Below, piece after piece: positions 1 through 64,000 of a DNA stretch of 64,000 nt (positions are counted from its first letter, which is position 1; the number at the start of each line of letters is the position of its first letter). Under the pieces are notes generated by a model that searched no databases, was not told the origin of the DNA, and saw nothing but the letters and a program-made list of their open reading frames with translations. The stretch is taken from the sequence record NC_048048.2. The stretch is one strand, 5' to 3'. Both the position numbers and the translations under genes were made by a program.

Positions 1-2
1 GC

Positions 3-764
3 AAGATCGGGGAATTTTTGTGGGATTACTATCCGTTGTCCTACTTTGTTGACAAGAAGATTCAGTTTGGATTTTTGGGTTTCGCCCTCACCTACCAACA
101 GGTGTCGTCTGCCGCAAATCCCGACAACATCGCCAGCAAGTTCAACTTCTACGATTTTCTGCCCCACGAGTCGCCTGAAGCCAAGGCCCGCGCGCCGCTC
201 GACCAGTTCGGTCGGCCGCAGATTAACGAGAGTGATTTTTACCGGCGCACCATCGTCTCGGTCGACACCGCCTCCAAGACCACCGAACGGGCCGACTACA
301 CCGTCGTCCAGGTCTGGCGCGAGGATTTCAAGGGCAAGCACTATCTCGTCCATCAGGATCGCCGGAAGGTTGAGTTCAACGATCTGATCTCGATGATCGA
401 GGCGCCGGCCATCAAGTACCGGGCCGATCAAATCCTTGTCGAGGACAAGGGCTCGGGCACCCAGTACCTCCAGAACCGGGGCTCGACCGACAACCAGAAG
501 CGTCAGGCCCCCTGCCCGCTGGTGGCGGTCAATCCGGGCGTGGCCGGCAAGAGCTTCCGCTTCGATGGGGTCACGCCGATGATCGAGGCCGGCGATGTCT
601 GGCTGCCCAAGGACGCCCCCTGGATCGAGCAGCTTCTGGTCGAGGTGGGCCAGTTCCCCGACAGCGCCCACGATGACCAAGTCGACGCCATGAGCCAGTA
701 CCTCAACCACGCCAAGAAGAACCGCACCCGTTACGGCAGCCGCAAGATCACCAAGCACACCTGA
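3..764 (+). CDS. terL: Terminase large subunit, C-terminal nuclease domain (5' truncated by window edge)
   Basis: Frame open from position 3; RNase H-like terminase motifs IVSVDTASK, ADYTVVQVW, ILVEDKGSG and HDDQVDAMSQ. Confidence 0.92.
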   Translation, partial: KIGEFLWDYYPLSYFVDKKIQFGFLGFALTYQQVSSAANPDNIASKFNFYDFLPHESPEAKARAPLDQFGRPQINESDFYRRTIVSVDTASKTTERADYTVVQVWREDFKGKHYLVHQDRRKVEFNDLISMIEAPAIKYRADQILVEDKGSGTQYLQNRGSTDNQKRQAPCPLVAVNPGVAGKSFRFDGVTPMIEAGDVWLPKDAPWIEQLLVEVGQFPDSAHDDQVDAMSQYLNHAKKNRTRYGSRKITKHT

Positions 765-1204
765 TGACCACCCTGGCTTACAAGGACGGCGTCCTGGCCG
801 CCGACACCCGCATCTGCGACGGCACCCTGATGCTGGGCGTCTTCACCAAGATCAGGCGCATCGGCCCGGTCTTGACGGCCGGCTGCGGCAACGCCCAGGA
901 CGTGGCCAAGTTCAACGCCTGGGTCAGCAGCGGGATGGAGGGCGAGTTCAGTATGGGCGAAAGCGAGTGCTGGCTGATCGCCCCCGGCCAGCCTGTCCTG
1001 ATCTACGAGAACGACACCTTCCTGCGCATCGACGCGCCGTTCTACGCCAGCGGCACGGGCGGCGAGATCGCCCGAGGCGCCATGGCGATGGGGGCCGACG
1101 CGGTCACGGCCGTGCGCCAAGCCATCCTCCACGACAGCGCCACAGGCCCGCCGATCGACGTCCTCTACCTGGACGGCCGCCCCGGCGAGCGGCTGGCGGC
1201 CTGA
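764..1204 (+). CDS. HslV/proteasome-beta-like Ntn hydrolase
   Basis: Starts MTT (Thr1 nucleophile), GVLAAD, TKI, ASGTG; stop/start overlap with terL; paralogue at 47538. Confidence 0.75.
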   Translation: MTTLAYKDGVLAADTRICDGTLMLGVFTKIRRIGPVLTAGCGNAQDVAKFNAWVSSGMEGEFSMGESECWLIAPGQPVLIYENDTFLRIDAPFYASGTGGEIARGAMAMGADAVTAVRQAILHDSATGPPIDVLYLDGRPGERLAA

Positions 1205-1380
1205 TCCGCCCAAGACCACGATCGGCGACATCTTCAGACAGTCGCCGATCGTCGACTTTGCCCCCTGTGGGGCGCGTTAACCATGTTTGTTTACCCTCTT
1301 TGGCCCGTTAACCTTAATAAAATCCCTGGTAGTACCAAGTAGGACCGGCACTACCAGCGGTAATACCGGAGAAAACGCCC

Positions 1381-1944
1381 GTGTTTCGCTACATCGCTGC
1401 CCTTTTCGACCACATCGTCCACTACAAGCTCGCCCCCGCCCACCTGAAGGTGGAGAACCAGGGCGCCCTGGAGCGGCTCCAGGCGGCCGATCGCCAGATC
1501 GAGGCCGGCGTCTATGCCGGCAGCGACGTGCGCGGCACCCGCGCCTACGCCTTCCACCACATCCCGCCGCGCGAGCGCCTGATCGCCGCCAACAAGGGCC
1601 GCGACGTCACCAGCCTCACCCCGCGCCGCGAGCGTCGCCTGTCGGTGGCCGGCAAGAAGCCCTGGGAGCCGCTGCTGGTCACCGAGCCGCCGCGTGATCC
1701 CGAGGAACTGGCGCGCGAGCGCGAGGATGAGGCCCGTGCCCTGCGCGACAGCGCCGAGCATCTGGCCAAGCGCGCGGCCACGCGTCTGGCGCGCCAGCGG
1801 ATGCGCGAACGCTACGCGCCTTATCGCAGCGCGGGTCAGGAGGTGCTGAGCAACGTCGGCCTGGACGCCACCTGGGTGCGGGCTGGCTATCAGCAGGCCA
1901 TCGACGACGCCCATCCGATCGCCGAGACCCCGGACGAAGTCTAG
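1381..1944 (+). CDS. Hypothetical protein (187 aa)
   Basis: GGAGA RBS, GTG start, phage-like codon usage; GTTAACCAT (1276) and TTAACCTTAA (1308) upstream. Confidence 0.75.
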   Translation: MFRYIAALFDHIVHYKLAPAHLKVENQGALERLQAADRQIEAGVYAGSDVRGTRAYAFHHIPPRERLIAANKGRDVTSLTPRRERRLSVAGKKPWEPLLVTEPPRDPEELAREREDEARALRDSAEHLAKRAATRLARQRMRERYAPYRSAGQEVLSNVGLDATWVRAGYQQAIDDAHPIAETPDEV

Positions 1945-2043
1945 GGACCCTCGTCCCAACCGCTCGGGGACCCGGCCGGAAAAAGGCCAGGGACCCTGGC
2001 GGAAAAACCTCCAGGGACCCTGCGCCAGACGAGCCAGGGACCC
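1944..2043. repeat. Five GGGACCC repeats at 23-24 bp period
   Basis: GGGACCC at 1944, 1967, 1990, 2014, 2037; the last three lie in a CCAGGG-A-CCCTG(G) dyad. Confidence 0.85.
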
Positions 2044-2084
2044 TGGCCAAAATCGCTTCCAACCCAGACGGAAATTCGTAAGCC

Positions 2085-2231
2085 ATGCCCCACGACCTCC
2101 TCGCCCTCGTCTATTTCACCCTGGCCAGCCTCCTGGCGCTCGCCATCCTCTTTGGCGAACTCGACTGGGATATCGACGGCCGCCGGGGCAGCCTCAAAGG
2201 CCCGCTCGCCCCGCCCGGTCCTAGTTCATAG
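2085..2231 (+). CDS. Small membrane protein (48 aa)
   Basis: Manually translated MPHDLLALVYFTLASLLALAILFGELDW...; one hydrophobic helix; below the ORF-track cut-off. Confidence 0.5.
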   Translation: MPHDLLALVYFTLASLLALAILFGELDWDIDGRRGSLKGPLAPPGPSS

Positions 2232-2871
2232 TTTTCGTGACAACATTTGATTTCATTGGGCTTTTTGGCCTGCTGTCACGATTCAAAAGGTTTCACGCGT
2301 GCCCCGAGCCCTGCAAATCCACCCAAAATGGGCGATTTTGATCGATCTCGGGCTCTGGCTGATCGTCAGGATCATCGCATTGGTCCACAATGCGAGGCCG
2401 GAGGCCGGTGCGCCACCCACCAAAGCGTGAGACATGTCAAGCCCCCTGGCTTGGCGTGTCATAGTTTGTCCGAAAGGTGACAGGGCGGGCGCAAAAGAAA
2501 TCCGGTTGACTCCGCAAACCCAGGCCAGACTTGACGTTGCGCCATTCTCCGCAGGTCTTGCGGCGATTGCCCAGGCTATTCTCCGCACGTGTCCGCAAAA
2601 CCGCCTATGTGACGCCCTGCTTGACACGGCGGGGGCGCTGTGACACACAAAAGGCTCGGGCGTGCGCTCGGATGGAAAGCCCCGCTGTCGGCTTCACGCC
2701 AAGGCCTGGGTGGACCACCAGCGCTAGACCTGCCCGCCGGCGCCCTCGACCCCATGCGATCGCCGGCGGGACCCCACCGCCTTGGCCTGCCACACCCGGC
2801 GAGGACCCAGGGCGAGAAACGCCCACCAGAGCCCGCCGCCCTGGTGGGCGTTTTGGTGTCCGGGCCTGGAC

Positions 2872-3054
2872 TTGACGTCGGCCCATTTCGCCGCCGACTT
2901 GACGCCGGATCATTTGCCCGGCCGACTTGACGCCAGCGCATTTCCCCCAGACTTGACGCGAACGCATTTCGAATTTGACGCGAGCGCGTTTCCTTCCCAA
3001 ATTTGACGCGAGTCCATTTCAAACTTGACTTGACGTCATTTCATTTCCTTGACC
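2872..3054. repeat. Tandem TTGAC(G)..CATTTC array
   Basis: TTGAC at 2872, 2899, 2927, 2953, 2975, 3003, 3025, 3030, 3049, mostly followed by CATTT(C). Confidence 0.85.
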
Positions 3055-3079
3055 TGACGCCGTTCCGTTCCGCCGGGCC

Positions 3080-3305
3080 TTAAGGTTAACGGCGGATTAA
3101 CCATACGGCGAGTAAGGTTAATTTTCAAGGTTAACGGGTAGGATGAACGAACGTGGTTAACGGGCCTTAAGGTTAAATCTTAAGGTTAACAGGCGTTAAG
3201 GTTAACGCTTAGGGTGAAAAATTAAGGTTAACGCGCCCGGCCGGACCGCCCAGGCCCTACCGGCGCCGTTAAGGTTAACGCCAGGGGTCGAATCGTTAAG
3301 GTTAA
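3080..3305. repeat. Dense TTAAGGTTAA cluster
   Basis: Perfect 10-mers at 3080, 3167, 3180, 3196, 3222, 3269, 3296 plus partial copies, all in one orientation. Confidence 0.85.
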
Positions 3306-3310
3306 CACCC

Positions 3311-3427
3311 AAAAACAGCGAAAATCAGCAAAAATCGTCCAAAAACAGTGAAAATCAGCGAAAAATAGCGCTTTTCAGCCTGAAAATCGCAAAAAATCCG
3401 TGTTTTGGCCCATTTTTGGGTCATTTT
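3311..3427. repeat. Phased A/T tracts (intrinsically curved DNA)
   Basis: 12 A4-6/T4-5 tracts starting 3311, 3321, 3330, 3341, 3351, 3361, 3372, 3383, 3391, 3403, 3413, 3424 (about 10.3 bp period). Confidence 0.85.
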
Positions 3428-3496
3428 CGCGCTCTGACCCGCTTCTGGGCCAGCCCGAACGGGCGCCGGCCGGGTCGTGATCCCCCGGCCGGTGGG

Positions 3497-3607
3497 TCAG
3501 TGGAGAATCCAGAGCAACAGCGCCAGAGCCGCCAGTGACCAGCCGTTCAGCAATTTCAGGTGTGCGCCTCTCTCGTCTGCCGTGGCCGCTCGCCACGCTT
3601 CCTTCAT
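3497..3607 (-). CDS. Hydrophobic micropeptide, family copy 3 (36 aa from ATG or 20 aa from CTG at 3559)
   Basis: C-terminal LKLLNGWSLAALALLLWILH* aligns with the 20-aa peptides at 13822 and 17561. Confidence 0.55.
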   Translation of the reverse strand: MKEAWRAATADERGAHLKLLNGWSLAALALLLWILH

Positions 3608-3702
3608 CGCATACAAGAAAACTGTTGCCAAGCCCCAAAGATCGCTTGACAGCATAAAAGCCCAATGCGACAAGGGGACATCCAAACGGGAGACACCCCC
3701 CA

Positions 3703-4275
3703 ATGACCACCGAAACCCTCGACCTCCTCTATCCGGTCCTGATGCTGGAGCAGAAGATTCCCCACCGCGAAGGCATGTTGCGGCTGGCCATCGTCCTGCG
3801 CGACTTCGGCCCCAAGGCGCCCCATCGCTACGTCACCCACCTGCGGGCTGAAAACCCCGTGCCGGGCTCTGACCACGCCTTCACCTACAGCTATGAGCAT
3901 GGCACCTATTCGGCCGACCTGCGCCGCGCCCTGGCCGTCTATTTCGAGCGCGTCACCGAGCGGGTCATGACCGCCATGGTCGTGCTCCACGACCTGCCCG
4001 AGGTCGCGCCGCCGGCGCCGACCGTCACCGTGCCGCTCGAACTGGCCCAGACCGCCTATGGCCTGATCGATGACAACGAACTGGACCTCTCCAAGGCCTG
4101 CGGCAACGTCACCTTGGTCGAGGCCGCCATTACCGGTCTGGCCGCCGTCCTGGGACCGCGCCGCTACTTCCGCGATGTCGAGGAAGGCAACGCCAAGCTT
4201 CTGGAGGCCTTCGAAGCCCAGCAAGCCGCGCGTGACGCGGCCCTAGAAGCCGAATCCGAAGAGGAAGAGGCCTAA
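3703..4275 (+). CDS. Hypothetical protein (cassette gene)
   Basis: Follows promoter 3646 and GGGAGACACCCC leader/RBS. Confidence 0.85.
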   Translation: MTTETLDLLYPVLMLEQKIPHREGMLRLAIVLRDFGPKAPHRYVTHLRAENPVPGSDHAFTYSYEHGTYSADLRRALAVYFERVTERVMTAMVVLHDLPEVAPPAPTVTVPLELAQTAYGLIDDNELDLSKACGNVTLVEAAITGLAAVLGPRRYFRDVEEGNAKLLEAFEAQQAARDAALEAESEEEEA

Positions 4276-4445
4276 AAAGCCCGCCCAGGCCTCCCCGGCC
4301 TGGGCGTGAGCCCTCCAGGGGCCGTTAAGGTTAACGCCAGGGGCCGGGACGTTAAGGTTAAGGCCGAAAATAGTGCGAGAAACCTGTTGACACGCATTGC
4401 GGCCCTATGCGAGAACAAGGCTCCACTTCATGAGGAGCGCCAAGC

Positions 4446-5072
4446 ATGGCCCTGCCCGATCACTTCCTGGTTTCCGTCGACGGCTCGCTCTATGACACGC
4501 GGGTGCAAGGCTGGAACCAAGCCGCGCCGCTGCGGATCAATTACCGGATCGTCAATCGCGACATCCACGGCATGAGCGAGGTCAAGGCCGCCTTGCGCTG
4601 CGGCGCCTTTACCGACATCGGCGGCTATCCGCTGTATTTCGTCACGCAGGACGGCCGCGCCCTGTCCTTCGACAGCGCCCGCAAGATGCTCTATCAGATC
4701 GCCGACGATTTCCAGCATGGCGCCTCGACCGGCTGGCGGATCACCGGCGCCCTCATCAACTACGAGGATCACGACCTCGTCTGCGATCACAGCGGCGAGA
4801 AGATTCCGGCCGCCTATGATCCGGTGCAATGGGCCGCAGGCTGCAATGTCTCGGGCTTCATGCCCGACAGCGAGCCTTCCCACCATGCGACCTGGGAAGA
4901 GGCCAAGGAAGACTTGCGCGCCCAGGTCGAACTGGCGCGCGAGCCCTACGAGATCGGTTCGGACGAGGACGACGCCCTAGCCCGCGTCGCCCGCGCCCTG
5001 GAGGCCCTTAAGGAAGGCCAAGAGCTTAACATGGGCGCCATCGGCTATCGCTGGTGGGTCGAACGCCTGTAA
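4446..5072 (+). CDS. Hypothetical protein, conserved phage family (GGYPLYFVT..DG / INYED.DL.CDH)
   Basis: Follows promoter 4387; GAGGAG RBS. Confidence 0.85.
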   Translation: MALPDHFLVSVDGSLYDTRVQGWNQAAPLRINYRIVNRDIHGMSEVKAALRCGAFTDIGGYPLYFVTQDGRALSFDSARKMLYQIADDFQHGASTGWRITGALINYEDHDLVCDHSGEKIPAAYDPVQWAAGCNVSGFMPDSEPSHHATWEEAKEDLRAQVELAREPYEIGSDEDDALARVARALEALKEGQELNMGAIGYRWWVERL

Positions 5073-5093
5073 ACCAAGGAAAGGACCCCTTCC

Positions 5094-5240
5094 ATGTTCA
5101 TTCTCATCGTCGGCAATCCCAGCGACGGCTTCACTTATTACGGCCCCTTCGACGAGCATGACGACGCCGTCACCTATGCCGAGGCGACCGGCACCGAGGG
5201 CAACCCCTGGTGGGTCGCGCCCCTGGAAGCGGCGGACTAG
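5094..5240 (+). CDS. Small hypothetical protein (48 aa)
   Basis: AAGGA RBS; MFILIVGNPSDGFTYYGPFDEHDDAV...; manually translated. Confidence 0.7.
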   Translation: MFILIVGNPSDGFTYYGPFDEHDDAVTYAEATGTEGNPWWVAPLEAAD

Positions 5241-5246
5241 CCCGTC

Positions 5247-5381
5247 ATGACCGCTCTCGAAAAGCGCGGCTACAAGGCCGCCCAGGCGGGCGTCAAGTGG
5301 TGGAACAACCCCCACCCCAGCGGCTCCCCGGCCGCCTATCAGTGGGACAAGGGCCACACCCGCCACCGCCTCGGACGCTAG
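5247..5381 (+). CDS. Rmf/CrpP-fold-like small protein (44 aa)
   Basis: MTALEKRGYKAAQAGVKWWNNPHPSGSPAAYQWDKGH; the RGYxA..G....NP.......W..G pattern resembles Rmf RGYQAG...CPY...WLGGW. Confidence 0.5.
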   Translation: MTALEKRGYKAAQAGVKWWNNPHPSGSPAAYQWDKGHTRHRLGR

Positions 5382-5384
5382 CCG

Positions 5385-5410
5385 AGCCCAGGCCTTCGCG
5401 CCTGGGCTTT
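5385..5410 (+). terminator. Intrinsic terminator
   Basis: AGCCCAGGC/GCCTGGGCT stem followed by a short T run. Confidence 0.55.
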
Positions 5411-5560
5411 GCCCGCCCCCTGGGCGTTAAGGTTAAGGCCGAAAATAGTTCAAGAAACCTGTTGACACGCATCAGGCTCCCATGCGAGAACAGGATCAGA
5501 CGAAACGACAAGACCACAAAGGAGGCCGCCATGAAGTAGCGACAATCTGGAGCACAACTC

Positions 5561-5947
5561 ATGGAATTCTTCGTCCGCACCACGCTGGTCAGCATCGCCC
5601 GCCACTGGGAGGACGGCGCCGACGTGATCGCCACCTGCTATTGCGTCTGTGTCGAGTACCCGGACGGCGCCCGCTATGTCCACGACTATCAGCCGGTCGA
5701 CCGCTATGTCAGCGCCGACGACGAAGGCGAGCCCATCTATCCCTGGCGGGACGGCGAGGCCATCAAGGCCAAGCTGGACGCCTTGCGCGATGAGATCGCC
5801 GCCCACGTCGCCGCTGGCGGGAGCCTCGATCCTGGCCACTGGTTCGAGGTCGATCCGCGCTACGGCTCCCCGGCCTATATGGGCCTGGACGCCTTCGGGT
5901 TCTTCCGGGCGCGCGAAAAGCAAGAGGCCGCCGAGCGCGGCGACTGA
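5561..5947 (+). CDS. Hypothetical protein
   Basis: GGAG RBS, downstream of promoter 5462. Confidence 0.8.
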   Translation: MEFFVRTTLVSIARHWEDGADVIATCYCVCVEYPDGARYVHDYQPVDRYVSADDEGEPIYPWRDGEAIKAKLDALRDEIAAHVAAGGSLDPGHWFEVDPRYGSPAYMGLDAFGFFRAREKQEAAERGD

Positions 5948-5952
5948 CACCC

Positions 5953-5982
5953 AAAAGGCCCGCCCATCCGGCGGGCCTTTTT
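5953..5982 (+). terminator. Intrinsic terminator (possibly bidirectional)
   Basis: AAAAGGCCCGCC-CATCC-GGCGGGCCTTTTT. Confidence 0.85.
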
Positions 5983-6129
5983 CCTTGACCACCGCCTGGG
6001 GTTAACCTTAAGGCCGCGTTAAGGTTAAGCCCGCCCAGGCCCGTAAAAAGATGCAAGAAACCTGTTGACACGCATGGAAGGCCTATGCGAGAACAGGGCT
6101 CAACACCAACGCCAGCCGGGAGACACCCC

Positions 6130-6720
6130 ATGGCCCTCGTCACCGAATCCTTTGTCGTCGATCTGGCCTGCGGGCGCGCCCTGACCAACGGCGAGCGCCG
6201 CATGGTCGCCGCCGTGATCGACTCGCTTCTCGACCCGCATTTCAAGTCGACCGCCTGGGTCAAGGGCGGCGACCATCGCGAGGCCGTCCACTACTGCGAC
6301 CGCGTGACGCCCTACAGCCTGCACGGCGAGAACGCCAACGCCGCGCGCGTGCGCACCGAGGCCCTGACCACCCGCGACCATGACGCCCCCGTCCTGCTGT
6401 CGCTGTCGGTCGGCGACACCATCGGCGAAATCGCCCGCTTCTACACCATCGCCGCCGCTGTCGAATATCTCGACGGCAACCCCGATATCGATCCGACCTC
6501 GCTGCACATGGGCGCCTACACCATTGACGCCCCGTTCGGCGTGGCCAATGACATCGAGGCTGACAAGCTCCTCTATGACCTGGGCTATCGCCTGCACGCC
6601 ATGGCCGGCGGGTCCTGGACCTACAGCGATCCGCAGGGCCGCCTGTGGGACGGCGGCGGCAAGCGCGAAGCCGTGGTCATGATCGCTCTGAAGCAAGCCG
6701 CCGACGCTGAAGAGGCCTAA
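6130..6720 (+). CDS. Hypothetical protein
   Basis: Start reassigned to the ATG after GGGAGACACCCC; the ORF-track start at 6085 is the promoter ATG. Confidence 0.85.
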   Translation: MALVTESFVVDLACGRALTNGERRMVAAVIDSLLDPHFKSTAWVKGGDHREAVHYCDRVTPYSLHGENANAARVRTEALTTRDHDAPVLLSLSVGDTIGEIARFYTIAAAVEYLDGNPDIDPTSLHMGAYTIDAPFGVANDIEADKLLYDLGYRLHAMAGGSWTYSDPQGRLWDGGGKREAVVMIALKQAADAEEA

Positions 6721-6725
6721 GGCCC

Positions 6726-7049
6726 GTGAAGCGCCGTCACGCCCTCTTCCTGTCGGTGATCGCTTCGGCGCCCGACGTGGTGATCCTGCAAGCTCCGGCG
6801 CACTTCCTGCGCTGGAGCGACCACCGCAAGGCCATCCTGGCGTTCATGCGCCAGACCTACGGCGTCAAGGCCGCCGACGTTCACGCCGTCGAAGGCGTCG
6901 CCGGCTATGCCGAACCCGACCCGACCGACGACCCCGCCGTCCTGGCGCGCTTTCAAGCCGCCTTCGCCGGGTCTGACAACTTCCCCAAGGTCGCCCTGGC
7001 GGCCTGGGACGGGCAGGCCTATCGGCTGGTCCGCCGGCCTCTGGCGTGA
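6726..7049 (+). CDS. Hypothetical protein
   Basis: GTG start directly after the upstream gene. Confidence 0.7.
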   Translation: MKRRHALFLSVIASAPDVVILQAPAHFLRWSDHRKAILAFMRQTYGVKAADVHAVEGVAGYAEPDPTDDPAVLARFQAAFAGSDNFPKVALAAWDGQAYRLVRRPLA

Positions 7050-7173
7050 GGCCGCCACCGCCCAGGCTTAACCTTAACGTGGCGTTAAGGTTAAGGCCGA
7101 AAATAGTTCAAGAAAGCTGTTGACAGCATAGGAGGCTTATGCGAGAAAGGCTCATCGAAACGGGAGACACCCC

Positions 7174-7689
7174 ATGGACGACACCTATCCGCCCCTGACC
7201 CCCGGCCAGCAAGCCGCCCTGGTCGCCTTCGCCGACCAGCATGGCGGCCTGGGCGAGGCCTGGAAAGAGGCCCTGAGCGACGCCTGGAGGACGTGCAGCG
7301 AGCCCGATGCGCTCAAGGCCGACCTGCGGACCATCCGCAACACCTATGGCCCCTCCTGGCTCTATGACGAATACGCCTGGGGCTGGCGCCCGACCCTTCC
7401 CGACTGGGAGCGCGCCGGCCGCTGGACCGACACCCCGCCGCAGCCGACGCCGGGCAAGGCTCGCTGGAGCGCCGCCTTCGACCCGCCGGCCATCGGCGAC
7501 CGGGTGCGCGTGACCACCAACGGCCTGGGCTGGGCGCGGGTCACCGGCTACTTCGTCGAAGCCGACTGGCTGGGCGTGATTGTCAAGCTGGAGGCCCCGG
7601 CCGACTGGTATGTCAAACAGAACGGCGGCAACGTCCCCGGCCACAGCTTCGGGACCGAGATCGCCCTGACCGACCCCGCGACCGACTGA
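7174..7689 (+). CDS. Hypothetical protein
   Basis: Promoter 7120 plus GGGAGACACCCC leader. Confidence 0.85.
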   Translation: MDDTYPPLTPGQQAALVAFADQHGGLGEAWKEALSDAWRTCSEPDALKADLRTIRNTYGPSWLYDEYAWGWRPTLPDWERAGRWTDTPPQPTPGKARWSAAFDPPAIGDRVRVTTNGLGWARVTGYFVEADWLGVIVKLEAPADWYVKQNGGNVPGHSFGTEIALTDPATD

Positions 7690-7869
7690 CCTGGACGGCC
7701 CTGGCTGGGAGACCAGCCGGGGCGAGGCCTAACCCGGCGCGGTTAACCTTAACCGCCCATTAAGGTTAACCGCCGGCGCCCTGGGGCGGGCGAAAGAAAA
7801 TGCAAGAAAACTGTTGACACGCATCTGAGGGCTATGCGAGAAAGGGCCATCGAACAACGGAGGCCCCTC

Positions 7870-8712
7870 ATGGCCAAGCTATTCAGCGACCTTCAGGACC
7901 TTGCCAACTCGACCTATGTCGTGCGCATCGTCGACAATGGCGGCCAGAGCGCCGACCGCTACACGATCGTCACCGCCGATGGCGACTATTACGCCTACAG
8001 CGCCAATCCCGCCCATCCCCAAGGCGTGGGCCTGAGCGGCGAGGGCATCGACCCGCAAGTGCTGGTCGACTGGGTGGAGCGCGGCGAAGCCGTCGACCTG
8101 ACCATCGGCGAGCTACCCGAGGCCGCCGCCCGCTGTCTGCTGGCGTCGATCAACGCCAGCGTCGAGGACTTCCTGTCGGCTGTCGAGGACCCGACCAGCA
8201 ACGCCGTGGCCCCGACCCGCGAAAAGGCGGAGATCAATGACGGCGTGATGGATTGCTTCGGCAAGGGCATCTATCGCGTGGGCGAGGGTTTCGCCGTGCG
8301 CATGGATGGCCTGGACGCGGGCGATGATCGCGGCCCCTTCATGAGCGCTGTCGAGGCGGTCAAGGCCACCCTCCCCGATGAATACGCCTGGGCTGGCGAG
8401 GAATACCTGTCGCCGCGCGACATGACCAAGATCACGCCCGAAGCCAAGCCGCTCGTTCTGGTCCACGCCCTGGAGGCCATTCGCGACTATGAATATCAGC
8501 GCGACAACCCCGGCTCGTTCTTCGACGGGCTGAACGAGGACGACACTGACGCGGGCCTGGGCATCGTGCGCCGCACGCGCTACCTGTCCAAGGTCACCGA
8601 TGATGCGACCATCGTCGGGCTGATCGGCGAGGCGCCGGCCTTCGCCCTGGCCCATGAATGTCTCGACCAACTGTGGACCCTGGCGCAAGAGCGGTGGGAG
8701 GCGGGCCAGTGA
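7870..8712 (+). CDS. Hypothetical protein (acidic)
   Basis: Promoter 7814, GGAGG RBS; start reassigned to MAKLF. Confidence 0.85.
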   Translation: MAKLFSDLQDLANSTYVVRIVDNGGQSADRYTIVTADGDYYAYSANPAHPQGVGLSGEGIDPQVLVDWVERGEAVDLTIGELPEAAARCLLASINASVEDFLSAVEDPTSNAVAPTREKAEINDGVMDCFGKGIYRVGEGFAVRMDGLDAGDDRGPFMSAVEAVKATLPDEYAWAGEEYLSPRDMTKITPEAKPLVLVHALEAIRDYEYQRDNPGSFFDGLNEDDTDAGLGIVRRTRYLSKVTDDATIVGLIGEAPAFALAHECLDQLWTLAQERWEAGQ

Positions 8713-8912
8713 GCGCCCGCGAACGCCGCGCCCTCTCCGAACTGCTGGCCCTGTTCCACGCGGTCAACAGCGGCCACGTCAAGGGCCGCAACCCCTACGC
8801 CTTCCCGGCCGTCAAGCTCGCCAACGAGGTATTGACGGGCGACCCGCTGGACGGGGTTTCCACGTCGCCGAAGCCCTGGACCGGCATCGCGAGGCGGACG
8901 GCAAGGCCTTGA
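8709..8912 (+). CDS. Small hypothetical protein
   Basis: GTGA overlap with the upstream stop. Confidence 0.6.
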   Translation: MSARERRALSELLALFHAVNSGHVKGRNPYAFPAVKLANEVLTGDPLDGVSTSPKPWTGIARRTARP

Positions 8913-9067
8913 TTTTCGAGGTCGGCGGTTGCCCGGACGGCTGCTTGCTGTCCTACAGCGGCGCGGTTCCGCGCTGCGTCAACTGCGACACCGAATATCC
9001 CGAAGAAAACGGTTGACAGCATAAGGGAGCTATGCGAGAAAGGGTCATCAACGGAGACACCCCGCCC

Positions 9068-9208
9068 ATGTGGACCGAAAAGACCTTCAAGACCCGCGCC
9101 GCCAAGGAGGCCTGGATCGCCCGCAATGAAGACCGCTATCAGATCGTCGAGATCGTGGTCTGCAACGCCTACGGCGTGACCTACAAGCCCCTCCGACGCG
9201 TCTACTAG
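9068..9208 (+). CDS. Small hypothetical protein (46 aa)
   Basis: Promoter 9013, GGAGACACCC leader; MWTEKTFKTRAAKEAWIARN... Confidence 0.75.
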   Translation: MWTEKTFKTRAAKEAWIARNEDRYQIVEIVVCNAYGVTYKPLRRVY

Positions 9209-9218
9209 GAGACCTCGC

Positions 9219-9410
9219 ATGATCCCCGACTCGGTCCGTAACCCGCAAGATCATTGGACCCCCATCGCCACCCGCGCCAAGGCTGACGCCCTGGCCTATC
9301 GCTACAACCAAGATGACGCCGGCCCCGGCCTCTACGAGGTCCACGAAAAGGGCGAAAGCTTCGCCATCGCCTACTATGACGAAGACGGCGCCTTCTGCGG
9401 CTACGTCTAA
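9219..9410 (+). CDS. Small hypothetical protein
   Basis: AGGAG RBS; followed by a terminator. Confidence 0.75.
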   Translation: MIPDSVRNPQDHWTPIATRAKADALAYRYNQDDAGPGLYEVHEKGESFAIAYYDEDGAFCGYV

Positions 9411-9428
9411 CCCGCTCCTGTCAACTTG

Positions 9429-9466
9429 AAGGCCGGCGCCGCTCTCCTGGCGCCGGCCTTTTTCTT
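9429..9466 (+). terminator. Intrinsic terminator
   Basis: AAGGCCGGCGCC/GGCGCCGGCCTT stem plus TTTTTCTT. Confidence 0.85.
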
Positions 9467-9619
9467 GCCCGCCGCCTGGGTCTTAACCTTAAGGCGAGAT
9501 TAAGGTTAACGCCGCCTTAAGGTTAACCGGTGCCCCGCATCCCGCCCGGATGCAAAAAACCTGTTGACACGCATTTCGACCCTATGCGAGAAAGGCGACG
9601 AACACGGGAGACACCCCTT

Positions 9620-10618
9620 ATGACCACGACCATTCCCGGCGCCGAGCATACGATGATCGGACAAGCCGCCTATCGCTCGACCAAGCGCCCCGACCAAGTG
9701 CGCGAGATGGCCTATGGCGCGTTCCCGGCCGCGACGTCGGACTCGCCCTTCGCCGTCAAGCCGGCCTGTGGCAAGGTCCCGAGCGCGCGCGTGCTGGAGG
9801 ACTTCGACCCCGCCGACGTCTTCACGACCAGAGCCAATGATCGCGGCGGCTTCTATGCCTCCGCCAACTTCGGCGGCTCTGAGGTGTCGTGGATCAGCAT
9901 CGCCGGCTATGGCGACACCGAGGAGGCCGCCCGCGCCGATCTCATGGCCCGGTTCATCGCCGACCGCGACGGCAAGGGCAAATTTGGCCCTCACCATCCC
10001 CTGGTCGGCTATGACTGGGGCTATAAGCTCGCCCCGTTCTGGGACATGCTGGAGCGCGAGGCCGCCATTCGCCAGCCCTTCAAGCGCCAGCTTTACCTGG
10101 GCAAGCTGAAGTCCGGCCGCCCTAATCCCAAGGGCTTTGACGTGTTCGTCGATGTCGAATGGACCGGCGTGCGCCTGTCGCTGTCGGGCGTCATCGGCCC
10201 CAAGGCCAATGGCAACGCCTGGGACGGCGCAGGCCAGATCGTCGGCAGTCTCAAGCGCAAGGACTTTCTGGAGTTCGCCCCGTCCTGGCATTATGGATCG
10301 GCCCTTGACGGTCTGGTCCAGGCCTGGACCCGCTGGCACCTGAACGACCTGCGCGCCGGCACGCTTCGGCAGGAAGACCACCTGCGCGGCTATGAGGCCA
10401 AGCGCAACATTGAGCAGGCCAAGGCCGCCGGCGCCCATTCTCTCGACGCCACCCGCGCCGAACTGGCGCGCGTCCATATGGAGCCCGACACCTGGGAGCG
10501 CCACAACGGCCGGCCCTATAGCTACGGCTCCGCATGGCTTCGCGAGGAGGTCCCCACCTACGTTCTCGACTTCCTGCGCAATCTCCCCGCCCCCACCAAA
10601 ATCAGCCCCTGGAGGTAA
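9620..10618 (+). CDS. Hypothetical protein (332 aa; WHLNDLRAG / YGSAWLREE motifs)
   Basis: Promoter 9564 plus GGGAGACACCCC leader; start reassigned. Confidence 0.85.
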   Translation: MTTTIPGAEHTMIGQAAYRSTKRPDQVREMAYGAFPAATSDSPFAVKPACGKVPSARVLEDFDPADVFTTRANDRGGFYASANFGGSEVSWISIAGYGDTEEAARADLMARFIADRDGKGKFGPHHPLVGYDWGYKLAPFWDMLEREAAIRQPFKRQLYLGKLKSGRPNPKGFDVFVDVEWTGVRLSLSGVIGPKANGNAWDGAGQIVGSLKRKDFLEFAPSWHYGSALDGLVQAWTRWHLNDLRAGTLRQEDHLRGYEAKRNIEQAKAAGAHSLDATRAELARVHMEPDTWERHNGRPYSYGSAWLREEVPTYVLDFLRNLPAPTKISPWR

Positions 10619-10625
10619 CCCGCCC

Positions 10626-11060
10626 ATGGCCATCAACACCGCCGGCCTCGTCGGCAAGCTCAAGGAAGCCCTCGCCGCCGCCCCCAACCTGACCCTATGG
10701 GCCAAGGAACGCGGCCTCTTCCATCAGAACGTTTCGGCCGCCGCGCGCGGCGACACCGTGCCGCAAGAAAGCATCGCCAAGGCCCTGGGCTTCCGACGCG
10801 TCCACGTCCAGGCCTATCTGGCGCCGGGCGAAGCCCTGCCGCTCCTGCCGCCCGGCTGGGAGGAGGTGCTTCCCGGTTCGGCGACCCCGGTCGACTGGAA
10901 GCCCCGCGACAAGGCCGCCGCCCCCGCCCCGCGCCGGGTCGGTTCGCCCGACCAGATGGCCAAGGCCCGCGACGCGCGCCGGCCGCGTTCCGCGCCGGTC
11001 CAGCCCCCGGCCCAAACCGCCGGCAAGCCTCGCCGCAAGAAAGTGCAAGAAACCGGTTGA
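10626..11060 (+). CDS. Putative HTH DNA-binding protein
   Basis: GGAGG RBS; NLTLWAKERGLFHQNVSAAARGDTVPQESIAKALG resembles an XRE/Cro-type helix-turn-helix; basic Pro-rich tail. Confidence 0.6.
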   Translation: MAINTAGLVGKLKEALAAAPNLTLWAKERGLFHQNVSAAARGDTVPQESIAKALGFRRVHVQAYLAPGEALPLLPPGWEEVLPGSATPVDWKPRDKAAAPAPRRVGSPDQMAKARDARRPRSAPVQPPAQTAGKPRRKKVQETG

Positions 11061-11110
11061 CAGCATAAGGCGGCTATGCGAGAAAGGCTCATCACTTCTG
11101 GAGCAAGCCC

Positions 11111-11320
11111 ATGGCCGCCTTCATCTGCACCGCCGATCTCAACGCCCTGGTCGAGGACATCGCCTATGACGTGGAGATGGAAGACCGCGCCGCCGAGGAA
11201 CTCGACGGCCTGGACTTTGGCGACCGCTGTTACTACGGCGACCGCGCTTACCATGGCCAGCTTGAGCTTGCCCGGATCATCGAGACGGCCGTCGCCGCTC
11301 ATCCCATCCTGTACGCCTAG
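11111..11320 (+). CDS. Small acidic hypothetical protein
   Basis: Promoter 11057, GGAG RBS. Confidence 0.75.
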   Translation: MAAFICTADLNALVEDIAYDVEMEDRAAEELDGLDFGDRCYYGDRAYHGQLELARIIETAVAAHPILYA

Positions 11321-11336
11321 CAGAGGAGGCGCCGCT

Positions 11337-11549
11337 TTGCCACGCTACCGCACCGACTACAGCGAAGACGACGGAAAAACCGTCATCATCGAGGAAGGCC
11401 TGACGAGGACGCAGGCCATGCAAAAGGCCGCGATCCTGTCGCGCAAGCACGGGACCGCCTACGCCGTCGCCTCCGACGACAAGGGCCGCGACACCGGCCA
11501 AAGGGTCTATGCTGACGGCCGGTTCAGCTACCAAGACGACAAGTTCTAA
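11337..11549 (+). CDS. Small hypothetical protein
   Basis: GAGGAGG RBS, TTG start (LPRYRTDY...). Confidence 0.65.
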   Translation: MPRYRTDYSEDDGKTVIIEEGLTRTQAMQKAAILSRKHGTAYAVASDDKGRDTGQRVYADGRFSYQDDKF

Positions 11550-11555
11550 GGCAAG

Positions 11556-11580
11556 AGGCCCGGAGCGATCCGGGCCTTTT
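11556..11580 (+). terminator. Intrinsic terminator
   Basis: AGGCCCGGA-GCGA-TCCGGGCCT plus T run (GNRA loop). Confidence 0.85.
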
Positions 11581-11725
11581 GTCTGTCCCCCGCCCGGCGA
11601 TAACCTTAACGCCGCGTTAAGGTTAACCCCCTGGGACGGGGGGCGCCGCCGCAAAAACTGCAAGAAAACTGTTGACACGCATTTCGACCCTATGCGAGAA
11701 AGGCGCATCAACCACGGAGGACAAC

Positions 11726-12457
11726 ATGTCCACGCACCCGCTGATCGCCGCCGCCCTGGCCAATCTTCGCGAAGGCCCGGCCATGGTCGCCGGCCCCGAC
11801 CACGTCACCAAGGTCACGTCCTACGAACTGACCCGCGCGGTCATGTTCAAGGCCGCCGACCAGATCGAACGGGCTCTGAGCGATTTCCCCGCCCCGCCCG
11901 CCTGCCTGGGCGCCTTCCTGATGACCGAGTTCGACCGCCTGGGCGACAACTGGGGCGCCCTGGGCGACGCCATCACCGAAGGCGAGGCCCTGGCCAATGC
12001 TGAAACCGTCCTGGCGTGGTACTTCAACGCCACCCGTGACGACGGCGACCCGGACGGCTACACGCTCAAACTCGCTGGCGCCCTGCCCAACGACGCCGAG
12101 GCCGCCCGCATCCGCCGCGACTACGCCGCCGCCCTGGAGGCGCAAGAGCAGGCCAAGGCCGCCGAGGCTCGCGCCTTCGCCGACCGTCACGCCGCCCTAG
12201 GTTCGGCCGAAGCCGTCGCCGACCTCCTGGGCTCGCTGTTCGACACGCCGCGCACCGCCGCCGAGGCCCTGGGCTACAGCTTCCATTTCGTCCCGGTGAT
12301 CGGCGGCGAGATCGAGGGCGAACGCGCCTGGATCGGCGAGGACAAGGCCGGCGAGCGCGTCCATGGCGACTACGCCAGCGCCGACCAAGCCGCCCGCGCC
12401 GCCCTCATCTACCACGTGCGCGCCAACCAAGCCGCCCAAATCGTCAAGGACGCCTGA
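11726..12457 (+). CDS. Hypothetical protein
   Basis: Promoter 11672, GGAGG RBS; start reassigned to MSTHP. Confidence 0.85.
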
Positions 12458-12459
12458 CC

Positions 12460-13086
12460 ATGACCGCCGCCGCATCCCTCTTCGAACAAGCCCAGATCGA
12501 GGCCGCTCAAGCCGCCATCGACGCCAACACCGCGCGCGTTGGGCTGGAGACCGAGGACGCCACGCCCGGAACCGACCTTTTCCACCTGCTGGGCTCGCTG
12601 CTGACCTGGGCCGACGCCTGGGCCGTGGACTTCGACGACATCCTGTCTCAGGTCCGCGAACCGGTGAACCTCTCCAAGACCGTGACCCGCTTTGATCCGG
12701 CCACCTATGGCCAAGACCAGCGGCTTGCGGCCATCCGCGCCAATCTCGACCAGCGCAACACCCCTTCCGTTCCGGTCCTGACCCGCGACGAGGCCGAAAC
12801 CGAGGCCATGCGCGATCTCGCCGCCGTGGTCGGCAAGGTGATCAAGGTCCACGATATCACCGGCTATTTCGGCGAGACGGGCCAAGAGGACTTGCGCCCC
12901 CACGACGGCGCGCCGGCCTTTTCGGTGATCGTCCTGCCGTCCGACCGGGACGACGTGATCTACTGGAATGACGAGCATCTGGACGTTCGGTGGAACGTCA
13001 CCCCCGCGCCGGGCGAAACCCGCCTCTACGAACTGCGCTCGCTCTGGGTGTTCGGGCGCGGCTATGTCATCGAAGGCGAGGGCTGA
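12460..13086 (+). CDS. Hypothetical protein
   Basis: Operon-packed (TGACCATG junction). Confidence 0.8.
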   Translation: MTAAASLFEQAQIEAAQAAIDANTARVGLETEDATPGTDLFHLLGSLLTWADAWAVDFDDILSQVREPVNLSKTVTRFDPATYGQDQRLAAIRANLDQRNTPSVPVLTRDEAETEAMRDLAAVVGKVIKVHDITGYFGETGQEDLRPHDGAPAFSVIVLPSDRDDVIYWNDEHLDVRWNVTPAPGETRLYELRSLWVFGRGYVIEGEG

Positions 13087-13088
13087 TC

Positions 13089-13397
13089 ATGGCCATGCCC
13101 CTGGGCTTGCGGACCACCGCCACCAGCTACGCCATTGACGTGGACGATGACCAGTTTCTGGCCATGATCCAGGCCGAAGGCTACAAGGGCGGTGATTTCG
13201 AGCCGTCCCTGTTCGACAAGCTGCAAAAGACCCCCGCCCGCGACATCGAATATAACGGCCACTTCGGCGCGTCGGTCTATTTCACCCTCACCGAGGAAGA
13301 CGACACCCCCGCCCTACGCGCCGAGCTTGGCCGGATGATCGCCGAACACCTAACCCTCTGCGTCGCCCACATGGCGACCTACGACAAGGACGCCTGA
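13089..13397 (+). CDS. Hypothetical protein
   Basis: TGATCATG junction; start reassigned. Confidence 0.75.
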   Translation: MAMPLGLRTTATSYAIDVDDDQFLAMIQAEGYKGGDFEPSLFDKLQKTPARDIEYNGHFGASVYFTLTEEDDTPALRAELGRMIAEHLTLCVAHMATYDKDA

Positions 13398-13399
13398 CC

Positions 13400-13705
13400 A
13401 TGCTGAATATCGAGGACCAGACGATTCGCCTTCGCGAGGAAGGCAAGAACAAGACCACCACCGTCATTGGCGGGGTGCTGCTGTTCTTCTCCTATTCGAC
13501 CCTGGTCGGCTTTCGCTGTCCGCGCCTGGGGATGGTGATCAACCCGGCCGCCAAGAGCTACGGCGTCACCACCGCCCGCCACGTCGGCGAATTTGGCCTA
13601 GGCGCGCCGGGCGTGGGTAAAACCGCCACCGAAGAAGACTTTCAGCGCCTCGCCATGGGCGCGGTCATGGGTTCGTCCGGGCCTGACTACCTACTGTTGA
13701 ATTAA
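13400..13705 (+). CDS. Hypothetical protein
   Basis: TGACCATG junction. Confidence 0.75.
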   Translation: MLNIEDQTIRLREEGKNKTTTVIGGVLLFFSYSTLVGFRCPRLGMVINPAAKSYGVTTARHVGEFGLGAPGVGKTATEEDFQRLAMGAVMGSSGPDYLLLN

Positions 13706-13821
13706 GCCCCGAGACGAGCACTAGGGCTGTCACGAATCCCCTCATCTATGACAGCTTAAGAGCCCGTTTAGTCTTCCCTGTACTCTGTTGCGCCAGTATC
13801 GGCGCGGAAAGTGATGCGCCT

Positions 13822-13884
13822 ATGAAGCTCCTCGAAGGTGGCGGACTGCTGGCCCTGTGCTTCCTTTTCTGGCTCCTCCACTGA
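13822..13884 (+). CDS. 20-aa hydrophobic micropeptide, copy 1 (MKLLEGGGLLALCFLFWLLH)
   Basis: Near-identical protein at 17561 with almost only synonymous nucleotide differences. Confidence 0.75.
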   Translation: MKLLEGGGLLALCFLFWLLH

Positions 13885-13948
13885 CAAGGCTGTTGACAGC
13901 ATCAAGGCCCTATGCGAGAAAGGCTCATCGCCACCGGAGACACCCGCG

Positions 13949-14215
13949 ATGACCGATTACGACGATTGGGGCCAAGAGGCCTATATGGACCACCTCCATG
14001 ATCAGGCCGTTGACGAGGCTTTCGAGCGCCACGCCGACGACGCCTATGAGGACGACCTGGGCGCCGAAGACCCGGACCTCGAATTCCCCGATGAGGCGGA
14101 CGACGAGGAAGACCTTCGCCGGGCCGAAGGGCTCATGCCCTGGGCGACCCCCGAGGGCGTCGAGCCTGGGCAGTTCCCCCGCCGGGCCTATGACGACGAC
14201 GAAATCCCGTTCTGA
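13949..14215 (+). CDS. Highly acidic protein ending in an SSB-like tail (YDDDEIPF)
   Basis: Promoter 13893, GGAGACACCC leader; 32 of 88 residues D/E, no Lys. Confidence 0.85.
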   Translation: MTDYDDWGQEAYMDHLHDQAVDEAFERHADDAYEDDLGAEDPDLEFPDEADDEEDLRRAEGLMPWATPEGVEPGQFPRRAYDDDEIPF

Positions 14216-14228
14216 CCTCCTCCCTTCG

Positions 14229-14255
14229 AAAGGCCCCGCGCGGGCCTTTCTTTTT
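14229..14255 (+). terminator. Intrinsic terminator
   Basis: AAAGGCCC/GGGCCTTT stem plus CTTTTT. Confidence 0.75.
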
Positions 14256-14425
14256 GCCCCGCGCCTGGGGTTAACCTTAACGCCGCCTTAAGGTTAACCC
14301 GGCCGGATCGTTTTTCGTCTTTTGTGTCGGGCCGTCTTTCGTTTTCCGTGTCGAGGTGCAAGAAAGCTGTTGACAGCATAAAAGCCCTATGCGAGAAAGG
14401 CTCATCGCAACCAAGGAGCCCGACC

Positions 14426-14617
14426 ATGGGACTCAAGATCGAAATCGACACCGGCAACGAGGCCTTCCAAGGCGTGGCCGGCGAGCATTGCGCCACCCTC
14501 CTGCATGAGGTCGCCCGCAAGCTCGATCAAGGCGCCCGCGCCGGCAATATCTACGACGGCAACGGCAACAAGGTCGGGACCTACGAACTCGACCACACCG
14601 ACGCCCCGGAGTCGTGA
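14426..14617 (+). CDS. Small hypothetical protein
   Basis: Promoter 14370, AAGGAG RBS; MGLKIEIDTGNEAF... Confidence 0.8.
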   Translation: MGLKIEIDTGNEAFQGVAGEHCATLLHEVARKLDQGARAGNIYDGNGNKVGTYELDHTDAPES

Positions 14618-14620
14618 GCC

Positions 14621-14947
14621 GTGGCCAGCTACGTCATCCAGATCAGCGTGAACGTGGAGGTCGATGACCTCCCCGTTCTGTTGGCCGCCGCCATGGCCAA
14701 GGCCACGGGCGACGACGGCCTGACCGAAGATCAAGCCCGCGATATCCTGACCAACTCCGACCCTCTGGGCCGGCCGGATGTCAAGGCCTGTCTGACCATG
14801 CTGTTTGATCCGGGCGTCAGCCCGGACGGCACGTCGATCAATGACAGCATCGTCACCCGCGAGGACTACGACCAAGACGAGGCCATGGACGCCTATGAGG
14901 CCGCCCACGGCGAGGACGAGGAAGGGGAAGGCGATGACGAGGACTAG
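14621..14947 (+). CDS. Hypothetical acidic protein
   Basis: GTG start, operon-packed. Confidence 0.75.
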   Translation: MASYVIQISVNVEVDDLPVLLAAAMAKATGDDGLTEDQARDILTNSDPLGRPDVKACLTMLFDPGVSPDGTSINDSIVTREDYDQDEAMDAYEAAHGEDEEGEGDDED

Positions 14948-15284
14948 GAGCAAGAAGCGCGTCCCGCAACGCCTGCTTCTGGCCAATCGCGCGCCCCTGG
15001 TCGCCGGGCCTGACCCCGCCACCCGCCGCCACTGGTGGGAGCTTCTGGAGAGCGTCGGCGAGCCGCGCGACCTTGAGGCCCTGCTGGTCGTGGCGATTGA
15101 CCAAGACGCGGCCGAAACCGTCGCCGGGGTCTTTCCGCTCGCCGGCGCCGACTATGAAGCCCAGAGCCGCAAGGCCGACGCCCTGGCCGCCGCCACCACC
15201 CGCCCCCGCAGCCCTGGCCAGCGCGACGCGCTCAACGCCTATGTGCTGCACGTCAATGACCCGAACGCCGAGCATCATCCATGA
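14934..15284 (+). CDS. Hypothetical protein
   Basis: Start reassigned to MTRTRSKK; short overlap with the upstream gene. Confidence 0.65.
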   Translation: MTRTRSKKRVPQRLLLANRAPLVAGPDPATRRHWWELLESVGEPRDLEALLVVAIDQDAAETVAGVFPLAGADYEAQSRKADALAAATTRPRSPGQRDALNAYVLHVNDPNAEHHP

Positions 15285-15532
15285 GCTATTCCGGCCCGAT
15301 CACCATCGCCCAAGGCCAGCGCTTCCAACTAGACAGCTACGGCAACGGCGCGGCCTATGCCTTCTATGACCGCACCGCCGGCGCCAGCGTCTGGCTGGAC
15401 GGCGACGACGCCACCCAGTTTCGCGCCGACTTCGACAACGCCGAAGACCGCCGCCCCCATGACGGGCCTGACCAGATCATGGCCCATCTGTGGGACGAAC
15501 ACGACTACGGCGCCGCCGCCACGCCGCTCTAA
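15281..15532 (+). CDS. Hypothetical protein
   Basis: ATGA overlap; followed by a hairpin at 15535-15566. Confidence 0.75.
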   Translation: MSYSGPITIAQGQRFQLDSYGNGAAYAFYDRTAGASVWLDGDDATQFRADFDNAEDRRPHDGPDQIMAHLWDEHDYGAAATPL

Positions 15533-15675
15533 GTCAAGGCCCGCCCATCCCCCTGGGCGGGCCTTGTCCTGGGCGATCGGCGTTAACCTTAACGCGCAAG
15601 AAAACTGTTGACACGCATTGCAGCCCTATGCGAGAAAGAGCGCCTAGGCCGCTTTGGCCCCTGGAGACTTGCGTC

Positions 15676-16257
15676 ATGGAACACCGCGACTTCGTTCCCC
15701 ACATCATCACCGCCCGCACCGTGGATGGAACCGTCTACTACGAGTCCAGCCACTGCACCGCCTTCCATCTGGGCTATGCCCGCGCCATGGACAAGGCCGA
15801 CGCCGAGCGCCGGGCCGCCGCCTGGAAGCGCGCGGAAAAGGACGGCGCCCCGCAAGCCACCATCGACGAGGGAACCTATGGGATCACCGTCGTGGCCACC
15901 ACCTGGGAGGCCCTGGACAAGGCCCGCGCCCATCGCGCCGAGCTTGAGCGCCTGGAGGCCAATTTCCTCGCCGAGGAGGCCCATGACGACCAGTTCGACG
16001 ACTATGAAGAACCGGTCATGAGCCCCGAGGATATCGCTGCCGAGGAAGAGGCCGCCCGCGACTATCTGGCCACCATCCAGCCCCATAAGGCCGGCGACGT
16101 GGTGCGGATCACCGACGAGGGCCATCCCCATTTCGGGGCGCTGGCCACCGTCGCCGAGGCCGAATGGAGCGGCTATCTCGTCCTTGACCTGGGCGCGGGC
16201 CTGACCTGGGGCTGGGCGACGGGCGTGCAATCGACGGCCGATTTCCCCCAGCCTTGA
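15676..16257 (+). CDS. Hypothetical protein
   Basis: Promoter 15608, GGAGA RBS; start reassigned to MEHRD. Confidence 0.8.
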   Translation: MEHRDFVPHIITARTVDGTVYYESSHCTAFHLGYARAMDKADAERRAAAWKRAEKDGAPQATIDEGTYGITVVATTWEALDKARAHRAELERLEANFLAEEAHDDQFDDYEEPVMSPEDIAAEEEAARDYLATIQPHKAGDVVRITDEGHPHFGALATVAEAEWSGYLVLDLGAGLTWGWATGVQSTADFPQP

Positions 16258-16365
16258 AAGCTGGCCTCGCGCCAGCAAAAAGGCCCGTCCCCTGGCGGGG
16301 CGGGCCTTGTCCGGTCCGATCGGGATTAACCTTAACGAGAGATTAAGGTTAACGCGCCCTTAAGG

Positions 16366-16611
16366 TTAACTGGTGGCGTTCTTGCGCGTCGTGGCCTGGG
16401 GATTGGCCTTGAGCCATGCGTCGGCTTCCGTGCGGGTCGAGAACGGCGCCCCGCCAATGCCCTGCGTGCCGTCATCCCATTGAATGGTCCAACCCACGTC
16501 CTTGATTTCCCAATCCTCCGCCACGCCATGGGGAATCGGCGTATGAAGCGCGATGCGGGTAAAGGGCGCGCGCTTGAGTTGACGGATGCGCGCCGGAATG
16601 ACTTGCGGCAT
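16366..16611 (-). CDS. Hypothetical protein; the only substantial minus-strand gene inside the cassette array
   Basis: Own promoter on the minus strand (TTGACA 16690-16685, then GCTACATT); protein-like composition. Confidence 0.6.
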   Translation of the reverse strand: MPQVIPARIRQLKRAPFTRIALHTPIPHGVAEDWEIKDVGWTIQWDDGTQGIGGAPFSTRTEADAWLKANPQATTRKNATS

Positions 16612-16659
16612 GTGTGGAATTTCCTTGACAAAGGCCTTGCCCCATGGGCGGCCCGAAAG

Positions 16660-16697
16660 GCGAATGTAGCAAGCGGCGCTTTCGTGTCAAGAAATGC
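16660..16697 (-). promoter_or_regulatory. RpoD-type promoter (CGCATTTC-TTGACA-N14-GCTACATT)
   Basis: 7/8 match to the Caulobacter -10 GCTANAWC; divergent from cassette promoter 16717. Confidence 0.6.
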
Positions 16698-16789
16698 GAC
16701 ATGGGCTAGAATCCTGTTGACACGCATTGCGGTCCTATGCGAGAAAGATCGGGCAAAGGCGCATCCCGCGCCGCTGGGAGACACCCCGC

Positions 16790-17560
16790 ATGGACCTGAC
16801 CACCTTTACGGCCAAGGCTGATTTCGTGCTCTGCAATGAGCCGGTGACCATCACCGTCAAGCCCGCCGGCCGCCCGCTCTACCTGTCGTTTTCCATCGAC
16901 CAGATCGGCATGATCGGCGGCGCCGAGGAGCTTTACGCCAAGGCCGAACAACACGGCGTCGAGGACCTGATAACGGTTCTCAACATTTCCAACGTCCTGT
17001 CGCTGAAGTCCATCGAGACCTATGACGACGAAGACCGCGAGGCCGTCGAAAGCCTGCGCTACGCCCTGCTCATGCTCGACGGCGAGCGCTACGCTTCGGA
17101 TGTCCAGTTCGAGGACGTGGACGAGGCCGAGTTTTCCAACCGCGACGACACCATTGACAGCCGGCAAATCGTCGAGCGGGTCGAGGTGCTTCGGAGCGCC
17201 CTGGAAACCGCCGGCTTCGACACCGCCGACCTGTCCGCCCTGGAAGACCTCGACGCCGACGAAGCCGTCAAGGACGCCGACCAGCGCGACGCCTTCAACG
17301 CCATCCGCGAGGAATTCCTGATCCTGGCGCGCATGGTCGAGGAGGGCGGCAACTACGGCGAGGATTGGCGGTTCGGCGCGACTCTGGTCCGCGAATCCTA
17401 CTTCACCGAGTTCGCGCAAGAAGAGTGCGAAAGCCTGGGCTTCATCTCCAAGGACTTCCCGTCCTGGATCGCCATCGACTGGGAAAAGACCGCCGAAACG
17501 ATGCTACACGACTACACCGAAATCGACTTCGACGGCGTGAGCTACTACGTCCGCGCCTAG
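16790..17560 (+). CDS. ArdA-like acidic anti-restriction (DNA mimic) protein
   Basis: Very D/E-rich; C-terminal FPSWIAIDWEKTAETMLHDYTEIDFDGVSYYVR resembles the ArdA C-terminus from memory. Confidence 0.6.
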   Translation: MDLTTFTAKADFVLCNEPVTITVKPAGRPLYLSFSIDQIGMIGGAEELYAKAEQHGVEDLITVLNISNVLSLKSIETYDDEDREAVESLRYALLMLDGERYASDVQFEDVDEAEFSNRDDTIDSRQIVERVEVLRSALETAGFDTADLSALEDLDADEAVKDADQRDAFNAIREEFLILARMVEEGGNYGEDWRFGATLVRESYFTEFAQEECESLGFISKDFPSWIAIDWEKTAETMLHDYTEIDFDGVSYYVRA

Positions 17561-17623
17561 GTGAAGCTCCTCGAAGGCGGCGGCCTGCTCGCGCTCTGCT
17601 TCCTCCTCTGGTTGCTTCACTAA
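17561..17623 (+). CDS. 20-aa hydrophobic micropeptide, copy 2 (MKLLEGGGLLALCFLLWLLH)
   Basis: GTG immediately after the ArdA-like TAG; synonymous divergence from 13822. Confidence 0.75.
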   Translation: MKLLEGGGLLALCFLLWLLH

Positions 17624-17626
17624 ACC

Positions 17627-17662
17627 CGGCCGGCGTCCATGACCTGGGCGCCGGCCTTTTCT
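17627..17662 (+). terminator. Intrinsic terminator
   Basis: GGCCGGCG../..CGCCGGCC stem followed by TTTTCTT. Confidence 0.65.
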
Positions 17663-17720
17663 TACCGCGCCGATCGGGGTTAACCTTAACGCCGTCTTAA
17701 GGTTAACGGCGGGCCTGGAG

Positions 17721-17849
17721 GCGAGGGCGTCAAGGCCGCGAGCTAGGATTACACGCGATGGCTTAGCCGGCGTCCAGCCGGCGGCGCCTTCGACCACCGC
17801 GAGGCGGCCTTGACCCTCGCAATCTCGCCGATCCGCGACCAAGTGTCAA
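17721..17849 (-). ncRNA. Candidate antisense small RNA with its own promoter
   Basis: Minus-strand TTGACA (17849-17844)-N15-GCGAGATT (17828-17821); 11+6 bp closing stem 17721-17739/17804-17820; no credible ORF. Confidence 0.45.
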
Positions 17850-17934
17850 CCGTTTTCTTTTTCCAAGAAACCTGTTGACACGCATCGAACGCCTATGCGA
17901 GAAAGACTCAACGTCAACGCCTGGAACCCTATCC

Positions 17935-18591
17935 ATGCCCCGCACCGTCACCAAACAGGTCTACACCTTCAAGGAACTGAATCCCAAGGCCAAGCAAAAG
18001 GCCATCGAGTGGTATCGTGGCCTGAACGATCAAGACTCCGGTTGGTGGGATTTCGTCTATGACGAAGCCGACCGCATCGCCGAAGCCTTCGGGATCACCC
18101 TGCGCCGCAAGGAAGCCGGCAAGCCCAATAGCGGCCCGGACATCATGTTCACCGGCTTCTGGAGTCAAGGCGACGGCGCCTGTTTCCAAGGCCGCTACGA
18201 GTCGCCCCAAACCCCGGCCGTCGAAGCCTTCGCCGCCCTGGGGATCGAAGACGCCACGCTCAAGGCTCTGGCCGCCCGCCTCGACGCCCTGAGCGCCAAG
18301 GTGCGCTTGATCAGCACGGTCAAGCACTCCGGTCACTACTATCACGAGTATTGCACCGACTTCGAAACCGAGCGCATGGTTCCCGACGACGCCGGCGACG
18401 ACTTCGATATCTACGATTTCGACCACGAGGACGAAAAGGAACTGATCGACATTCTTCGCAGCTTCATGAAGTGGATTTATCGCCAGCTTGAGGCCGTGGA
18501 CGAAGATCGCAATTCCGATGAGACGATCAGCGAAACCCTGACCGACTCCGATTACGAATTCGAGGCGGACGGCTCGCCGACCAACGACTAG
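17935..18591 (+). CDS. Conserved MGE protein (family often auto-annotated 'antitoxin of toxin-antitoxin stability system')
   Basis: Motifs VYTFKELNPKAKQKAIEWYR and FTGFWSQGDGACF recalled from alphaproteobacterial ICE/plasmid proteins; function unproven. Confidence 0.6.
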   Translation: MPRTVTKQVYTFKELNPKAKQKAIEWYRGLNDQDSGWWDFVYDEADRIAEAFGITLRRKEAGKPNSGPDIMFTGFWSQGDGACFQGRYESPQTPAVEAFAALGIEDATLKALAARLDALSAKVRLISTVKHSGHYYHEYCTDFETERMVPDDAGDDFDIYDFDHEDEKELIDILRSFMKWIYRQLEAVDEDRNSDETISETLTDSDYEFEADGSPTND

Positions 18592-18765
18592 GCCAAGCCC
18601 GCCGCGCCCGGCCTCAACGCCGGGCGCGTGTCGGGTTTTGGTTTTTCAAGGTCCTGTTAAGGTTAACGAAAAAAGCCCTCGGACGGCCTGAGAAAAACGC
18701 AAGAAAACTGTTGACACGCATCCAAGCCCTATGCGAGAAAGGCTCATCGCAACGGGAGACACCCC

Positions 18766-19053
18766 ATGACGACCCAAGCCAAGAAGCGCCGCAAGCGCTA
18801 CCCGCCCAAGAGCGACGCGGCCAAGGCCCGCGCCGCCGCCAAGAGCAAGGCGTTCTTCGCCCGTCACGCGCTCAAGGCCACCGAGGCCACGATTGCCGCC
18901 ATGAAGGCCGGCGATCAAAAGGCCGTCCAACGCCACGCCAAGGACGCCCGGCGCCTGACCCGCTGGATGAACCACAAGCGCGACATCGCCGCCGCCTTCG
19001 CGGCCGTCTTCAACATTCGGGCCGCCGCCCAAGCCCTGAGAGCCGCCGCATGA
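18766..19053 (+). CDS. Basic Lys/Arg/Ala-rich small protein
   Basis: Promoter 18711 plus GGGAGACACCCC leader. Confidence 0.8.
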   Translation: MTTQAKKRRKRYPPKSDAAKARAAAKSKAFFARHALKATEATIAAMKAGDQKAVQRHAKDARRLTRWMNHKRDIAAAFAAVFNIRAAAQALRAAA

Positions 19054-19265
19054 CCCGTCGCCCTGCCTTTCTGACCGTCCTGGGCGGGATTGGCCTCATC
19101 CTGGCCAGCTTCGTCCTTTCGGCCGCCAGCGCCCCGGAAAAGCGGGTTCTCGTGGGTCAATACTGCGACGGCGACCCCGTGCGCCTCTACGGCCTGGAAG
19201 ACGGCGAGGAAGCCGCGCAAGCGTGCGCCATCGTCGAAGTCCACGCCCTGCCCAAGGGCTTCTGA
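19050..19265 (+). CDS. Small secreted/membrane protein
   Basis: ATGA overlap; N-terminal hydrophobic segment. Confidence 0.65.
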   Translation: MTRRPAFLTVLGGIGLILASFVLSAASAPEKRVLVGQYCDGDPVRLYGLEDGEEAAQACAIVEVHALPKGF

Positions 19266-19267
19266 CC

Positions 19268-19525
19268 ATGGCCGCCCCGAACGACAGCCGCGAGGAGCCG
19301 GTCAAGGTCGAAGACCTCAAGGGCGGCATGATGTGCGATCTTGAGGGCGACATGTACGCCGACAACGCCGGGCGCTTCCCGGAATTCGAGTTCGCCTATG
19401 CCGTCGTCGTCGAAGTCGACACGGCCCCGCGCTACGAGGCGCCGGGGACGGTCCTGGTCGAGTTCGACAAGATCACCGTGGCCTTTCCCAAGGGCCACAC
19501 CCTGCCGACCATCAAGGAACCCTAG
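19268..19525 (+). CDS. Hypothetical protein
   Basis: TGACCATG junction. Confidence 0.7.
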   Translation: MAAPNDSREEPVKVEDLKGGMMCDLEGDMYADNAGRFPEFEFAYAVVVEVDTAPRYEAPGTVLVEFDKITVAFPKGHTLPTIKEP

Positions 19526-19527
19526 AC

Positions 19528-20061
19528 ATGGAACGCCTCAACGTCCACGTGCTGACCGTCACCTATGACAGCGGCAACCCCGTCCCGCCGTTCGTCGCCC
19601 TGGGCATGTCCAAGGAGGAACTTGACGACACCCTGGAGGCCCTGGCGCGCGAGGAAGTCGATAACCGCTATTTCGAGGAAGAAGACCTCTTAGACGACCT
19701 CGCCAAGTTCCTGACCGCCGAACGCGTCGCCGAGCTTGAGCCCCTGGGCCTGGACGCCATCGGCCTACTGACTCCGGTCGAAATCGTCGACATGGCCAAG
19801 CGCTTCGCCTCGATCACGCCAAGCTTTGACGTGCTCCCGCTCTACCGCGACCCGCCGCCCGTCCGCGCCTTCGATCTCGACGACCGCGAAGCCGCCGCCG
19901 TCCTGACCGGCCTGCGCATGATCCAAGCCCAAGGCGTCCCGGACGATCTCGACGACCTCGCCACCAATGGCGGCGCCTTCGAGCCCCTGGACGGCGACGC
20001 CATCGACGGGCTCTGTGTGCGGATCAATTTCGACGTGACCGGCGAGGCGCCGGCCTCCTGA
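19528..20061 (+). CDS. Hypothetical acidic protein
   Basis: Operon-packed. Confidence 0.8.
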   Translation: MERLNVHVLTVTYDSGNPVPPFVALGMSKEELDDTLEALAREEVDNRYFEEEDLLDDLAKFLTAERVAELEPLGLDAIGLLTPVEIVDMAKRFASITPSFDVLPLYRDPPPVRAFDLDDREAAAVLTGLRMIQAQGVPDDLDDLATNGGAFEPLDGDAIDGLCVRINFDVTGEAPAS

Positions 20062-20141
20062 CGCAAGAAAGCTGTTGACAGCATAATCCGCCTATGCGAG
20101 AAAAGGCTGTCAACGGCGATCCCCGCCGCATGGAGACACCC

Positions 20142-20486
20142 ATGAAGTTCATCAAGACCGACATCCTCGACCACGGCCGCGCCTCGACCCTGCGCAACGC
20201 CCTGGGCACGGCCCTGGAGCGCTACACCGAAATCGGCAAGGAATTCGAGGGCTACCTGAACGACTATCAGGCCCTGGACGAGGCGGGCAAGGAAGCCTGG
20301 AAGGCCCGCAACCACTGGATCAACCCGCGCGCCCTGCCCGACCTCAAGACCCAGTTCGAGCGCCAAGCCGCCGACGTGCAAGACCTCATCAACTGGCTTG
20401 ACGGCGACAAGTTCATGAACGAAGACGGCGATTTCCCCAAAGGGACCGAGTTCACCATTGTCGCCGGCCTGATCCGCGACTTCTAA
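20142..20486 (+). CDS. Hypothetical protein
   Basis: Promoter 20075, GGAGACACCC leader; start reassigned. Confidence 0.8.
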   Translation: MKFIKTDILDHGRASTLRNALGTALERYTEIGKEFEGYLNDYQALDEAGKEAWKARNHWINPRALPDLKTQFERQAADVQDLINWLDGDKFMNEDGDFPKGTEFTIVAGLIRDF

Positions 20487-20497
20487 ACGCCCTGGTC

Positions 20498-20524
20498 AAG
20501 GCCCGCCCTCACGGCGGGCCTTTT
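20498..20524 (+). terminator. Intrinsic terminator
   Basis: AAGGCCCGCC-CTCAC-GGCGGGCCTT plus T run. Confidence 0.85.
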
Positions 20525-20680
20525 CCTTGACCTCGCGCCGTTGTTAACCTTAACGTGCAATCGTTCGCCTGTTAACCTTAACGGGACATGCCTGATCCGT
20601 TAACCATAGCCTGCAAAAAAGCTGTTGACTCGCATCCAAGCCCTATGCGAGAAAGGGTCATCAGCAACGGGAACGATCCC

Positions 20681-21079
20681 ATGACCCAAGAATACACCGC
20701 CGAAGAACGCCAAGCCAAGTTGACCGAAATGGCCGATCACTGGCGCGAGCAACTGAAGGACGCCCAAGCCCGCCTGGACATGACCGTCCTCGTCGGTCAA
20801 GGATTCGTCTGCGCTCTGGAGCGCGATCTTTCCATGGCTATCCGCGCTGACGGTCCCGACCGCTATCGCCTGTGGCCAGTATCGGCGCGCATGGTTCCCA
20901 TCCTCCACTTCACCAAACTTGACGCCATGCGGGTCGCCGCGCACTGGAATGGCAACCTCCCCGACGATAAGCAGGACCTGCGAGTCGTCGCCACCCATTA
21001 CCGCGACGTGCTTCAAGCCTATGTCGAGACCGCAACGGCGCAAATCGCCTGGATCGAAGGCGGCTGCAAGGCCGCCTGA
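20681..21079 (+). CDS. Hypothetical protein
   Basis: Promoter 20625; start reassigned to MTQEY. Confidence 0.75.
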   Translation: MTQEYTAEERQAKLTEMADHWREQLKDAQARLDMTVLVGQGFVCALERDLSMAIRADGPDRYRLWPVSARMVPILHFTKLDAMRVAAHWNGNLPDDKQDLRVVATHYRDVLQAYVETATAQIAWIEGGCKAA

Positions 21080-21269
21080 CCTTGACGCCCTCCGGCTCCG
21101 GCCGGAGGGTTAATTTCTGCCCAGCCCGCGTTAAGGTTAACCCGCCGCCGGCCTGGGATTAACCTTAACCCGCAACCGTTTGCGGGTTAACCATTCGATG
21201 CAAGAAAGGTGTTGACACGCATTTAGGCCCTATGCGAGAAACGCCTATCAGCAACCGGGAAACACCCCC

Positions 21270-21833
21270 ATGCCGCAATTCGTTCTCGACACTTCGGGCA
21301 AGGCCCGTGTTGGCGCCACCAAGAATTTTCCGAACGGCGTCACCATCAACTGGAATGATCTCGACGCCTTCACCCAAGGCTATATCGAGGCGCTGTTTTT
21401 CACCGAAAATTCCCCGGCCTTCACGTCGGACGAATGGCACGGCGAGGAATGTCAAGCCGCGCTTGAGGCCGGCACGTCTGACGGCTCGCTCCCCGGTGAC
21501 GCCGGTTTCGCCGACCTTCATGAAACCGCCCTGGCCACCATCGTCGAGGAGTGCGCCGCCTTCCAACGCGAAAACGCCGACCTGTTGGCGCAAGCCTATG
21601 GCCACAACTTCCCGGCGCGGGTGATCGGCGACGGCACCTTGCCCGATTCCCACCGCCCGGCGTGGGACTATGACGAGGCGGCGGCGGGGCGGGATTTCTG
21701 GTACACTCGCAACGGCCATGGCGTCGGCTTTTGGGATCGCGGCCTAGGCGAGGTCGGCGACAAGCTTTCCGACGCCTGCCGTTACTCTGAGGTTTACGTG
21801 TCGTTCGAGGCTGACGGCAAGGTTCATCTCTAA
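21270..21833 (+). CDS. Conserved phage hypothetical (AGRDFWYTRNGHGVGFWDRG motif)
   Basis: Promoter 21212 plus GGGAAACACCCC leader. Confidence 0.85.
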   Translation: MPQFVLDTSGKARVGATKNFPNGVTINWNDLDAFTQGYIEALFFTENSPAFTSDEWHGEECQAALEAGTSDGSLPGDAGFADLHETALATIVEECAAFQRENADLLAQAYGHNFPARVIGDGTLPDSHRPAWDYDEAAAGRDFWYTRNGHGVGFWDRGLGEVGDKLSDACRYSEVYVSFEADGKVHL

Positions 21834-21839
21834 CCCGGC

Positions 21840-21867
21840 AAAGGCCCGCTTGACAGCGGGCCTTTTT
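21840..21867 (+). terminator. Intrinsic terminator
   Basis: AAAGGCCCGCT-TGAC-AGCGGGCCTTT plus TT. Confidence 0.85.
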
Positions 21868-21995
21868 CGTGCCTGCCCCACCTGGGTTAACCTTAACGCC
21901 AGCCCGCTTCGCCTTAACGCTCTTTTTGCAAGAAAACAGTTGACTCGCATCCAAGCCCCATGCGAGAAAAGGTCATCAACCACGGAGCGCCGCAC

Positions 21996-22370
21996 ATGGC
22001 CAAAACCGAAACCGTCGACCTCGCCCTGGTCATGCTCGATGAGCAAAAGGCCGCCCTGGGCGCCTCCCGGACCTTCACCTTTCACGAAGTCCGCGCGGCG
22101 TTCATCGACGCCAAGGCCCTGACCACGCTTGAGGCCACCTTGCACAAGATCGCTGAACACGAGTGCAACGGCTATCGCAGCGACATCACCGAACGTTTCG
22201 ACATCCGCCGCCGCGACAAGGCGCAAGCCGCCGCCACGGCCATTGCCGAGCGCTACGGCCTGACGCTCGATTTCAACGGCGACCCGCGCGGTTCGGCCCT
22301 GAAGATCAAGACCCCGCACACCGGCCGTTACAACGGCTTTGGCGGGCGTGAGGATGGATGGTGCGTCTAG
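21996..22370 (+). CDS. Conserved phage hypothetical (FNGDPRG..LKI motif)
   Basis: Promoter 21940, GGAG RBS; start reassigned. Confidence 0.8.
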   Translation: MAKTETVDLALVMLDEQKAALGASRTFTFHEVRAAFIDAKALTTLEATLHKIAEHECNGYRSDITERFDIRRRDKAQAAATAIAERYGLTLDFNGDPRGSALKIKTPHTGRYNGFGGREDGWCV

Positions 22371-22439
22371 CGCCATCCTGACCCCCTTCCACCCCCTGTA
22401 GCGCGTCCCTCTCAAACCCCTGGCCCTAGGAGACACCCC

Positions 22440-22610
22440 ATGGCCCGCACCACCACCCACACCCGCACCGACAAGGCCAAGCGCGAGACGCTGGCGCCGT
22501 GGGAATATGACCGCCAGCACAAGGCGGACAAGAAAGCCGCCAAGGCGTGGCGCACCGATCGCCAAGGCCGCCGCGCCCTGGCCTCTTCGGACGCCTTCAA
22601 GGCCCACTAG
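22440..22610 (+). CDS. Small basic protein (56 aa)
   Basis: AGGAGACACCCC leader; manually translated MARTTTHTRTDKAKRE... Confidence 0.75.
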   Translation: MARTTTHTRTDKAKRETLAPWEYDRQHKADKKAAKAWRTDRQGRRALASSDAFKAH

Positions 22611-22703
22611 GCGGGCTCGAAAAAAGTTCGGCTCGATGCGAGAAAGCTGTTGACTCGCATCGAGCCCCTATGCGATAAAGGGTCATCAAACGGAGACACC
22701 GAC

Positions 22704-22868
22704 ATGACCCACCTGCAACGCGCCACCACCGACCAAGTCACCGTCGAGCACTACGCCGTTTCGGGCGGTCAACTGACCGTCACCCGCGCCCCCGCCCGCG
22801 CCCCGATCTATCGCCTGAACGGCTTCAAGATCACCTACTTCGAGGCCAAGCGTAAGCTCGCCGCCTAA
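22704..22868 (+). CDS. Small hypothetical protein (54 aa)
   Basis: Promoter 22650, GGAGACACC leader. Confidence 0.75.
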   Translation: MTHLQRATTDQVTVEHYAVSGGQLTVTRAPARAPIYRLNGFKITYFEAKRKLAA

Positions 22869-22882
22869 GACCCCTCCCCGAT

Positions 22883-22912
22883 AAGGCCCCCTCCCTGGAG
22901 CGGGGCCTTTTT
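22883..22912 (+). terminator. Intrinsic terminator
   Basis: AAGGCCCC..GGGGCCTT stem plus TTT. Confidence 0.75.
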
Positions 22913-23102
22913 CGTGGCCGTTAGCCAAGCGTTAAGGTTAACCCGTAGGGTTGATTTCGTTAACCTTAATGGGGCGTTAAGGTTAACGGGCCGGCCCAGG
23001 CTGTTAACCCTGCGGGCGAAGAAAGTGCGATCCTGTGCAAGAAAGCTGTTGACTGCATAAGCGTCCTATGCGACAAAGGGTCATCAACAACGGAGCTACC
23101 CG

Positions 23103-23273
23103 ATGTCCTTCCGCCTGACCCTCACTGACGAAGCCCGCTTCACCGCCGCGCGCGGCGCGGTCCGCACCGTCCGCGAACAGGCCCGCCCTGAGCCGGCCAA
23201 GGACGGCTCGGGCAAGTACGTCCTGGCCTCGCAAGACGCTCTGTCGCGCATCCGCGCCGTGCTGGGCAACTAA
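23103..23273 (+). CDS. Small hypothetical protein (56 aa)
   Basis: Promoter 23049, GGAG RBS; MSFRLTLTDEARF... Confidence 0.7.
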   Translation: MSFRLTLTDEARFTAARGAVRTVREQARPEPAKDGSGKYVLASQDALSRIRAVLGN

Positions 23274-23276
23274 GCC

Positions 23277-23462
23277 ATGAAGGTCACGGCGCACTATGGC
23301 AACGGGCTCTCGCGGGTGATCCCCTGCGAGACGCCGCAAGCCGCTCTGGACGCGATCAAAGCCGCGCTGCGCTATGATCGTTCGGCGACCTTCACGGTTG
23401 ACAAGCGCCTCACCCAAGGCGCGCCGACCCGCGCGGCCTCCGAACGGGTTTGGCTGCTGTAG
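23277..23462 (+). CDS. Small hypothetical protein
   Basis: Operon-packed. Confidence 0.65.
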   Translation: MKVTAHYGNGLSRVIPCETPQAALDAIKAALRYDRSATFTVDKRLTQGAPTRAASERVWLL

Positions 23463-23548
23463 AAGAAAAAAGCGAGTCGACGCAAAAAAGCTGTTGACTC
23501 GCATAAGGCCCGTATGCGATAAAAGGTCATCAGCAACGGAGACACCCG

Positions 23549-23746
23549 ATGACCTTCCACCACACCATGATGAGCAAGCTGGACGCGGCCCAACAGTCGG
23601 GCGAACTGTCCTATGCCCAGCACGCCGACATGCGCGCCACCCTGCGCGAGGCGAACATGCGCGGTCAGGTCTTCACCTCGATGATCGAACTGCGCCAAGC
23701 CTGCAAGGGCGCGGGCCGCGACTATCAGGGCCGCTTCGCCAGCTAA
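23549..23746 (+). CDS. Small hypothetical protein
   Basis: Promoter 23494, GGAGACACCC leader. Confidence 0.8.
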   Translation: MTFHHTMMSKLDAAQQSGELSYAQHADMRATLREANMRGQVFTSMIELRQACKGAGRDYQGRFAS

Positions 23747-23779
23747 GGCGGCCCAAACCCTCCCAAAGCCCCGACCCCT

Positions 23780-23806
23780 AGGCCCGCCCTTCGAGGCGGG
23801 CCTTTT
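23780..23806 (+). terminator. Intrinsic terminator closing the cassette array
   Basis: AGGCCCGCC-CTTCGA-GGCGGGCCT plus TTT. Confidence 0.85.
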
Positions 23807-24051
23807 GGCGTCTGCGCCTCGGGGAGGCTCCAAGCCCCCGCCCGCCGGCGACGGTAAATAAGAAGGTTCCAAGAAAGTATGGCCCTACCGGAAGGGGTCC
23901 AGGGACCCAAGGCCGGGGTCTGTTGCATTTCTGCCACAGGCCCCTCAGGCGCCTAGGAATCACATTGAATTTTTCATATACCGAGGGTCGCTCAAAATCG
24001 AGACCCTGTTTTCCGGCCGGCGATCGCGGCCAGATACAGCTATGTCCTTGA

Positions 24052-24155
24052 AATTTTTTATAAAAAATTCCGCCACAGGGAAAGGGGTCCCCATTTTCCG
24101 GCAGAGACTTTTTCTCAGAAACCACCTATGGTCAAAAATTTTTTATAAAAAATTT
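24052..24155. repeat. Two copies of the perfect AT palindrome AATTTTTTATAAAAAATT
   Basis: 24052-24069 and 24137-24154 (second extends to 20 bp, 24136-24155), 85 bp apart. Confidence 0.9.
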
Positions 24156-24355
24156 CTGGTTGTATAATGCACCTATAGGTTGCATAACCGGCCACCTTGG
24201 CCGGATCAATCCGGCCGTATCCGGCCATCAATCGGACATCGAGCGATGTCCAGCTTTTCAGGCGCTGTCAACGAAAACAAAGGCTTAGCAAGAAAGCTGG
24301 ACATTTCCCGGACATCGACCGGCCAAATCCGGCCAAACGGAACGCGATCCGGCCA

Positions 24356-24874
24356 CTACCTCCGGTCGATATTGTAGCACCCGACGCTGCGCGCATCGAC
24401 ATGCTCATGCACCTCGTAGGCCGGATCGCTCAGGTCCAGCACCACGCTGGCTTCGATGAAGTCGGCGCAGATCGTCATCACCTCGCCGGCCTCGCCCTCG
24501 TGATCGATGACGATAGTGCAGTCGATCGCGTCCCAGCGCTCGGGCTCGGTGAGCGGATAGACCTCGATCTCGGCGGGGCTGATCATCGTGCCCGAGATCA
24601 GGGTCTCCACCAAGTTGTAGACCTGGAAGCCCTGCACCGGCCCGGTGACCTCGCTGGCGCGGGGATTGTCGAGATCGGGACTGACGACCACATACCAGTT
24701 GAGCGGGCTGTAGGGCTCCCGGCGCGGATCATGCTCGACGCTGAACGATTCGCCGGCGCGCAGCGCGCCCAGACGCAGGGCGTCCTGGACACGCGCCTTC
24801 AGGTCGGGCGCGGCGCTGGCCGGATCGCAATAGGCCTCGAAGAGTTCGGCGCACAGCGCGCGGTAGTCGATCAT
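24356..24874 (-). CDS. Hypothetical protein
   Basis: Last gene of the minus operon; start reassigned to MIDYR (ATGA overlap). Confidence 0.75.
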   Translation of the reverse strand: MIDYRALCAELFEAYCDPASAAPDLKARVQDALRLGALRAGESFSVEHDPRREPYSPLNWYVVVSPDLDNPRASEVTGPVQGFQVYNLVETLISGTMISPAEIEVYPLTEPERWDAIDCTIVIDHEGEAGEVMTICADFIEASVVLDLSDPAYEVHEHVDARSVGCYNIDRR

Positions 24875-25221
24875 GACATCACCGGGGCTTTGAGGTCTTC
24901 GCAGGCGTCCTCCAGCGGCGGGGCGGCGCGATAGGCCAGCGGATGGGCGCCGGCTTCCCACTGCGCCAGCAAGAGGCGATTGTAGCGCGCGGCCGAGTGC
25001 ATGTAGAGGACATACATCTGCGTGGCCAGATAGGTGCCCGGCTGCTGGGCGCGCACCTTGCAGGCGGCCTCGGCGGCGGCCCGCCACTCGATCTGGGCCT
25101 GGGCCAGGGGAGACGGCGCCGGCGGCTTGAGCGTCTGGCGCGCCGCCCACAGCATGCAGGCCAGACAGAAGCCGGCGATCACCGTCTGGCAGGCGATCAG
25201 GATGAACTTGCTGCGGGTCAT
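24871..25221 (-). CDS. Hypothetical membrane-anchored protein
   Basis: N-terminal hydrophobic helix; ATGA overlaps. Confidence 0.75.
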   Translation of the reverse strand: MTRSKFILIACQTVIAGFCLACMLWAARQTLKPPAPSPLAQAQIEWRAAAEAACKVRAQQPGTYLATQMYVLYMHSAARYNRLLLAQWEAGAHPLAYRAAPPLEDACEDLKAPVMS

Positions 25222-25412
25222 GCGCGCGCCTCACGCTTCAGTCGCTTGACGGCTGTCATCTCGACCATGTCGGCGTCGCGCCGCAGCGCCTGGGCCTTGC
25301 GCTCGTGCTGGGCGGCCATCTCGTCTTCCAGGTGCGCCTGATAGCGCAACTCGGCGGCCTTGATGCGCGTCTCAAGCGGCAGGCGCTTGCGCCAGTCGAT
25401 CTGGGCGTCCAT
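25218..25412 (-). CDS. Small hypothetical protein
   Basis: Operon-packed. Confidence 0.7.
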   Translation of the reverse strand: MDAQIDWRKRLPLETRIKAAELRYQAHLEDEMAAQHERKAQALRRDADMVEMTAVKRLKREARA

Positions 25413-25637
25413 CTATTCGACCGCCTTGTTGCGCACCGCCCAGTACCAGCCCGCGATCATGTCGACGATGATGTCGCCATCGCAGCCCTCGATCGCATCG
25501 CCGATCATCGCGCGGTCGGTGAGGTCGCGATAGATGAAGGCGACCGTCTGGGCGGCCGGGTCATCCTTGCGCGCCGCCAGGGCCTGGATCACCTCGGCGG
25601 GGTCTTGCAGTTCGAAGAGGGCGGTGATCTCACTCAT
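25413..25637 (-). CDS. Small hypothetical protein (paralogue of 25634-25897)
   Basis: Shared D.AA..V..I..D..R....GWY pattern. Confidence 0.75.
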   Translation of the reverse strand: MSEITALFELQDPAEVIQALAARKDDPAAQTVAFIYRDLTDRAMIGDAIEGCDGDIIVDMIAGWYWAVRNKAVE

Positions 25638-25897
25638 GACGTTCCTTTCGTGGGCACATGCGTGGCCACCAGTTTGTACCAGCCGACGACCAGGGAGATG
25701 ACGTCATCATCCTCCATGTTCGTCAGGATCGCGTTCAGGCCGGGCCGCTCGTGCATGTCATCCCAGATGCCCAGCACCACATAGGCGGCGTCATCGCCAG
25801 CCTCGGCCGCGTCTTCCAGCGCGCCCATGATCTCATCGACCTCGCGCACGCCATAGAGGCGGTCGAGCAGCGTGCGGGCCTGGGCTTCGGTGGTCAT
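25634..25897 (-). CDS. Small hypothetical protein (paralogue of 25413-25637)
   Basis: Start reassigned to MTTEAQ; ATGA overlaps. Confidence 0.75.
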   Translation of the reverse strand: MTTEAQARTLLDRLYGVREVDEIMGALEDAAEAGDDAAYVVLGIWDDMHERPGLNAILTNMEDDDVISLVVGWYKLVATHVPTKGTS

Positions 25898-26118
25898 CGG
25901 GTCTTCATCCAGTCCAGTAGCGGCGGCAGGAAGCCGTCGTAGAAAGCAAAGGCCAGCGCGACCAGGAACACCAGCCACAGGCCAAGGCCGATGACGGTCT
26001 TCAACAGCCAGTGCTCCTCCTCCGGCTGGACTTCCCAGCCGGTCCCGTCGCACTCGCCCATCTGGCAGAGGATGCAGTCCTCGTGATGGTGGTAGAGGAC
26101 CTTGTCAGTCGTCGTCAT
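25894..26118 (-). CDS. Small membrane protein with Cys/His cluster
   Basis: HHHEDCILCQMGEC followed by a TM helix. Confidence 0.65.
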   Translation of the reverse strand: MTTTDKVLYHHHEDCILCQMGECDGTGWEVQPEEEHWLLKTVIGLGLWLVFLVALAFAFYDGFLPPLLDWMKTR

Positions 26119-26329
26119 CGAACTCGTCCGGGTTCTCTTCGTCATAGACGCAGTCGGGGCAGGTCAGCACGCCGTCGATCGTCACGCGCCAGCCATTGGC
26201 CTCCAACTCCGTCTTGCCCTCTTCCAGCGACAGCGTGAAAGGCCCCGCCGTGCGGAAGGCTTCCACCGGAACGCTTTCCGTCCGGCACTTGTCACATGAC
26301 ACGTCTACGATCGCGCGGTCAAATCCCAT
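26105..26329 (-). CDS. Small Zn-ribbon protein
   Basis: CDKC...CPDC pairs. Confidence 0.7.
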   Translation of the reverse strand: MGFDRAIVDVSCDKCRTESVPVEAFRTAGPFTLSLEEGKTELEANGWRVTIDGVLTCPDCVYDEENPDEFDDDD

Positions 26330-26342
26330 GACACGCCTCCTC

Positions 26343-26903
26343 TCAGATTTCCGACAGATGGTCCATGACCGTCGGGTATTTTTCCATCATCTTGTTCGCG
26401 AAGTCCTCGGCGTGCAGTCGGCCATCCTTCGTCGCGCCGCCGGCCGCCAGGGCCTCGATCCGATCCAGCAGCAGGCAGGCGTCGCGCTCGCAGCCCACAT
26501 AGTAGGGCTCCATCATCCCGATCAGCGAGCGGATTTCATCGGCGATCTCGTCGAGGAACCCGCCGGTCACCACGATCTTGCGGGTGACGCGATCGCGCGC
26601 CTCCTTCTCCTCGGCCTTCTGGGCCGCGTCCCTGGCCGCCTCGACTTCGTGGCACACCCACTTGATCGTGTTGTTGAACATCGCGCCCTTTTCGGGATGC
26701 ACCGACTGGATGTGGTCGCGCACGGGGGCGAACAGGCGGTGATAGTGATAGCCGCTGCGCATCCAGGTCTTGCCACAATAGGGGCAGGCCATCCGCCCGC
26801 CCATGGCCATCTGCCGCAGCGCGGCGGCGACCCCTGGCTCGGCCAGCGGCGTGGCCTCCATCATCTGGCTGGCATAGTCCTGGTAGGGGCGGGCCTCGAA
26901 CAT
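26343..26903 (-). CDS. Hypothetical protein with Zn-finger-like motif
   Basis: CPYCGKTW...H...H. Confidence 0.7.
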   Translation of the reverse strand: MFEARPYQDYASQMMEATPLAEPGVAAALRQMAMGGRMACPYCGKTWMRSGYHYHRLFAPVRDHIQSVHPEKGAMFNNTIKWVCHEVEAARDAAQKAEEKEARDRVTRKIVVTGGFLDEIADEIRSLIGMMEPYYVGCERDACLLLDRIEALAAGGATKDGRLHAEDFANKMMEKYPTVMDHLSEI

Positions 26904-27703
26904 CAGAACCCCGCGTCGACCGGCGGCGCCTGGAAGATCGCGCAGCGATTGAACGCCACCTCGGCCAGGACCCGCAGGGCTCCATCGCGATCGCCGCTCT
27001 CATAGGTTGGCTTGGCGTAGTCGTTGACGCCGATCACCATGTTGTTGCGCGTCACGGTGTCATTGGCCAGGACCAGTTGCGTCCCGGCGCCCTGGAGGCT
27101 CTTGAAGCCGGCGGCAAGCTGTTCCTCGGGACTGGCGCCCGTGGTCGTCTTGAAGCCGACCACGAAGACGTCGGGCCGCGTCTTGCGGATCGAGCCGATC
27201 AGCTTGTCGGCCGGCGTCAGCCGCATCATCTGCCAGCCGTCCTCGGTCTTCAGCCGCGTCTCGTGCGGCCCGGACTTGGTCGACAGGTACCCGCCGCCCC
27301 AGTCGTCGTGGCTGTCGCCCGAGGTCTCCTTCAGGATCGAGCCCTCGTAGTCGCATAGCGCCGCGCTCATCACGATCATCTTCGTCTCGGGATCGGCCAG
27401 CAGCTTGTCGAGCAGCGCCTTGACGTCGCTGTTGTAGACGAGCTTGCTATAGGGATCGGCCATCTTGGTCAGATGCAGCTTGACCCGCTGGCGCGAGTAG
27501 AGGCTGTAGTGCCGCTCCTCCAGCGGGTGCGCGTAATAGGCCTCATAGGTCGCCTTGTTGCGCCGCATGTGCCATTCCATCTCGATACTGAAGTCGACAT
27601 GCAGTTTCTTGGCCGCCCCGCCGAACGCCTGGGCCGCCAGCGACAGATGGTTACGCACGGGCGCGAAGGTGCCGCCGCCCAGGATGTGAATCTTGCCGTC
27701 CAT
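26903..27703 (-). CDS. CoaB-like phosphopantothenate-cysteine ligase fold protein
   Basis: ILGGGTFAPVRNHL, VMSAALCDY, FVVGFKTTTG and LVLANDT match the CoaB/DFP C-terminal motif order; start reassigned to MDGK. Confidence 0.65.
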   Translation of the reverse strand: MDGKIHILGGGTFAPVRNHLSLAAQAFGGAAKKLHVDFSIEMEWHMRRNKATYEAYYAHPLEERHYSLYSRQRVKLHLTKMADPYSKLVYNSDVKALLDKLLADPETKMIVMSAALCDYEGSILKETSGDSHDDWGGGYLSTKSGPHETRLKTEDGWQMMRLTPADKLIGSIRKTRPDVFVVGFKTTTGASPEEQLAAGFKSLQGAGTQLVLANDTVTRNNMVIGVNDYAKPTYESGDRDGALRVLAEVAFNRCAIFQAPPVDAGF

Positions 27704-28017
27704 CAGTCGTCTCCAAGGCGCGGAGCCATGCTGGCGTTCCACCACGCGCCGGCCGGCAACGTCTCCCCCGGATGCAGCCAGTGCGTGAACGGCGCGAACG
27801 GATAGCCCTTCTCCAGGACGCCGTGAATCCAGGCGCCCATCACCGGCACGCGCTCCTTGTTGGCCGCCAGCCAGCAGAGCGCGTTGTGCTCATGCCGATA
27901 GGGCTTGCGCGCGTCGGCCCAGCCCTTGCCGTTCCCGGACGGGAACAGGCTGAAGGTCAGCATCTCGCCCAGGATGTAGCCCAGGTGGGCGATCTCGTCT
28001 TCGGGTAGGGTGCTCAT
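27703..28017 (-). CDS. Hypothetical protein
   Basis: Start reassigned to MSTLPE; coupled overlaps. Confidence 0.7.
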   Translation of the reverse strand: MSTLPEDEIAHLGYILGEMLTFSLFPSGNGKGWADARKPYRHEHNALCWLAANKERVPVMGAWIHGVLEKGYPFAPFTHWLHPGETLPAGAWWNASMAPRLGDD

Positions 28018-28253
28018 GATCTCGCCGGGAAGCTGTTCTTCATGTCCACGTAGAGATAGTGGATCAGTTTGGTCTGAAGGCGCGCATCGAACGGCGCAAG
28101 GCCCAACTCCTGCAAGGTGTTCCAGGCGCTCAGCGTCGCCAGGGCGCACGGATTGATCCGCTGGTCGCGCTGAAGGACCTTCAACATGTCCTTGGTCGTG
28201 CCGTCGTCCGCATGGAAGATCGCCAGGAGGTCCTCGTGGGTGCGTCCGATCAT
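28014..28253 (-). CDS. Hypothetical protein
   Basis: ATGA overlap with the upstream stop. Confidence 0.65.
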   Translation of the reverse strand: MIGRTHEDLLAIFHADDGTTKDMLKVLQRDQRINPCALATLSAWNTLQELGLAPFDARLQTKLIHYLYVDMKNSFPARS

Positions 28254-28711
28254 GAAATCCACTTCTCCACGCTCAGCGCCGGCGCCTCCGGCTCAGCCTC
28301 CACCGGCGCGGCCGGCAGCGGCGGGAACACCGACAGGTCGATGTAGGTCCAGGACTTGATCCACCAGCACCAGACAAGGCGCCCATGCGGCTTGGGATGG
28401 AATTGGTTGGGCGGCACCTCGCCCTTGATGCCGTAGAGCTTCTTCAACTCATGGCGCAGGGCCTTGGCCAGCTTCTCGGGCGGCGCGGCGTCAGCCGTCC
28501 AGGGTACGGCCACCAGATCGATGTCGCGCTTGCGGCTGCCGTGGATCGCCAGGGCGTAGCCGAGATTGCGGGCCTCGCGCCGCAGCGGGCGCATCAGCCG
28601 GCGCGCCAGGGCCTTGACCTTGCGCGGATCGGCCGCGTCGGTGGAATGACCGCCGTTGTGGACCTTGATCGGCTCGACCGACTTGTCGGGGGACTTCTTC
28701 TTCATGCTCAT
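28250..28711 (-). CDS. Minimal nucleotidyltransferase-like protein
   Basis: LAIHGSRKRDIDLVAVPW fits the Pol-beta superfamily hG[GS]..DhDh motif. Confidence 0.55.
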   Translation of the reverse strand: MSMKKKSPDKSVEPIKVHNGGHSTDAADPRKVKALARRLMRPLRREARNLGYALAIHGSRKRDIDLVAVPWTADAAPPEKLAKALRHELKKLYGIKGEVPPNQFHPKPHGRLVWCWWIKSWTYIDLSVFPPLPAAPVEAEPEAPALSVEKWIS

Positions 28712-29082
28712 GGGTCTACGCCTTCGGCCTGCGGCCTTTCCAATCTGCCCAAGTTGGCCAGGAGCATTTCCGGGAATAGCTTTGGGTGGTTCCAGCGCGT
28801 GTCGGGCGGGAAAAGGACCAAACTCTCGCCACTGAGATAGGTGAAGACCCTGTCGACGATCTCGATCATCAGCGCCTTCATCTCGTCGTTGTTGAAGCGA
28901 CTAAGGTCGTTCCAGGCGATCTCCCCATAGGGAGTGACAACTTTCACGTCGCTGTAGTCACCGGTCTTGGTCGACGGAGAGATGCCAGCGTGCAGGTCTT
29001 CTAGCCCGGTGTTGCGTACGCAGTTGAGCACCAACGACAGGGCGTCGAGTTCATCAGGCTCCCATCCAGGGAAGCGGTCCAT
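28708..29082 (-). CDS. Hypothetical protein
   Basis: Coupled overlaps; visibly lower GC than its neighbours. Confidence 0.7.
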   Translation of the reverse strand: MDRFPGWEPDELDALSLVLNCVRNTGLEDLHAGISPSTKTGDYSDVKVVTPYGEIAWNDLSRFNNDEMKALMIEIVDRVFTYLSGESLVLFPPDTRWNHPKLFPEMLLANLGRLERPQAEGVDP

Positions 29083-29315
29083 CAGTAGTCCCTCGGCGGG
29101 TCATAGGTCCGCTTGTTGTGGTCGATCACGGCCTCGTCCATGTATTCGTCCACCAGATCGGCGAACGCCTCGGCTGCCTTCTTGTCCGTGAAGCGCGACG
29201 ACAGCCCGATGCCGTGACGGAAACGTTCGGTCTCCAGGGGCACGAGGCGCACGTAGAAGAACGGCCCGTCGGCGTCCGCGTCGCCATAGACCTGGGTCCA
29301 GTCGCTATCACGCAT
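29082..29315 (-). CDS. Small hypothetical protein
   Basis: Start MRDSDW overlapping the upstream stop. Confidence 0.65.
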   Translation of the reverse strand: MRDSDWTQVYGDADADGPFFYVRLVPLETERFRHGIGLSSRFTDKKAAEAFADLVDEYMDEAVIDHNKRTYDPPRDY

Positions 29316-29889
29316 CGTGTTCACGCCCTTCCAGCATCGCCTTGTGGCGCTCGGGCCGCATCAGCAACCAGACCTCTTCGTCCTTGCTGCCGTCGATCCC
29401 TTCGACCTTGATCCCGTGGTTGACGCCCAGGATCGCCCAGAAGCCCACGTGCGCGCCCTTGACGGCCTTGGGCACGTCGATCAGCACCGCCCCCAGGGCG
29501 CGGGCCAGCAGGTACTTGCTGTAGCGCAGCGTCAGGTCCAGGTCCTCCGGCCCATAGGTCGGATCGAAGGTGCAGCGCACCGTCTTTTCGTTCCCCGCGT
29601 CGATGACGCTGTCTTCCACCGCCTCGATCACCACGATCCCGTCATCGTCGCGGCCGTCGGACAGGATGAACCACTCGGCCTTGTAGTCCTTGTAGTCGCG
29701 CCAGATGCGGTGACGCTCCTCGATCTGGAAGATCATCACCGCGTCGAGAAAGCCCCGCTCCAGGGCGTGATCGATGTCGCCCAGCCGCGCCTTGCCGGTG
29801 ATCGGCGTGTGGTCCTCGTTGTGCGGGAACTCGATCCGCAGCGTGACGATCTCGTGGGCTTCGCCCGACAGATGCTTCATGGCGCTCAC
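29308..29889 (-). CDS. Hypothetical protein
   Basis: GTGA overlap. Confidence 0.75.
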   Translation of the reverse strand: MSAMKHLSGEAHEIVTLRIEFPHNEDHTPITGKARLGDIDHALERGFLDAVMIFQIEERHRIWRDYKDYKAEWFILSDGRDDDGIVVIEAVEDSVIDAGNEKTVRCTFDPTYGPEDLDLTLRYSKYLLARALGAVLIDVPKAVKGAHVGFWAILGVNHGIKVEGIDGSKDEEVWLLMRPERHKAMLEGREHDA

Positions 29890-30173
29890 CAGTCGCGCCC
29901 GAAACCGTCGTCATCGTCGTCGAAGTCGATGTCCCGGTCGCCTTCGGATTGGGGTTCGTAGTCCAGGAGCCACCAGACAGCGCCGGAGGCGTCGGCCCAG
30001 ATGCCGTGGATGAACCACGTGCCCCAGTAGTCCTCGCCCATCTCGATCTCGGTATCCTGGCCAGCATAGAACTCGCCCTCGGCGGTGATCACCGCCAGCA
30101 GGTCGTTCCGCACGTCGATGCGGCTATCGTCCAGGCCGACGCGGTCGGCGAACTTCAGGTTGACGGTCTTCAT
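29886..30173 (-). CDS. Small acidic hypothetical protein
   Basis: ATGA overlap. Confidence 0.7.
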   Translation of the reverse strand: MKTVNLKFADRVGLDDSRIDVRNDLLAVITAEGEFYAGQDTEIEMGEDYWGTWFIHGIWADASGAVWWLLDYEPQSEGDRDIDFDDDDDGFGRDW

Positions 30174-30478
30174 GATTCCCCCGACCAGCCGGAATACCGG
30201 CGCGGCTTGATATGCTCGATGACGTTGGCGGTGACGGTCAGGTGGTTGATGGCCACGTCCCCATACTCGTCGACATTGTCGACGTCCTTGCGGACGCGCA
30301 CGACCATGACGACGTAGTCGCCTTCGGCCGACTCGTCGTTGACCGAGAACGCCAGTTCCTCGCCGGCCTTGATCGATAGCGCAAGGTCCGCCGGCCAGTC
30401 GCGGCTGTAGACCACGACCCGCTCGCCGTCCTCGGAGAGGAGGTTGAAGGTGATGTCGAAATCGCGAAGGACGCTCAT
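30170..30478 (-). CDS. Small beta-rich protein, paralogue family A
   Basis: YSRDWPADLALSIKAGE...YVVMVVRVRKDV. Confidence 0.75.
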   Translation of the reverse strand: MSVLRDFDITFNLLSEDGERVVVYSRDWPADLALSIKAGEELAFSVNDESAEGDYVVMVVRVRKDVDNVDEYGDVAINHLTVTANVIEHIKPRRYSGWSGES

Positions 30479-30783
30479 GTGGGCTTCAGTCTCCTTTCCA
30501 GGTCTTGCACGACTTCCCAGGCGCCGACCGCCAGGGCGGTCTGGAACTGGGTCTCGATGATCGCGCGGCGCAGGGCGTCCTTCATCGGTTGCAGCCCCAG
30601 GTCAGTGCGCCCCTTGATCGTGTCGATCGCGATCTGCTTGGCGATGGCCCGCTCGATCCGCTTGGCCTCCGTCACCGCCCGCTGGCAGCCCCAGTAATGC
30701 TCCTGGGCCTTGCGCAGGCGCTCGCGCACCTTGATCGCGTCGGCGATCTGCTCGTACATCTCGATGACGGCGGGCGTGTCCAT
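30475..30783 (-). CDS. Hypothetical helical protein
   Basis: Start reassigned to MDTPAV. Confidence 0.7.
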   Translation of the reverse strand: MDTPAVIEMYEQIADAIKVRERLRKAQEHYWGCQRAVTEAKRIERAIAKQIAIDTIKGRTDLGLQPMKDALRRAIIETQFQTALAVGAWEVVQDLERRLKPT

Positions 30784-30788
30784 GGCGC

Positions 30789-31091
30789 CTAGCGGATCGC
30801 CTTCCAGCCCTGCGGCTTGTTCGCGCCATAATCGACCACGCAGTCGCCGGTCACTTCCGTCAGGCGCCCCGTCGTCTGGCTGACGAAGTAGAAGCCGTCG
30901 CTCTCGCCATGCTTTTCGACCTTGCCGGTCGAGAAGTCGTCGAAGTAGGGGCCGGCGGCCGAATGGCAGGTCACCCGACCCGGCTTGCCGTAATTGAAGG
31001 TGCGCTCGCTCTCGGCGTCGGTGCAGGCCACCAGCCCAGCGGTCGCCAGGGCCACGGCTCCGGCGATCAGCGCGATTCGAAACTTGGTCAT
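30789..31091 (-). CDS. Putative lipoprotein
   Basis: Signal peptide with lipobox LVA-C; AAGGAG RBS. Confidence 0.75.
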   Translation of the reverse strand: MTKFRIALIAGAVALATAGLVACTDAESERTFNYGKPGRVTCHSAAGPYFDDFSTGKVEKHGESDGFYFVSQTTGRLTEVTGDCVVDYGANKPQGWKAIR

Positions 31092-31100
31092 GAGGTCTCC

Positions 31101-31388
31101 TTAGATATTCGAAAGACGGGTATGTTCGTCGAACCGTCGCTGGGCTTCCAGGTAGACGGACTCGGCGACAAGCTGATCGATGATGGCCTCTCGCAAGTCC
31201 GCGCGCAGGCTGCTCACCTGATAGGCCTCGGGTGGCGTGTCGGGGTAGTGCTCGTCGCCTTCGTCGAAGTGCATCCGGTCGCAGATCATGCCCGCGAGGC
31301 CTTGGACAACGAGGCGCGCCGACAGCAGCTTGGCGTCGGCCACTTCCTTGAGCATCAGCGGCGACAAGGGCGCGTTGTCCTCGCTCAC
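31101..31388 (-). CDS. Hypothetical protein
   Basis: Operon-packed. Confidence 0.65.
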   Translation of the reverse strand: MSEDNAPLSPLMLKEVADAKLLSARLVVQGLAGMICDRMHFDEGDEHYPDTPPEAYQVSSLRADLREAIIDQLVAESVYLEAQRRFDEHTRLSNI

Positions 31389-31612
31389 AGCGACACCGTG
31401 TCGATCTCGACGCTCGACAGCCGCAGCGGCCCACAGCCAACGTCGTTGCGATAACCGAAGGTGCGTTCGACCCTGGTGATTTTCAGCGACGGCTCACGGG
31501 GCAGATTGATCGTCTCGCCCTTGCGGATCGCGGCGGCTTCCTCCGCATCGATATCGAAGCTGCGCAGGTACGTGCCGCCAACCAGGACGGCCAGGGTGAT
31601 GTCGCGGTTCAT
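31385..31612 (-). CDS. Small beta-rich protein, possible family A
   Basis: RSFDIDAEEAAAIRKGE...LKITRVERTF. Confidence 0.65.
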   Translation of the reverse strand: MNRDITLAVLVGGTYLRSFDIDAEEAAAIRKGETINLPREPSLKITRVERTFGYRNDVGCGPLRLSSVEIDTVSL

Positions 31613-31914
31613 GCTTCGTCTTCCTCGCTCGCCGGGCCGTAGTCGACCACATGCACTTCGATCGTATGGGCCAAGCCGCCCCACGGCGGATTGTCGGCGT
31701 CGCCCACCCGGCCCACCGGCGTCTTCTTGACCATGGTCACGCCCATCAGGCGCGCCCCCGCCGGGATGCTGCCCATCGGCTCGGCCAGATCGAGCACCAC
31801 ATAGTCGCGCGTCGACAGCGTCAGCGCCTCGATCGCTGGCCAGGAGCGCGAGACGAACTCGCCGACCTGATCGTCGCGATCGCGGATGAAGAAGTGGACG
31901 TGGTACAGCGACAA
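31609..31914 (-). CDS. Small beta-rich protein, family A
   Basis: VSRSWPAIEALTLSTRDYVVL...VTMVKKT. Confidence 0.7.
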   Translation of the reverse strand: MSLYHVHFFIRDRDDQVGEFVSRSWPAIEALTLSTRDYVVLDLAEPMGSIPAGARLMGVTMVKKTPVGRVGDADNPPWGGLAHTIEVHVVDYGPASEEDEA

Positions 31915-31947
31915 GCGGGGCTCCGGGCTGGATGACTTGCAGATGGT

Positions 31948-32331
31948 CTAGCGGGACAGTGGCGGACGTGTCAACGACTTTCTTGCAGGGTTGTGCTCGT
32001 CCTCGTAAGCCTTCCGGCGCTCCCAGGCATCGTCACACAGCGCCTGGGCCACGAGCACGTCGATCGCGCGCACTCGCAGGGTCTGACGCGCCATGTACGA
32101 GGCGCCGGTGCCGCGCTCGACGATCAGCGGAACGCCCTTCTCGGACGCATAGTAGTCGGCGCGCTTGATCTGCTCGAACACGGCCAAATCGTTGACCTCG
32201 CTGGCCGCCTCCGCCAGGGCGATGCGCGCCTGGAGCAACGCATCCCTGCGGCTAAAATGCAGGGCGATCGGCTCTGGGGCGAACTTCTTCGGGTCGGTCT
32301 CGACCCCGAAATCAGGTGGCGCCATGCGCAT
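31948..32331 (-). CDS. Hypothetical protein
   Basis: GGAG RBS; start MRMAPP. Confidence 0.65.
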   Translation of the reverse strand: MRMAPPDFGVETDPKKFAPEPIALHFSRRDALLQARIALAEAASEVNDLAVFEQIKRADYYASEKGVPLIVERGTGASYMARQTLRVRAIDVLVAQALCDDAWERRKAYEDEHNPARKSLTRPPLSR

Positions 32332-32518
32332 GCTTATGCTCCCCGAGAGGCTTCTGCTTAAAGATCGCCCCGAAGAACGGCTCGATCCCTGGTGAGTAGG
32401 CCGTGATCGGCTGCCAGCGCCAGCGTTCCTGCCAGGGATCGGGCCGCACGGCGGTGACCTGCACGCCGATCCCGCCGCCCAGGTGCGAGAAGTCGGATAT
32501 TTCGTTTTCAGCGGCCAT
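32312..32518 (-). CDS. Small hypothetical protein
   Basis: Operon-packed. Confidence 0.55.
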   Translation of the reverse strand: MAAENEISDFSHLGGGIGVQVTAVRPDPWQERWRWQPITAYSPGIEPFFGAIFKQKPLGEHKHAHGAT

Positions 32519-32840
32519 CGAAGGGCTCCGGCGGCGGCCGGCGTTCGATCACCTGCACCAGGACCTGCACATGCGATACGAACGGCTCGGGGATGTTGAG
32601 CCCGCCGTCCACGTGCTTGATGACATTGAGCACCTTGACCCGGTAGACGCCCGGCTCGACCTTCACCGCCTCGGCGCCAAGGTCGCCTTCGATCCGCACC
32701 GGGATCACGAGGTAGTCGCCGCCCTTGATCGTCAGGGCGTGCATCGTCGGCCAGCCCTTCGACCACACCGTGCCCATGGACAGGCGCGTGGAGTCGACGA
32801 AGTTGACCTCCAGGTCGATTGCCTTAGCCTCGATGGTCAT
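32508..32840 (-). CDS. Small beta-rich protein, family A
   Basis: WSKGWPTMHALTIKGGDYLVI...YRVKVLNVIKHV. Confidence 0.75.
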   Translation of the reverse strand: MTIEAKAIDLEVNFVDSTRLSMGTVWSKGWPTMHALTIKGGDYLVIPVRIEGDLGAEAVKVEPGVYRVKVLNVIKHVDGGLNIPEPFVSHVQVLVQVIERRPPPEPFDGR

Positions 32841-33091
32841 GCGCCCTCGCCATTGCCATAGACGATCACCGGATCGGCCCGCATGTCGACGACCACGCAC
32901 CGCGCGCCGTGCAGCGCCGTCTGGTGGGCGGCCAGCCGCTCCAGACGCTCGCGGTTGGGACTGCGGATCGGCCCGTGCTCGTTGCCCATCTCAGCCCAGC
33001 CGTCGGGCGTCAGGACATAGCAACGAAACAGCGACATCTCCTCGGCCAGCGCCGCGATCAGTTCTTCGTCGGTCAGGGGGCGCAGGCTCAT
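32837..33091 (-). CDS. Small hypothetical protein
   Basis: ATGA overlap. Confidence 0.7.
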   Translation of the reverse strand: MSLRPLTDEELIAALAEEMSLFRCYVLTPDGWAEMGNEHGPIRSPNRERLERLAAHQTALHGARCVVVDMRADPVIVYGNGEGA

Positions 33092-33321
33092 GGGATCAGA
33101 GGACTCGTGTGGCAGGAAGCAGGCGTCACCAGGGCCTTGATCAGGGTGACTTCCACGGCGGGCGGCTTGAGACCCACTTCGCGCAGCACATCACTGATCA
33201 GCCAGTACCGGCCGCCCACCTTGATCTTGGCGCCCTGGACGATGGTGACCGCAAGATCGGCGGGAGCCAGGAAGGTCGAGACGACCTGACCTCGGTAGAT
33301 GAATTCGACCTTGGTCGTCAC
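33088..33321 (-). CDS. Small beta-rich protein, family A
   Basis: MTTKVEF...PADLAVTIVQGAKI...ISDVLREV. Confidence 0.75.
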   Translation of the reverse strand: MTTKVEFIYRGQVVSTFLAPADLAVTIVQGAKIKVGGRYWLISDVLREVGLKPPAVEVTLIKALVTPASCHTSPLIP

Positions 33322-33614
33322 GCCTCGATCCCCCGCTGGAGCGCCGCGCGGCGCACGATCGCCTGGATGATCCTGATCGACTGGGTGTGGGCCAGCGTCG
33401 TGTTCTTGTGAACCGTCATGGCGCCGGGATGGCTGTCGATGTCGCGATGCACGCGGTCGACGATCCAGAAGACGCCTTGCAGCTTGAACTTGACGCCTTC
33501 CTGGATACTCAGCGCCAGGAGATCGTCGGCCTCGAACGAGGAGACCATGACGTTGGTGGGACGCCCGCCTGGAACGTCCTCGATCTCCTGCCAGAATTCA
33601 ACCTTCGTCGTCAT
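33318..33614 (-). CDS. Small beta-rich protein, family A
   Basis: MTTKVEF...DDLLALSIQEGVKF...VDRVHRDI; same first 7 residues as its neighbour. Confidence 0.75.
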   Translation of the reverse strand: MTTKVEFWQEIEDVPGGRPTNVMVSSFEADDLLALSIQEGVKFKLQGVFWIVDRVHRDIDSHPGAMTVHKNTTLAHTQSIRIIQAIVRRAALQRGIEA

Positions 33615-33949
33615 GTAGAAGCCTTTTGCAGTTCGGGTCCGTCCGTGACATCCACCGACAGATGGACCTCGGAGATGAACGGCGTGCCCGCCTCATCTGT
33701 ATGACGCGCGATCGTCTTGGTGATGCCGAAGACTGTGCCGATGTAGTCGCCCTCCATTTTCTTGTTGAGGACATTGTCGCCGGGACGGATGCGCAGCATG
33801 ATGTCGTCGCCCCACCGGAAACCCATCGCGACCACTTCCGAGAAATGGCCTATCTCAACGATCGCCAGCGGAGGTATGCCGGTAATGTCGGTAGGCTCAT
33901 CGTTCAGAATGAAAAGCGTGGCGATCACGTGGATCGGGTCGTGGCTCAT
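33611..33949 (-). CDS. Small beta-rich protein, possible family A
   Basis: EGDYIGTVFGITKTI...SEVHLSVDV. Confidence 0.7.
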   Translation of the reverse strand: MSHDPIHVIATLFILNDEPTDITGIPPLAIVEIGHFSEVVAMGFRWGDDIMLRIRPGDNVLNKKMEGDYIGTVFGITKTIARHTDEAGTPFISEVHLSVDVTDGPELQKAST

Positions 33950-34230
33950 TCTTCGTCGTCCTTGTCGAGCACGCCGCGCAGCATGCAGGTCAGGAAAATC
34001 CCGTCGATCTTGGCCTTGCCCTCGGTCCCGAACGCGATCTCCCGGTCGACCGTCAGCACCTTGACCTCGTAGGTCTTGCCGTCGGTCGCCATGAAGCTGA
34101 ATCGGTCGGTCTTGGCGAACGACAGCGCGTCGCGCCGGGGAAACCGGCCGAGGAAGTGAGCGTCGATCAGGACCTCGGCGTATTTCGCGCCGGCGGCCCT
34201 GACCGTCACATGGACAGGGATTTTGGCCAT
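33946..34230 (-). CDS. Small beta-rich protein, family A
   Basis: GRFPRRDALSFAKTDRF...YEVKVLTVDREI. Confidence 0.75.
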   Translation of the reverse strand: MAKIPVHVTVRAAGAKYAEVLIDAHFLGRFPRRDALSFAKTDRFSFMATDGKTYEVKVLTVDREIAFGTEGKAKIDGIFLTCMLRGVLDKDDEE

Positions 34231-35015
34231 CAGCCAACGCCCCTGGCGATTTCTTCCTGCGCCACGGTCGCGGCCTGCTTGCCGTCGTAGCGGCCGGCAT
34301 AGTTGGCCTTCAGGTGCGCCATGACGTCGCCGAGCTTGGCGTCGGGCTTGTCGAGCTTGAAGACGCCGATGATGCCGCGCAGTTCCGGGACCGTCAGAGG
34401 CTCGGGCTCGGCCGGCACATAAGCCTCCAGCACGAAGATTTCGCCGGCGGCCTTGCGCGCGCCCGCTTCGTCGCCGCGCTGGATCATCGCCGCGTGCGTG
34501 GCCTTGGCGCCCTTCAGGAAGACGCGCGCGATCTCGATCACCTCGTCGTCGGACGGGTCCTTGCGCGATTCCGCACCCAGGTCGATCAGCGCCTGCTCCA
34601 GGCGACCCAGCGGCCAGCCTTCCTCGGCGGCGGTCTGTTCGGCAGCCGCGTCGGCGCCGGCCAGCAGGGTGTCGAACTCGTCATTGACCACGCCGATGGC
34701 GTCCAGCACGGCTTGCTCGCCGCGCGGCGCGAACTCGGCCTGGACCTTGGCCAGGGCTTCGGCGCGCAGCGGCTTGAAGAAGCCGGCGTTGTCCTTCTTG
34801 GCCTGTTCGAGTTGGCCCAGCGGCCAGCCTTCCTTCTCGGCCTGCTTGCGCAGCGCCTTGGCCCCGGAGGTGAACTTGGTCGACGACACCGTCGCGGTGA
34901 TCTCCGACAGCAGCAGGTTCAGCAGCGTCACGTCAGCGGGCCGGGCGGCGACGCCATTCTTTGGGTCGCCCTTGGCGGCGGCCAGATCGCTGCGGATTTT
35001 CTCGATGAGGCTCAA
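34230..35015 (-). CDS. GatB/YqeY-like protein with internal duplication
   Basis: N-terminal MSLIEKIRSDLAAAK and C-terminal LGDVMAHLKANYAGRYDGK typical of YqeY; EGWPLG.LEQA occurs twice. Confidence 0.65.
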   Translation of the reverse strand: MSLIEKIRSDLAAAKGDPKNGVAARPADVTLLNLLLSEITATVSSTKFTSGAKALRKQAEKEGWPLGQLEQAKKDNAGFFKPLRAEALAKVQAEFAPRGEQAVLDAIGVVNDEFDTLLAGADAAAEQTAAEEGWPLGRLEQALIDLGAESRKDPSDDEVIEIARVFLKGAKATHAAMIQRGDEAGARKAAGEIFVLEAYVPAEPEPLTVPELRGIIGVFKLDKPDAKLGDVMAHLKANYAGRYDGKQAATVAQEEIARGVG

Positions 35016-35058
35016 GGTGGTAGTCCTTCTTGCGGGGTTTTACGGGACCCGGCCCAGT

Positions 35059-35099
35059 AAAGAAAACGAGCCGCCTTTCACAGTCTTCGGCGGCTCGTT
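35059..35099 (-). terminator. Intrinsic terminator/attenuator upstream of the minus operon
   Basis: Minus strand AACGAGCCGCC...GGCGGCTCGTT followed by TTCTTT. Confidence 0.8.
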
Positions 35100-35283
35100 A
35101 TGGTTCCAATCGGCCGGACATGCTCCGGTGGGCGAACGCTCACTTCATCTCAGCCTCCTGCGCTACCTTCGGTCCACTTGCGCCTCTCATGTGGGCGCGT
35201 GGCAATAGAGAGCCCCGACGTTCCTCCACCTCAAGGTTGCTGTCAAGCAGGAAATCACCGTGACGCGATCTACGTCACATGCT

Positions 35284-35317
35284 GCATTTCTTGACACGTG
35301 TCGTTAACCATGGCACA
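35284..35317 (+). promoter_or_regulatory. Class II (middle/late) promoter upstream of the portal gene
   Basis: GCATTTC-TTGACAC-N6-GTTAACCATG, near-identical to 57303-57331; contains the CtrA half-site TTAACCAT. Confidence 0.7.
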
Positions 35318-35457
35318 CCGGCCTCACGGTCGAGCCACATCCCGTGGCTGGATCGCCTTTCGTCATCGGCCTTGGGCGGGGCCAGTAAAGCCGGATCAGC
35401 ATGCCGGCCTGAATACCCCGCCTCTTTTTCGGCCGCTCACCCAGGTCAAACGCTCTC

Positions 35458-37266
35458 ATGGCTGGTCAGTCCGCCAATTCCGCCAACATCGATCGCGTCG
35501 CGCGTCCCAAGTCGAACGCCGTCAACGCGATCCTGAACCCGGAATACGTCTACTGGGAGCCGGACTGGGTCAAGGTCCGCGACACCCTGGCCGGTCAGCG
35601 CGCCGTCAAGTCCAAGGGCCAAGCCTACCTGCCCAAGAACCTGGGCTCTGACGACAGCGAATATGCCGCCTATCTGGCCGGCGCCATCTTCCACAACATG
35701 GTCGACCAGACGCTGAACGGCATGACCGGTCAGGTCTTCCGTCGCGCCCCGATCATCCGCAATCTCCCCGAGAAGCTTCAGGAGAAGGTCATCCAACTGG
35801 GCCAGGACGGCTCGGGGCACGTGGCCTTCACCAAGACCGTCGTGCGCGAGGTCTGCTCGATGGGCCGCTATGGCGTCCTGGTCGATGCCCCCACCACCTC
35901 CGGTGACAGCTACGCCGTCGGCTATCGCGCCGAGGACATCCTGGACTGGGAGATCGAGCGCGTCGATGGCGTCCAGCGCCTGACCCGCGTCCTGCTGCGC
36001 GAGTTCCGTCGCGTGCGCTCGGTCCTGGCCGGCCGCGCCCGTATCCGTTCGGGCGGCGGCGCCTACCAGTACGAGACCATCTATCGCGAACTGGTCCTCG
36101 AAAACATCGACGGCCGCTGGACCTACTACCAGAACATCTACGACAAGGTCGGCCCGCAGGGCGTGCCCACCGACATCCTGCGTCCGGTGATCAACGGCAA
36201 TCCGCTGACCGCCATTCCGTTCGTGTTCTTCGGCCCGACGGGCAACACGCCCGACTGCGAGAAGCCGCCGCTCCTCGACATCGCCGAACTGAACATCTCC
36301 CACTACCAGGACTATGCCGACTTCCAGCACGGCAAGAAGTACACCTCCCTGCCGATCTACGTCGTACCGGGCGGCAGCGAAGGCGGCGCCGACGAGTACA
36401 AGATCGGCCCCAACACCATCTGGGAAGTGCCGCTCCAGTCGACGCCGGTCATCCTGGAGTACAAGGGCGATGGCCTGAAGACCCAGATGAACGCCCTGGC
36501 CACCAAGGAGCGCCAGATCGCCGCGATCGGCGGCCGTCTGCTGCCGGGCCTGGGCCAGGGCATCAGCGAATCGAGCGAGCAGGCGACCATGCGCGGCGCC
36601 TCCGAGCAGTCGATCCTGATGAACGTCATCCTGGCGGTCCAGGACGGCATGTCGCTGGTTCTGCGCTACTGGGCCGCGTGGCGCGATGTTCCGATGAACA
36701 CCACCGCCTCGCTGCGCTACGTCATCAACTCCAACTTCCTGACCGGCTTCGCCGACGCCCGCGTGCTGCGCGCGATCCAGATGATGTGGGAAGCCGGCCT
36801 CGTGCCGATCGAGGTTCTGTTCGAGAACCTGCGCGACCTGGAGGTCCTGTCCGACGACTGGACCATCGAGATGTTCACCGATCGCATGCAGGACCCGACG
36901 GCCTTCATCAACAACCCCGACGCCCAGGCCAAGGTTCGCGGCTACGCCAACCGCAAGCAGGAACTGGACGAGGCCGCCCGCAAGATCGAGCAAGGCCAAG
37001 CCGACCGCGCCCTGGACATCCAGGAAGAGAGCATCGACGGCCTGGACGATGGTGACGTGCTGCGTCGCCGCGAGGACCAGCAGATGGACTTCGAGCGCCA
37101 GCAGCACGAGGACCAGATGCAGTTCCAGTACGACAAGCTGGCCTCCGACGAGGAACTGGCCAAGCAGAAGCTCGCCACCCAGAAGGCCATCGCCGCCAAG
37201 AACGCCCAGGCGGCGGCGCAGCGATCGGCCAATCCGACTCAGCCGCGTACCCCCGGCTCCCTCTAG
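35458..37266 (+). CDS. Portal protein (DUF4055-type)
   Basis: 602 aa; W.KVRDTLAGQRAVK, Y.AYLAGAIFHN, GRYGVLVD, IPFVFFG and PPLLDIAELNISHY motifs of DUF4055/phiCbK-like portals. Confidence 0.85.
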   Translation: MAGQSANSANIDRVARPKSNAVNAILNPEYVYWEPDWVKVRDTLAGQRAVKSKGQAYLPKNLGSDDSEYAAYLAGAIFHNMVDQTLNGMTGQVFRRAPIIRNLPEKLQEKVIQLGQDGSGHVAFTKTVVREVCSMGRYGVLVDAPTTSGDSYAVGYRAEDILDWEIERVDGVQRLTRVLLREFRRVRSVLAGRARIRSGGGAYQYETIYRELVLENIDGRWTYYQNIYDKVGPQGVPTDILRPVINGNPLTAIPFVFFGPTGNTPDCEKPPLLDIAELNISHYQDYADFQHGKKYTSLPIYVVPGGSEGGADEYKIGPNTIWEVPLQSTPVILEYKGDGLKTQMNALATKERQIAAIGGRLLPGLGQGISESSEQATMRGASEQSILMNVILAVQDGMSLVLRYWAAWRDVPMNTTASLRYVINSNFLTGFADARVLRAIQMMWEAGLVPIEVLFENLRDLEVLSDDWTIEMFTDRMQDPTAFINNPDAQAKVRGYANRKQELDEAARKIEQGQADRALDIQEESIDGLDDGDVLRRREDQQMDFERQQHEDQMQFQYDKLASDEELAKQKLATQKAIAAKNAQAAAQRSANPTQPRTPGSL

Positions 37267-37283
37267 CCTAGTTCCAAAGTTCC

Positions 37284-37451
37284 ATGGCCACCACGCGTTA
37301 CGAGACCTTCGAGGACTTCCAGCACGATCTGGATGAGTCCGGTCATCTCTCCAACGATCCGTTCGGGATCGACGTCGACATCGGGTCTCTCGACGAACAG
37401 GACCTGGAATTCCTGCTCCCCGCCACCAAGAAGCCCAAGAAGGCAAGCTGA
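37284..37451 (+). CDS. Small acidic protein (55 aa)
   Basis: Manually translated MATTRYETFEDFQHDL... Confidence 0.6.
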   Translation: MATTRYETFEDFQHDLDESGHLSNDPFGIDVDIGSLDEQDLEFLLPATKKPKKAS

Positions 37452-37453
37452 TC

Positions 37454-37588
37454 ATGAGCACCACCACCGACGCCCTCGGCGACAAGGCCGAAAAGGCCAT
37501 CAACAAGGCCGGCGCCTGGATTCAGAACCACACGACCCTCGTGCTGGTCTTCCTGCTGGGCTTCGCCGCCGGCGCGCTGCTGATCTAG
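37454..37588 (+). CDS. Small tail-anchored membrane protein (44 aa)
   Basis: ...AWIQNHTTLVLVFLLGFAAGALLI*; resembles an ElaB/YqjD-type C-terminal anchor. Confidence 0.6.
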   Translation: MSTTTDALGDKAEKAINKAGAWIQNHTTLVLVFLLGFAAGALLI

Positions 37589-37591
37589 GCC

Positions 37592-37840
37592 ATGTTCGCC
37601 TACGACCACGACGTGCCACACGTCCTGTCCATGTCCGCCAGCCGCCGCGAGGAGTACCCGATCCAGGTGCGCGGCAACGTGATCGACGAAGGCATCGTCG
37701 ACCATGGTGATGGCACGGCCAGCTACAGCTACTACGCCAACCTCGCCTTCGAGATGGACGGCGATCTGTTCGATCTTGGTCCGGTGGACCTGACCCGCTT
37801 CCAGGGCCGTGTCCCCAAGACGATCAGCTTCGGCTTCTAG
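37592..37840 (+). CDS. Small hypothetical protein
   Basis: Operon-packed. Confidence 0.7.
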   Translation: MFAYDHDVPHVLSMSASRREEYPIQVRGNVIDEGIVDHGDGTASYSYYANLAFEMDGDLFDLGPVDLTRFQGRVPKTISFGF

Positions 37841-38014
37841 CCTTGCGCCCCTGAAACGATAGGGGGCCTCTGCCGCGCCAGCTTTGAGCATTGCCCGCGC
37901 GGGGGCGAGCCTGAGGTCCTAAAGCCTCCCGACCCTGGTCGGTTATTGCGCAGATCGAGCCAGCCAGGGCGGCGCGGTCACACCCCGACAACAAGACCCC
38001 GAAAGTCTCACCCG

Positions 38015-38257
38015 ATGACCGACTACCTGTCGCACGACGACGAGTGCGTGAACACCTGCGCCTATGCCCCGATCAACATCTCGGTGGTGCGCGGTCTCTT
38101 CCTGGATGACGGCGCCGATCGCAGCCGGGGCGGTCCGCGCTTCGTGGCCGACGAGTCCGGCCGCTACATCGCCTTCGACACCCCCGCCTTCGAGGGCGTC
38201 CTGCACGAGGACGAGGCCTATCCGCTGCTCAAGCAACTGACGGCGGTGCTGCTGTGA
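38015..38257 (+). CDS. Small hypothetical protein
   Basis: Start reassigned to MTDYL. Confidence 0.65.
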   Translation: MTDYLSHDDECVNTCAYAPINISVVRGLFLDDGADRSRGGPRFVADESGRYIAFDTPAFEGVLHEDEAYPLLKQLTAVLL

Positions 38258-38493
38258 TCGTCGAGTTCACCAGCGCCCATACCGAAGCCCCGGTAGCGGT
38301 GTCGGCCCTGCACGTGGTGCAGATCGTTCGCAGCGGGTCCGGCACGTCGATCAAGATGGGCGAAAACAGGTCGATCCAAGTCACCGACTCCTATGGCGAC
38401 GTCGTCGCCGCGATCGCCCAGGCCCTGGCGCCGGCTCCCTTCGACTACACCTCGCTGCTGGCGATGGTCCAGGCCCTGAAGGCTCCCCAATGA
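38254..38493 (+). CDS. SwrD/flagellar-FlbD-family-like small protein (family B)
   Basis: MIVEFT...PVAVSALHVVQI...TSIKM...IQVTDSYGDV. Confidence 0.55.
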   Translation: MIVEFTSAHTEAPVAVSALHVVQIVRSGSGTSIKMGENRSIQVTDSYGDVVAAIAQALAPAPFDYTSLLAMVQALKAPQ

Positions 38494-38813
38494 TCTTCCT
38501 CCACCGGCTCGTTCCGAACCGCGACAACACCATCCAGCGCCAACGCATCGCCGTCCGCGCCGACGCCATCGATCTGATCATCGACAACGGCGAGGGCGTG
38601 CCGGCCAACATCGAGGTCCACGGCGATCGCTACCGCGTCGAGGAGGACTTCGAGGCCGTTCTGCACCTCAAGCGGGCCTGGACCAGGATCAACGATCACG
38701 CCGATCGTCATGCGATCCCCCCGGCCGACATCCTGGGCGTCAGCTTCGACGACAGCGACCCCAGCGCGCCGGTCGTGATCGAAAACTCCAAGACCTCGAT
38801 CAACGACATATGA
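38490..38813 (+). CDS. Family B-like protein
   Basis: MIFLHRL...IAVRADAIDLI...YRVEEDFEAV. Confidence 0.55.
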   Translation: MIFLHRLVPNRDNTIQRQRIAVRADAIDLIIDNGEGVPANIEVHGDRYRVEEDFEAVLHLKRAWTRINDHADRHAIPPADILGVSFDDSDPSAPVVIENSKTSINDI

Positions 38814-39091
38814 TCGCCCTCCAGCCGTCCTACGTCCACGATCGCCCGATCTTCCTGGACCCCACCACCATCCGGCGCATGCAGCGTCCGTCGACGACCC
38901 AAATCTGGGTCGAGGGCTACGACGAGTGCATCCAGGTCCAGGAAACTCCCGAGCAGGTCGCGGCCCTGGCGTCGGCCTGGAGCAATCGCTGGGAATTCGA
39001 AAAGCACCTCGGTGTCCACGCCACCTACGTCGACTTCCGCGACCAGCGTGTGACCTACCATTATCTGGAGAAAAACTTCCATGACCAGTAA
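38810..39091 (+). CDS. SwrD/flagellar-FlbD-family-like small protein (family B)
   Basis: MIALQ...PIFLDPTTIRRM...TQIWV...IQVQETPEQV. Confidence 0.6.
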   Translation: MIALQPSYVHDRPIFLDPTTIRRMQRPSTTQIWVEGYDECIQVQETPEQVAALASAWSNRWEFEKHLGVHATYVDFRDQRVTYHYLEKNFHDQ

Positions 39092-39332
39092 GCACCTCCA
39101 GCAGGTCCAGGCCGACGCCGAGAAGCTGACCGTGATCGCCGAAGGCGTCATGGAGGCCTCCAACCTGCTGCGCGAAAAGCTCGCCCAGGTTCCGTCCAGC
39201 CGTGACACCTCCCTGGCCGTCACCAAGCTCGACGAGTTCGACTTCTGGGCCGGCCGCGCCCTGTCGACGGTGCTCCAGCCGCTGCTCCAGGAACTGCACG
39301 ACGCGGGCCTGCTCGAAGTCGTCCCCGACTAA
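39081..39332 (+). CDS. Acb2/Tad1-domain-like helical hairpin protein
   Basis: PSSRDTSLAVTKLDEFDFWAGRAL resembles the family motif SRE.SLA.TKLEEA.MWA. Confidence 0.55.
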   Translation: MTSKHLQQVQADAEKLTVIAEGVMEASNLLREKLAQVPSSRDTSLAVTKLDEFDFWAGRALSTVLQPLLQELHDAGLLEVVPD

Positions 39333-39460
39333 GTCGCCGACGGGCTAACTGGCCATATCTGGACAGTTAGCCCGCTCAATGCCTCACAACTGGCCACATG
39401 CGGCCAATTCAGCCCTGGCGGAGTCAGGGTTGCAAGTCCCAAGCAAAAGACCAAGCACCC

Positions 39461-40213
39461 ATGACCATCGCCCTCATCAAGGCGCTCGCGTCCGCCGCCG
39501 AGCACGCCCTTGCCGAAGCCCTCGCCGGCAAGAAAATCTACCCCGAAAACGAGCAGATGCTGGCTGCCCTCATGGAGGAAGTCGGCGAAGTGGCCGAAGC
39601 CCTGCTCGAAGCCCATCGCGATCCCGACAGCACCACCAAGCAGGCCAAGGTCTATGCCGAGGCCATGCAGGTCGCCGCCCTGGCCCTGCGGATCGCGCTC
39701 GAAGGCAGCGGCGAGTTCTCCTACGAGTTCCGCCAGGAATACGCCGACGCGTTCAAGACCGTCGAGCCGCCGGCCCCCAAGAAGGCCGCCAAATCCTCCC
39801 CCAAGAAGACCACCGACGATCTGGCCAAGGAAGTCGAGCAGCAGAAGGCCATCGACCGGCTGATCGACGAATTCCGCGAGATCAACAAGCGCCCGGTCCC
39901 GCCCTACGAGTACCCGATGTGGGTGGGTGTTGGCAGCGCCGGCCGCGCCATGTGGTCGGGCGGCGGCACGGGCTACCGGGGTGAAGGCGTTGGCGTGGCC
40001 GGCGGCTGTTCGACCTATGTGGGCGGCCATGGCGGTGGCGGAGGCTACAGCTTCAATGGTTTGGCCGCCGGCGGCCCGCCCATCACCGCCAGCTACCCGC
40101 CGATCAACGCGCCCGAGGGCGTGGACATCACCATCGCCGCCAAGCTGCCGGCCAAGCGGCTATCGACCGTCAAGGACGACGACGCCAACTCCACCACGGG
40201 CATGTATCACTGA
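39461..40213 (+). CDS. MazG-like NTP pyrophosphohydrolase with Gly/Pro-rich extension
   Basis: LMEEVGEVAEAL...EAMQVAALALR (EExxE...ExxQ metal-binding pattern). Confidence 0.65.
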   Translation: MTIALIKALASAAEHALAEALAGKKIYPENEQMLAALMEEVGEVAEALLEAHRDPDSTTKQAKVYAEAMQVAALALRIALEGSGEFSYEFRQEYADAFKTVEPPAPKKAAKSSPKKTTDDLAKEVEQQKAIDRLIDEFREINKRPVPPYEYPMWVGVGSAGRAMWSGGGTGYRGEGVGVAGGCSTYVGGHGGGGGYSFNGLAAGGPPITASYPPINAPEGVDITIAAKLPAKRLSTVKDDDANSTTGMYH

Positions 40214-40464
40214 TGGCCGCGCCCCACACCCTCAAGGTCGGTGATCGCGTCACCCATCCCGATTGGGAGCCCGGAACCATCCGTATCGTCGAGGGCGTCG
40301 CCCCGATGATGCGCTCCACCAGGGTCAACGGCCGTCAGAAGCTGATCGAGGACCCGCAGTTGAACATCATCTGCCTCGATCAGGCTGTCGTCGACAGCGA
40401 CGGCTTTGCCGACAACGCCTGGATGGAACCGGGCCTCATCCTTATCGAAAGCCCCGCCCCGTGA
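40213..40464 (+). CDS. Small hypothetical protein (SH3-like)
   Basis: LKVGDRVTHPDW.PGTIRIV pattern; TGATG overlap. Confidence 0.65.
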   Translation: MAAPHTLKVGDRVTHPDWEPGTIRIVEGVAPMMRSTRVNGRQKLIEDPQLNIICLDQAVVDSDGFADNAWMEPGLILIESPAP

Positions 40465-40631
40465 TCGACGAACGTCCCACCATCCAGGTCCTGGCTCTCC
40501 ACGACGACGAGATCGAGACCTTCGTGCCGACCCCCGAGCAAGCCGCCGCGATCGCCGACGGCAGCCTGATCATCGGCCGCATCCGCTACGCCCCCAATCC
40601 CGACTACGTGCCGCCCCAGGAAGCCGCCTGA
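40461..40631 (+). CDS. Small hypothetical protein
   Basis: GTGA overlap. Confidence 0.6.
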   Translation: MIDERPTIQVLALHDDEIETFVPTPEQAAAIADGSLIIGRIRYAPNPDYVPPQEAA

Positions 40632-40633
40632 CC

Positions 40634-41968
40634 ATGATCGCCGCCACCTTCGACAAGATCGCCCAGGACCTCGCGATCGACGAACACGCCTCGCCGGCCG
40701 CGCGCCTGCTGGCCAACGCCTTCCTGCTGCGCGTGATCGAGGATGACGACCTCGCCGCCGAGAATGAGGCTCTCGACAAGACCGTCGCCTCGCTCAAGGG
40801 CCGCCTGCGCGAGGCCGAGGGCAAGCTGGAGAGCGCCTATCAGATCGGCCGCGACGGCGTCCTGGCCGTGCAGAACATCGAGCAGGCCAAGTACCAGCAA
40901 CTCTATGACGACCACATGGAGACGGTCACCCGCCTCCAGGCCTTGGAAGTGCGCCTGAAGGACGTCCAGGACCAGCCGGTGGTCGACGAGACTCTGGTCG
41001 CCAAGCTGCGTCGCGACATCAAGGACTACCAGGATCGCGACGCCAAGTTCCAGGACAAGATCAGCCAGTTCCGCGACGCCAATATCAGTCTCCTCAAGGA
41101 GCGTGAGGAGATCGTGACCGCCCGCGAGGCGCTGAGCGAGGAAAACGACTCCCTGGCCAAGGAACTGGAGATGGCCGACGCCGCGCTCCAGGAACTGCAC
41201 AAGGAGTGGCGCGGCATGGAGGCGCGCGCCCTGGGCGCCGAGAAGGCCCATGACGAGCTTCAGATCAAGCTCAAGACGGCCGACGCCGAGGTCCGCTTCC
41301 GCGCCGCCCGTATCGAGGGCCTGGAACGGCAACTGGCCGACAGCCGCGATCGCGTCGAGCAGAAGACTAGCGAGCATCGCGCCGCCCTGGCCAATCTGCG
41401 CGACCTGGAGCAGCAGAACCTCAAGCTGCGCACCGCCGCCGAGGTCACCCTGAACGACGATCTCCTGATGGAGAACGCCAAGCTGCAAGCCCAGGTCAAG
41501 CAGTTGACCCAGGAAAGCGCCTGGAAGGACAAGACCATCGCCAGCTATCAGGCCGACGCCCTGGTCAAGACCCCTTCGGACGAGACCTTGCTGGCCACGG
41601 TCAACGCCCAGGCCGCCGAGATCGCCAAGCTCCAGGCCAAGCTGCGTGACGGCTTCGAAGGTGGCTCGATCGAGCATGCCGAGGCCGCCCCGGTGCTGAT
41701 CGCCTGCCAGTCGAGCGTCGACCTGCTGAGCCTGCGCAACAACCTCTGGCAGACCACCCTGGCGCCGCACCTGATCTTCGCCGTGATTGGCGAGGACAAG
41801 CCCGCCGGCCCGCTGGGCGGCATCATCGTCATGCCGACCCAGGCCGTGGGCCTGAAGAAGCCCGACGCTGTGCGCACTCACGACGCCATCCGCAAGCTCG
41901 ACTGGCTCGCCGACGTCAAGAAGCAACTGGCCGACGGCGCCGGCCTCCTCACCCTCCAGCCGCAGTGA
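40634..41968 (+). CDS. Long coiled-coil protein (444 aa)
   Basis: Heptad-rich E/K/L/A/Q composition; start reassigned to MIAAT. Confidence 0.85.
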   Translation: MIAATFDKIAQDLAIDEHASPAARLLANAFLLRVIEDDDLAAENEALDKTVASLKGRLREAEGKLESAYQIGRDGVLAVQNIEQAKYQQLYDDHMETVTRLQALEVRLKDVQDQPVVDETLVAKLRRDIKDYQDRDAKFQDKISQFRDANISLLKEREEIVTAREALSEENDSLAKELEMADAALQELHKEWRGMEARALGAEKAHDELQIKLKTADAEVRFRAARIEGLERQLADSRDRVEQKTSEHRAALANLRDLEQQNLKLRTAAEVTLNDDLLMENAKLQAQVKQLTQESAWKDKTIASYQADALVKTPSDETLLATVNAQAAEIAKLQAKLRDGFEGGSIEHAEAAPVLIACQSSVDLLSLRNNLWQTTLAPHLIFAVIGEDKPAGPLGGIIVMPTQAVGLKKPDAVRTHDAIRKLDWLADVKKQLADGAGLLTLQPQ

Positions 41969-42174
41969 TCACGATGACCAATCCGACCCTCTCCCTGACC
42001 GTCTCGGGCGCGCGCGGCGCCGGCAAGACCGTCCTGATCCGCAAGGTGGCCCAGTTCCTGCGCGAGCAGGGCTATGCGGTCGACACCCAGCGCCTGCCGC
42101 GCGGTACCGACTACGCCTATGACGGCGTCAAGGGCGATGGCCGCACCATCACCCTGTTCGAAGGCGGCCTCTGA
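41965..42174 (+). CDS. Walker-A-containing microprotein
   Basis: LTVSGARGAGKTVLIRKVAQFL; only about 66-69 aa. Confidence 0.6.
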   Translation: MITMTNPTLSLTVSGARGAGKTVLIRKVAQFLREQGYAVDTQRLPRGTDYAYDGVKGDGRTITLFEGGL

Positions 42175-43121
42175 TGCTGGCCTCCCTCCTCGAAGACGTC
42201 ATCGAAGGCACGCGTCTGCGCGCCAGCCAGGGCGATTGTCCCATTCATGACGCCTACTCGGTCGAGTGGCTGGAGGACGCCCTGCTGACCCTGGTTGATG
42301 AGCGCGACGCGCTCAAGAAGCAGGTCGAGGACCTGTCGTTCGATCTCAGCCTAAAGAAGATTCGCATCGACTACCTGGAGGCCGTCGCGGCGTTCTCCAA
42401 GCCCGCCGAGACGGCCGTCCCCTTCGCCAATGTCCGCGACGACCTGCGCTTCAATGACCCGGTCGCCTACGACAACATGAACCGTGTCCAGGTCACCGCC
42501 AAGGACGCGGTGATTACCATTACGCCAGCCCCGGCGCCGCCGGCCAACGACACCACCTCGCCGATCTTCCAGAGCGGCTGCTACCTCTCGACCGACACCA
42601 TGGTCAGCAGCGAGCGCGACTTCCTGGGCTACACCGGTGGCATCGTCGTGGGCGAGGCGCCGGACCTGGGCCTTTCGCGGGGCGAACTGCGCCATACCGT
42701 GACCGATTGCGCCGCGCGGTTTGCCAGCGCCGGCCCGTTCCAAGGTTTCCCAGGCACGGGCGACTATCCTGTCCGTGATCTGTACGCCGTGGGCTTTTGC
42801 GATCCCGTCGTCTTCACCGGCGAGCCGGAAATCCCCGGCGAGGAATTCAGCGAAGCCACCAGCAACGTCATCGCCGCCATCGAGCGCAAGAAGCAGCCGC
42901 CCCTGACCCCCGAGGAAGAGGCCGACAAGCTGGCCCAGGCCGACGCCGCCGCCCTGGAGTTCGTCAAGGCCATGATGCGCCGGGAACTTCCGGTCGAGCG
43001 CTTGAAGACGGGCCAGCCGATGATCCCCACGCGCCCCGGCTATGGGATCGCCGTGGTCGACACGCCCTACGGCAACAAGAGTCGCGAGATGCGGGTCTAT
43101 CGCGGCGAGACGCGCGACTGA
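42174..43121 (+). CDS. Hypothetical protein (315 aa)
   Basis: TGATG overlap, typical codon usage. Confidence 0.8.
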   Translation: MLASLLEDVIEGTRLRASQGDCPIHDAYSVEWLEDALLTLVDERDALKKQVEDLSFDLSLKKIRIDYLEAVAAFSKPAETAVPFANVRDDLRFNDPVAYDNMNRVQVTAKDAVITITPAPAPPANDTTSPIFQSGCYLSTDTMVSSERDFLGYTGGIVVGEAPDLGLSRGELRHTVTDCAARFASAGPFQGFPGTGDYPVRDLYAVGFCDPVVFTGEPEIPGEEFSEATSNVIAAIERKKQPPLTPEEEADKLAQADAAALEFVKAMMRRELPVERLKTGQPMIPTRPGYGIAVVDTPYGNKSREMRVYRGETRD

Positions 43122-43645
43122 TGCTCTCTCAGCCCCTGCGTATCCAGGCCAGCGACAAGACGTGGCAGGCCGAGCATGCCGGCGCCCTGCTCTCGTCGGT
43201 CACCAATCTGGAACTGATCCTCAAGGCCGGCGAGGTCCCGAGCGTGACCCTTACGCTCGACACCCTGGCCGCCGGCACCAACTTCCTGGCCGAGGCCCGC
43301 TGGCGGTTCATCAAGGCCAACCGCGCCCTGCGGCTGGCCCAGGTCTACGGCAAGGCCCTGGCCGCCTCGGATGAGCCGCCGATCCTGCGGCAGGTGGAAG
43401 TCCTCAACACCGGCGGCGGCGCCGGTGACTGGATGGTCCGCTACCTCGACCGGACCGCCACCCCGCCGCTGCGCAAGGTCAAGGTCAGCGTTCGCGGCAA
43501 CCCACCGATCGTCGTCGCCGACCTCTGGGTCCAGGACGACATCATCGACCATGCCGATGACGCCACCCTGCGCCGTCTCTTCCCGCTCGACTTCGTCACC
43601 GAACTCTTGGGCGCCAACTTCCTGGAACTCGTCGATGCCGATTGA
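43121..43645 (+). CDS. Hypothetical protein
   Basis: TGATG overlap; start MLSQP. Confidence 0.75.
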   Translation: MLSQPLRIQASDKTWQAEHAGALLSSVTNLELILKAGEVPSVTLTLDTLAAGTNFLAEARWRFIKANRALRLAQVYGKALAASDEPPILRQVEVLNTGGGAGDWMVRYLDRTATPPLRKVKVSVRGNPPIVVADLWVQDDIIDHADDATLRRLFPLDFVTELLGANFLELVDAD

Positions 43646-44120
43646 GCAACGCTACGCCATCCTCCGTGAGCCCGAGCCGTCGTTCGAGGAGGAAAAGGAG
43701 CGCAACGCCCGCAAGATGGGCAAGGCATGGCGCTGGCAGACCCAGCGCCTCCACGACAAGGACGCCGGCGTGGAGGGCAACTGCACCACCGTGGCCCTGG
43801 CCAGCCTCCTGGCCATGCCGGTCAGCCACGTGCCCGACTTCATCACCCTCTATCCCGACGCCGGCGAGTTCTGGTTCGCGATTGAGCGCTGGGTGGCCGA
43901 GCAAGGCTACCACCTGCAAATGATGCGCAAGGAATTTGCCCCCAGGACCCTCTATCTGGCCTCGGGACCCTCGCCGCGCGACGCCGAACTGTCCCACATG
44001 GTCGTGATGCAGGACGGCAAGCTCTATCACGACCCTCATCCGTCGGGCGCGGGCATCACCGAGGTCAAGCACGTGTGGATTCTGCTGCCGACCGACCCCG
44101 GCAAGCTGCGAATCTTCTAA
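43635..44120 (+). CDS. Papain-like (C39-type) peptidase-fold protein
   Basis: NCTTVALASLL ... HMVVM...LYHDP fits a Cys-His-Asp triad order. Confidence 0.5.
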   Translation: MPIEQRYAILREPEPSFEEEKERNARKMGKAWRWQTQRLHDKDAGVEGNCTTVALASLLAMPVSHVPDFITLYPDAGEFWFAIERWVAEQGYHLQMMRKEFAPRTLYLASGPSPRDAELSHMVVMQDGKLYHDPHPSGAGITEVKHVWILLPTDPGKLRIF

Positions 44121-44133
44121 AAATCAACAAGAG

Positions 44134-44562
44134 ATGACGAAAATGGCCCTTCCCGACCCTCAGAATGTCGGCCACATGCAGATGGTCGCCCATCTCGCCG
44201 ACGAAATGGCCAAGATCACGGCCTTGAGCGACCGCCACGATCCGAACGACCACTATCCGCCCAAGGGCACGCCCGACGGCTGTCTGATCCTGGCGCTGTC
44301 CTGCGACAATTTCACCGTCCTGGGCCACACCGGGCGCTATCTGCACGCCATGATCAACTGCGCCGGCTTCAACGGCGAGGAACTGGGCCTGGAGGGCGTA
44401 CCCGACGAGCCCGGCTATTGGGTCTGCGAGAACGGCTCGGTCAATGCCGGCACCGACAGCTACACCGGCGAGGGCTATGCCGAGATGTACGGCGACTGGC
44501 GCCCGGCGCGCCGCGAGGACTTCGAGCACTACGGCGTCGACCTGCCGGCGATGCTGCTCTGA
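44134..44562 (+). CDS. Hypothetical protein
   Basis: Operon-packed. Confidence 0.75.
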   Translation: MTKMALPDPQNVGHMQMVAHLADEMAKITALSDRHDPNDHYPPKGTPDGCLILALSCDNFTVLGHTGRYLHAMINCAGFNGEELGLEGVPDEPGYWVCENGSVNAGTDSYTGEGYAEMYGDWRPARREDFEHYGVDLPAMLL

Positions 44563-45260
44563 TGGGCGGCTATGCCCCAAGGCCCGCGAAACGCGCCCGC
44601 CTGCGCCCTTCGCCGCCCAACTTCAAGTCCGACTACGCGCGCCACCGCGAGAAGGAGGAGCGCATCGCCGCCAAGGTTGGCGGCGAGCAGGAGTTGAAGC
44701 GCCTGCTGCGCGAGCAGGAGGAAAAAGGCCCTTTCGCCGTCCTTTGTCAGGACGTCCAGACCGGTCGTTACCACTTCCTGTCCGCTGTCGAGCACCAGCG
44801 GCAGACCAGGGCCTATTTCCAGCCCAAGATCGCCGAGTCGATCGACAGCCTGAACGACATCATGGGTATGCTGACGCCGTCGGTCGCCAGCACCGCGCCC
44901 AGGACCGCCACCTCCAGCCTCTATGCCGAGGTCCAGGCCCTGCCGGTGGGCGGCCGGATGGTCATCGACGACTTCAAACGCAAGCCTCAGGAACTGGGGC
45001 CGAACGTCAAGGTCGTCTACGACGCCTCCATCGACGCTCACATCGTCACCAAGCTGCCACCTTCGCCGTTCCTGTCCGTCGACAAGCCGCCCAGGCCGGC
45101 CAAGCAAGGACCGACCGGCCCCCTACCGCCGGTGACGATCGAGCAAAAGGTCAAGGACGGGCCATCGCCCTTCTGGTGCCGGGTCATCGAAATCGTCGGT
45201 GTCCTCCTGGGAAGTGTCATCGGCAGCGCCATCTACCACACCATCACCGGGCCGTCCTAA
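44562..45260 (+). CDS. Hypothetical protein with C-terminal TM helix
   Basis: TGATG overlap; start MGGYA. Confidence 0.75.
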   Translation: MGGYAPRPAKRARLRPSPPNFKSDYARHREKEERIAAKVGGEQELKRLLREQEEKGPFAVLCQDVQTGRYHFLSAVEHQRQTRAYFQPKIAESIDSLNDIMGMLTPSVASTAPRTATSSLYAEVQALPVGGRMVIDDFKRKPQELGPNVKVVYDASIDAHIVTKLPPSPFLSVDKPPRPAKQGPTGPLPPVTIEQKVKDGPSPFWCRVIEIVGVLLGSVIGSAIYHTITGPS

Positions 45261-45275
45261 GGGCGGCCCTTTCCA

Positions 45276-45362
45276 TGTCACGCGCCGTGACACGAGACGC
45301 CGGAAAGATTCATGCGCAATTTTTCTTGACCTGTGACGCGCAGCATGACATGACATGGTTAA
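45276..45362 (+). promoter_or_regulatory. Class II promoter with TGTCACG-N3-CGTGACA palindrome
   Basis: Palindrome 45276-45292; TTTTC-TTGACC at 45326; GGTTAAC downstream. Confidence 0.5.
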
Positions 45363-45376
45363 CGCAAGAGGTTGCC

Positions 45377-45970
45377 ATGTCCCCCGACGACACGAAACGC
45401 CAGATCGACGCTCTCTTTAAGGAGCCGATCGCTTCCTACCCCATTTCCTCGGCCTTCTACCGCACCACACCGGCGAAGATCGCGGCCGATGACCTGATCG
45501 TCATCGACGAAGCCCCGCCGCTGGGTTTCACCGAGGCGCTGCTGCACGGCGCCGAGGCGGTCATCCCGCTGTCGCGCAGCCGGGCCATCCCGATCGAGGC
45601 CTATCAGGGTCCCCTGCCCGAGAACGGTCCAGGCCGCATCATCGACGGCGGGACCGTCGAGATGTTCGTCAACACCCTGGCCGTCTACGACAGCGCCACC
45701 GATCCGGGCGCCGGCAGTCAGAGCGAGCCGGAATACTTCCTCGATCAGGTCCATCCCGGCGGCATCTGGTACCTGATCCCCGACGCTGATCGTCTGGCCT
45801 GGAACGACTACTGCGCCGTCGTTGAGCCGATCTACCGCCGCTACATCGACGAGCACATCGAACTGTCGGCCGAGGAAGAAGACCTCGTGGCCACGCCCTC
45901 GTTCGCCAAGCCCTTGCTGGCCCATCCGCGCTGGACGGTCTTCAAGTCGCCCCGCCAAAAGTTCTCCTAA
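45377..45970 (+). CDS. Hypothetical protein
   Basis: GAGG RBS; start MSPDD. Confidence 0.75.
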   Translation: MSPDDTKRQIDALFKEPIASYPISSAFYRTTPAKIAADDLIVIDEAPPLGFTEALLHGAEAVIPLSRSRAIPIEAYQGPLPENGPGRIIDGGTVEMFVNTLAVYDSATDPGAGSQSEPEYFLDQVHPGGIWYLIPDADRLAWNDYCAVVEPIYRRYIDEHIELSAEEEDLVATPSFAKPLLAHPRWTVFKSPRQKFS

Positions 45971-45984
45971 CACAGGCCTCACCA

Positions 45985-46263
45985 ATGCCCAAGATCGCCA
46001 AGACCTATGCCGAATTCGCGGCCGAAGATCGAGACCTGATCGCCGGCGGCCTCAACCCGGTCGCCCGCGAGCGCTTCGTCGCCGGCAAGCTGAGCCTGGA
46101 AGTCATCGAGTTCCGAGGCGAAGGCGTCCGCTCGATGGAGCGCGAGATCGCCGAGAAGAAGCGCCAGGGCCTGCCGGTCAAGGAAGACCTCGAAGCCCTG
46201 GCCTTCGCCAAGAAGTGGACGGCCGAGCCGATCGTCGTCATCCCGACCGATCTGGCCGCCTGA
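45985..46263 (+). CDS. Small hypothetical protein
   Basis: Operon-packed. Confidence 0.75.
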   Translation: MPKIAKTYAEFAAEDRDLIAGGLNPVARERFVAGKLSLEVIEFRGEGVRSMEREIAEKKRQGLPVKEDLEALAFAKKWTAEPIVVIPTDLAA

Positions 46264-46481
46264 TGATCGACTACGACCTCCGCCAGCAGCACGATGAGTG
46301 GGGCAACAACCCCGCCCTCCTGTCGGCGGAGGATCGCAGCGCCATCGACCTTGGAGCCTGGAAGCGGGCCGGTCACGAGACCCTCTGCGAGACCTGCGAC
46401 CGACCCTACTGGAAACACCCCGAGGTCATCGGAGCCCTCTGGCTTCATCGCCTCTGCGACAACACCCTGGTGAAGCTATGA
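46263..46481 (+). CDS. Small Cys/His-containing protein
   Basis: CETC...H...C motif; TGATG overlap. Confidence 0.7.
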   Translation: MIDYDLRQQHDEWGNNPALLSAEDRSAIDLGAWKRAGHETLCETCDRPYWKHPEVIGALWLHRLCDNTLVKL

Positions 46482-46726
46482 GCAAGATCAACGGCCCCTT
46501 CTGGGCTGTCACCTACAAGACCGAAAGCGGCGACGAGGGCTTCTACGGCATCTTCAACGAGGAGCCGACCGACGCCCACTTCCTGGCCTTCGCCCTGGAG
46601 GATTTCTCCGAGGAAGTAATCGAGGAAGAAGACGACGAGGGCGGCGTTACCCGCACGCTCTACATCTACTTCACCGCCCACGAGGTCGAAAGCATCGTCG
46701 ACCTGCCCGACCCGGTGGAGGACTGA
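46478..46726 (+). CDS. Small acidic protein
   Basis: ATGA overlap. Confidence 0.7.
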   Translation: MSKINGPFWAVTYKTESGDEGFYGIFNEEPTDAHFLAFALEDFSEEVIEEEDDEGGVTRTLYIYFTAHEVESIVDLPDPVED

Positions 46727-46728
46727 TC

Positions 46729-47040
46729 ATGGTGGACATCCCCACCGCCGCCTCGGTCCTGGCCCTGGTGCCCGGCGTCTCTTTCGAGACCTTCAGCCGC
46801 ACCATCGTCAACCAGATCACCACAGCCGCCAACAGCGGCCGGCGTGAGATCACCATCATGAACAACGCCGTCAAGGGCAACCTCGTGGCCGATTATGTGA
46901 AGGGCGCCACCACCGGCGACGACATCGTCGCCAAGCTCATGCGCGAGTTGGCGGCCAAGGGCTACAAGATCACCCGCCACAGCGAGGACTATCGCGATCA
47001 GCGCGACTACTCGCCGGCCTACATCTCCATCTCCTGGTAG
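46729..47040 (+). CDS. Small hypothetical protein
   Basis: Operon-packed. Confidence 0.7.
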   Translation: MVDIPTAASVLALVPGVSFETFSRTIVNQITTAANSGRREITIMNNAVKGNLVADYVKGATTGDDIVAKLMRELAAKGYKITRHSEDYRDQRDYSPAYISISW

Positions 47041-47044
47041 CGAC

Positions 47045-47260
47045 ATGGCCCACCCCGACGACATCGTTGCCTGTCCCTACTGCACCTCGATCAACACCGA
47101 GGCGCATTTCGAGGACCATCCCGGCGGCTTTGGCGGCCACATCCAGGTCGGCCCCTACTCGTGCTTCGAGTGCGACGCCGTCGAGATGAGCCCGTACGAG
47201 GACTACCCCGAGGCTACGGCCGAGGAGAAGCAGAAGTTCTGGCTGCGGGGGACGGTCTGA
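47045..47260 (+). CDS. Small Zn-ribbon protein
   Basis: CPYC...CFEC. Confidence 0.7.
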   Translation: MAHPDDIVACPYCTSINTEAHFEDHPGGFGGHIQVGPYSCFECDAVEMSPYEDYPEATAEEKQKFWLRGTV

Positions 47261-47523
47261 TGATCCAGGTCACCGAGCCCAACCGTAAGGTCACCTACCT
47301 CAACCCCGACTACATCGTGGCGGTCAATCGCTACGACGCGACCGAGGACGACACGGCGATCATCATCCGAGGCTGGGACGGATACCTGAGGGTCAGCGAA
47401 AGCGTCATCGACGTGACTCGCATGATCCGCGCCTCGCGCAAATACGGCGACCACTACGACTTCGTCTTCATCGACAAGGGCGTCCTGAAGGCCGAGCGCG
47501 ACGAGCGCACCACTGTACTGTAA
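47260..47523 (+). CDS. SwrD/flagellar-FlbD-family-like protein (family B)
   Basis: MIQVTEPNRKVTYLNPDYIVAV...DTAIII..G.LRVSESVIDV fits the PF06289-type pattern from memory. Confidence 0.65.
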   Translation: MIQVTEPNRKVTYLNPDYIVAVNRYDATEDDTAIIIRGWDGYLRVSESVIDVTRMIRASRKYGDHYDFVFIDKGVLKAERDERTTVL

Positions 47524-47537
47524 CCGGAGTACCCCGC

Positions 47538-47969
47538 GTGACCACCATCGCTTTTCGCGACGGCGTCCTGGCCGCTGACCGCCTCATCACCGATCGAGGC
47601 GCCCGGCTGGGCTACAAGACCAAGATTGTCCAGCGCAAGGGCATCTTGGCCTGCGGCGCGGGGTCGACCATCGTGTGCCGCGAGTTCACCGACTGGTTCT
47701 TGAAGGGCATGAAGGGCTCGCCGCCCTCGATGCGCCTGCATCCCGATCGGCCGGCCTCCGAGTGCGTCATCTACTTCGCCAAGGACCGGTTCCTGACCTT
47801 CGACGGGGACGGGATCGCCGAGGTGGAGGCTGAGTACCACACCCTCGGTTCCGGCGCGGCCTTCGCCAAGGGCGCTATGGCCGCCGGAGCCGACCCCGTC
47901 AGGGCCGTCGAGATCGCCATCCAGTTCGATCTCTACAGCGGTGGCGACATCCAAACCTACAAGCTCTGA
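47538..47969 (+). CDS. Second HslV/proteasome-beta-like Ntn hydrolase
   Basis: MTTIAFRDGVLAAD, TKI, LGSGAAFAKGAMAAGAD; aligns over its full length with 764-1204. Confidence 0.75.
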   Translation: MTTIAFRDGVLAADRLITDRGARLGYKTKIVQRKGILACGAGSTIVCREFTDWFLKGMKGSPPSMRLHPDRPASECVIYFAKDRFLTFDGDGIAEVEAEYHTLGSGAAFAKGAMAAGADPVRAVEIAIQFDLYSGGDIQTYKL

Positions 47970-47978
47970 GCCCTCCTC

Positions 47979-48776
47979 ATGCCCGCCTGCATCGTGATCC
48001 GTCCCAAGCCCAAGGACGGCAAGCCCGCCCCGAAGCTGAAGGCCTATACGGTCCTGGAGACCTGTGAGAGCACCGGCGGCATCGTCTTCGCCGCCCACCA
48101 TGCCGTGGCCCGCCGCGCCGGCGCCAACGAATGGGGCGACGGGGATTGGGACTATGTCGAGTGTCATCGCTCGCCGCAGTACGACGATCTCGGCCCCGAG
48201 GGCGTCAATGATCTCGTCCTCTGGCGCAACGGCTGGTGGTTCGAGTGCGCCTGCGGCCGGCGCATCGACAGTGACTTCGAGTGGCAGAACGCCGACATGG
48301 TCTGGAGCGCCAAGCACGGCGAGTTCATCGACCGCGAACACAAGACCAAGCGCCTCTACTGCGCGCCGGTCCTCAAGGAACCGATCCTCCACGGATCGTG
48401 CCTCTACTGCTCGCCCTGGTGTGCAATGAACCGCCGCAACTGGGAAGCCGGCCGCGAGCGCGACAGGAAGCTGGCCCTGACCATGGCGCGCCTGTCGGGC
48501 ACCCTGGAGGGCTGCGAAATTCTCGGCGCCAGGAAAACCACCGAGGCGGTGGAGACCGGCGAGATCAAGGTCGTCGAGGGCTGGGGCGGCCGGCAACGCG
48601 AAGTCAAGGTGACCAAGGACGTCCACGTCTACCACGTCGCCTTCAAGTTCCCAGGCTGCCTCTACCCAGGCGACTGGAAGCACAACGACCCAACCAAGGT
48701 CTACCTGTCGAGACTCGACGTGGAGGCTTGGTGCCAATTCAAGGGAAAGCCCTACGATGCGGAACTATATGGATGA
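47979..48776 (+). CDS. Conserved phage hypothetical, Cys/Trp-rich
   Basis: LKAY.V...GIVFA..VARR.GANE and GWWFEC.CGRRI motifs. Confidence 0.8.
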   Translation: MPACIVIRPKPKDGKPAPKLKAYTVLETCESTGGIVFAAHHAVARRAGANEWGDGDWDYVECHRSPQYDDLGPEGVNDLVLWRNGWWFECACGRRIDSDFEWQNADMVWSAKHGEFIDREHKTKRLYCAPVLKEPILHGSCLYCSPWCAMNRRNWEAGRERDRKLALTMARLSGTLEGCEILGARKTTEAVETGEIKVVEGWGGRQREVKVTKDVHVYHVAFKFPGCLYPGDWKHNDPTKVYLSRLDVEAWCQFKGKPYDAELYG

Positions 48777-49299
48777 TGACGAAGATGATCTGAGCTTTGG
48801 CGGGGCAATTCGCCCCTTCAAGCAAAAGGTCGCCAAGATCAAGAACGGGGCCAAGCGCCGAGCCTACGAAAAGTACATCAAGAAAGACTACGAACTCAAG
48901 AACATCGCTCCGATCTGTATTGAGTGCGGCAGTCTGGCGACCCTGGTGGCGGGCGATATCGCCTATCCCAACAAGCCCGAGTTCCGTCGCGAGCAGGCCT
49001 ATCTATGCCAGTGCGGCGGGCGCGTGCGCTGCCATCCGGGCACCACCATCGCCCAGGGCTATCCGGCCAACCACAAGACGGCCGAGGCGCGCTGGAACAC
49101 CCACAACGCCTTCGACGCCCTGTGGCGCGACGGCCCGTTCACGCGGTTCCTGGACGCCCGCTCCCGCGCCTATGCGTGGCTGGCGGCCGAACTCGAACTC
49201 GATCTCGACGACTGCCACATCGGCATGTTCAACGCCAAGACCTGCCAGCGCGTCCAGACGCTCTGCGCGGTCAAGGCCCGCGAAGGAAACCTGCATTGA
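48757..49299 (+). CDS. DUF3268-like zinc-finger protein
   Basis: CIECG...YLCQCG..V.CHPGT...H.AFDALW...RAYAWLA...CHIGMF. Confidence 0.75.
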   Translation: MRNYMDDDEDDLSFGGAIRPFKQKVAKIKNGAKRRAYEKYIKKDYELKNIAPICIECGSLATLVAGDIAYPNKPEFRREQAYLCQCGGRVRCHPGTTIAQGYPANHKTAEARWNTHNAFDALWRDGPFTRFLDARSRAYAWLAAELELDLDDCHIGMFNAKTCQRVQTLCAVKAREGNLH

Positions 49300-49487
49300 C
49301 CACCGACTGGCGCCGGGTCTCCTACATCGAAGAGACCCTCAAGAAGATGGGCGATCTGACCCTGCGTGAGATCGCCGAGTGGATCGACGATCTCACGGTC
49401 CAGGTCGATCACCTGGAGGCCGAGAACGCCCGGCTCGCCAACGAGATCGACGATCTGGAAACCCAGATGGCTGGAGAAGACCTGTGA
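49296..49487 (+). CDS. Small coiled-coil protein
   Basis: TTGA overlap. Confidence 0.6.
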   Translation: MTTDWRRVSYIEETLKKMGDLTLREIAEWIDDLTVQVDHLEAENARLANEIDDLETQMAGEDL

Positions 49488-49933
49488 TCGAGAGCCCCTA
49501 CGAAGACCGCGTCAAAGAAGTCCTGAGCGCCAACACCGCCTGGGAGTTGGCCGAGCTTTTCATGGTCATCTCCGAGGAGAACGCCAAGCTGCGAAGCGAG
49601 TGGCGCGCCCTGATCGCCGAAAATCAGGCGACCCTGGCCGACAGCGCCCAGGCCATCAAGGTCTTGGTCGATGAACGCGACGAAGCGCGCGCCGCCCAGG
49701 CCCTGGCCGAGGAGAAATACGCCAAGCTGGCCGAGGTCGCCGGCGGACAGAACCTCGATGAGCAGATCAGGCGCGCCAAGTTCCAGCGCGAGATGGACGG
49801 GCTGCGTAAGGCTCTGGGCGAAGCCAGGGCCTGGGCTTTGAAGGAAAGACTGATCGAACCGGACGAGTCGGCCTTGGACATCATCGCTCGGCTCGGAACC
49901 GACGCCTTCGTTCACTACGGGACCAAGCCGTGA
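49484..49933 (+). CDS. Coiled-coil protein
   Basis: GGAGA RBS, GTGA overlap. Confidence 0.7.
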   Translation: MIESPYEDRVKEVLSANTAWELAELFMVISEENAKLRSEWRALIAENQATLADSAQAIKVLVDERDEARAAQALAEEKYAKLAEVAGGQNLDEQIRRAKFQREMDGLRKALGEARAWALKERLIEPDESALDIIARLGTDAFVHYGTKP

Positions 49934-50259
49934 AGCCAGACCCGCGTCAGATCGAACCGACCGACATCTTTCCGGCGACTTTTCTGGCGGCCTCGGGGCG
50001 GTTCTTCCCCTGCACCATGATGTCCTACGCCTTCGACGGCGCCGCGCCCGACGAGGTGCTGATCGAGGCTTCCAAGACGATCCACGCCAAGGTCCACGAC
50101 TGGATCACCGCCCAGATCGTCGAACACGACTGCCACTGCGCCTGGGTCCGCGTCGTCGGAGATCAGGTCATGCAGGACCACCCCTGGCTTCTGGTCAGGT
50201 TCACCCAACCGGCCGTCCAGGCCGCTTTCACCCAAGACTTCAAGGACTACCTCCGTTGA
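49930..50259 (+). CDS. Hypothetical protein
   Basis: GTGA overlap. Confidence 0.7.
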   Translation: MKPDPRQIEPTDIFPATFLAASGRFFPCTMMSYAFDGAAPDEVLIEASKTIHAKVHDWITAQIVEHDCHCAWVRVVGDQVMQDHPWLLVRFTQPAVQAAFTQDFKDYLR

Positions 50260-50456
50260 GCAAGATCATCTCCTTCCAGGACGTCACCAACGAACTCGGC
50301 AATCGCATCTCGCTGTCGGTCGTGCTGAACGACGACGCCACCCTGACCGTCAAGGTCGCCGGCCCCGACAGCGAAAGCACCAACACCCTGACCCCGGTCG
50401 AGTTCAAGGCCCTGGCCGGCGTGCTGCGCACCGCCCTGCCGTCGATCACCTTCTAG
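50256..50456 (+). CDS. Small hypothetical protein
   Basis: TTGA overlap. Confidence 0.7.
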   Translation: MSKIISFQDVTNELGNRISLSVVLNDDATLTVKVAGPDSESTNTLTPVEFKALAGVLRTALPSITF

Positions 50457-50468
50457 GAGCCCGCGCCG

Positions 50469-51017
50469 GTGGACGTCGAGGCCTACAGGAAAGCCATCCA
50501 CGAGGCCACCCACCGGCGGCTTGCGCTGGAAAACCCTTGCCGCGAGTGCGGCGCCCTCGGGACCCTCAAGATCGAGGGCTCCGAGGACAGCGAGGGCTAT
50601 TACCGCTGCAAGCCTTGCGAGGCCTGCGCTGGCAAGGGCTGGATCAAAAAGCCCCTGGCCGAGGTCATGGCCATGCGCTTTGGCCCCGAATGGCCCACCG
50701 TCCTGACCCCGCGCCAGAAGCTGATGGCTCTGGAGAACCGCTTCTACAGCCGCCAGACCTGGACGCCCAAAGCCGGCGATCTCTACACCACCTCGCGAGC
50801 CGATTATGAGCTATACGAGATCGTCGACATCGACACAGACGACCACACTACCCACCGACGTATTCGCACACGCTACCGGGCAAAACCGGACGGCCCGATC
50901 TCGGAGTGGTTCGCGCACGAATTCCTCTCCGAGCACACCTTTGGCTACGCCCGGACCCACGTACCCAATTGGATTTTCGCCGTTCCCGAGGGGCCAGCAC
51001 AGGGTCTGGCCGGGTAA
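50469..51017 (+). CDS. Hypothetical protein with DnaJ-like CxxCxGxG zinc repeats
   Basis: CRECGALG ... CKPCEACAGKG; AGGAG RBS. Confidence 0.7.
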   Translation: MDVEAYRKAIHEATHRRLALENPCRECGALGTLKIEGSEDSEGYYRCKPCEACAGKGWIKKPLAEVMAMRFGPEWPTVLTPRQKLMALENRFYSRQTWTPKAGDLYTTSRADYELYEIVDIDTDDHTTHRRIRTRYRAKPDGPISEWFAHEFLSEHTFGYARTHVPNWIFAVPEGPAQGLAG

Positions 51018-51039
51018 GTTCGCCCCCTTCGAGCGCGGC

Positions 51040-51498
51040 ATGTGCCGCTGGTGCGGCGCCGTCATCCTCCGGGCCGACGGCTCGGTCAACAAGCGCAAGC
51101 AGTTCTGCGATCGCCACTGCGTCCACGAATTCCTCCTGAGGACCGACCCGACCCGCTGGCGCAAGAACACCTACAAGGAGTCGATGGGCATCTGCCACCG
51201 GTGCAGCGAGGTCTTCGACTACTACGAGGACGACGGATGGGAGGCCGATCACATCGTGCCGCTCTACCACGCCCACCGGATCGGGGACTGGACCGCCTGG
51301 GACCCAGAGAACCTCCAGCTTCTCTGCATCCCCTGCCACAAGGACAAGACGCAGGAAGACTACGCCACCTACGGCCGGCCCTGGCTGGGTGAAAGCCCTG
51401 ACGTCCTGCCCGACAGCGACGTGCCCCACCCCGACGACCTGCCCGACTTCGGCGAGGAAGACGAGATCGACTTCGACGCCGATGAAATCCCGTTCTAA
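51040..51498 (+). CDS. HNH endonuclease with acidic SSB-like tail (start uncertain)
   Basis: CRWC..FC...C, CHRC, WEADHIVPL, NLQLLCIPCHKDKT; ends DFDADEIPF. Confidence 0.8.
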   Translation: MCRWCGAVILRADGSVNKRKQFCDRHCVHEFLLRTDPTRWRKNTYKESMGICHRCSEVFDYYEDDGWEADHIVPLYHAHRIGDWTAWDPENLQLLCIPCHKDKTQEDYATYGRPWLGESPDVLPDSDVPHPDDLPDFGEEDEIDFDADEIPF

Positions 51499-51515
51499 GA
51501 CAAAGACTTAAAGCC

Positions 51516-52403
51516 ATGATCATCGACCGTATGCAGAAGGACGGGATCATCTTCCCGCCCAAATGGCTGCCGGCCAATACCCACTACCTGACGATGATGG
51601 GCTCGATTGCCTATGCCGTCAGCGGTGACACGAGCGACTGTGATGTCGCCGGCTTCGCCATCCCGTCCAAGGAAGTGATCTTCCCGCATTTGGCCGGCCA
51701 CATCCCCGGCTTTGGCAAGCAGCCCGAGGCGTTCAACGTCTGGACCGAGCACCACAAGATCGATCCGCGCACCAGCAAAGAATACGACTTCACGGTCTAC
51801 TCGATCGTCAAGTTCTTCCAGCTTTGCCTGGAGAACAACCCCAACATGATCGACACCCTGTTCACGCCGCGCCGCTGCGTGCTGCATGCGTCGAACATCG
51901 GCAACTATGTCCTGGAAAACCGGAAGTTGTTCCTCCACAAGGGCAGCTACCACAAGTTCCGGGGCTACGCCTACGCGCAACTGGCCAAGATCAGGTCCAA
52001 GCAGACCTCCGACAACCCCAAGCGCCAGGAGTCGATCGACAAGTACGGCTACGACGTCAAGCACGCCTACCACGTCGTGCGGCTGGCGCTGGAGGCTGAG
52101 CAAATCCTGATCGAGGGCGACCTGGACCTGGAACGCAACGCCGCCATCCTCAAGGACATCCGCGCCGGCCAGTGGAAGCTGGATCACCTGGAGCGCTGGT
52201 TCCAGGACAAGGAAAAGGCCCTGGAGGTCCTGCACGGTCAGTCGACCCTGCCGCACAAGGCCGACGAGGCCCAGATCAAGGCCGTGCTGATGCACGCCCT
52301 GGAGATGCACTATGGCTCGATCTCCAAGGCCATCGTGCGCGAGACCGATCTGGGCCGGGTCCTGGGCGAAATGAAGGCGGTCATCGACCGATATGCCGCG
52401 TGA
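51516..52403 (+). CDS. Pol-beta superfamily nucleotidyltransferase (RlaP/YcgL-like)
   Basis: GSIAYAVSGDTSDCDVAG, NPNMID.LF, YDVKHAYHVVRL. Confidence 0.8.
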   Translation: MIIDRMQKDGIIFPPKWLPANTHYLTMMGSIAYAVSGDTSDCDVAGFAIPSKEVIFPHLAGHIPGFGKQPEAFNVWTEHHKIDPRTSKEYDFTVYSIVKFFQLCLENNPNMIDTLFTPRRCVLHASNIGNYVLENRKLFLHKGSYHKFRGYAYAQLAKIRSKQTSDNPKRQESIDKYGYDVKHAYHVVRLALEAEQILIEGDLDLERNAAILKDIRAGQWKLDHLERWFQDKEKALEVLHGQSTLPHKADEAQIKAVLMHALEMHYGSISKAIVRETDLGRVLGEMKAVIDRYAA

Positions 52404-52987
52404 GCGCGCTGCCGGCGGCCAAGAAGGACATCGTCGACTGGGTCCAGGCGCAAATCCCCGCCTGGATGCCGCCGGCGGTGGCCGCCAAGTTCGGCGATGA
52501 TCCCGAAGACGGGCCGGTGGAGGACTTCACCAGCCCCTATTCGCTCAAAGCCCTGCTGGCCGACGCCCTGCCGTTCGGCGCGGTGATCGAGGAGGACTTC
52601 TACTATCGGATCGGGTTCGTCCACGGCGCCCTGGCGCACGGGGCGGGCCGGTTTGACTGGCCTGCTGCCTACGCCGATCTGAAGAAGATCATGCGTCTGC
52701 GGCGCGGAGAGGAGCCGGTCCAGGCGCCCCAGCCGGTCACCAAGCCCTACCGTCACCCCGATTGGTACGATGGCCCGTGTGAGCATCCGGCCAAGGACCG
52801 CATCCACGGCGGCTACAATGGCGAGGTCCTGCGCCGCTATCCGCTGCGCTACGGCAGCGCCGAGGTCGAGGCCTGCGGCGCGTGCCACGCCTACCGGCTC
52901 AACGTCCACGACCCCAAGACGTGGTGGAAGGGTCCCTACGCCCTCGCCTACGCCAAGGCCATGCGCGAGATGGAGGAAGAGTGCTGA
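52400..52987 (+). CDS. Hypothetical protein
   Basis: GTGA overlap. Confidence 0.7.
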   Translation: MSALPAAKKDIVDWVQAQIPAWMPPAVAAKFGDDPEDGPVEDFTSPYSLKALLADALPFGAVIEEDFYYRIGFVHGALAHGAGRFDWPAAYADLKKIMRLRRGEEPVQAPQPVTKPYRHPDWYDGPCEHPAKDRIHGGYNGEVLRRYPLRYGSAEVEACGACHAYRLNVHDPKTWWKGPYALAYAKAMREMEEEC

Positions 52988-53175
52988 TGACCCAGTCCGA
53001 CAAGCTGCGAGACCTGCTCGCCATCGCCGAGCGCGCCTTGCAGGAAATCTACCACGGCGACAAGGGGCCGCTGCTCCTGGCCAACCACCACGCCGCACGC
53101 TGCTACCGCCGGGCGCTCGCTGAAGACGCCCTCAAGGATTTGGCGCGCACACGCACTTCCCATCAGGACCTTTGA
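52987..53175 (+). CDS. Small hypothetical protein
   Basis: TGATG overlap. Confidence 0.65.
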   Translation: MTQSDKLRDLLAIAERALQEIYHGDKGPLLLANHHAARCYRRALAEDALKDLARTRTSHQDL

Positions 53176-53178
53176 CCC

Positions 53179-53598
53179 ATGCCAATGATCATCTTCGACA
53201 CCTTGCATCATGCGCCGGAATCGTTGCGTTCTTTCCTGCGCCCAGAGCAGACGCCCAACGCCGACGGCCGCTACGTCTTCGAGTTCGTAAGCTATTCGGA
53301 TCACACCGATCTGGCCCAGCGTCTGCGCGCCCAGATCGACACGGCTGAGACCACCATTTCCGACCTGCGCGAGTCGATCACCAACCTGGAACACGCCGTC
53401 CAGGACGAAGAGGCGGTGACCGAAATCTATAAGAGCGTCGCCCACCAGAACGCCGACGCCGTGGGCGACCTCAAGCGCTTCATCCTTCAGGGCCTGGGCT
53501 ACGACCCCGCGCCGCTGCGCGACATCATCCGCCACCTCGACAACGTCGCCGGCCTACTGGGTCCGGGCGACGAACCCACCAGCACCATTCTCAACTAG
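53179..53598 (+). CDS. Scaffold-N-terminus paralogue with coiled coil
   Basis: MPMIIFDTLHHAPESLRSF aligns with the 54629 N-terminus. Confidence 0.75.
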   Translation: MPMIIFDTLHHAPESLRSFLRPEQTPNADGRYVFEFVSYSDHTDLAQRLRAQIDTAETTISDLRESITNLEHAVQDEEAVTEIYKSVAHQNADAVGDLKRFILQGLGYDPAPLRDIIRHLDNVAGLLGPGDEPTSTILN

Positions 53599-53606
53599 GT
53601 CCCCAA

Positions 53607-54212
53607 ATGCCCATCCTCAACTTCACCAACTTCGATCAAATCCCCGAAACCCTGCGCGCCTTCGCCAAGGTCTCCACGACCACCTCGGGCTACGAGGTCG
53701 ACGTCGCGCCCACCCTGGTGCTGAACGAGTACCTCAACAGCAACGCTGAGTTGATCAAGGAGCGTGACGATGCCCAGGCCAGGGCCACACGCGTCCTCGA
53801 AGAAGAACTGGCCCGGCGCACCCAGGAGATGTTCGACGCCTTCACGGCCCAGATCGCCGACCGCGACGCCGTCATCGAAGCGTTGCGCGAGCAGGTCGAC
53901 CTCAACATGGCGCTGGCCGAGAACAAGCAGCAGCAGATCAACACCTTGGCCCAGACGGCGGACGAGGACGGCCGCCTCATCGACGCCCTGGTCGCCCAAC
54001 TCGAACAGGCCAAGGCTGCCGACATCGGGCATCTGACCGCCGAACGCGACGCCTACCGTCACTCGTGCCAGGAATGGCTGGAGATCGCCGATGACGCCGC
54101 GCGTGAGGTCGATCTGCTCTCGCAGTACATCCTGAGCAAGACCACCTTCGAGGCGGTCGCCGACGAGCACGCGGCCCTGGGCCAGATCGTCGATCTCCTG
54201 GCGATCCAGTAA
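53607..54212 (+). CDS. Scaffold-N-terminus paralogue with coiled coil
   Basis: MPILNFTNFDQIPETLRAFAK...GYEVDV aligns with the 54629 N-terminus. Confidence 0.8.
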   Translation: MPILNFTNFDQIPETLRAFAKVSTTTSGYEVDVAPTLVLNEYLNSNAELIKERDDAQARATRVLEEELARRTQEMFDAFTAQIADRDAVIEALREQVDLNMALAENKQQQINTLAQTADEDGRLIDALVAQLEQAKAADIGHLTAERDAYRHSCQEWLEIADDAAREVDLLSQYILSKTTFEAVADEHAALGQIVDLLAIQ

Positions 54213-54235
54213 ACCTCCAGCCAATTCAAACAATT

Positions 54236-54275
54236 AGGCCCGCCACGAGGACATCGTGGCGGGCCTTTTGCTTTT
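54236..54275 (+). terminator. Intrinsic terminator
   Basis: 13 bp stem AGGCCCGCCACGA/TCGTGGCGGGCCT plus TTTGCTTTT. Confidence 0.9.
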
Positions 54276-54426
54276 CGTCATCGACCTGGGCAGGTCATCG
54301 GCGGCGGACCCACGAGGAGACACCCAAGTCGGTCCGCCGCCGGGGCGCTTCGGTCGGTGGGGGCACCGCGCGCGCCTTCATCAACAGTGCCTAAGAAGAT
54401 TGTCGCCGTCAACCCAGAGAAAGTGC

Positions 54427-54490
54427 TTGACAAAGGACGCAATTGGCGCCGTGACGCATTTCTTGACATTAGGAATATTTTCCTATACGT
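54427..54490 (+). promoter_or_regulatory. Promoter(s) of the head operon
   Basis: TTGACA at 54427 and GCATTTC-TTGACA at 54463, followed by the TAGGAA-TATT-TTCCTA dyad. Confidence 0.6.
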
Positions 54491-54628
54491 TGCGCCTCAA
54501 TCCCGACAAAAGCGGCGGTGGCGCCCCACGCCACGGCCAACCAGTGTGTCTTAGCTCGACTGCACGAGACGGGTCGTCACGCGCGCTCCCCAGGGTGGGG
54601 CTGCCAAACCGAGAAAGTCTGAATTTAC

Positions 54629-55447
54629 ATGCCCATCATTACCTTCGAGGACCTGAACGCGGTCCCGGAAGCCCTTCGTACCTACGCCAAGACCGAGGAA
54701 GCGACCGGTAAGGTTACCGTCAACGTCGTTCCCGAGGTCAAGCTGTCCGAGTTCCGTGACAAGAACATCGAACTGACCAAGTCGAACGAAGACCTGAACG
54801 CCAAGGTGACCCTGCTCTCCGGCATCGTCGGCGAGGACCCGGAAGCCTTCAAGGCCGATATCGCAGACATGCGCGCCGTGCGGCAGCGCGTCTCGGACGG
54901 CGAACTGCGCGAAGGTCGCCAGATCGAAGAAGCCATCGCCAAGCGCACCGAGGAAATGCGCAAGGGCTACACGGACCAACTGACGGCCGAGAGCCGTGAG
55001 AAGGCCCTGTGGAAGCAGAAGTGGGAACAAGAGAACCTGAAGTACAAGGAGCAGATCGTCGTCGGCGCGATCAAGGATGCGTGTATGGACCCGGCCCTGG
55101 GCGTGATTCCCTCGGCCATCGGCGACATCACGCAGCGCGCCAAGTCGGTCTTCCGCGTCTCGGACGACGGCCGTCTGACGGCCTACAACGGTGAAGCCGT
55201 GATCTACGGCGGTGACGGCACCTCGTCGATCACCCCCAAGGATTGGGTCGGCAAGCTGAAGGACGAGGCCGACTACTTCTTCAAGGGCAGCCACGGTGGT
55301 GGCGCCGGCGGTGAAGGTGGTCGTGGGTCGTCGACCGACAAGAAGGTCGCCGGCAAGTATTCGCCCGAACAGTGGGCCAAGATGGACGCTCGCGCCCGTC
55401 TGGCCGCCGCCAACGGTCAAGACCCCAACGCGGCGCTGGGTTTCTAA
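54629..55447 (+). CDS. Putative capsid scaffolding/assembly protein
   Basis: Directly upstream of the MCP; coiled coil, DYFFKGSHGGGAGG motif and C-terminal helix typical of scaffolds. Confidence 0.7.
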   Translation: MPIITFEDLNAVPEALRTYAKTEEATGKVTVNVVPEVKLSEFRDKNIELTKSNEDLNAKVTLLSGIVGEDPEAFKADIADMRAVRQRVSDGELREGRQIEEAIAKRTEEMRKGYTDQLTAESREKALWKQKWEQENLKYKEQIVVGAIKDACMDPALGVIPSAIGDITQRAKSVFRVSDDGRLTAYNGEAVIYGGDGTSSITPKDWVGKLKDEADYFFKGSHGGGAGGEGGRGSSTDKKVAGKYSPEQWAKMDARARLAAANGQDPNAALGF

Positions 55448-55649
55448 GCGCCCAACCGGCTTGCAGGCCCGCGCGGTGATCCGCTGCGGGCCTCGCCACC
55501 CAAGAGTTTCGCAAGCGGTCCTCTCGACCTCAGGTCGGTGGGCTGATGGCGCAAAAGCATACCCTCGGTGTCGCTGACGGCCGAGGGGCGATCCGAGGCG
55601 GGGGCCGTCTCTCAACTGTCAGTATTTTTCACCTAGAGGAGCTAGCCCC

Positions 55650-56585
55650 ATGGCTGCTTTGACCCTTCTGCAAGCCGCCGAAATGGCGAACGGCCGCGAC
55701 GAAGTTAAGCGCGGCGCTATCATCGAACTGTTCGCGGAGCCCGATCTGCTGCGCGTCCTGCCGTTCATGAACGTGACCGGCTCGGCCTACTCGTACATCC
55801 AAGAAGGCCAACTGCCCGGCGTCGCCTTCCGTGGTATCAACGAGTCGTACACCACCACGACCGGCGTCGTGAACCCGCAGACCGAGCGCCTGCGCATCGC
55901 CGGTGGTGACCTGGACGTCGACAAGTCGCTGATCAAGACCCACGGCGCCGACGTGCGTGGCACCCAGGAAGCCATGAAGGTCAAGGCCCTGGCCCTGTAC
56001 CTCGCTGGCAAGATCGTCAACGGCGACAGCGAAGCCGATCCGCGTGAGTTCGACGGCCTGCGCAAGCGCATCGTCGGCGACCAACTGATCCCGGCCGGCG
56101 CCACCGCCGGTGGTGACGCTCTCTCGCTGACGGTGCTGGACACCGCCATCGACCAAGTCGACGGCGCGACCCACATCATCATGTCGAAGAAGATGCGCAA
56201 CCGTCTGAACGCGGCTTCGCGTCAGACCGGCGTCGCGGGCTTCATCACCTGGGACAAGAACGAGTTCGGCACCCGTATCGCGTTCTACAACGACCTGCCG
56301 ATCCTCGTCACCGACTACGATGACAAGAACCAGCAAGTCATCGCCTTCAACGAAGCCTGCCCCGGCGGCGGCGCCACGGTCGGCACCTCGATCTACGTCG
56401 TGAACATCTCGGAAGCCGGCGTTGTCGGTCTCCAGAACGGCGTGATGGACGTCACCGACCTGGGCGAAGTCCAAGACAAGCCGGTGCTCCGCACCCGCGT
56501 CGAGTGGCTGATCTCGCTCGCCGTCCTGAACGGCCGCGCTGCGGCCCGTATCTGGGGCATCAAGGACGCGGCGGTGGTGGCCTAA
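55650..56585 (+). CDS. Major capsid protein
   Basis: 311 aa; LPF.NVTG.AY.Y.QEG.LPGVAFRGINESY, GDSEADPREFDGLRKR; GAGGAG RBS; highly biased codons; resembles the phiCbK MCP from memory. Confidence 0.9.
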   Translation: MAALTLLQAAEMANGRDEVKRGAIIELFAEPDLLRVLPFMNVTGSAYSYIQEGQLPGVAFRGINESYTTTTGVVNPQTERLRIAGGDLDVDKSLIKTHGADVRGTQEAMKVKALALYLAGKIVNGDSEADPREFDGLRKRIVGDQLIPAGATAGGDALSLTVLDTAIDQVDGATHIIMSKKMRNRLNAASRQTGVAGFITWDKNEFGTRIAFYNDLPILVTDYDDKNQQVIAFNEACPGGGATVGTSIYVVNISEAGVVGLQNGVMDVTDLGEVQDKPVLRTRVEWLISLAVLNGRAAARIWGIKDAAVVA

Positions 56586-56615
56586 CGGTCACTACCACCT
56601 CCTCCTTCTAGGACC

Positions 56616-56656
56616 GTGAGGGAGGGCCTTCGGGCTCTCCCGTCACTCTCCTTCTT
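56616..56656 (+). terminator. Hairpin after the MCP gene (UUCG loop; partial terminator or processing site)
   Basis: GGGAGGGCC-TTCG-GGCTCTCCC stem with a pyrimidine tail. Confidence 0.6.
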
Positions 56657-56685
56657 CAACCTCTTTTTCTAGGGAAGCTCCTGAT

Positions 56686-57126
56686 ATGGAATCCGCCGTC
56701 CGTCACCAATACGATGCCTCGCTCGCTCTGCAAGCGATCGGCTCGGCCGCTGTCACCGCCACCGCCGTCGGCACCGGTAAGATCAGCCTGCAACGCCTGA
56801 CCGCCGGTCGCGGCGATCTGGCCAACCGCTACGGCCAAGGCGCCTTCGACGTCGTGGCCTACTTCTCGGCTCTCGACACCACGTCGGGCAACGAGACGTA
56901 CGAACTGCAATTCTGCACCTACGACGCCGCCGGCGCCAACGAGACCGTCGTCGAAAAGGCCACCATCACGGCGGCCCAGGTCGGTGAAGTCCTGGAATTC
57001 AAGTTCCAGCCGATCACCCTCCAGAAGTTCGACGCCGACGCCGCCCAGTTCGGTGTCAAGCTGGTCGTCGCCGGCACCACGCCGTCGGCCACCTACTACG
57101 CCTTCGCCTCGCAGGACACCCACTAA
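56686..57126 (+). CDS. Probable minor capsid/decoration protein
   Basis: Immediately after the MCP, same strong codon bias, Ala/Thr-rich beta protein. Confidence 0.65.
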   Translation: MESAVRHQYDASLALQAIGSAAVTATAVGTGKISLQRLTAGRGDLANRYGQGAFDVVAYFSALDTTSGNETYELQFCTYDAAGANETVVEKATITAAQVGEVLEFKFQPITLQKFDADAAQFGVKLVVAGTTPSATYYAFASQDTH

Positions 57127-57162
57127 CCCTGGGTTTCCTGCCGCAAGGCACTGACTACCAAG

Positions 57163-57192
57163 AAGCCGCTGGCCCCAAACCGGCGGCTTTTT
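57163..57192 (+). terminator. Intrinsic terminator
   Basis: AAGCCGCTGG/CCGGCGGCTT stem plus TTT. Confidence 0.8.
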
Positions 57193-57302
57193 GCTGCCTG
57201 TAATAGTAGAGCTATGTGCCTTTTCGCATAAGTCGATTCTATGCTTGAAGGCGCATAATGTGACGTGAATCATGACCCTTGACAGGATGCGTGACTTGTG
57301 CC

Positions 57303-57335
57303 GCATTTCTTGACACGGCTCGTTAACCATGTCAT
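57303..57335 (+). promoter_or_regulatory. Class II promoter
   Basis: GCATTTC-TTGACAC-N6-GTTAACCATG, same layout as 35284. Confidence 0.7.
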
Positions 57336-57415
57336 CAAGATACCCTCTTCCGCACGCCCGCGAGTGGCGTCGCGTTGGCCGCTTCCAGGCCCACCCCCAC
57401 CACATCGAGAGCCTC

Positions 57416-57826
57416 ATGTCGATCACCCACGTCACCATCTACAATGAAGACGGCGAAGCCGAGACGCACACCCGCCTGAACGCCGTCGATCTCGTCCGCA
57501 ACAACGGCTACACCTACAAGTACGGCAAGACCTATACCCCGGTCGACAGCGCCGCCTACGCCCAGGCCAAGGCTCCGGCCAACACGCCCGAGCCCGCCCA
57601 CGCCGTCCTGGCCTCGGTCGGCAGCGGTTCGGCCATCGGCGCCATGGACCAGCCGGTCACCTTCAACGCTCCGATCGCCGAAACCACCGCCCCGGTCGAA
57701 GAAGTCTTCGACGCCGGTAAGGAAGAAGAAGCCCCGGTCGTGGCCACCGAGAGCAAGCCGGCCCGTCGTGGTCGTCCCTCCAAGGCCCAACTGGAAGCCG
57801 AAGCCGCCGCTGCGGCCGGCGAATAA
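57416..57826 (+). CDS. Hypothetical (probably virion/head-associated) protein
   Basis: Start MSITHV; Ala/Glu/Pro-rich tail ending RRGRPSKA. Confidence 0.75.
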   Translation: MSITHVTIYNEDGEAETHTRLNAVDLVRNNGYTYKYGKTYTPVDSAAYAQAKAPANTPEPAHAVLASVGSGSAIGAMDQPVTFNAPIAETTAPVEEVFDAGKEEEAPVVATESKPARRGRPSKAQLEAEAAAAAGE

Positions 57827-57929
57827 GCCTCACGGCCAGGGCGCGAACAGTACCGCGCCCTGAGCCAGCGTCCAGCTTGAGCCCGCCGATCTGTTCGGCG
57901 GGCTTTGCTGTTTTTCCCCAGGAGCACCC

Positions 57930-58214
57930 ATGGATACGCCCATCACGTTCGGGGCCACCGACAAGCAGACGCTGGTCGAAGGCACGCCCAACACCTTCAC
58001 CGCCGCCAAGCCCTATACCTCCGTGATCATTCACAGTGATCGCAACCTCTATGTCCGCCTGGACGGCGAAGATGCTGCCGACACCGACTTCTATTGGCTC
58101 AAGGACGCCTACCTGACCGTCCGCGCCGAATGGGGCGTGCCGGTCTCGGTTCTGGTCGCCGACGACCAGGACAGCGGCGGCGTGGTCCGCTTCACGGAGG
58201 CGGCGATCGTCTAG
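57930..58214 (+). CDS. Hypothetical virion protein
   Basis: AGGAG RBS. Confidence 0.8.
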   Translation: MDTPITFGATDKQTLVEGTPNTFTAAKPYTSVIIHSDRNLYVRLDGEDAADTDFYWLKDAYLTVRAEWGVPVSVLVADDQDSGGVVRFTEAAIV

Positions 58215-58215
58215 G

Positions 58216-58611
58216 ATGCCGTCTCTCTCCTACCCGGTTCACGCCAAACTCTTCAACTGGATGAAAGGGGCCTCCTTTGGCAGCGCCCCATCCTCCCTGC
58301 GCGTCGCCCTGCTGACCGCCGCCCCGAACCCGGACGGCACCGGCATCGCTGAACCCTCGGGCCTGGGCTATGCGCGTCAGCCCCTGACCTTGAGCGCCAT
58401 CAGCGTCGCCGATGGCATCTCCACGGTCAAGAACGACAACGCCATCATCTTCGGTGCCGCCACCGCCCAGTGGCCGGCGGTGACGCATCTGGGCGTCTTC
58501 GGCAGCGACGGCACGCTGCTGTTCTATGGGCCGCTGGCGGCCTCTCGCGTCTGCACCGCTGGCGATAGCATCGCCTTCGGCATCGGCTCGGTGCAACTGC
58601 GCCTGCGGTGA
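58216..58611 (+). CDS. Virion structural protein (GYARQ...F..AT..W..VTH family), paralogue of 61008
   Basis: Common phage head/tail-fibre-associated beta motif. Confidence 0.75.
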   Translation: MPSLSYPVHAKLFNWMKGASFGSAPSSLRVALLTAAPNPDGTGIAEPSGLGYARQPLTLSAISVADGISTVKNDNAIIFGAATAQWPAVTHLGVFGSDGTLLFYGPLAASRVCTAGDSIAFGIGSVQLRLR

Positions 58612-59090
58612 GCAAGCTTTCGGCTTCCTTCGTCGGCAACGGCGGCGCGATCCCGGACCAGCCCCTGGCCCGGCCCAAGCTGCTGCTCTATGTCGAAACG
58701 GCGCTGTTTTCTGACACCGGTGGCGCATTTCCCGATCCTTCGGGAATCATGGATGGCAGGGCTGAGCTTTTCGCCGACACCTCGGGCTCAATCTGGGAAA
58801 ACGGAGCCTATGGGCTCCAGGCTACCCTGTTCGCCAACGCGGTGGCCAACATGTCGTTCGGCGATGACGTGATCGCCGTCGCCGATGACGCCTCGACCGC
58901 CTGTGACGCGATCGGCGGCGCCATCGACGAGTCCATCGAAGCCATCCTCGACATCCCCAAGCTCCTGGCCATCACCGAAGCCCAGCTTGCCGAACTCGGC
59001 GAAGCCTTCCGCAACGCCGGCCTCGATCCCGAACAACCTGACGATCCCGACGACGTCAACTTCGTCCTCATCTTCAACGCCAATCTGTAG
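58608..59090 (+). CDS. Hypothetical acidic virion protein
   Basis: GTGA overlap; ends NFVLIFNANL, like the NFVSVFNAGL end of the next gene. Confidence 0.7.
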   Translation: MSKLSASFVGNGGAIPDQPLARPKLLLYVETALFSDTGGAFPDPSGIMDGRAELFADTSGSIWENGAYGLQATLFANAVANMSFGDDVIAVADDASTACDAIGGAIDESIEAILDIPKLLAITEAQLAELGEAFRNAGLDPEQPDDPDDVNFVLIFNANL

Positions 59091-59096
59091 AGACCC

Positions 59097-59603
59097 ATGG
59101 CCACACTCGTCACCCGCATTTCCGATCTCGCCACGCGCATTGCCGCCGAGATCAAGTCGCTTCATACCCTGGTCAACGGCAACGCCGCCGACCTGTCGGC
59201 CCTGACCACCACCGACAAGTCCAGCCTCGTCGCCGCCCTGAACGAACTGCGCACCTACGCCGTCTCGGTCATCGACGACACCGCCACCTCCGCCTCGACC
59301 GCCAAGACGTGGTCGGCTTCCAAGATCACTGGCCAGATCAACGCGGCGATCTCGGCCCTGGTCAATTCCTCGCCGACGGCGCTCGACACGCTGAAGGAAC
59401 TGGCCGACGCCCTGGGCAACGACCCCAACTTCGCCGCGTCCATGACCACCGCCCTGGGCAACCGCGTGCGCATCGACGCTGCCCAGACCCTGACTGCGCC
59501 GCAGACCGCCCAGGCGCGCGCCAACATCGACGCGGCGCAGGCCAGCGCCATCGGTGATCCCGACACCAACTTCGTGTCGGTCTTCAACGCCGGCCTGACC
59601 TAA
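59097..59603 (+). CDS. Fibre-like structural protein
   Basis: ALDTLKELADALGNDPNFA motif common in phage fibre proteins; LTTTDKSSLVAALNE. Confidence 0.8.
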   Translation: MATLVTRISDLATRIAAEIKSLHTLVNGNAADLSALTTTDKSSLVAALNELRTYAVSVIDDTATSASTAKTWSASKITGQINAAISALVNSSPTALDTLKELADALGNDPNFAASMTTALGNRVRIDAAQTLTAPQTAQARANIDAAQASAIGDPDTNFVSVFNAGLT

Positions 59604-59608
59604 AGCCC

Positions 59609-60019
59609 ATGACGCTCGCGGCCCGGATCAGCGCCCTCGCCGGCGCCATCCGCGACAAGCTCAACACCATGACCCCGCGACTGCTGCCGGCTGGCGGCGG
59701 CGCAGGGCAGGTGCTGACCAAGACCACGAGCGCCGACTACGCCGCCGCCTGGGCGGGGCTTCCAGCCCCCAAGAGCGCGACGGTGACGGTACCCTGGCCA
59801 CCCCGCTACGAGTGGGAACAGGCCATCAACGACGCCAGTCTCACCGGTTCCGAGGTGATTCAGACGTGGCTCGCGCCCGCCAGCAGTAGCGATGAGAACG
59901 AGCCCGAAATGCTCGATCTCGTCGCACTGACGGCCCAGGCCAGCGCCGGTGTCGTGATCTTCAAGCTCTCCTTCTCCGAACTCACCAGCGGCCCCATCCG
60001 GCTGCACTACAAGGCATAG
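59609..60019 (+). CDS. Structural protein
   Basis: LPAGGGAGQVLTKTTSADY motif of fibre shafts. Confidence 0.75.
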   Translation: MTLAARISALAGAIRDKLNTMTPRLLPAGGGAGQVLTKTTSADYAAAWAGLPAPKSATVTVPWPPRYEWEQAINDASLTGSEVIQTWLAPASSSDENEPEMLDLVALTAQASAGVVIFKLSFSELTSGPIRLHYKA

Positions 60020-60020
60020 A

Positions 60021-60758
60021 ATGGCTCGCCTTTCAAAGGATCAAAGCAGCGGAACCCTGCACCCGCGCGAAAACATCGTCGCCAATGGTACGCTCAGCGC
60101 CGTCAATTCCGAGATCGTCTTGGAAACGCACGGCAATGCCTCGGTCTATGTTGACCTGCGCGGCACCTTCAACCTGACCGTCGAGGTCCAGGGCTCGGTG
60201 GACCTGATCAACTGGGTGCCGATCGCCATGGCGCCGATCGCCGAGAACGCCGGACTGGTCGCCAACATCTCCGGCTCCACGCCCGGCGCCTGGATGGGCA
60301 AGTGCGCCGGCTTCACGCGACTGAAGGCCAAGGTCACCGCCTGGACGAGCGGCGCGGCCACCGCCGTCATGGTCGCCACCCTGGCGCCGTTCGACGCGGG
60401 CGAGCAGACCACGTCGAGCGCGGTCACCGCCACCGGTTCCTCGGGCGCGGCCGTGACCCTGACCCTGCCGACCAGCGCGCCCCTGACCCACCATCTGACC
60501 TACATCACCATCACCCGCTTTGCCGCCACGGCCCTGACGGCGGTAGGCTCCCCGACGGTGGCCACCACCACCAACCTTCCCGGCGCCATGGCCTTCACCC
60601 TGCCGCGCGAAGCCGCCGCCCTGGGATCGGTGTTCACGCTGCACGAGGATTACCCCAGACCGCTGCGGGCCAGCGATGTGGGACCCACGACCATCGTGCT
60701 GCCGGCCACGTCCGGTGTCATCTGGCGCGTCACCGCCGGCTACTATAACGCGCCTTAA
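60021..60758 (+). CDS. Thr/Ala-rich structural protein
   Basis: Operon-packed in the virion module. Confidence 0.75.
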   Translation: MARLSKDQSSGTLHPRENIVANGTLSAVNSEIVLETHGNASVYVDLRGTFNLTVEVQGSVDLINWVPIAMAPIAENAGLVANISGSTPGAWMGKCAGFTRLKAKVTAWTSGAATAVMVATLAPFDAGEQTTSSAVTATGSSGAAVTLTLPTSAPLTHHLTYITITRFAATALTAVGSPTVATTTNLPGAMAFTLPREAAALGSVFTLHEDYPRPLRASDVGPTTIVLPATSGVIWRVTAGYYNAP

Positions 60759-60845
60759 GCGCGATCCATGGCGTTATTCTTGACACGAGTCACAATCTGT
60801 GGCACATGTCAAGATCAATTTCCCCAAAAATTTGGAGAGCGCGCC

Positions 60846-60986
60846 ATGCGTCGTTTCGACGTGCGTCACGAGGGTTTCGGCGGCCTGAAGGTCGACCCCT
60901 ACAACACCCTGGGCGATGGGGGCGGCGGCTGTGTCGGAGACGGCGGCTCCGTAGGCATCCAGCCCGATGGCGGGACCCGAGTTTAA
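60846..60986 (+). CDS. Small Gly-rich peptide (46 aa)
   Basis: Class II-like promoter TTC-TTGACAC at 60780 and GGAGAG RBS. Confidence 0.45.
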   Translation: MRRFDVRHEGFGGLKVDPYNTLGDGGGGCVGDGGSVGIQPDGGTRV

Positions 60987-61007
60987 CCTTAACCAGCGGA
61001 CCCCTCA

Positions 61008-61379
61008 GTGCCGAATTTCACCTACACCATCCACGACGAACTGGTTGACCGCCTTGCCGGCGCGAAGGCCGGCGTCCTGACGGCCGCGCCGCTGCCGGAT
61101 GGCACGGGCGTGTTCGAGCCGAACGTCGCCGACGGCTACGCGCGCCAGGACTTCGTTTTCACCACGACCCAGGCCCAGGGCGTGACCACCATCTCCAACG
61201 CCCAGCCGCTGGTCTTTGGTCCGGCGATCAACGAGTGGCTGGCCGTCACCTACTTTGGCCTCTTCGACGGGGTCAACGGCGACCTGCTGCTCTATGGCCG
61301 TCTGCGCTCCACGCGCGTGGCCCACGCCGGCGACAGCCTTTCGTTCCAGGTTGATGCGATCAACATCGGGCTGCGGTAA
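61008..61379 (+). CDS. Virion structural protein, paralogue of 58216
   Basis: LTAAP.PDGTG..EP...GYARQ and AGDS..F shared. Confidence 0.75.
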   Translation: MPNFTYTIHDELVDRLAGAKAGVLTAAPLPDGTGVFEPNVADGYARQDFVFTTTQAQGVTTISNAQPLVFGPAINEWLAVTYFGLFDGVNGDLLLYGRLRSTRVAHAGDSLSFQVDAINIGLR

Positions 61380-61382
61380 TTC

Positions 61383-63263
61383 GTGGCCGTCGCGCAGCTT
61401 CAATCCACCGCCAAGCTGGAGGTCACGACAGACGCGAACCTGAGCGTCTTTCTGGCCAACCCGCCGGCTGGCGACAACGAACTGCGCTGCAACACCTTCG
61501 ACATGTGGCTGGAGGTCGAGGAGGACATCAACGTCCGCCACGCCCAGCCGCTGGTCTTCGGCACCGCGCCCGAACCCGAGGGGCAGACGGCCGGTGTTCT
61601 GGACGCCTGCGACGTGGAGACCTTCTGTGGTCCCTGCGGTGAAGGCGGATCGGGCAACGGCGGTGGCGGGGAGTTCGACGGCACCGGCTTTGACATCATC
61701 CTCGGTCCGGTCGCCCAGCAAGGCGATGGCTCCTGGGACGGCGCCGCGCCGCTGAACGATTCCACCCCGGTGTCGGAGGCCATCGACCGGCTGAATGAAA
61801 TCCTGGGCCGGCTGGTGCCCAGTGCGCCGCCCGAGTTCCCCAACGCCTCGCTGTCGGTCTCCAACAGCAGTGGCGCCTCGCCCCGTCTGGCCACGGGCGT
61901 TGCGGACAACTCGGGCGATGCGCCCTATGCGCCCGGCGCCTCGGTGACGCGGATCACCTCCACGGGCGTGTCGAGCTTCACGTTCGGCGATGTGGGTCCG
62001 GGCAACAGCGGTGCCGTCCAGGTCCTGGTCAACGGCGCGCTGGCCGCCACCCGGACCCTGACGGGCTCCGACGAGGGCAACTACGCCGGCTTGGTCATCG
62101 CCGACCAGAAGGACTACCCGCCCGCGACGCCGGGCTTCTACAAGTCGATCGACGTCACCGCGTCCAACGTCGCCGCCCCGGTCGGCGTCAACAAGTTCCA
62201 GATGAAGCATACCGGCGCGGGCCAGACCAACGTCGTCTACTTCGTCCGCGACGCCTTTACCGCATCCCCGGCGGTCAGCGACACCTCCCTGGCGCTCCAG
62301 AGCCTGGGTACGTTGGCCTACTCCTCGGGCGTGCCGCACTTCGGGACCGGCGGCCAGCTTCTGGTTGGCGCCTCGACCAACAACTTTTCGGGTGAGACCT
62401 ACTATGGTGGGTCTGACCCGTTCAGCGTTTCGGGCTCGGGCGGCATCATGTCCACCCAGAGCTTTGGCTACGCGGCCCTGGGCCTGACCACGCCGTTCGC
62501 GCGCAACACGACCGCCACCGCCGCCCTGACGCCCCAGATCGTCAGCATCAACGGTTCGGTCCACGGCTCGGGGCAGGTCTCGGGCACGGCGCGCAACGTC
62601 AATGGCTCCGGCTCGGCGCTTTTGTCGACGACCACGATCCTGGTCAAGAACGGCAGCGCTGGCGGGCGCATCGACGAGAACGCCGTCACCGTCTCGGGCC
62701 TGGGGTCGAGCCCCAACGGCAATCCGGCCGTCCGGGTCAAGCTCGGCGCGGGCGACACGCCCGGCGGCGCCTATCAGGCCTGGGTCTCGGCCGACCCGCT
62801 CGATACCTGGGAAGCCGCCGTCGTCGCCGGCGTCCTGGCCCACAACCAGACGGACTATACGGTGGGCGTTCTGCCGCAAGGTCCCGACTATTCGATCGGG
62901 CGCAGCGGCGCCCAGTACGTCACCTTCCTGTTCCAGCGCGCGCCGCTGTCGCAGTTCAAGATCGCCGTCACGGGCGCCTATGCCGGCTGCTGGACCAAGC
63001 TGCCCGGCGTGTCCGACGCCACCCCCAACGCCCCGAACGGCTGGTGGAATGGCTTCAAGGCCTATGACGGCGCCGGCGTCCCCGGCGAAGCAGGCGATCC
63101 CGACGCCGGCTGCGCCACGGGCGCGGTCATGACCGGGGGGTCGGGGACCTTCACCATGACCTTCGGCACCCAGTCCTCCACCAACGCGACCGGCAACACG
63201 ATCCTGGTCCGCTTCAAGCTCAACCCAGGGCAGTCGATCACTGCCCTCTCCTTCACCGCCTAG
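61383..63263 (+). CDS. Large Gly/Ser/Thr-rich virion protein (fibre/filament candidate)
   Basis: 626 aa, beta-rich, in the structural module. Confidence 0.8.
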   Translation: MAVAQLQSTAKLEVTTDANLSVFLANPPAGDNELRCNTFDMWLEVEEDINVRHAQPLVFGTAPEPEGQTAGVLDACDVETFCGPCGEGGSGNGGGGEFDGTGFDIILGPVAQQGDGSWDGAAPLNDSTPVSEAIDRLNEILGRLVPSAPPEFPNASLSVSNSSGASPRLATGVADNSGDAPYAPGASVTRITSTGVSSFTFGDVGPGNSGAVQVLVNGALAATRTLTGSDEGNYAGLVIADQKDYPPATPGFYKSIDVTASNVAAPVGVNKFQMKHTGAGQTNVVYFVRDAFTASPAVSDTSLALQSLGTLAYSSGVPHFGTGGQLLVGASTNNFSGETYYGGSDPFSVSGSGGIMSTQSFGYAALGLTTPFARNTTATAALTPQIVSINGSVHGSGQVSGTARNVNGSGSALLSTTTILVKNGSAGGRIDENAVTVSGLGSSPNGNPAVRVKLGAGDTPGGAYQAWVSADPLDTWEAAVVAGVLAHNQTDYTVGVLPQGPDYSIGRSGAQYVTFLFQRAPLSQFKIAVTGAYAGCWTKLPGVSDATPNAPNGWWNGFKAYDGAGVPGEAGDPDAGCATGAVMTGGSGTFTMTFGTQSSTNATGNTILVRFKLNPGQSITALSFTA

Positions 63264-63271
63264 GAACTCCA

Positions 63272-64000
63272 GTGGCCATCAGCACCGATGAAAAGGTCGA
63301 CTTCCTCTGGAAGAAGATCGTCTATGGCGCCACCAAGACGGCGAGCGCCGCCAACAAGGCTGGCTCGAACGAAGCCATCCCCTCGCCGGTGGTGGCCTTC
63401 TCCGACTACGTCTGGACGCAGTCGAACCTGATCCCGCTGAGCCCGCCGACCGACAGCACTCCGATCGTCGAGGTCTGGGTTGGTCCCGAGCGGATCAAGA
63501 TGACCAACGACCCGACGTCGCCGGTCAATCAGTCCTGGCTGGCCACCATCCTGCCGCCGGACCTGACCAGCCGCATCGGTGACTTCGTCCCGCCGGCCTT
63601 TGGCACTGGCTATGCTGTCAAGGTCTTCATCGGCGACCCGTCGACCGGTCCTGCCGCCCGTATCTTCCCCGAGACGACCAACGAAGAGTGGGTGTTCGAC
63701 TATTCTGCCGGCGTCCTCAACTTCCCCAATTCGATCCCGGCCTCCAAGACCGCCACGATCGGCACGGGCACCGTGGCCGTCGGCACCCATGGCATCTACA
63801 TCGAAGGCTACCAGTACATCGGCAAGACCGGCGGCGGCGCGGGCGAACTGGTCATCGAGAGCGGCTATGACCTGCCGCTGGGCGAGACGGCGACGGCCGG
63901 CGACGGCTCCTGGACCGACGGCGCGATCCCGCTGACCGACGACACCAAGGTCTCCGAAGCCATCGACCAGTTGAACGAGGTCTTGGGCCTGCTGGTCCCG
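63272..64000 (+). CDS. Large virion protein, 3' truncated by window edge
   Basis: GTG start, frame open to 64000 (MAISTDEKVDFLWKKIVYG...); ends in GDGSW.DGAIPL.D.T.VSEAID.LNE.LG.LVP, shared with 61383. Confidence 0.8.
   Translation, partial: MAISTDEKVDFLWKKIVYGATKTASAANKAGSNEAIPSPVVAFSDYVWTQSNLIPLSPPTDSTPIVEVWVGPERIKMTNDPTSPVNQSWLATILPPDLTSRIGDFVPPAFGTGYAVKVFIGDPSTGPAARIFPETTNEEWVFDYSAGVLNFPNSIPASKTATIGTGTVAVGTHGIYIEGYQYIGKTGGGAGELVIESGYDLPLGETATAGDGSWTDGAIPLTDDTKVSEAIDQLNEVLGLLVP

Follow-up and report, generated by a model that had tools for sequence, protein, structure and literature searches.

A TTAA-containing 10-mer forms candidate CtrA-type sites in the terminal repeats of Caulobacter phage CcrSC

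CtrA is a host cell-cycle response regulator whose published full site and half-site in Caulobacter are TTAA-N7-TTAAC and TTAACCAT, respectively (PMC3692519), and (G/A)TTAACCAT(A/G) is the SciP ChIP motif, a SciP-associated 'extended CtrA box' (Fumeaux et al. 2014, PMC4083442). According to the text and Tables S6 and S7 of Mascolo et al. (2022, Front Microbiol 13:918015, PMC9437464), LPEG phages are pilus- and flagellum-dependent phages of Alphaproteobacteria with clusters of CtrA sites in their terminal repeats or gap regions. It was shown there that CtrA binds sites in the direct terminal repeat (DTR) of phiCbK and that transcription depends on it, gp005 and gp018 of this phage being CtrA-activated, with expression falling 29-fold and 5-fold in a ctrA ts strain; in the Brevundimonas phage Delta, CtrA~P shifted a gap-region probe and repressed the adjacent gene. 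The experiments described in that text used phiCbK and Delta DNA, not that of CcrSC. CcrSC (NC_048048) is entered in the tables as LPEG, its CtrA-site distribution skewed toward the DTR, with DTR coordinates and 38 predicted CtrA sites; boxes are tabulated at 3084, 6006, 7072, 7747, 9487, 9504, 11604, 14275, 16330, 16347 and 17684 (PMC9437464).

It has therefore been known since 2022 that the TTAA-N7-TTAA boxes of CcrSC are predicted CtrA sites clustered in the DTR, and a sequence-only reading of this DNA was right that such sites had been reported in phiCbK-like phages. The published sites are intergenic, DTR-skewed and built on a TTAA-N7-TTAA core, as found here. New here are a 10-12-mer unit, its helical spacing, the co-occurrence of TTAACCAT with it in many uncultivated phages and the promoter sites in Hyphomicrobiales; the 10-mer as a unit was found neither in the searched text of Mascolo et al. 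nor in the other literature searched. We regard the 10-mers, with a probability of roughly 70%, as predicted dsDNA protein-binding sites built of TTAA half-sites for CtrA.

Number and placement of the 10-mer in the terminal repeat

The window, the whole 64,000-nucleotide stretch analysed, is the left end of the 317,489-bp genome of Caulobacter phage CcrSC (NC_048048), and is 100% identical to MH588547.2 positions 1-24000; the repeat_region is annotated in that record. When checked directly, DTR positions 1-23946 were identical to genome positions 293544-317489. The DTR carries about 46 small genes, 45 of them on the + strand, in about 21 promoter-gene-terminator cassettes, and only 25.3% of it is non-coding; the predicted promoters are conserved, complete and of the host sigma-70 type, and in several terminators the T-run is weak. 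CtrA is present in the host, Caulobacter vibrioides CB15, as the sequence-only reading had assumed. The features are as follows.

1..23946, + strand: DTR of CcrSC, left copy, annotated repeat_region, 23,946 bp
1308..1317, + strand: single 10-mer 5' of gp003; TTAACCAT half-site at 1277-1284
3080..3305, - strand: dense array of eight exact 10-mers, each on that strand, plus degenerate copies, in a large non-coding region
3086-3104: canonical GTTAAC-N6-TTAACCAT box within that array, top-scoring published site (PSSM 17.2)
4325..4361, - strand: pair of direct 10-mers with a 27-bp spacing, the end 25 nt 5' of the -35 TTGACA at 4387
5427..5436, - strand: single 10-mer ending 25 nt 5' of the -35 at 5462
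6002..6028: 27-bp palindrome (10-mer, N7, inverted 10-mer) between a terminator and the promoter at 6065
7068..7094: 27-bp palindrome 5' of the promoter at 7120
7743..7769: 27-bp palindrome with arms up to 14 bp, 5' of the promoter at 7814
9483..9526: chained 10-mer triplet, 17-bp period, two N7 boxes, 5' of the promoter at 9564
11600..11626: N7 box of a one-off copy, ATAACCTTAA, and an exact 10-mer, 5' of the promoter at 11672
14271..14297: 27-bp palindrome right behind a terminator, 72 nt 5' of the promoter at 14370
15583..15592, + strand: single 10-mer ending 15 nt 5' of the -35 at 15608
16326..16369: chained 10-mer triplet, last copy 4 nt into the 3' end of gp031c
17680..17706: 27-bp palindrome 23 nt past the terminator at 17628-17656
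18657..18666, - strand: single 10-mer ending 44 nt 5' of the -35 at 18711
20544..20630, + strand: direct 10-mers at 20544 and 20572, TTAACCAT at 20600-20607, -35 at 20625; TTAA cores spaced 22 and 25 bp
21131..21217: divergent 10-mers at 21131 (-) and 21159 (+), TTAACCAT at 21187-21194, -35 at 21212; again 22 and 25 bp spacing
21887..21896, + strand: single 10-mer behind a terminator; extra TTAAC at 21914, just 5' of the next promoter
22932..22986: three 10-mers (-, +, -), the last two a palindrome, 5' of the promoter at 23049
60983..60992, + strand: sole window copy outside the DTR, a singleton 22 nt past the end of a 624-aa reading frame

Exact matches to TTAACCTTAA number 39 on the two strands of the window, compared with 0.00 in 100 dinucleotide-preserving shuffles. 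Thirty-eight fall within 1308-22986, inside the DTR, and one at 60983, confirming the earlier count; the last is probably unrelated to the DTR array. Exact copies outnumber one-off copies by 38 to 3. The sites, described before as CtrA-type and confined to one region, are indeed so, that region being the DTR, and since the DTR is a terminal repeat, each genome has them twice: CcrSC has 79 copies, 76 (2 x 38) in the repeats and 3 elsewhere. The DTR holds 92 TTAA, 76 of them inside 10-mers, and its TTAA density is 3.84 per kb versus 0.29 per kb outside.

Such an array had been proposed to titrate CtrA~P and thereby to shift an infected swarmer cell toward a replication-permissive state. The density of sites, their doubling by the terminal repeat (at most 184 TTAA per incoming genome) and their further multiplication by phage replication would suit a sponge of this kind. 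However, a cell contains about 10^4 CtrA molecules, the concentration peaking at 20-30 uM (PMC8640480), and one genome would bind less than 2% of these molecules; according to the analysis in the same paper, other DNA sites affect the binding of CtrA to the chromosome origin only negligibly. Site numbers would not approach those of CtrA until about 50-100 genome copies had been made, when it is too late to push a swarmer cell into S phase, and this jumbo phage presumably need not depend on host origin firing. The precise placement of the sites (promoter-terminator gaps, helical phase, fixed TTAACCAT/-35 spacing) would also be unneeded for a pure sponge, and we consider titration at infection very unlikely.

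Twelve exact TTAA-N7-TTAA boxes are present in the window, all between 3086 and 22980, where 0.04 would be expected; the boxes noted previously are thus real, although their number had been given as 11. Ten consist of two exact 10-mers, that at 3086 combines a 10-mer with TTAACCAT, and that at 11606 a 10-mer with a one-off copy. Inverted pairs form 27-bp palindromes, as stated before: eight are convergent, with a start-to-start spacing of 17 bp, and chained triplets lie at 9483-9526 and 16326-16369. Palindrome cores score 9.6-13.6 on the published CtrA matrix, compared with 17.2 for the canonical box at 3084; since this 17-bp matrix detects N7 boxes only, 10-mers outside them are missed. Exact TTAACCAT copies flank the array at 1277, 3097, 20600 and 21187.

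The palindromes can be folded into 10-14-bp stems (z-scores -2.2 to -6.4), the cassette order differs between CcrSC and its sister phage RB23, and some homology blocks begin at a 10-mer, as might be expected of hairpins, cruciforms or junction repeats for cassette shuffling. Against a structural or recombination element of this sort, 22 of the 38 10-mers are not part of 27-bp palindromes, homology-block ends were no closer to 10-mers than random positions were (P = 0.78 and 0.19), an Rfam search of the region returned no match, and helical phasing and bacterial promoter sites suit protein binding instead; we judge it extremely improbable.

Thirty-seven of the 38 DTR 10-mers are fully non-coding, and most have a terminator hairpin on one side and a conserved host-type promoter on the other, the position the sequence-only reading had called usual: 16 of 19 clusters are preceded by a strong hairpin (dG <= -22 kcal/mol) ending 0-32 nt upstream, and a TTGAC -35 element follows 15-72 nt downstream of 14 of 19. 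A protein bound to the 10-mer just 3' of a hairpin could act as a roadblock to read-through RNA polymerase and insulate the cassettes, an activity that could coexist with CtrA binding. This would agree with the weak T-runs, with the constant gap of about 19 nt from T-run to 10-mer in many cassettes and with the variation in how far away the next promoter lies (15 to 72 nt or more). The gap is lineage-dependent, however (about 12 nt past the T-run in the uncultivated contig L028), its constancy within CcrSC may reflect duplication of whole intergenic modules, and neither the 3080-3305 array nor the bacterial sites adjoin terminators; such a role is highly doubtful.

Conservation and helical spacing of the unit

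What is conserved and under selection is not the N7 box but the 10-12-mer G-TTAACCTTAA-C, which consists of two tandem (G/C)TTAAC hexamers. The outer half of this unit, TTAACC, is near-invariant and the best-conserved part of the site, which bears out the suggestion that the outer TTAA matters; only position 7 varies (T to C). When CcrSC was aligned with RB23, 10-mer columns were 91.9% identical and other non-coding columns 74.1%; 20 of 37 10-mers were fully kept, compared with 15.6% of control windows. Among 36 orthologues, flanking positions were changed in 12-18 and core positions in 0-8, the changed orthologues being mostly the variant TTAACCCTAA or a flipped copy. These alignments suggest purifying selection on the 10-mers. 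RB23 has 45 members of the 10-mer family and only 4 exact N7 boxes, and the change tolerated there, T to C at position 7, falls in the inner TTAA, from which the N7 box is formed.

Distances between TTAA cores peak at 11, 21-22, 32-33 and 43-44 bp, each of these distances also recurring lengthened by 6 or 12 bp, and 30 of the 38 10-mers have an in-phase partner; neighbouring cores 11, 21-22 or 32-33 bp apart lie on the same helix face. At 20572-20625 and 21159-21212 the order is 10-mer, 21-22 bp, TTAACCAT, 25 bp, -35 element, and the same 10-mer/TTAACCAT/-35 order recurs in a contig (56% GC) from an uncultivated phage with only 37% identity in the large terminase. In IMG/VR loci with at least 5 10-mers, TTAACCAT occurs at 0.54 per kb versus 0.018 per kb for the reversed control; several uncultivated loci have 5-12 10-mers and zero N7 boxes.

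Among bacteria, 8 Methylopila/Hansschlegelia genomes have an exact 27-bp palindrome about 55 nt 5' of the flagellin-family gene that adjoins flbT, its arms kept and its N7 spacer variable; further 10-mers in these genomes precede genes for MotA and Omp25-like proteins. Of 30 12-mers found in sampled Hyphomicrobiales genomes, at least 21 were intergenic; genes for flagellin, MotA, an OMP and a single-domain response regulator are among their neighbours, as are two PAS_5 genes. The 12-mer was not over-represented genome-wide in Hyphomicrobiales, with 81 copies versus about 79 for the reversed control.

Candidate readers of the sites

The phage unit resembles the CtrA half-site and SciP motif in that G-TTAACC-T-T matches 9 of 10 positions; it differs in having T for A at position 7 and in extending to another TTAA at a distance of 6 bp, an arrangement of which no description was found among host CtrA/SciP sites. 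In the reading that we favour, the TTAACC half would be the CtrA half-site or SciP-associated element, and the second half (YTAA) would provide a TTAA that pairs with another 11, 21-22 or 32-33 bp off on the same helix face. Because the 10-mers are placed in the terminator-promoter gaps of the cassettes, in the order terminator hairpin, 10-mer(s), complete host sigma-70-type promoter, we infer that CtrA~P would bind 5' of most DTR early promoters, possibly in combination with SciP, its partner in swarmer cells. The effect there may be activation, by analogy with phiCbK, or repression, by analogy with Delta; if this is true, early phage transcription would be coupled to the host cell-cycle state.

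Some features of the sites speak against CtrA: ten invariant positions hold far more information than its known TTAA(C) preference explains, CcrSC sites, unlike those of phiCbK, do not replace the -35, matrix scores are moderate, the RB23 change hits the inner TTAA, some uncultivated loci lack N7 boxes, and the 12-mer lacks genome-wide enrichment in Hyphomicrobiales.

A different sequence-specific protein could instead read the full 10-12-mer, the CtrA-like N7 spacing being secondary; this protein might be host SciP alone, another host factor or an unrecognised protein of the phage. The exactness of all ten positions (38 exact against 3 one-off copies), the invariant CC between the two TTAA, outside the CtrA consensus, and the single position that separates the 10-mer from the SciP ChIP motif would fit such a reader, as would the scarcity of N7 boxes in RB23, their absence from some 10-mer-rich uncultivated loci and the merely moderate CtrA scores. 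However, a phage protein, which the sequence-only reading had also raised, fares poorly: a six-frame search of the phage revealed no OmpR-type, SciP-type (DUF1153) or GcrA homologue, and a Pfam DNA-binding domain was found in 0 of 46 DTR proteins. The exact 10-mer is also present both in Delta, an unrelated phage, and at promoters of bacterial flagellin, MotA and OMP genes, which makes a lineage-specific phage protein unlikely and indicates a host factor. Furthermore, the Delta probe shifted by CtrA~P contains one exact 10-mer and a one-off copy 17 bp away. A reader other than CtrA is therefore unlikely in our estimation, and the CtrA interpretation given by the sequence-only reading is, as a whole, partly supported.

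Comparison with T5, Delta and phiCbK

The T5 pre-early region, like the CcrSC DTR, lies in a long direct terminal repeat that makes up about 7.5-8% of the genome and carries small early genes of unknown function; to our knowledge, T5 relies on no cell-cycle regulator of its host. Only by analogy with T5 and its two-step DNA transfer might the CcrSC DTR be the first-injected region; the T5 comparison was drawn by the phiCbK genome paper (PMC3556154).

Delta belongs to an unrelated lineage, outside the phiCbK group, and its genome is circularly permuted, yet the identical 10-mer serves as building block in both phages. All 6 exact 10-mers of its 87-kb genome, with several one-off copies, are confined to the CtrA-site gap region, a single 1.3-kb cluster at which CtrA is a repressor, whereas CcrSC has a cassette array.

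In the related phage phiCbK, gp005 and gp018 have terminal-repeat early promoters with CtrA sites, as in CcrSC. There the box, TTAAC-N6-TTAAC, overlaps the -35 position and a separate TTGACA is absent; in contrast, CcrSC has a complete TTGACA promoter, with the sites 15-72 nt upstream of it and in both orientations.

A repeated 10-mer in the terminal repeat of CcrSC

Over its first 24 kb the window matches the beginning of Caulobacter phage CcrSC (MH588547.2 / NC_048048; 317,489 bp) at 100% identity. The phage belongs to Bertelyvirus, Dolichocephalovirinae, and its host in the record is Caulobacter vibrioides CB15; CtrA is present in Caulobacter. Positions 1-23946 are annotated in the record as the left copy of the direct terminal repeat (DTR), and their identity to 293544-317489 was verified here, such that the DTR guessed at in a sequence-only reading of this DNA proved correct. 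All but one of the ~46 small DTR genes lie on the + strand, and their function is not known except for the first:

75-764, gp001: C-terminal RNaseH-like nuclease domain of the large terminase (Terminase_6C, E = 3e-18)

Because gp001 is the terminase nuclease domain, the left DTR boundary is located inside the terminase gene.

When both strands of the window were searched, TTAACCTTAA was found in 39 copies, against 0 in shuffles; 38 of these lie in 1308-22986 and one at 60983, just as the sequence-only reading had described. The whole genome contains 79 copies (38 per DTR copy plus 3 elsewhere), and in the unit genome 38 of 41 10-mers and all 12 exact TTAA-N7-TTAA boxes (N7 boxes) fall inside the 23.9-kb DTR; the boxes span 3086-22980, and 0.04 were expected in the window. 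The DTR also carries eight convergent 27-bp palindromes (10-mer, N7, inverted 10-mer) and two chained triplets. Non-coding sequence makes up only 25% of the DTR but contains 37 of its 38 10-mers. Since 76 of the 92 TTAA tetramers of the DTR are contained in 10-mers, the enrichment of TTAA is that of the 10-mer.

Together with its flanks the 10-mer reads G-TTAACCTTAA-(C/G)-G, equivalent to two tandem (G/C)TTAAC hexamers. Exact copies number 38 versus three one-off copies, and in sister phages and distant relatives a single variant is common, in which C replaces T at position 7 to give TTAACCCTAA (19 copies in the sister phage RB23). The change alters the inner TTAA, from which N7 boxes are formed; TTAACC is essentially invariant. 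In RB23 the TTAACCYTAA family has 45 members and there are ten 27-bp palindromes, yet only 4 N7 boxes are exact and 12 more are one-off; several uncultivated viral loci contain 5-12 10-mers and zero N7 boxes. The N7 box is therefore a frequent arrangement, not the unit.

Comparison with RB23 (~80% identical) pointed to purifying selection on the 10-mer, with 91.9% identity in 10-mer columns versus 74.1% in other non-coding columns. Fully conserved 10-mers amounted to 20 of 37 against RB23, where control 10-nt windows gave 15.6%, and to 28 of 38 against CcrBL9, a further sister phage (control 47.9%). Across orthologues, flanking bases had changed in 12-18 of 36-38 and core bases in 0-8; the RB23 orthologues that are not identical to the CcrSC 10-mer are mostly the position-7 variant or a flipped copy. 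A hairpin or cruciform function of the palindromes does not fit the distribution of the sites, 22 of the 38 copies lying outside 27-bp palindromes and 16 inside; Rfam gave no match in 1-24500. A reading of the sites as recombination junctions was also rejected, as the ends of homology blocks are no closer to 10-mers than chance.

Promoter context and spacing

A strong hairpin is found 0-32 nt before 16 of the 19 10-mer clusters, and for 14 of the 19 a TTGAC -35 element follows at 15-72 nt. All CcrSC DTR promoters bear their own TTGAC(A/T) -35, with the 10-mers upstream of it, and ~20 share the pattern 'gcaagaaaNctg TTGACA cgcat N9-10 atgcg agaaag', in which an inverted repeat fills the spacer between TTGACA and the -10 region:

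4387-4420: DTR promoter with inverted repeat CGCAT-N9/10-ATGCG
5462-5495: DTR promoter with the same inverted repeat
7120-7152: DTR promoter with the same inverted repeat
About 17 more DTR promoters with the same inverted repeat

This dyad is present in every DTR promoter and absent from the promoters at 202-275 kb that have the same upstream part, 'aagaaaNctgTTGACA'; it has the look of an operator confined to early promoters.

At two promoters (20572/20600/20625 and 21159/21187/21212) the elements follow a fixed order: 10-mer, 22 bp, TTAACCAT, 25 bp, -35. The order and spacing are identical at every promoter of the uncultivated contig L019 (56% GC), whose large terminase shares only 37% identity with the CcrSC protein. 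When independent lineages were pooled, TTAA-to-TTAA distances peaked at 6, 11, 17, 21, 23, 27-28, 33-34, 38, 44, 49 and 55 bp; these peaks reduce to base spacings of 11, 21-22, 32-33 and 43-44 bp, all of which recur with 6 or 12 bp added. The base spacings therefore set the cores on one helix face, and an in-phase partner is present for 30 of the 38 CcrSC 10-mers.

The first 10-mer follows the T-run of the preceding terminator at a near-constant ~19 nt (6002, 9483, 17680, 20544, 21887, 22932), and the sequence in between is partly conserved ('cttgNcc...cgcctgggg'), which suggests that whole intergenic modules were duplicated. The near-constant gap has also suggested a roadblock or insulator just downstream of terminators; however, the gap differs in other lineages, so that its constancy may simply reflect the duplicated modules. 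In low-GC uncultivated relatives (L028:2190-2290 and 3130-3230; L016:240-300 and 1215-1275) the arms of the terminator hairpin themselves read TTAACC(AT)...(AT)GGTTAA, followed by the T-run, and each such terminator thus carries two CtrA-type half-sites.

The 1.47-kb stretch 2231-3703 is non-coding, has the lowest GC of the region (38-52%) and contains, in this order:

2869-3050: ~7-9 tandem ~25-bp units (ACTTGACGC...CATTTC)
3080-3305: eight-copy 10-mer array
3309-3370: six 10-bp phased A-tracts

Although this order of elements is reminiscent of a replication origin, there is no enrichment of DnaA boxes (56 matches versus 63 expected), and the origin idea is therefore one of layout resemblance only. 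Comparable arrays adjoin direct repeats and AT-rich tracts in uncultivated relatives such as L028.

The candidate binding factor

Six-frame searches of the whole CcrSC genome detected no Trans_reg_C (the CtrA-type DNA-binding domain), DUF1153 (SciP) or GcrA, the last at E <= 0.01, and Pfam scans of all 46 DTR proteins returned the terminase nuclease domain of gp001 and sub-threshold noise, with no recognisable DNA-binding domain. A phage-encoded binder of the 10-mer was rejected on these grounds.

The published full site of CtrA is TTAA-N7-TTAAC and its half-site TTAACCAT (PMC3692519), and the SciP ChIP-peak motif, (G/A)TTAACCAT(A/G), has been termed part of an extended CtrA box (PMC4083442). 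The phage unit matches the latter at 9 of 10 positions; it reads TTAACCTT, which agrees with TTAACCAT at 7 of 8 positions and is thus not the exact core. Only four exact copies of TTAACCAT are found in the DTR, adjoining 10-mers. The likeness to the half-site and the SciP motif is a lead, not membership. The palindromes have a G after the second TTAA (TTAAGG), where the canonical full site has a C, and on the published CtrA matrix their cores score 9.6-13.6 versus 17.2 for the sole canonical box, at 3084.

At least 19 loci of uncultivated viral contigs in IMG/VR (L103, L105, L109, L120, L122 and others; GC 49-64%) contain 5-26 exact 10-mers each, with a reversed control of 0, and the 10-mer is more widespread in uncultivated phages than these loci. 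Among the matches listed, IMG/VR loci with at least five 10-mers carry TTAACCAT at 0.54 per kb versus 0.018 for the reversed control; for the other IMG/VR loci from the 10-mer scan, again among the matches listed, the values were 0.084 and 0.057 per kb. The Brevundimonas phage Delta (87 kb), placed far from the phiCbK group by its authors, has six exact 10-mers, all in its gap region, where they build its CtrA-site cluster. Its published gel-shift probe, which is shifted specifically by CtrA~P (PMC9437464), includes one exact 10-mer and a one-off copy 17 bp away. A host factor is indicated by this convergence of unrelated phages on a single word.

A scan of ~185,000 species genomes located the exact 27-bp palindrome in 12, with no match in Caulobacter; eight of the 12 are Methylopila or Hansschlegelia:

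L034:156-182: bacterial 27-bp palindrome, arms identical to the phage palindrome
L032:2414-2440: as above
L033:7561-7587: as above
Five further loci: as above

In these two genera the palindrome, its arms conserved and its N7 spacer variable, is followed at ~55 nt by a flagellin-family gene that has flbT and flagellin genes next to it; the palindrome probably serves the flagellar cluster as a strong CtrA operator. The remaining intergenic 10-mers of these genomes lie before either an Omp25-like gene, in the form TTAA-N7-TTAACCTTAAC, or a MotA gene. The CtrA regulon has motility genes as its ancestral core. Of 30 12-mers (G-TTAACCTTAA-C) sampled from Hyphomicrobiales, at least 21 are intergenic; flagellin, MotA, an outer-membrane protein, a single-domain response regulator and two PAS_5 genes are among the neighbours. 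In Alphaproteobacteria neither the 10-mer nor the 12-mer was in overall excess over the reversed control, class-wide or order-wide, nor was the 12-mer over-represented genome-wide in Hyphomicrobiales; only the location of copies, not their number, is informative there.

The motif match, the co-occurrence of TTAACCAT, phage Delta, the bacterial motility sites and the lack of a detectable phage binder together favour host CtrA, or a complex that contains it, as the binding factor, and we predict, with a probability of roughly 0.7, that CtrA-containing complexes bind the CcrSC sites. Several features weigh against this reading: palindrome scores of only 9.6-13.6, an invariant CC and an all-or-none exactness that exceed the known preference of CtrA, and a 12-mer that is not over-represented across Hyphomicrobiales genomes. 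We consider a different factor unlikely.

The sequence-only reading had proposed that the array could titrate CtrA~P; this did not hold up, as an incoming genome brings at most 184 TTAA against ~10^4 CtrA molecules per cell (peak 20-30 uM), other DNA sites barely change CtrA occupancy at the chromosomal origin (PMC8640480), and the precise placement of the 10-mers favours regulation. A sponge is accordingly very improbable.

A tentative extension of the CtrA reading is that the 10-12-mer may be a distinct, undescribed composite operator, an extended half-site read either by CtrA and SciP or by CtrA in two overlapping registers, which unrelated phages of Alphaproteobacteria (the phiCbK group, Delta, dozens of uncultivated contigs) reached convergently and which bacteria use at flagellin, MotA and outer-membrane-protein promoters. 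We found no description of the unit TTAACCTTAA in those parts of the literature on Caulobacter, CtrA or phage that were searched. Were the composite-operator reading true, the whole array of early cassettes (promoter-gene-terminator units) in CcrSC would stay off in swarmer cells, which contain both CtrA and SciP, and would become active later, and the operator might gate the origin-like region 2860-3420 as CtrA gates the chromosomal origin. The 10-mer is a 20-bit exact word, and its specificity greatly exceeds that of the known CtrA consensus; because it is kept across phages of 48% to 66% GC and also occurs at motility promoters of bacteria, the word could define the rule by which CtrA, perhaps with SciP, tells promoter classes apart.

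Comparison with CtrA-responsive phages

The N7 consensus of CtrA-type sites and their occurrence in phiCbK-like phages, both invoked in the sequence-only reading, are borne out by published work (PMC3692519, PMC9437464). Mascolo et al. (2022, PMC9437464) reported that in phiCbK-like phages, and in others that depend on pili or flagella, predicted CtrA sites cluster in the DTR or gap region; they demonstrated binding by CtrA and CtrA-dependent expression for DNA of phiCbK, Delta and Cp1R7A-A1 only, and proposed 'lytic deferment'. CcrSC is listed in their Tables S6/S7 with its DTR coordinates, 38 sites in the unit genome, the class LPEG and boxes at 3084, 6006, 7072, 7747, 9487, 9504, 11604, 14275, 16330, 16347 and 17684; the core of the finding was therefore already known for CcrSC.

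As in LPEG-type clusters, CcrSC has multiple N7 boxes, a strong DTR skew and intergenic, promoter-proximal sites, and its left DTR boundary lies within the terminase gene, as reported for phiCbK (PMC3556154). Phages of the phiCbK type are reported to encode GcrA (PMC3556154), whereas none was detected in CcrSC. The promoters differ as well: in the class II CtrA-dependent promoters of phiCbK (gp005, gp018) the box stands in place of the -35, a position occupied by the validated box TTAAC-N6-TTAAC, whereas CcrSC promoters have a separate consensus -35 and are not of this class. The general point, that phages which can enter no cells but swarmers couple their first genes to the cell-cycle regulator of the host, is published; CcrSC adds no new kind of system to it, and it is the grammar of its sites that may merit specialist attention.

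Follow-up and report, generated by a model that had tools for sequence, protein, structure and literature searches.

The direct terminal repeats (DTRs) of phiCbK-like phages carry CtrA-controlled genes, none of known function (PMC9437464). Among these phages, the closest described relative of the ORFs reported here is CcrColossus gp022 (AFU87892.1 / YP_006988256.1), annotated as a 24-aa hypothetical protein, for which a search of the literature and databases returned neither a function nor a discussion. AcrZ, MgtS, and MgrB are small membrane proteins that regulate larger membrane proteins. Members of this class, which also includes the 27-aa YohP, insert post-translationally and are single hydrophobic helices of <50 aa that annotation typically misses (PMC7549839, PMC12648545); YohP, a member of the 19-27-residue size class, inserts into the bacterial membrane (PMC7549839). 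IbsC (19 aa) and ShoB (26 aa), two membrane-associated type I toxins, are likewise very short, strongly hydrophobic, of helix-forming composition, and multi-copy; both insert into bacterial membranes and act there (PMC8309996). A third group of comparable length comprises the regulatory leader or arrest peptides, such as TnaC, the Erm leaders, and attenuator leaders.

The window analyzed here (64,000 nt, nt 1-64000 of the jumbo Caulobacter phage CcrSC) contains three 20-codon ORFs, designated c1, c2, and c3, each located where the first-pass annotation had placed it and all situated inside the 23.9-kb DTR. No annotation for any of them was found in the MH588547.2, CcrBL9, RB23, or BL47 records; c1-c3 themselves were thus unannotated before, whereas their relative gp022 was known as a hypothetical protein.

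Comparative analysis indicates that the three ORFs are real genes, far beyond chance expectation, that evolve under protein-level selection. All 10 copies read in CcrSC, CcrBL9, RB23, and BL47 comprise exactly 20 codons, and each of the nine sequenced Bertelyvirus genomes gave BLAST matches to both c1 and c3. The c1 sequence is identical in CcrBL9, and the RB23 copy has 17 nt differences that change just 4 amino acids; between c1 and c2, a recount agreed with the eight synonymous codon changes, single amino-acid change (F16L), ATG/GTG start swap, and TGA/TAA stop swap noted previously. Substitutions at codon positions 1, 2, and 3 number 15, 2, and 26, respectively, with frame +1 the best of six. 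Nei-Gojobori dN/dS was 0.09 for c1 (CcrSC versus RB23), 0.02-0.05 for c1 versus c2, and 0.11 for c3 (CcrSC versus RB23), with Fisher p values for these three comparisons of 5e-6 to 6e-4; the ratio ranged from 0.02 to 0.16 over five lineage pairs and from 0.02 to 0.12 over three independent comparisons. The ORF copies carry no indels or frameshifts, although their flanks do carry indels. Neither of the sequence-level observations that the first-pass annotation had named as telling against the ORFs, frameshifted homologs or a dN/dS near 1, was therefore made, and its proposal of selected peptide genes overlooked by ORF callers stands. When all stop-to-stop fragments from the window and four related loci were scored with a peptide profile, the 10 family members reached 37-46 bits and every other fragment stayed at <8 bits. 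Conservation starts exactly at the start codon, one homologous codon that reads ATG in c1, GTG in c2, and CTG in c3. Since the paralogs have only the 63-nt ORF in common and c2 shows a clean, ORF-sized presence or absence, the ORF itself is the unit of conservation.

The first locus lies between gp024 and gp025, with the following features:

13724..13756, plus strand: conserved block GGGCTGTCA-N15/16-TGACAGCC, between the gp024 stop and c1
13822..13884, plus strand: c1, 20 codons, ATG to TGA, peptide MKLLEGGGLLALCFLFWLLH, ortholog of CcrColossus gp022
13893..13917, plus strand: DTR-type promoter motif of gp025, TTGACAGCAT-N8-CTATGCGA, beginning 8 nt past the c1 stop

In the alignment of CcrSC, CcrBL9, and RB23, the block at 13724..13756 is the sole conserved stretch from gp024 to c1, and it could form a hairpin behind gp024 or, alternatively, represent a variant DTR promoter (CTGTCAC-N12-CTATGACA). 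Sequence 5′ of c1 is not conserved as protein among relatives, and the Shine-Dalgarno (SD)-like signal is weak (GAAAG only). Downstream, c1 is followed by a promoter rather than a hairpin; this gp025 motif lies 32 nt 5′ of the gp025 start and is kept in RB23. The 5′ neighbor gp024 is homologous to CcrPW gp023 (E 1e-27), which precedes the micro-ORF of CcrPW.

The second locus directly abuts an annotated gene:

16790..17560, plus strand: gp032, annotated CDS, whose TAG stop directly abuts the c2 GTG
17561..17623, plus strand: c2, 20 codons, GTG to TAA, peptide (M)KLLEGGGLLALCFLLWLLH
17628..17663, plus strand: intrinsic terminator, 12-bp GC stem then TTTTCTT, beginning 5 nt past the c2 stop

The TAG GTG junction is present in both CcrSC and CcrBL9. 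Translation of c2 is probably coupled to that of gp032. Both of these phages carry c2, which is exactly absent from RB23, where the stop codon of the gp032 homolog is followed directly by the orthologous terminator.

On the opposite strand, the third locus has a full set of candidate expression signals:

3607..3631, minus strand: promoter-like motif TTGGCAA-N10-GTATGCGA, 47 nt 5′ of the c3 CTG
3578..3597, minus strand: 5′-UTR stem-loop CGTGGCGAGCGGCCACGGCA, identical in CcrSC, CcrBL9, and RB23 and unique within the window
3567..3574, minus strand: SD-like GAGAGAGG, 7 nt 5′ of the CTG (AAGGAGG at equal spacing in RB23)
3497..3559, minus strand: c3, 20 codons, CTG (homologous first codon) to TGA, peptide (M)KLLNGWSLAALALLLWILH
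3466..3492, minus strand: GC hairpin with no T-run, 4 nt past the c3 stop

The CTG is the predicted start because no ATG, GTG, or TTG occurs at the homologous position. The DTR promoter motif occurs 23 times in the DTR: 22 instances are on the plus strand, each 29-74 nt 5′ of an annotated start, and the c3 motif is the sole minus-strand instance, with its -35 part fully conserved in RB23. The 3′ hairpin is compensated, in that the stems are wholly different (CcrSC CCGGCCGGG versus RB23 GCGCGCGACCTG) while the loop GGATCACGA is kept. Together, the promoter motif, SD, CTG, and 3′ hairpin mark c3 as a unit of its own; a 1.3-kb repeat array follows it.

By sequence similarity, one micropeptide family, defined around CcrColossus gp022, spans the phiCbK-like subfamily (Dolichocephalovirinae), and every family copy found is DTR-located. 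The prediction of a phage family in the first-pass annotation thus holds beyond CcrSC, and one of its members had already been annotated. In the alignment, the peptides share a plan of 20-26 residues: M-[K/R], an optional 4-residue insert, L-[E/N]-G-x-x, 11-12 hydrophobic residues, and a stop right after H or WRF. CcrColossus gp022 carries the family signature in the form M-R-x-I-E, then L-E-G-x-G, a hydrophobic run, L-L-H, and stop; it too lies in the DTR, downstream of a gp024 homolog, and is followed by a terminator. In contrast to the CcrSC copies, it has 24 rather than 20 residues (owing to the 4-residue insert), uses TTG with a strong SD, and occupies one locus rather than three. For c1 and c2 against the CcrPW and CcrColossus peptides, the observed score was reached by 0-1 of 5000 composition-preserving shuffles, compared to 3-16 of 5000 for c3. 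The homologous upstream gene, together with similarity above 5000 shuffles, identifies c1 as the ortholog of gp022, while c2 and c3 are Bertelyvirus-specific paralogs. A 26-codon ORF that lacks annotation in every record checked is present in phiCbK-like phages and in CcrBL10; its peptide is identical in 14 phiCbK-like records. Compared directly with the Bertelyvirus peptides, this form gave shuffle p values of 0.035-0.3; it is tied to the family transitively, through its similarity to the Colossus type (0-3 of 5000 shuffles against CcrPW and CcrColossus). In both CcrPW and CcrColossus, AAGGAG lies 6 nt 5′ of the TTG start, and the ORF is followed by 30 nt and a terminator, immediately after which come the SD and ATG of the downstream gene (gp024 in CcrPW).

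The peptides have a mean hydropathy (GRAVY) of 1.3-1.5; of the 317 window ORFs that are 15-30 codons long, only six reach a GRAVY of at least 1.3, c1 and c2 among them. Searches of Pfam, PHROGs, NCBIfam, PADLOC, and PDB for family, structural, or known-function homologs gave no matches, no host counterpart was found, and the peptide is missing from a 15-billion-protein collection and from nearly all annotations. The lipobox consensus is L-[AS]-[GA]-C; a bacterial lipoprotein signal peptide was considered and rejected, as c1 and c2 have L-A-L-C with Leu at -1 and c3 has no Cys. The uninterrupted hydrophobic run spans just 11-14 residues, fewer than is usual in a canonical transmembrane helix, so that membrane insertion can be called no more than plausible; insertion would place the glycine triplet and E5 inside the bilayer, which would count against a membrane helix. 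Compared to YohP and the AcrZ/MgtS/MgrB class, the CcrSC peptides are phage-encoded and shorter, with only this limited uninterrupted core.

With a probability judged slightly above even, c1-c3 are genuine translated micro-genes encoding a trans-acting hydrophobic helix that inserts post-translationally into the host inner membrane, where it would bind a membrane complex or perturb the membrane. The micropeptide would be helical, made early in infection, and probably membrane-inserted. In this mechanism, the DTR would consist of many short, host-type, CtrA-linked early transcription units, and CcrSC would produce the peptide at three loci that differ in their expression signals: c1 as the distal end of a gp021-gp024 unit or from its own weak promoter; c2 by coupling to gp032 termination; and c3 as a ~140-nt monocistronic unit with its own promoter, structured leader, SD, weak CUG start, and 3′ hairpin. 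The single helix would then act in trans on a host membrane complex (e.g., DNA entry, pilus/flagellum, or cell-cycle signaling) or directly on the membrane. In support of CtrA-linked expression, the phiCbK gp017-gp018 intergenic fragment of Mascolo et al. (primers in supplementary file 16) shows CtrA-dependent transcription in Caulobacter (PMC9437464), and, judging from its primers, this fragment spans the phiCbK micro-ORF. Translation, membrane location, and target are here predicted from sequence, as is any function as a toxin, exclusion factor, or modulator, the roles suggested in the first-pass annotation. The weak SD-like signal of c1 and the rare CUG start that c3 would need count against this reading.

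The main rival, considered unlikely but deserving of weight, is a cis-acting leader or arrest peptide, whose translation would serve only to bring a ribosome to the stop codon or its vicinity, where it would act on the neighboring hairpin or terminator and thereby set read-through into gp024 in CcrPW, the region after c2, or the 1.3-kb repeat array after c3. Peptides of 20-26 residues would fit in the ribosomal exit tunnel, as regulatory leaders do. As with TnaC, Erm, and attenuator leaders, the ORF ends close to a terminator-like hairpin in several phage loci: GC hairpins lie 4-5 nt from the c2 and c3 stops, and in CcrPW and CcrColossus the terminator stands right before the SD/ATG of the next gene, leaving no room for a promoter. 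However, c1 is followed by a promoter instead of a hairpin, the RB23 terminator is present without c2, and the residues before the stop vary by clade (LLH versus WRF). For the c3 transcript, both the minimum-energy and the consensus fold consist of independent hairpins and are unexceptional (z = -0.9), with no obvious alternative antiterminator and no mutually exclusive antiterminator/terminator pairings over the ORF. Moreover, the peptides match a membrane helix in composition rather than those leaders, and three paralogs keep their amino-acid sequence in unrelated contexts, suggesting a diffusible product.

Improbable by comparison is the type I toxin-antitoxin assignment, in which the peptides would be membrane-depolarizing toxins held by antisense RNAs, as in Ibs/Sib or ShoB/OhsC. 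Their length of 20 aa and GRAVY of 1.3-1.5 fall within the size and hydrophobicity of type I toxins, and the multi-copy layout also recalls IbsC and ShoB (PMC8309996); in addition, the structured, perfectly conserved 5′ leader and weak start codon of c3 suggest restrained translation. Nevertheless, no promoter-like site was found on the opposite strand at any copy, and no complementary partner of at least 15 nt was found across the 64-kb window, so that this part of the first-pass annotation is unsupported, this computational screen of the 64 kb having given no candidate for the defining antisense RNA. The peptides also show no sequence similarity to type I toxins and no match to PADLOC or Pfam toxin families, c1 and c2 lie within or behind ordinary operons, and the genes belong to the early region of virulent phages, which have no obvious need for an addiction module.

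It is highly doubtful that the ORFs are C-terminal tails of larger proteins, by read-through of gp032 for c2 or from longer upstream ORFs for c1 and c3. Although c2 is in frame with gp032 across the TAG, this is automatic when GTG abuts TAG; TAG is the stop codon in 10 of 39 DTR genes, making general TAG suppression unlikely, and a scan of the 64-kb window found no tRNA genes. In CcrSC, c3 ends a 68-codon ORF, but its upstream frame is broken by a 1-nt indel between CcrSC and CcrBL9 and by an in-frame stop in RB23, and the 5′-UTR stem-loop falls in three different reading frames across the three lineages; upstream regions of c1 and c3 in relatives contain other frames or stops, and conservation sets in only at the start codon. 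A non-coding DNA operator or RNA motif open in one frame by chance, conceivable in a DTR dense in regulatory repeats (the promoter motif and 40 copies of GTTAACCTTAA), is effectively refuted by the codon-position pattern, by wobble-position divergence near synonymous saturation (pS 0.5-0.7) with amino acids kept, by the far weaker conservation of the other five frames, and by the lack of an Rfam match.

Within the membrane-helix reading, a more specific and decidedly speculative proposal is that the peptide serves all phiCbK-like phages as a core, dosage-tuned host-takeover factor, expressed from the first-entering DNA, and that its helix docks on a host inner-membrane machine such as the cell-cycle kinases CckA/DivL/PleC, on which CtrA activity depends, or the Cpa pilus/flagellar export apparatus. 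If true, it would link infection with the cell cycle ("lytic deferment") or prevent superinfection, would rank at 20 residues among the smallest effectors by which phages address a specific protein, and would imply that an ORF-only 63-nt cassette has spread within the DTR.

Research on the Caulobacter cell cycle uses phiCbK-like phages as standard tools, and this micropeptide, small enough for synthesis, provides a clean example of a 20-codon gene established by comparative sequence alone. As a gene that survives across four genera in DTRs that are otherwise nearly unalignable (8-12% DNA identity; PMC9437464), it represents one of the few conserved functions of the DTR.

By megablast, the window matches nucleotides 1-64000 of the 317-kb genome of Caulobacter phage CcrSC (MH588547.2, genus Bertelyvirus), whose 23,946-bp direct terminal repeat (DTR) contains all three of the 20-codon ORFs that the first-pass annotation had read as dispersed copies of a real, selected hydrophobic micropeptide. 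Every DTR gene is annotated as a "hypothetical protein," and the three ORFs lack annotation in the records of CcrSC and of the related phages CcrBL9, RB23, and BL47. They lie where they had been placed, and a fuzzy six-frame search agreed, finding exactly three copies within 64 kb:

13822-13884, plus strand, c1
17561-17623, plus strand, c2
3497-3559, minus strand, c3

A recount bore out the differences reported between c1 and c2, namely, eight synonymous codons, one F/L change, an ATG/GTG start swap, and a TGA/TAA stop swap.

The search for relatives used profiles scanned in six frames as well as degenerate DNA patterns. The six-frame scans recovered c1 and c3 in CcrBL9, RB23, and BL47, and c2 in CcrBL9 only; by BLAST, both the c1 and c3 loci are present in nine of nine Bertelyvirus genomes. 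Every copy is exactly 20 codons long despite indels in the flanks: an 11-nt indel directly follows the c1 stop, single-nucleotide indels occur 5′ of c3, and the c3 hairpin has indels of its own. Nei-Gojobori dN/dS ratios were 0.09 for c1 (CcrSC vs RB23), 0.02-0.05 for c1 vs c2, and 0.11 for c3 (CcrSC vs RB23), with synonymous sites near saturation in these comparisons (pS 0.5-0.7; Fisher p 5e-6 to 6e-4), over which the summed differences fall 15/2/26 at codon positions 1/2/3. The proposed frame retains 17-19 of 21 residues and the other five frames 8-12, while a peptide profile scores the ten copies in the four genomes at 37-46 bits and all other stop-to-stop fragments at <8 bits. Outside the 63 nt, the paralogues c1, c2, and c3 have nothing in common. 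Thus, the 20-residue product is under protein-level purifying selection. The low dN/dS, fixed 20-codon length, and codon-position bias make the earlier proposal of a selected micropeptide sound; neither frameshifts nor dN/dS near 1 was seen in the homologues, and the peptide reading survives.

The DTR is made up of short units. The plus strand (4387-23519) carries 22 copies of a promoter-like motif, TTGAC(A)CGCAT-N8-CYATGCGA, each 29-74 nt 5′ of an annotated start; the motif was not found in the window past 23.5 kb, a stretch of 40 kb. The sequence GTTAACCTTAA is present in 40 copies in the DTR (1307-22987) vs 0.05 expected by chance, most of them paired in inverted orientation, which creates CtrA boxes (TTAA-N7-TTAA) immediately 5′ of the promoter motif; CtrA sites are reported to be enriched in the DTRs of phiCbK-like phages, CcrSC included (PMC9437464). 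Several membrane proteins may be encoded by the DTR, since the annotated small proteins gp004 (48 aa; 2085-2231), gp011 (6726-7049), and gp035 (19050-19265) each have a strongly hydrophobic 15-residue segment.

The GTG of c2 abuts the TAG of gp032 (TAG GTG), and a canonical intrinsic terminator lies 5 nt past the c2 end. In RB23, the same stop codon adjoins the same terminator and c2 is precisely missing; thus, c2 represents an ORF-sized insertion or deletion. With TAG and GTG adjoining, c2 necessarily shares the gp032 frame. Read-through from gp032 is unlikely, because TAG is the stop of 10 of the 39 DTR genes and ARAGORN found no tRNA gene in the window; translation by termination-reinitiation coupling to gp032 is the simplest reading. 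In the interval from the c2 terminator to the gp033 promoter, a segment of ~110 nt (17727-17835, plus strand) is 100% identical in CcrSC, CcrBL9, and RB23, beside coding DNA of just 82-87% identity. Its fold is a long stem-loop (-63 kcal/mol, z = -3.2), it is unique within the window, and neither an Rfam nor a tRNA match was obtained for it; the segment may be a structured RNA or act in cis. The c1 ORF lies 116 nt 3′ of gp024; the single conserved block of that gap (13724-13756) is a hairpin or else a variant form of the promoter, and the gp025 promoter motif is located 8 nt past c1. No informative domain was found in the gp021-gp025, gp032, gp033, or gp005 proteins.

Transcription of c3 is directed into a non-coding stretch rich in repeat arrays, which may be an origin or other cis-acting region. 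The features of this locus are as follows:

3607-3631, minus strand, sole minus-strand copy of the promoter motif, 47 nt 5′ of the c3 CTG
2232-3496, 1.3-kb non-coding stretch 3′ of c3 (minus strand), with three repeat arrays
about 3310-3440, array of T-rich GCTGATTTTC-like units within this stretch
3080-3306, array of about nine GTTAACCTTAA boxes within this stretch
2869-3060, array of about seven GCGTCAAGTC...AAATG units within this stretch

Between the promoter motif and the CTG, the c3 leader contains a 20-nt stem-loop that is identical in three lineages (CcrSC, CcrBL9, and RB23). This conserved leader falls in three different frames in the three lineages, with an in-frame stop in RB23, suggesting that c3 translation most likely starts at the CTG, which would be a weak start codon. 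An SD-like GAGAGAGG (AAGGAGG in RB23) is positioned 7 nt from this CTG. The hairpin 4 nt past the c3 stop has wholly unlike stems in CcrSC vs RB23 and a conserved loop, GGATCACGA; the loop and leader motifs are unique within the window. An RNA-level explanation of c3 was rejected, as its fold is not exceptional (z = -0.9).

A Bertelyvirus-only profile is blind to two further forms of the peptide, both of which were found by screening other DTRs for short hydrophobic ORFs, followed by shuffling and synteny. In CcrPW, a 24-codon ORF has a TTG start, AAGGAG 6 nt 5′, and a 3′ terminator; its CcrColossus orthologue is gp022, annotated as a 24-aa hypothetical protein and followed by an annotated terminator. 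Eleven nucleotides separate the two (4/0/7 at codon positions 1/2/3; dN/dS 0.14). In global alignments of the Bertelyvirus c1/c2 peptides with this Colossus type, 0-1 of 5000 composition-preserving shuffles reach the score, and CcrPW gp023, 5′ of the CcrPW ORF, is homologous to CcrSC gp024 (55% identity, E 1e-27), which together identify c1 as the orthologue of Colossus gp022. The second form is a 26-codon hydrophobic ORF located between gp017 and gp018 of phiCbK (JX100813, 8758-8838) and between gp014 and gp015 of CcrBL10 (about 8182-8259; dN/dS 0.16 between the two), unannotated in all records checked. Fourteen phiCbK-like records share one and the same peptide, with variants in RBC57, BL57, and CcrBL10; Ccr29 has two copies of the ORF per DTR. 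Similarity of the phiCbK form to the Colossus type is significant (0-3 of 5000 shuffles) and that to the Bertelyvirus peptides directly is weak, so its inclusion in the family is based on the link through the Colossus-type intermediate. The CcrPW micro-ORF has five GTCAC(G)/CGTGAC repeats on its 5′ side (13000-13140), and GTCAC...GTGAC-type inverted repeats also occur 5′ of c1 (CcrSC 13726-13755) and of the phiCbK micro-ORF (8680-8707); these repeats may constitute a shared cis element.

When IMG/VR, GTDB genomes, and JGI metagenomes were scanned with degenerate patterns, no additional true member came to light, nor any homologue in a host; 7 GTDB-genome and 34 JGI-metagenome matches were attributed to chance (unrelated taxa or contigs of low GC, 0.29-0.50), as were the extra IMG/VR matches. 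The Bertelyvirus peptides are absent from a 15-billion-protein collection, and the family has no match in Pfam, PHROGs, NCBIfam, PADLOC, PDB, or Rfam.

The alternative that the micro-ORFs function as cis-acting leaders is kept alive by two features: a hairpin lies 3′ of c2, of c3, and of the Colossus-type ORF, and at the CcrPW locus no space for a promoter is left between the terminator and the next gene. However, c1 has no hairpin, the RB23 terminator is present on its own without c2, a search for alternative pairing found none, and the C-terminal residues vary between clades. A type I toxin-antitoxin module, in line with the toxin role initially entertained, fails its defining test computationally, since no antisense partner was found in the 64 kb. 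That the ORFs are read-through tails of larger proteins is effectively excluded by the common use of TAG as a stop in the DTR, the lack of tRNA genes in the window, and the lineage-dependent frame of the c3 leader. Likewise, non-coding repeats are effectively excluded by the codon-position bias, low dN/dS, and conservation of a single frame.

The analysis favors a trans-acting, membrane-associated helix, which would be made early in infection, on account of the hydrophobic composition, the available precedents, and the fact that the peptide is conserved where its genomic surroundings are unrelated. Mean hydropathy (GRAVY) is 1.3-1.5, and 6 of 317 random 15-30-codon ORFs of the window reach 1.3. 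The peptides share a basic residue at position 2, a conserved L-[E/N]-G turn, an aromatic residue in the tail, and a final His (or WRF). Similarly short peptides, IbsC (19 aa) and ShoB (26 aa), form membrane helices and act there (PMC8309996), and YohP (27 aa; PMC7549839) is another such precedent. What the literature uses as the "gp018 promoter" is a fragment that contains the phiCbK 26-codon ORF; the phiCbK fragment with CtrA-dependent transcription (Mascolo et al., PMC9437464) spans this micro-ORF, with the promoter located somewhere in the fragment. Bar one uncharacterised annotation, the family had not been described in the literature, and it belongs to a known class of small hydrophobic proteins, a membership that makes its interest moderate rather than exceptional.

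Follow-up and report, generated by a model that had tools for sequence, protein, structure and literature searches.

A repeat-confined array of 23 promoter-headed small-gene units in Caulobacter phage CcrSC as a probable early-transcription region

The stretch of DNA analysed here (the window, 64,000 nucleotides of sequence record NC_048048.2) is the first 64 kb (positions 1–64000, 100% identity) of Caulobacter phage CcrSC (Bertelyvirus), which has a unit genome of 293.5 kb. The window begins with the left copy of the annotated direct terminal repeat (1..23946, + strand, 23,946 bp), comprising the 3' end of the large terminase gene (75–764), three small genes, a non-coding control region and a long array of short transcription units. 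As the array fills this repeat, and the right copy in the CcrSC record is identical to the left one, it is present twice in the deposited genome.

The array contains 23 co-oriented copies of TTGAC(A/T)(C)GCAT-N9-ATGCGA between 3646 and 23519, all on the + strand in a looser scan and all pointing the same way as their genes. One further match from that scan, at 18148, was judged a chance match and is not counted. A strict pattern search returned 17 matches against 0.45 expected by chance, a number reached in none of 100 shuffles. The copies lie on average 902 bp apart (range 399–2221), with the first TTGAC at 3646 and the terminator after the last gene ending at 23806. No copy was found in 24–64 kb of the window or in the remaining ~230 kb of the unit genome, within which the array is unique to the terminal repeat. 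The initial annotation, which had listed 23 co-oriented copies at 3646–23806, spaced by ~0.9 kb and absent from the other 40 kb, was therefore right in count, coordinates, spacing and distribution, as it was in describing a shared promoter-leader design with unrelated cargo of 1–4 genes per unit (gp036 and gp037 are the only within-phage paralogues among the array genes).

The same array, in 23–35 copies, is found in the Bertelyvirus relatives CcrBL9, RB23, BL47, C2, J4 and C3. The sister genera represented by phiCbK, CcrRogue and CcrPW have 7, 8 and 15 copies, respectively, of another repeated promoter in the same place, and share homologues of 11 of the 45 CcrSC repeat proteins. The TTGAC-GCAT-N9-ATGCGA repeat was not described in any of the literature searched.

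Column counts over the 23 copies reveal TTGAC, GCAT and CC.ATGCGA.AA to be invariant, within a module that is ~67% identical over 60 nt (some pairs share longer tracts). Its order is an A-rich tract, a -35 element TTGAC(A/T), a 17/18 bp spacer, TG directly before the -10, a -10 element GAGAAA and a conserved GG(C/G)TCATC start region; a leader of ~25 nt with a GGAG ribosome-binding site and the small genes follow, the start codon being located 54–73 nt past TTGAC in 21 of 23 units. The flanking elements proposed initially are present but less regular than claimed, with AAGG(G/C)TCATC exact in 9 copies (≤2 mismatches in 18), AAGAAA.CTG exact in 11 (≤1 mismatch in 20) and GGAGACACC downstream of 11. 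Similarly, terminators were said to close units "usually", whereas T-tailed terminator-like hairpins do so in only about half of them (11/23; by eye, 10 clear and 4 weak).

All 23 units are encoded on the + strand. Unit 1 (3646..4386) pairs a short-form promoter (25 nt core) with gp005, and unit 2 (4387..5461), preceded by TTAAGGTTAA boxes, carries gp006, gp007 and gp008. The unit 3 promoter (5462..6064) is followed by a 99 nt leader with a two-codon mini-ORF, gp009 and a terminator (5954–5980). Promoters of units 4 (6065..7119), 5 (7120..7813) and 6 (7814..9012) head gp010 and gp011 (the latter replaced in CcrBL9), gp012 (with a TTAA-N7-TTAA box at 7074, 46 bp upstream) and gp013 and gp014, respectively. 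Unit 7 (9013..9563; promoter, gp015, gp016) is the first unit in the RB23 clade. Just upstream of unit 8 (9564..11056; promoter, gp017, gp018) is an extra GCAT-N9-ATGC dyad at 9537, and the promoter of unit 9 (11057..11671) overlaps the end of gp018 and is followed by gp019, gp020 and a terminator (11554–11579). The promoter of unit 10 (11672..13892) precedes gp021–gp024 and an unannotated 20-codon ORF (13822–13884); unit 11 (13893..14369) consists of a promoter, gp025 and a terminator (14227–14251), and unit 12 (14370..15607) of a promoter, gp026–gp029 and a hairpin (15538–15563).

The promoter and gp030 of unit 13 (15608..16365) are closed by a two-way terminator (16280–16308); in CcrBL9 the cargo differs from the start site onward. 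Next comes gp031c (16366..16611, - strand), the only opposite-strand gene of the array, conserved in all three clades and with a promoter-like site nearby (16690–16663, - strand). Unit 14 (16717..17874) includes a promoter, gp032, a second 20-codon ORF (17561–17623) and a terminator (17627–17657), while the promoter of unit 15 (17875..18710) heads gp033, which has homologues in the terminal repeats of other genera, and that of unit 16 (18711..20074) heads gp034–gp037. Only 13 bp past gp037 is the promoter of unit 17 (20075..20624), with gp038 and a terminator (20498–20522); unit 18 (20625..21211) has a promoter of the TTGACTC form, gp039 and a terminator (21086–21111). CcrBL9 has a different allele of gp040, the gene behind the promoter of unit 19 (21212..21939), and the swap junction is at the promoter edge. 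In unit 20 (21940..22649; promoter, gp041, gp042) the annotated gp041 start falls within the promoter. The array is completed by units 21 (22650..23048; promoter, gp043, terminator 22883–22909), 22 (23049..23493; promoter, gp044, gp045) and 23 (23494..23806; promoter, gp046, final terminator 23781–23806). None of 30 proteins scored above threshold in Pfam, and nearly all PHROG matches were to families of unknown function; the host-takeover and anti-defence roles proposed initially are candidate functions only.

Before the first promoter is a non-coding region (2232..3645, no strand assigned) with direct repeats of ~27 bp period (2860–3070), at least 12 TTAAGGTTAAC boxes (3075–3300) and A-tracts phased at 10 bp (3300–3400); phiCbK has a comparable repeat block. 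The TTAA boxes noted initially before successive promoters do exist and are a feature of the terminal repeat alone, with 92 TTAA tetramers inside it against 10 outside, and 38 TTAAGGTTAA decamers against one. TTAA-N7-TTAA boxes, which correspond to the CtrA-site consensus, number 12 in the repeat and none elsewhere in the window, and lie 46–93 bp upstream of many promoters. A published survey of these phages, CcrSC included, has already reported that CtrA sites are enriched in their terminal repeats (PMC9437464). From the box consensus we infer regulatory input from the host cell-cycle regulator CtrA.

The Caulobacter RpoD consensus consists of a -35 TTGaCgS and a -10 GCtANAWC, 10–19 bp apart (PMC8144410; PMC13004042). 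In the CcrSC modules TTGACAC or TTGACAG is separated from GCGAGAAA by 15 or 14 bp. By its sequence, every copy would be a strong promoter for the host polymerase holoenzyme with the Caulobacter housekeeping sigma factor; a scanner using the E. coli consensus calls none of these sites because their -10 lacks a T at the last position. We suggest that the array is probably an early-transcription region, which this large lytic phage carries within its long direct terminal repeat. We infer both the early timing and the start sites of the units: on entry of phage DNA, host polymerase would fire all of them in parallel.

The spacer dyad most likely adds to each promoter a candidate site for a dimeric regulator, which could switch the whole unit set together. 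It is possible, if doubtful, that the element is mainly an operator array, with a dimeric phage or host regulator binding GCAT-N9-ATGC in each unit and at two additional sites to turn the entire region off or on, and promoter strength being secondary, a reading compatible with the early-transcription region. GCAT is kept in 23/23 copies in CcrSC, 22/23 in CcrBL9 and 22/24 in RB23, though it is outside the host consensus; dyad arms reach 6–7 bp in the TTGACTC form; all 25 GCAT-N9-ATGC sites of the window are inside the terminal repeat; and two of them, at 2377 and 9537, stand alone without a -35 element and are both conserved in CcrBL9. However, these stand-alone dyads are missing from the RB23 clade, and the N9 is not symmetric. 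The right arm overlaps the TG and the -10, so that promoter elements could account for some of the symmetry. Nor was a candidate binding protein found, gp031c having no family match and only a low-confidence structure model. The dyad hairpin is weak (mean -4.9 kcal/mol) and therefore not a terminator.

A further possibility, which we regard as unlikely, is that the repeats are promoters for phage-directed transcription (by a sigma-like factor, a modified host polymerase or a phage polymerase) and that the units are middle rather than immediate-early genes. The -10 differs from the host consensus at two positions, and this consensus leaves the invariant GCAT after the -35 and CC before ATGC unexplained. 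In addition, two positions by ATGCGA are shifted jointly between clades in most copies (T...G in CcrSC and CcrBL9, C...C in RB23), a pattern that co-evolution of the sites with a phage factor would produce. Nevertheless, the -35 is a perfect host-type match, the -35/-10 spacing is within the host range, and the record, in which most genes are hypothetical, annotates no polymerase or sigma factor. Phage T5 provides a precedent for first-expressed genes in a terminal repeat (as summarised in PMC3556154), and in the sister genera the promoters at these positions incorporate host CtrA boxes, an indication of host machinery.

Comparison of relatives shows that the repeats sometimes act as crossover points, as already known in T4-like phages. 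In BL47, with tandem copies taken as they stand in the deposited assembly, the crossover is inside the promoter-leader module in two of three recent tandem duplications: in a 1,429 bp duplication the exchange took place in the spacer, leaving a chimeric promoter, and a five-copy amplification of 884 bp recombined within a 38 bp identical leader/start tract. In two cargo swaps between CcrSC and CcrBL9, which are otherwise collinear, homology stops exactly at the downstream edge of the promoter, and whole-cassette moves in the RB23 clade start at position 0 or -1 of TTGAC. At the same time, one recent duplication is illegitimate (1–2 bp of homology, no repeat), and neighbouring genes have been separated at 9 of 22 junctions with a promoter and at 11 of 19 without one (Fisher p 0.35). 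The initial proposal that the repeat is a crossover site, to be checked by alignment across relatives, therefore stands for some junctions but not for the repeat as the main site, as breaks are as frequent inside operons as at promoters. Its statement that no integrase is visible applies to the array and its surroundings; the record does annotate a putative tyrosine recombinase, gp215, at 155 kb, far outside the window.

That proposal also invoked a recombination-driven cassette system, and nothing here suggests a dedicated, site-specific one: an integron-like or site-specific system using the repeat as a phage recombinase site for capture, excision and reordering would fit the constant element bounding the units, the movement or insertion of whole units between clades, a dyad symmetry resembling a recombinase core site and the presence of gp215, but is highly improbable given crossovers in the spacer (one), the leader/first codons (one) and the start site (two) with no fixed cleavage point, the lack of enrichment of synteny breaks at repeats, the repeat-free duplication, the lack of a recombinase gene in or next to the array, and a promoter in every unit, unlike in integron cassettes. 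Varying crossover positions fit ordinary homologous recombination and not a dedicated site-specific system. Within the early-transcription region favoured here, a module repeated 23 times at such similarity is an occasional substrate for homologous recombination, which would duplicate, move or re-cargo units that stay expression-ready; unit shuffling would then be a by-product, as for the PeSLs of T4-like phages discussed next, rather than the work of dedicated cassette machinery.

The analogy drawn initially with promoter-early stem-loop (PeSL) cassettes of T4-like phages (PMC2839356; PMC4122927) is apt. In both systems a strong host-type early promoter, preceded by an A/T-rich tract and followed by a ribosome-binding site, recurs many times, mostly within a variable region rich in genes of unknown function; both show symmetry between -35 and -10 and chimeric repeats at duplication junctions between close relatives, and in both, expression signals travel with exchanged genes. 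CcrSC, however, belongs to another lineage, that of a long-tailed Caulobacter jumbo phage; its array is present only in the terminal repeat, hence twice per genome, its spacer symmetry is a weak 4–7 bp dyad instead of a stable terminator stem, only about half of the units have a terminator, which is then an element of its own, CtrA-type boxes come in addition, and genes do not turn over preferentially at the repeats. With the pre-early (first-step-transfer) region of T5 (PMC3556154) it shares a long non-permuted direct terminal repeat, a small-gene block read inward and repeat genes thought to be expressed first by host polymerase, but the CcrSC repeat is larger (24 kb and 45 genes versus ~10 kb), its promoter copies are far more uniform, and its homologue of T5 A1 is outside the repeat, in the replication module. 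Integron cassettes, too, are unrelated small genes lined up in order and in one orientation with a repeated element between them, whereas the CcrSC array has no adjacent integrase, no attC-like site at cassette 3' ends, a promoter for each unit and junctions at no fixed point. The CtrA-box arrays of phiCbK-like phages (PMC9437464) belong to the same subfamily, occupy the same genome position, contain co-oriented small genes and have TTAA-N7-TTAA boxes clustered between the genes of the repeat. The difference lies in where the box is placed: 46–93 bp upstream of a complete host-type promoter in CcrSC, but across the -35 of another repeated promoter in phiCbK, CcrRogue and CcrPW.

The window is 100% identical, in every part tested across positions 1-64000, to Caulobacter phage CcrSC (MH588547.2), a linear Bertelyvirus record of 317,489 bp. 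This record annotates a direct terminal repeat of 23,946 bp at 1-23946, and the right-hand copy matches it at each of the 23,946 bases compared; annotation and copy comparison together indicate a long, non-permuted direct terminal repeat of the T5 type in CcrSC. The array (3646-23806) lies wholly inside the annotated repeat, and the deposited genome therefore holds it twice. Positions 75-764 hold the 3' end of the large terminase gene, which enters the repeat from the genome's right end. Immediately ahead of the array, a 1.4 kb non-coding stretch (2232-3645) combines about eight TTGACG-containing direct repeats (27 bp period) with at least 12 TTAAGGTTAAC boxes in a block and with A-tracts in 10 bp phase. 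Its appearance suggests a role in control or replication, and a similar repeat block occupies the matching position in phiCbK. An A/T-only palindrome occurs in two copies (24048-24070 and 24135-24158) past the annotated boundary at 23946, about 100-200 bp to its right, the genome being GC-rich otherwise.

The array is built on a repeated module, TTGAC(A/T)(C)GCAT-N9-ATGCGA with its flanks. The core pattern matched 17 times in the window, compared with 0.45 matches expected and with 0 of 100 shuffles reaching 17, and a looser scan found 23 true copies, all on the + strand and all oriented as the genes. They are located at 3646, 4387, 5462, 6065, 7120, 7814, 9013, 9564, 11057, 11672, 13893, 14370, 15608, 16717, 17875, 18711, 20075, 20625, 21212, 21940, 22650, 23049 and 23494, with a mean spacing of 902 bp. 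With the remainder of the record scanned in pieces, the strict pattern occurs nowhere else in the unit genome (293.5 kb) on either strand. The initial annotation had described 23 co-oriented promoter copies confined to the array, and this was borne out; the flanking words that it gave are present as well, though their exact forms are less regular than it had them.

Column counts put the conserved module at ~50-60 nt, with GCAT, CC.ATGCGA.AA and TTGAC invariant or nearly so, an A-rich tract upstream and GG(C/G)TCATC downstream. Promoter calls were based on the published Caulobacter consensus (PMC8144410), and terminator calls on a purpose-made hairpin scan. For the housekeeping sigma factor of Caulobacter (RpoD, sigma-73) this consensus is TTGaCgS at -35 and GCtANAWC at -10, with a gap of 10-19 bp (PMC8144410; PMC13004042). 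All 23 copies carry TTGACAC, TTGACAG or TTGACTC as the -35 element, GCGAGAAA agrees with the -10 element at five of its six upper-case positions, and the gap between the two, 14 or 15 bp, falls inside the consensus range. Viewed as hexamers, the module consists of TTGACA, a spacer of 17 or 18 bp and GAGAAA, with TG directly ahead of the second hexamer. The annotated start codon lies 54-73 nt downstream, behind a GGAG ribosome-binding site, in 21 of the 23 units, the exceptions being a long leader ahead of gp009 and a gp041 start annotated within the promoter. On sequence grounds, namely consensus match, spacing, start-codon distance and co-orientation with the genes, we read the repeats as host-type (Caulobacter RpoD) promoters. 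A promoter scanner with the E. coli consensus did not call the array repeats, because their last -10 base is not T.

Two of the leaders deserve description in their own right. The start of gp041 is annotated at 21960, inside or upstream of the promoter repeat, and is likely to be the in-frame ATG at ~21996 behind GGAG; the annotated start codon of RB23 gp035 (18703 in the RB23 record, L003) is placed likewise. The gp009 leader contains, at ~5531-5539, a two-codon ORF (start, one codon, stop) with its own strong ribosome-binding site, which is conserved in CcrBL9.

Past the last stop codon of a unit there often comes a GC-rich, T-tailed hairpin, then one or more TTAACCTTAA-N7-TTAAGGTTAA elements, then the next promoter. 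T-tailed, terminator-like hairpins close 11 of the 23 units in the hairpin scan; the terminator count from the E. coli-consensus scanner was not above that of shuffles. TTAA-N7-TTAA is quoted as the consensus of the host cell-cycle regulator CtrA in PMC9437464, which reports a concentration of predicted CtrA sites in phiCbK-like terminal repeats, that of CcrSC among them. We counted 12 such boxes in the terminal repeat and none in the other 40 kb of the window, while the TTAAGGTTAA decamer occurs 38 times inside the repeat and once outside. The distance from a box to the TTGAC downstream of it is 46-93 bp for eight of the 12 and greater for the others; no box in the CcrSC window overlaps a -35 element.

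The spacer of the promoter contains a dyad, GCAT-N9-ATGC, whose weak fold (mean -4.9 kcal/mol, compared with -2.6 for shuffles) and absent T tail rule it out as a terminator. Its left arm is invariant, though it lies outside the host consensus requirements. Two further dyads, at 2377-2395 and 9537-9553, stand without a -35 element; both are kept in CcrBL9, the RB23 clade has neither, and all 25 dyads of the window fall within the terminal repeat. The invariant left arm, the two stand-alone copies and the confinement to the repeat suggest that the dyad is an additional, putative site for a dimeric regulator. No candidate dyad-binding protein was identified.

Matching arrays, with 23-35 copies, are present in all six of the other Bertelyvirus terminal repeats examined. 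In CcrBL9 (record L002, 22337) and C2 (record L005, 24850) the last promoter unit sits just beyond the annotated end of the terminal repeat; either this boundary varies or the annotations are approximate. CcrBL9 also has a degenerate 24th promoter copy at ~4374 (L002), with GCTT for GCAT and a shorter gap; its CcrSC orthologue is the copy at 5462. Across IMG/VR and the metagenome and bacterial genome collections, arrays were found only in CcrSC and CcrBL9, and the other matches were single repeats that look like chance. No description of the repeat was found in the literature searched; the original CcrSC paper, which might mention it, lay outside that search. In the sister genera phiCbK, CcrRogue and CcrPW the layout recurs, but the repeated promoter is another one (7, 8 and 15 copies, respectively), in which a TTAA-N7-TTAA box lies over the -35 element. 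Homologues of 11 of 45 CcrSC repeat proteins are encoded in the repeats of these three phages, and gp040 is closer to CcrRogue gp009 (57% identity) than to its positional counterpart in CcrBL9 (39%). The terminal-repeat layout is therefore a subfamily trait, with a partly shared cargo and a promoter type that is genus-specific.

Within Bertelyvirus, ATGCGA is preceded and followed by C in most RB23-clade copies, compared with T and G in CcrSC and CcrBL9. Concerted evolution of whole modules is rejected, as modules of one genome (identity 0.68) resemble each other about as much as modules from different clades do (0.66), with orthologues just a little higher (0.71). These values show no sign of wholesale homogenisation, only two positions having shifted together.

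The initial annotation had proposed a recombination-driven array of gene cassettes in which the regulatory repeat is both switch and crossover site, and had pointed to alignment across related phages. Over the terminal repeat, BL47 shares ~99% identity with RB23 and J4, but its repeat is 5.4 kb longer owing to three tandem duplications. The first of these (1,429 bp, two units) has a chimeric junction promoter that follows one parent up to the first spacer bases and the other parent thereafter, which places the crossover inside the promoter. The second, an 884 bp two-unit segment, is present five times at the inner edge of the terminal repeat (25739-30174 in the BL47 record, L004); its four inner copies are one common hybrid of two paralogous units, with the switch in a 38 bp identical tract over the start region, ribosome-binding site and first codons. 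The third duplication (454 bp, two genes) has junction homology of only 1-2 bp and no promoter. Between CcrSC and CcrBL9, which are otherwise collinear, there are two cargo replacements, with at least 90% identity across terminator, boxes and promoter and a complete loss of similarity from about the start site. The junction thus falls in the promoter-leader repeat in two of the three BL47 duplications and in both of these swaps. In comparison with RB23, the gp015-gp016 unit of CcrSC has been relocated to the front of the array, two adjacent units have exchanged places and others have been moved, inserted or duplicated; homologous blocks start at position 0 or -1 of TTGAC.

Many gains and losses, however, sit within operons. 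When each junction between neighbouring genes was classed as promoter-bearing or promoter-less and the share broken in the other phage was counted, 9/22 promoter-bearing and 11/19 promoter-less junctions were broken between CcrSC and RB23 (Fisher p 0.35), and 4/22 and 5/19, respectively, between CcrSC and CcrBL9 (p 0.71), so that in neither pair were synteny breaks enriched overall at promoter-bearing junctions. We conclude that the repeats do act as crossover sites, without being the principal ones. The cassette proposal accordingly holds in part: some breakpoints do fall in the repeats in BL47, CcrBL9 and RB23, but breaks are not concentrated there, and the mostly collinear CcrSC/CcrBL9 pair and the many changes within operons count against it. 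That the crossover point varies agrees with general homologous recombination.

The cargo gave few leads. None of 30 repeat proteins reached the curated Pfam threshold, the PHROG matches of the 20 proteins searched were to families of unknown function, apart from a weak 'DNA ligase' label on part of gp006, no relatives of solved structure were found for the four largest proteins (0/4), and Rfam gave no family over 1-25 kb. Position alone makes a role in host takeover or counter-defence plausible. The sole opposite-strand gene of the array, gp031c (16366-16611, - strand), is 94% identical to its CcrBL9 counterpart and 69% to that in RB23, and it comes with a separate promoter-like site of another type (16663-16690) and a two-way terminator (16280-16308). 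A family search with gp031c gave no match, and as a candidate regulator it was set aside, its single-sequence structure model being unusable (pLDDT 46). Two unannotated, paralogous 20-codon ORFs at unit 3' ends (13822-13884 and 17561-17623) encode a hydrophobic peptide, and the first is also found in CcrBL9. Far from the terminal repeat, the CcrSC record (L009) annotates a homologue of T5 protein A1, gp182 (126852-128744), and a putative tyrosine recombinase (155264-155992).

It may be that the Bertelyviruses swapped the promoter design of their entire terminal-repeat gene set, that the dyad serves one phage-encoded switch as its operator throughout the region, and that exchange between repeats spread this design through the array and shifted the two flanking positions together between clades, a reading that we consider rather improbable. 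In the sister genera, CtrA-box promoters stand before these genes, some of them homologous; the ~23 CcrSC units each have a full host-type promoter with an invariant dyad, the CtrA boxes lying further upstream. The Caulobacter phage subfamily keeps one terminal-repeat layout with a promoter type that differs by genus, so that the proposed link of CtrA to early phage expression can be compared directly from genus to genus. The ~42 genes downstream of the CcrSC promoters, without known function, are an obvious place to search for proteins acting on the host in the first minutes of infection.

The closest described system to the CcrSC array is the PeSL of T4-like phages, in which strong early promoters, repeated and each joined to an A/T-rich tract and a stem-loop, cluster in variable regions ahead of genes of unknown function and serve as exchange points (PMC2839356; PMC4122927). 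A PeSL is defined by a repeated, strong host-type early promoter that has an A/T-rich tract before it and a ribosome-binding site after it (PMC2839356), and the CcrSC repeat, with its predicted host-type promoter, appears to have the same composition. The location also agrees, since all copies lie in the terminal repeat, ahead of genes of which none of 30 products searched passed a Pfam threshold and none of the four largest had a relative of solved structure. Other PeSL traits are insertions, deletions and replacements between close relatives that border on the repeats and leave chimeric repeats at their junctions, and circular molecules of one cassette that arise when neighbouring repeats recombine; for the first of these traits the Bertelyviruses offer the BL47 and CcrSC/CcrBL9 cases above, with no overall enrichment. 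The two systems differ in that CcrSC lacks a stable terminating stem-loop in or over the promoter, its spacer symmetry being weak and its terminators being separate elements at 11 of 23 unit ends, and in that its array is confined to the terminal repeat and has CtrA-type boxes added. Like the phiCbK-like phages, CcrSC concentrates TTAA-N7-TTAA boxes in the intergenic DNA of the repeat; unlike in phiCbK, CcrRogue and CcrPW, these boxes lie upstream of TTGAC and not over the -35 element. A pre-early terminal repeat of the T5 type enters first and encodes A1/A2 functions that control the entry of the remaining DNA. T5, as summarised in PMC3556154, holds its first-expressed genes in its terminal repeat, and CcrSC shares the long direct repeat, but its A1-like gene gp182, at 126.8 kb, lies outside it. 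An integron is rejected on all defining features, as there is no integrase gene in 1-30 kb and the CcrSC repeat reads as a promoter at the 5' end of its unit, not as an attC at the end of a cassette. The array is a fresh example of an already described, PeSL-like class: a clean, countable case, from beyond the T4-like phages, of regulatory repeats that drive accessory genes and at times also reshuffle them, with one junction, the BL47 chimeric promoter, readable base by base.
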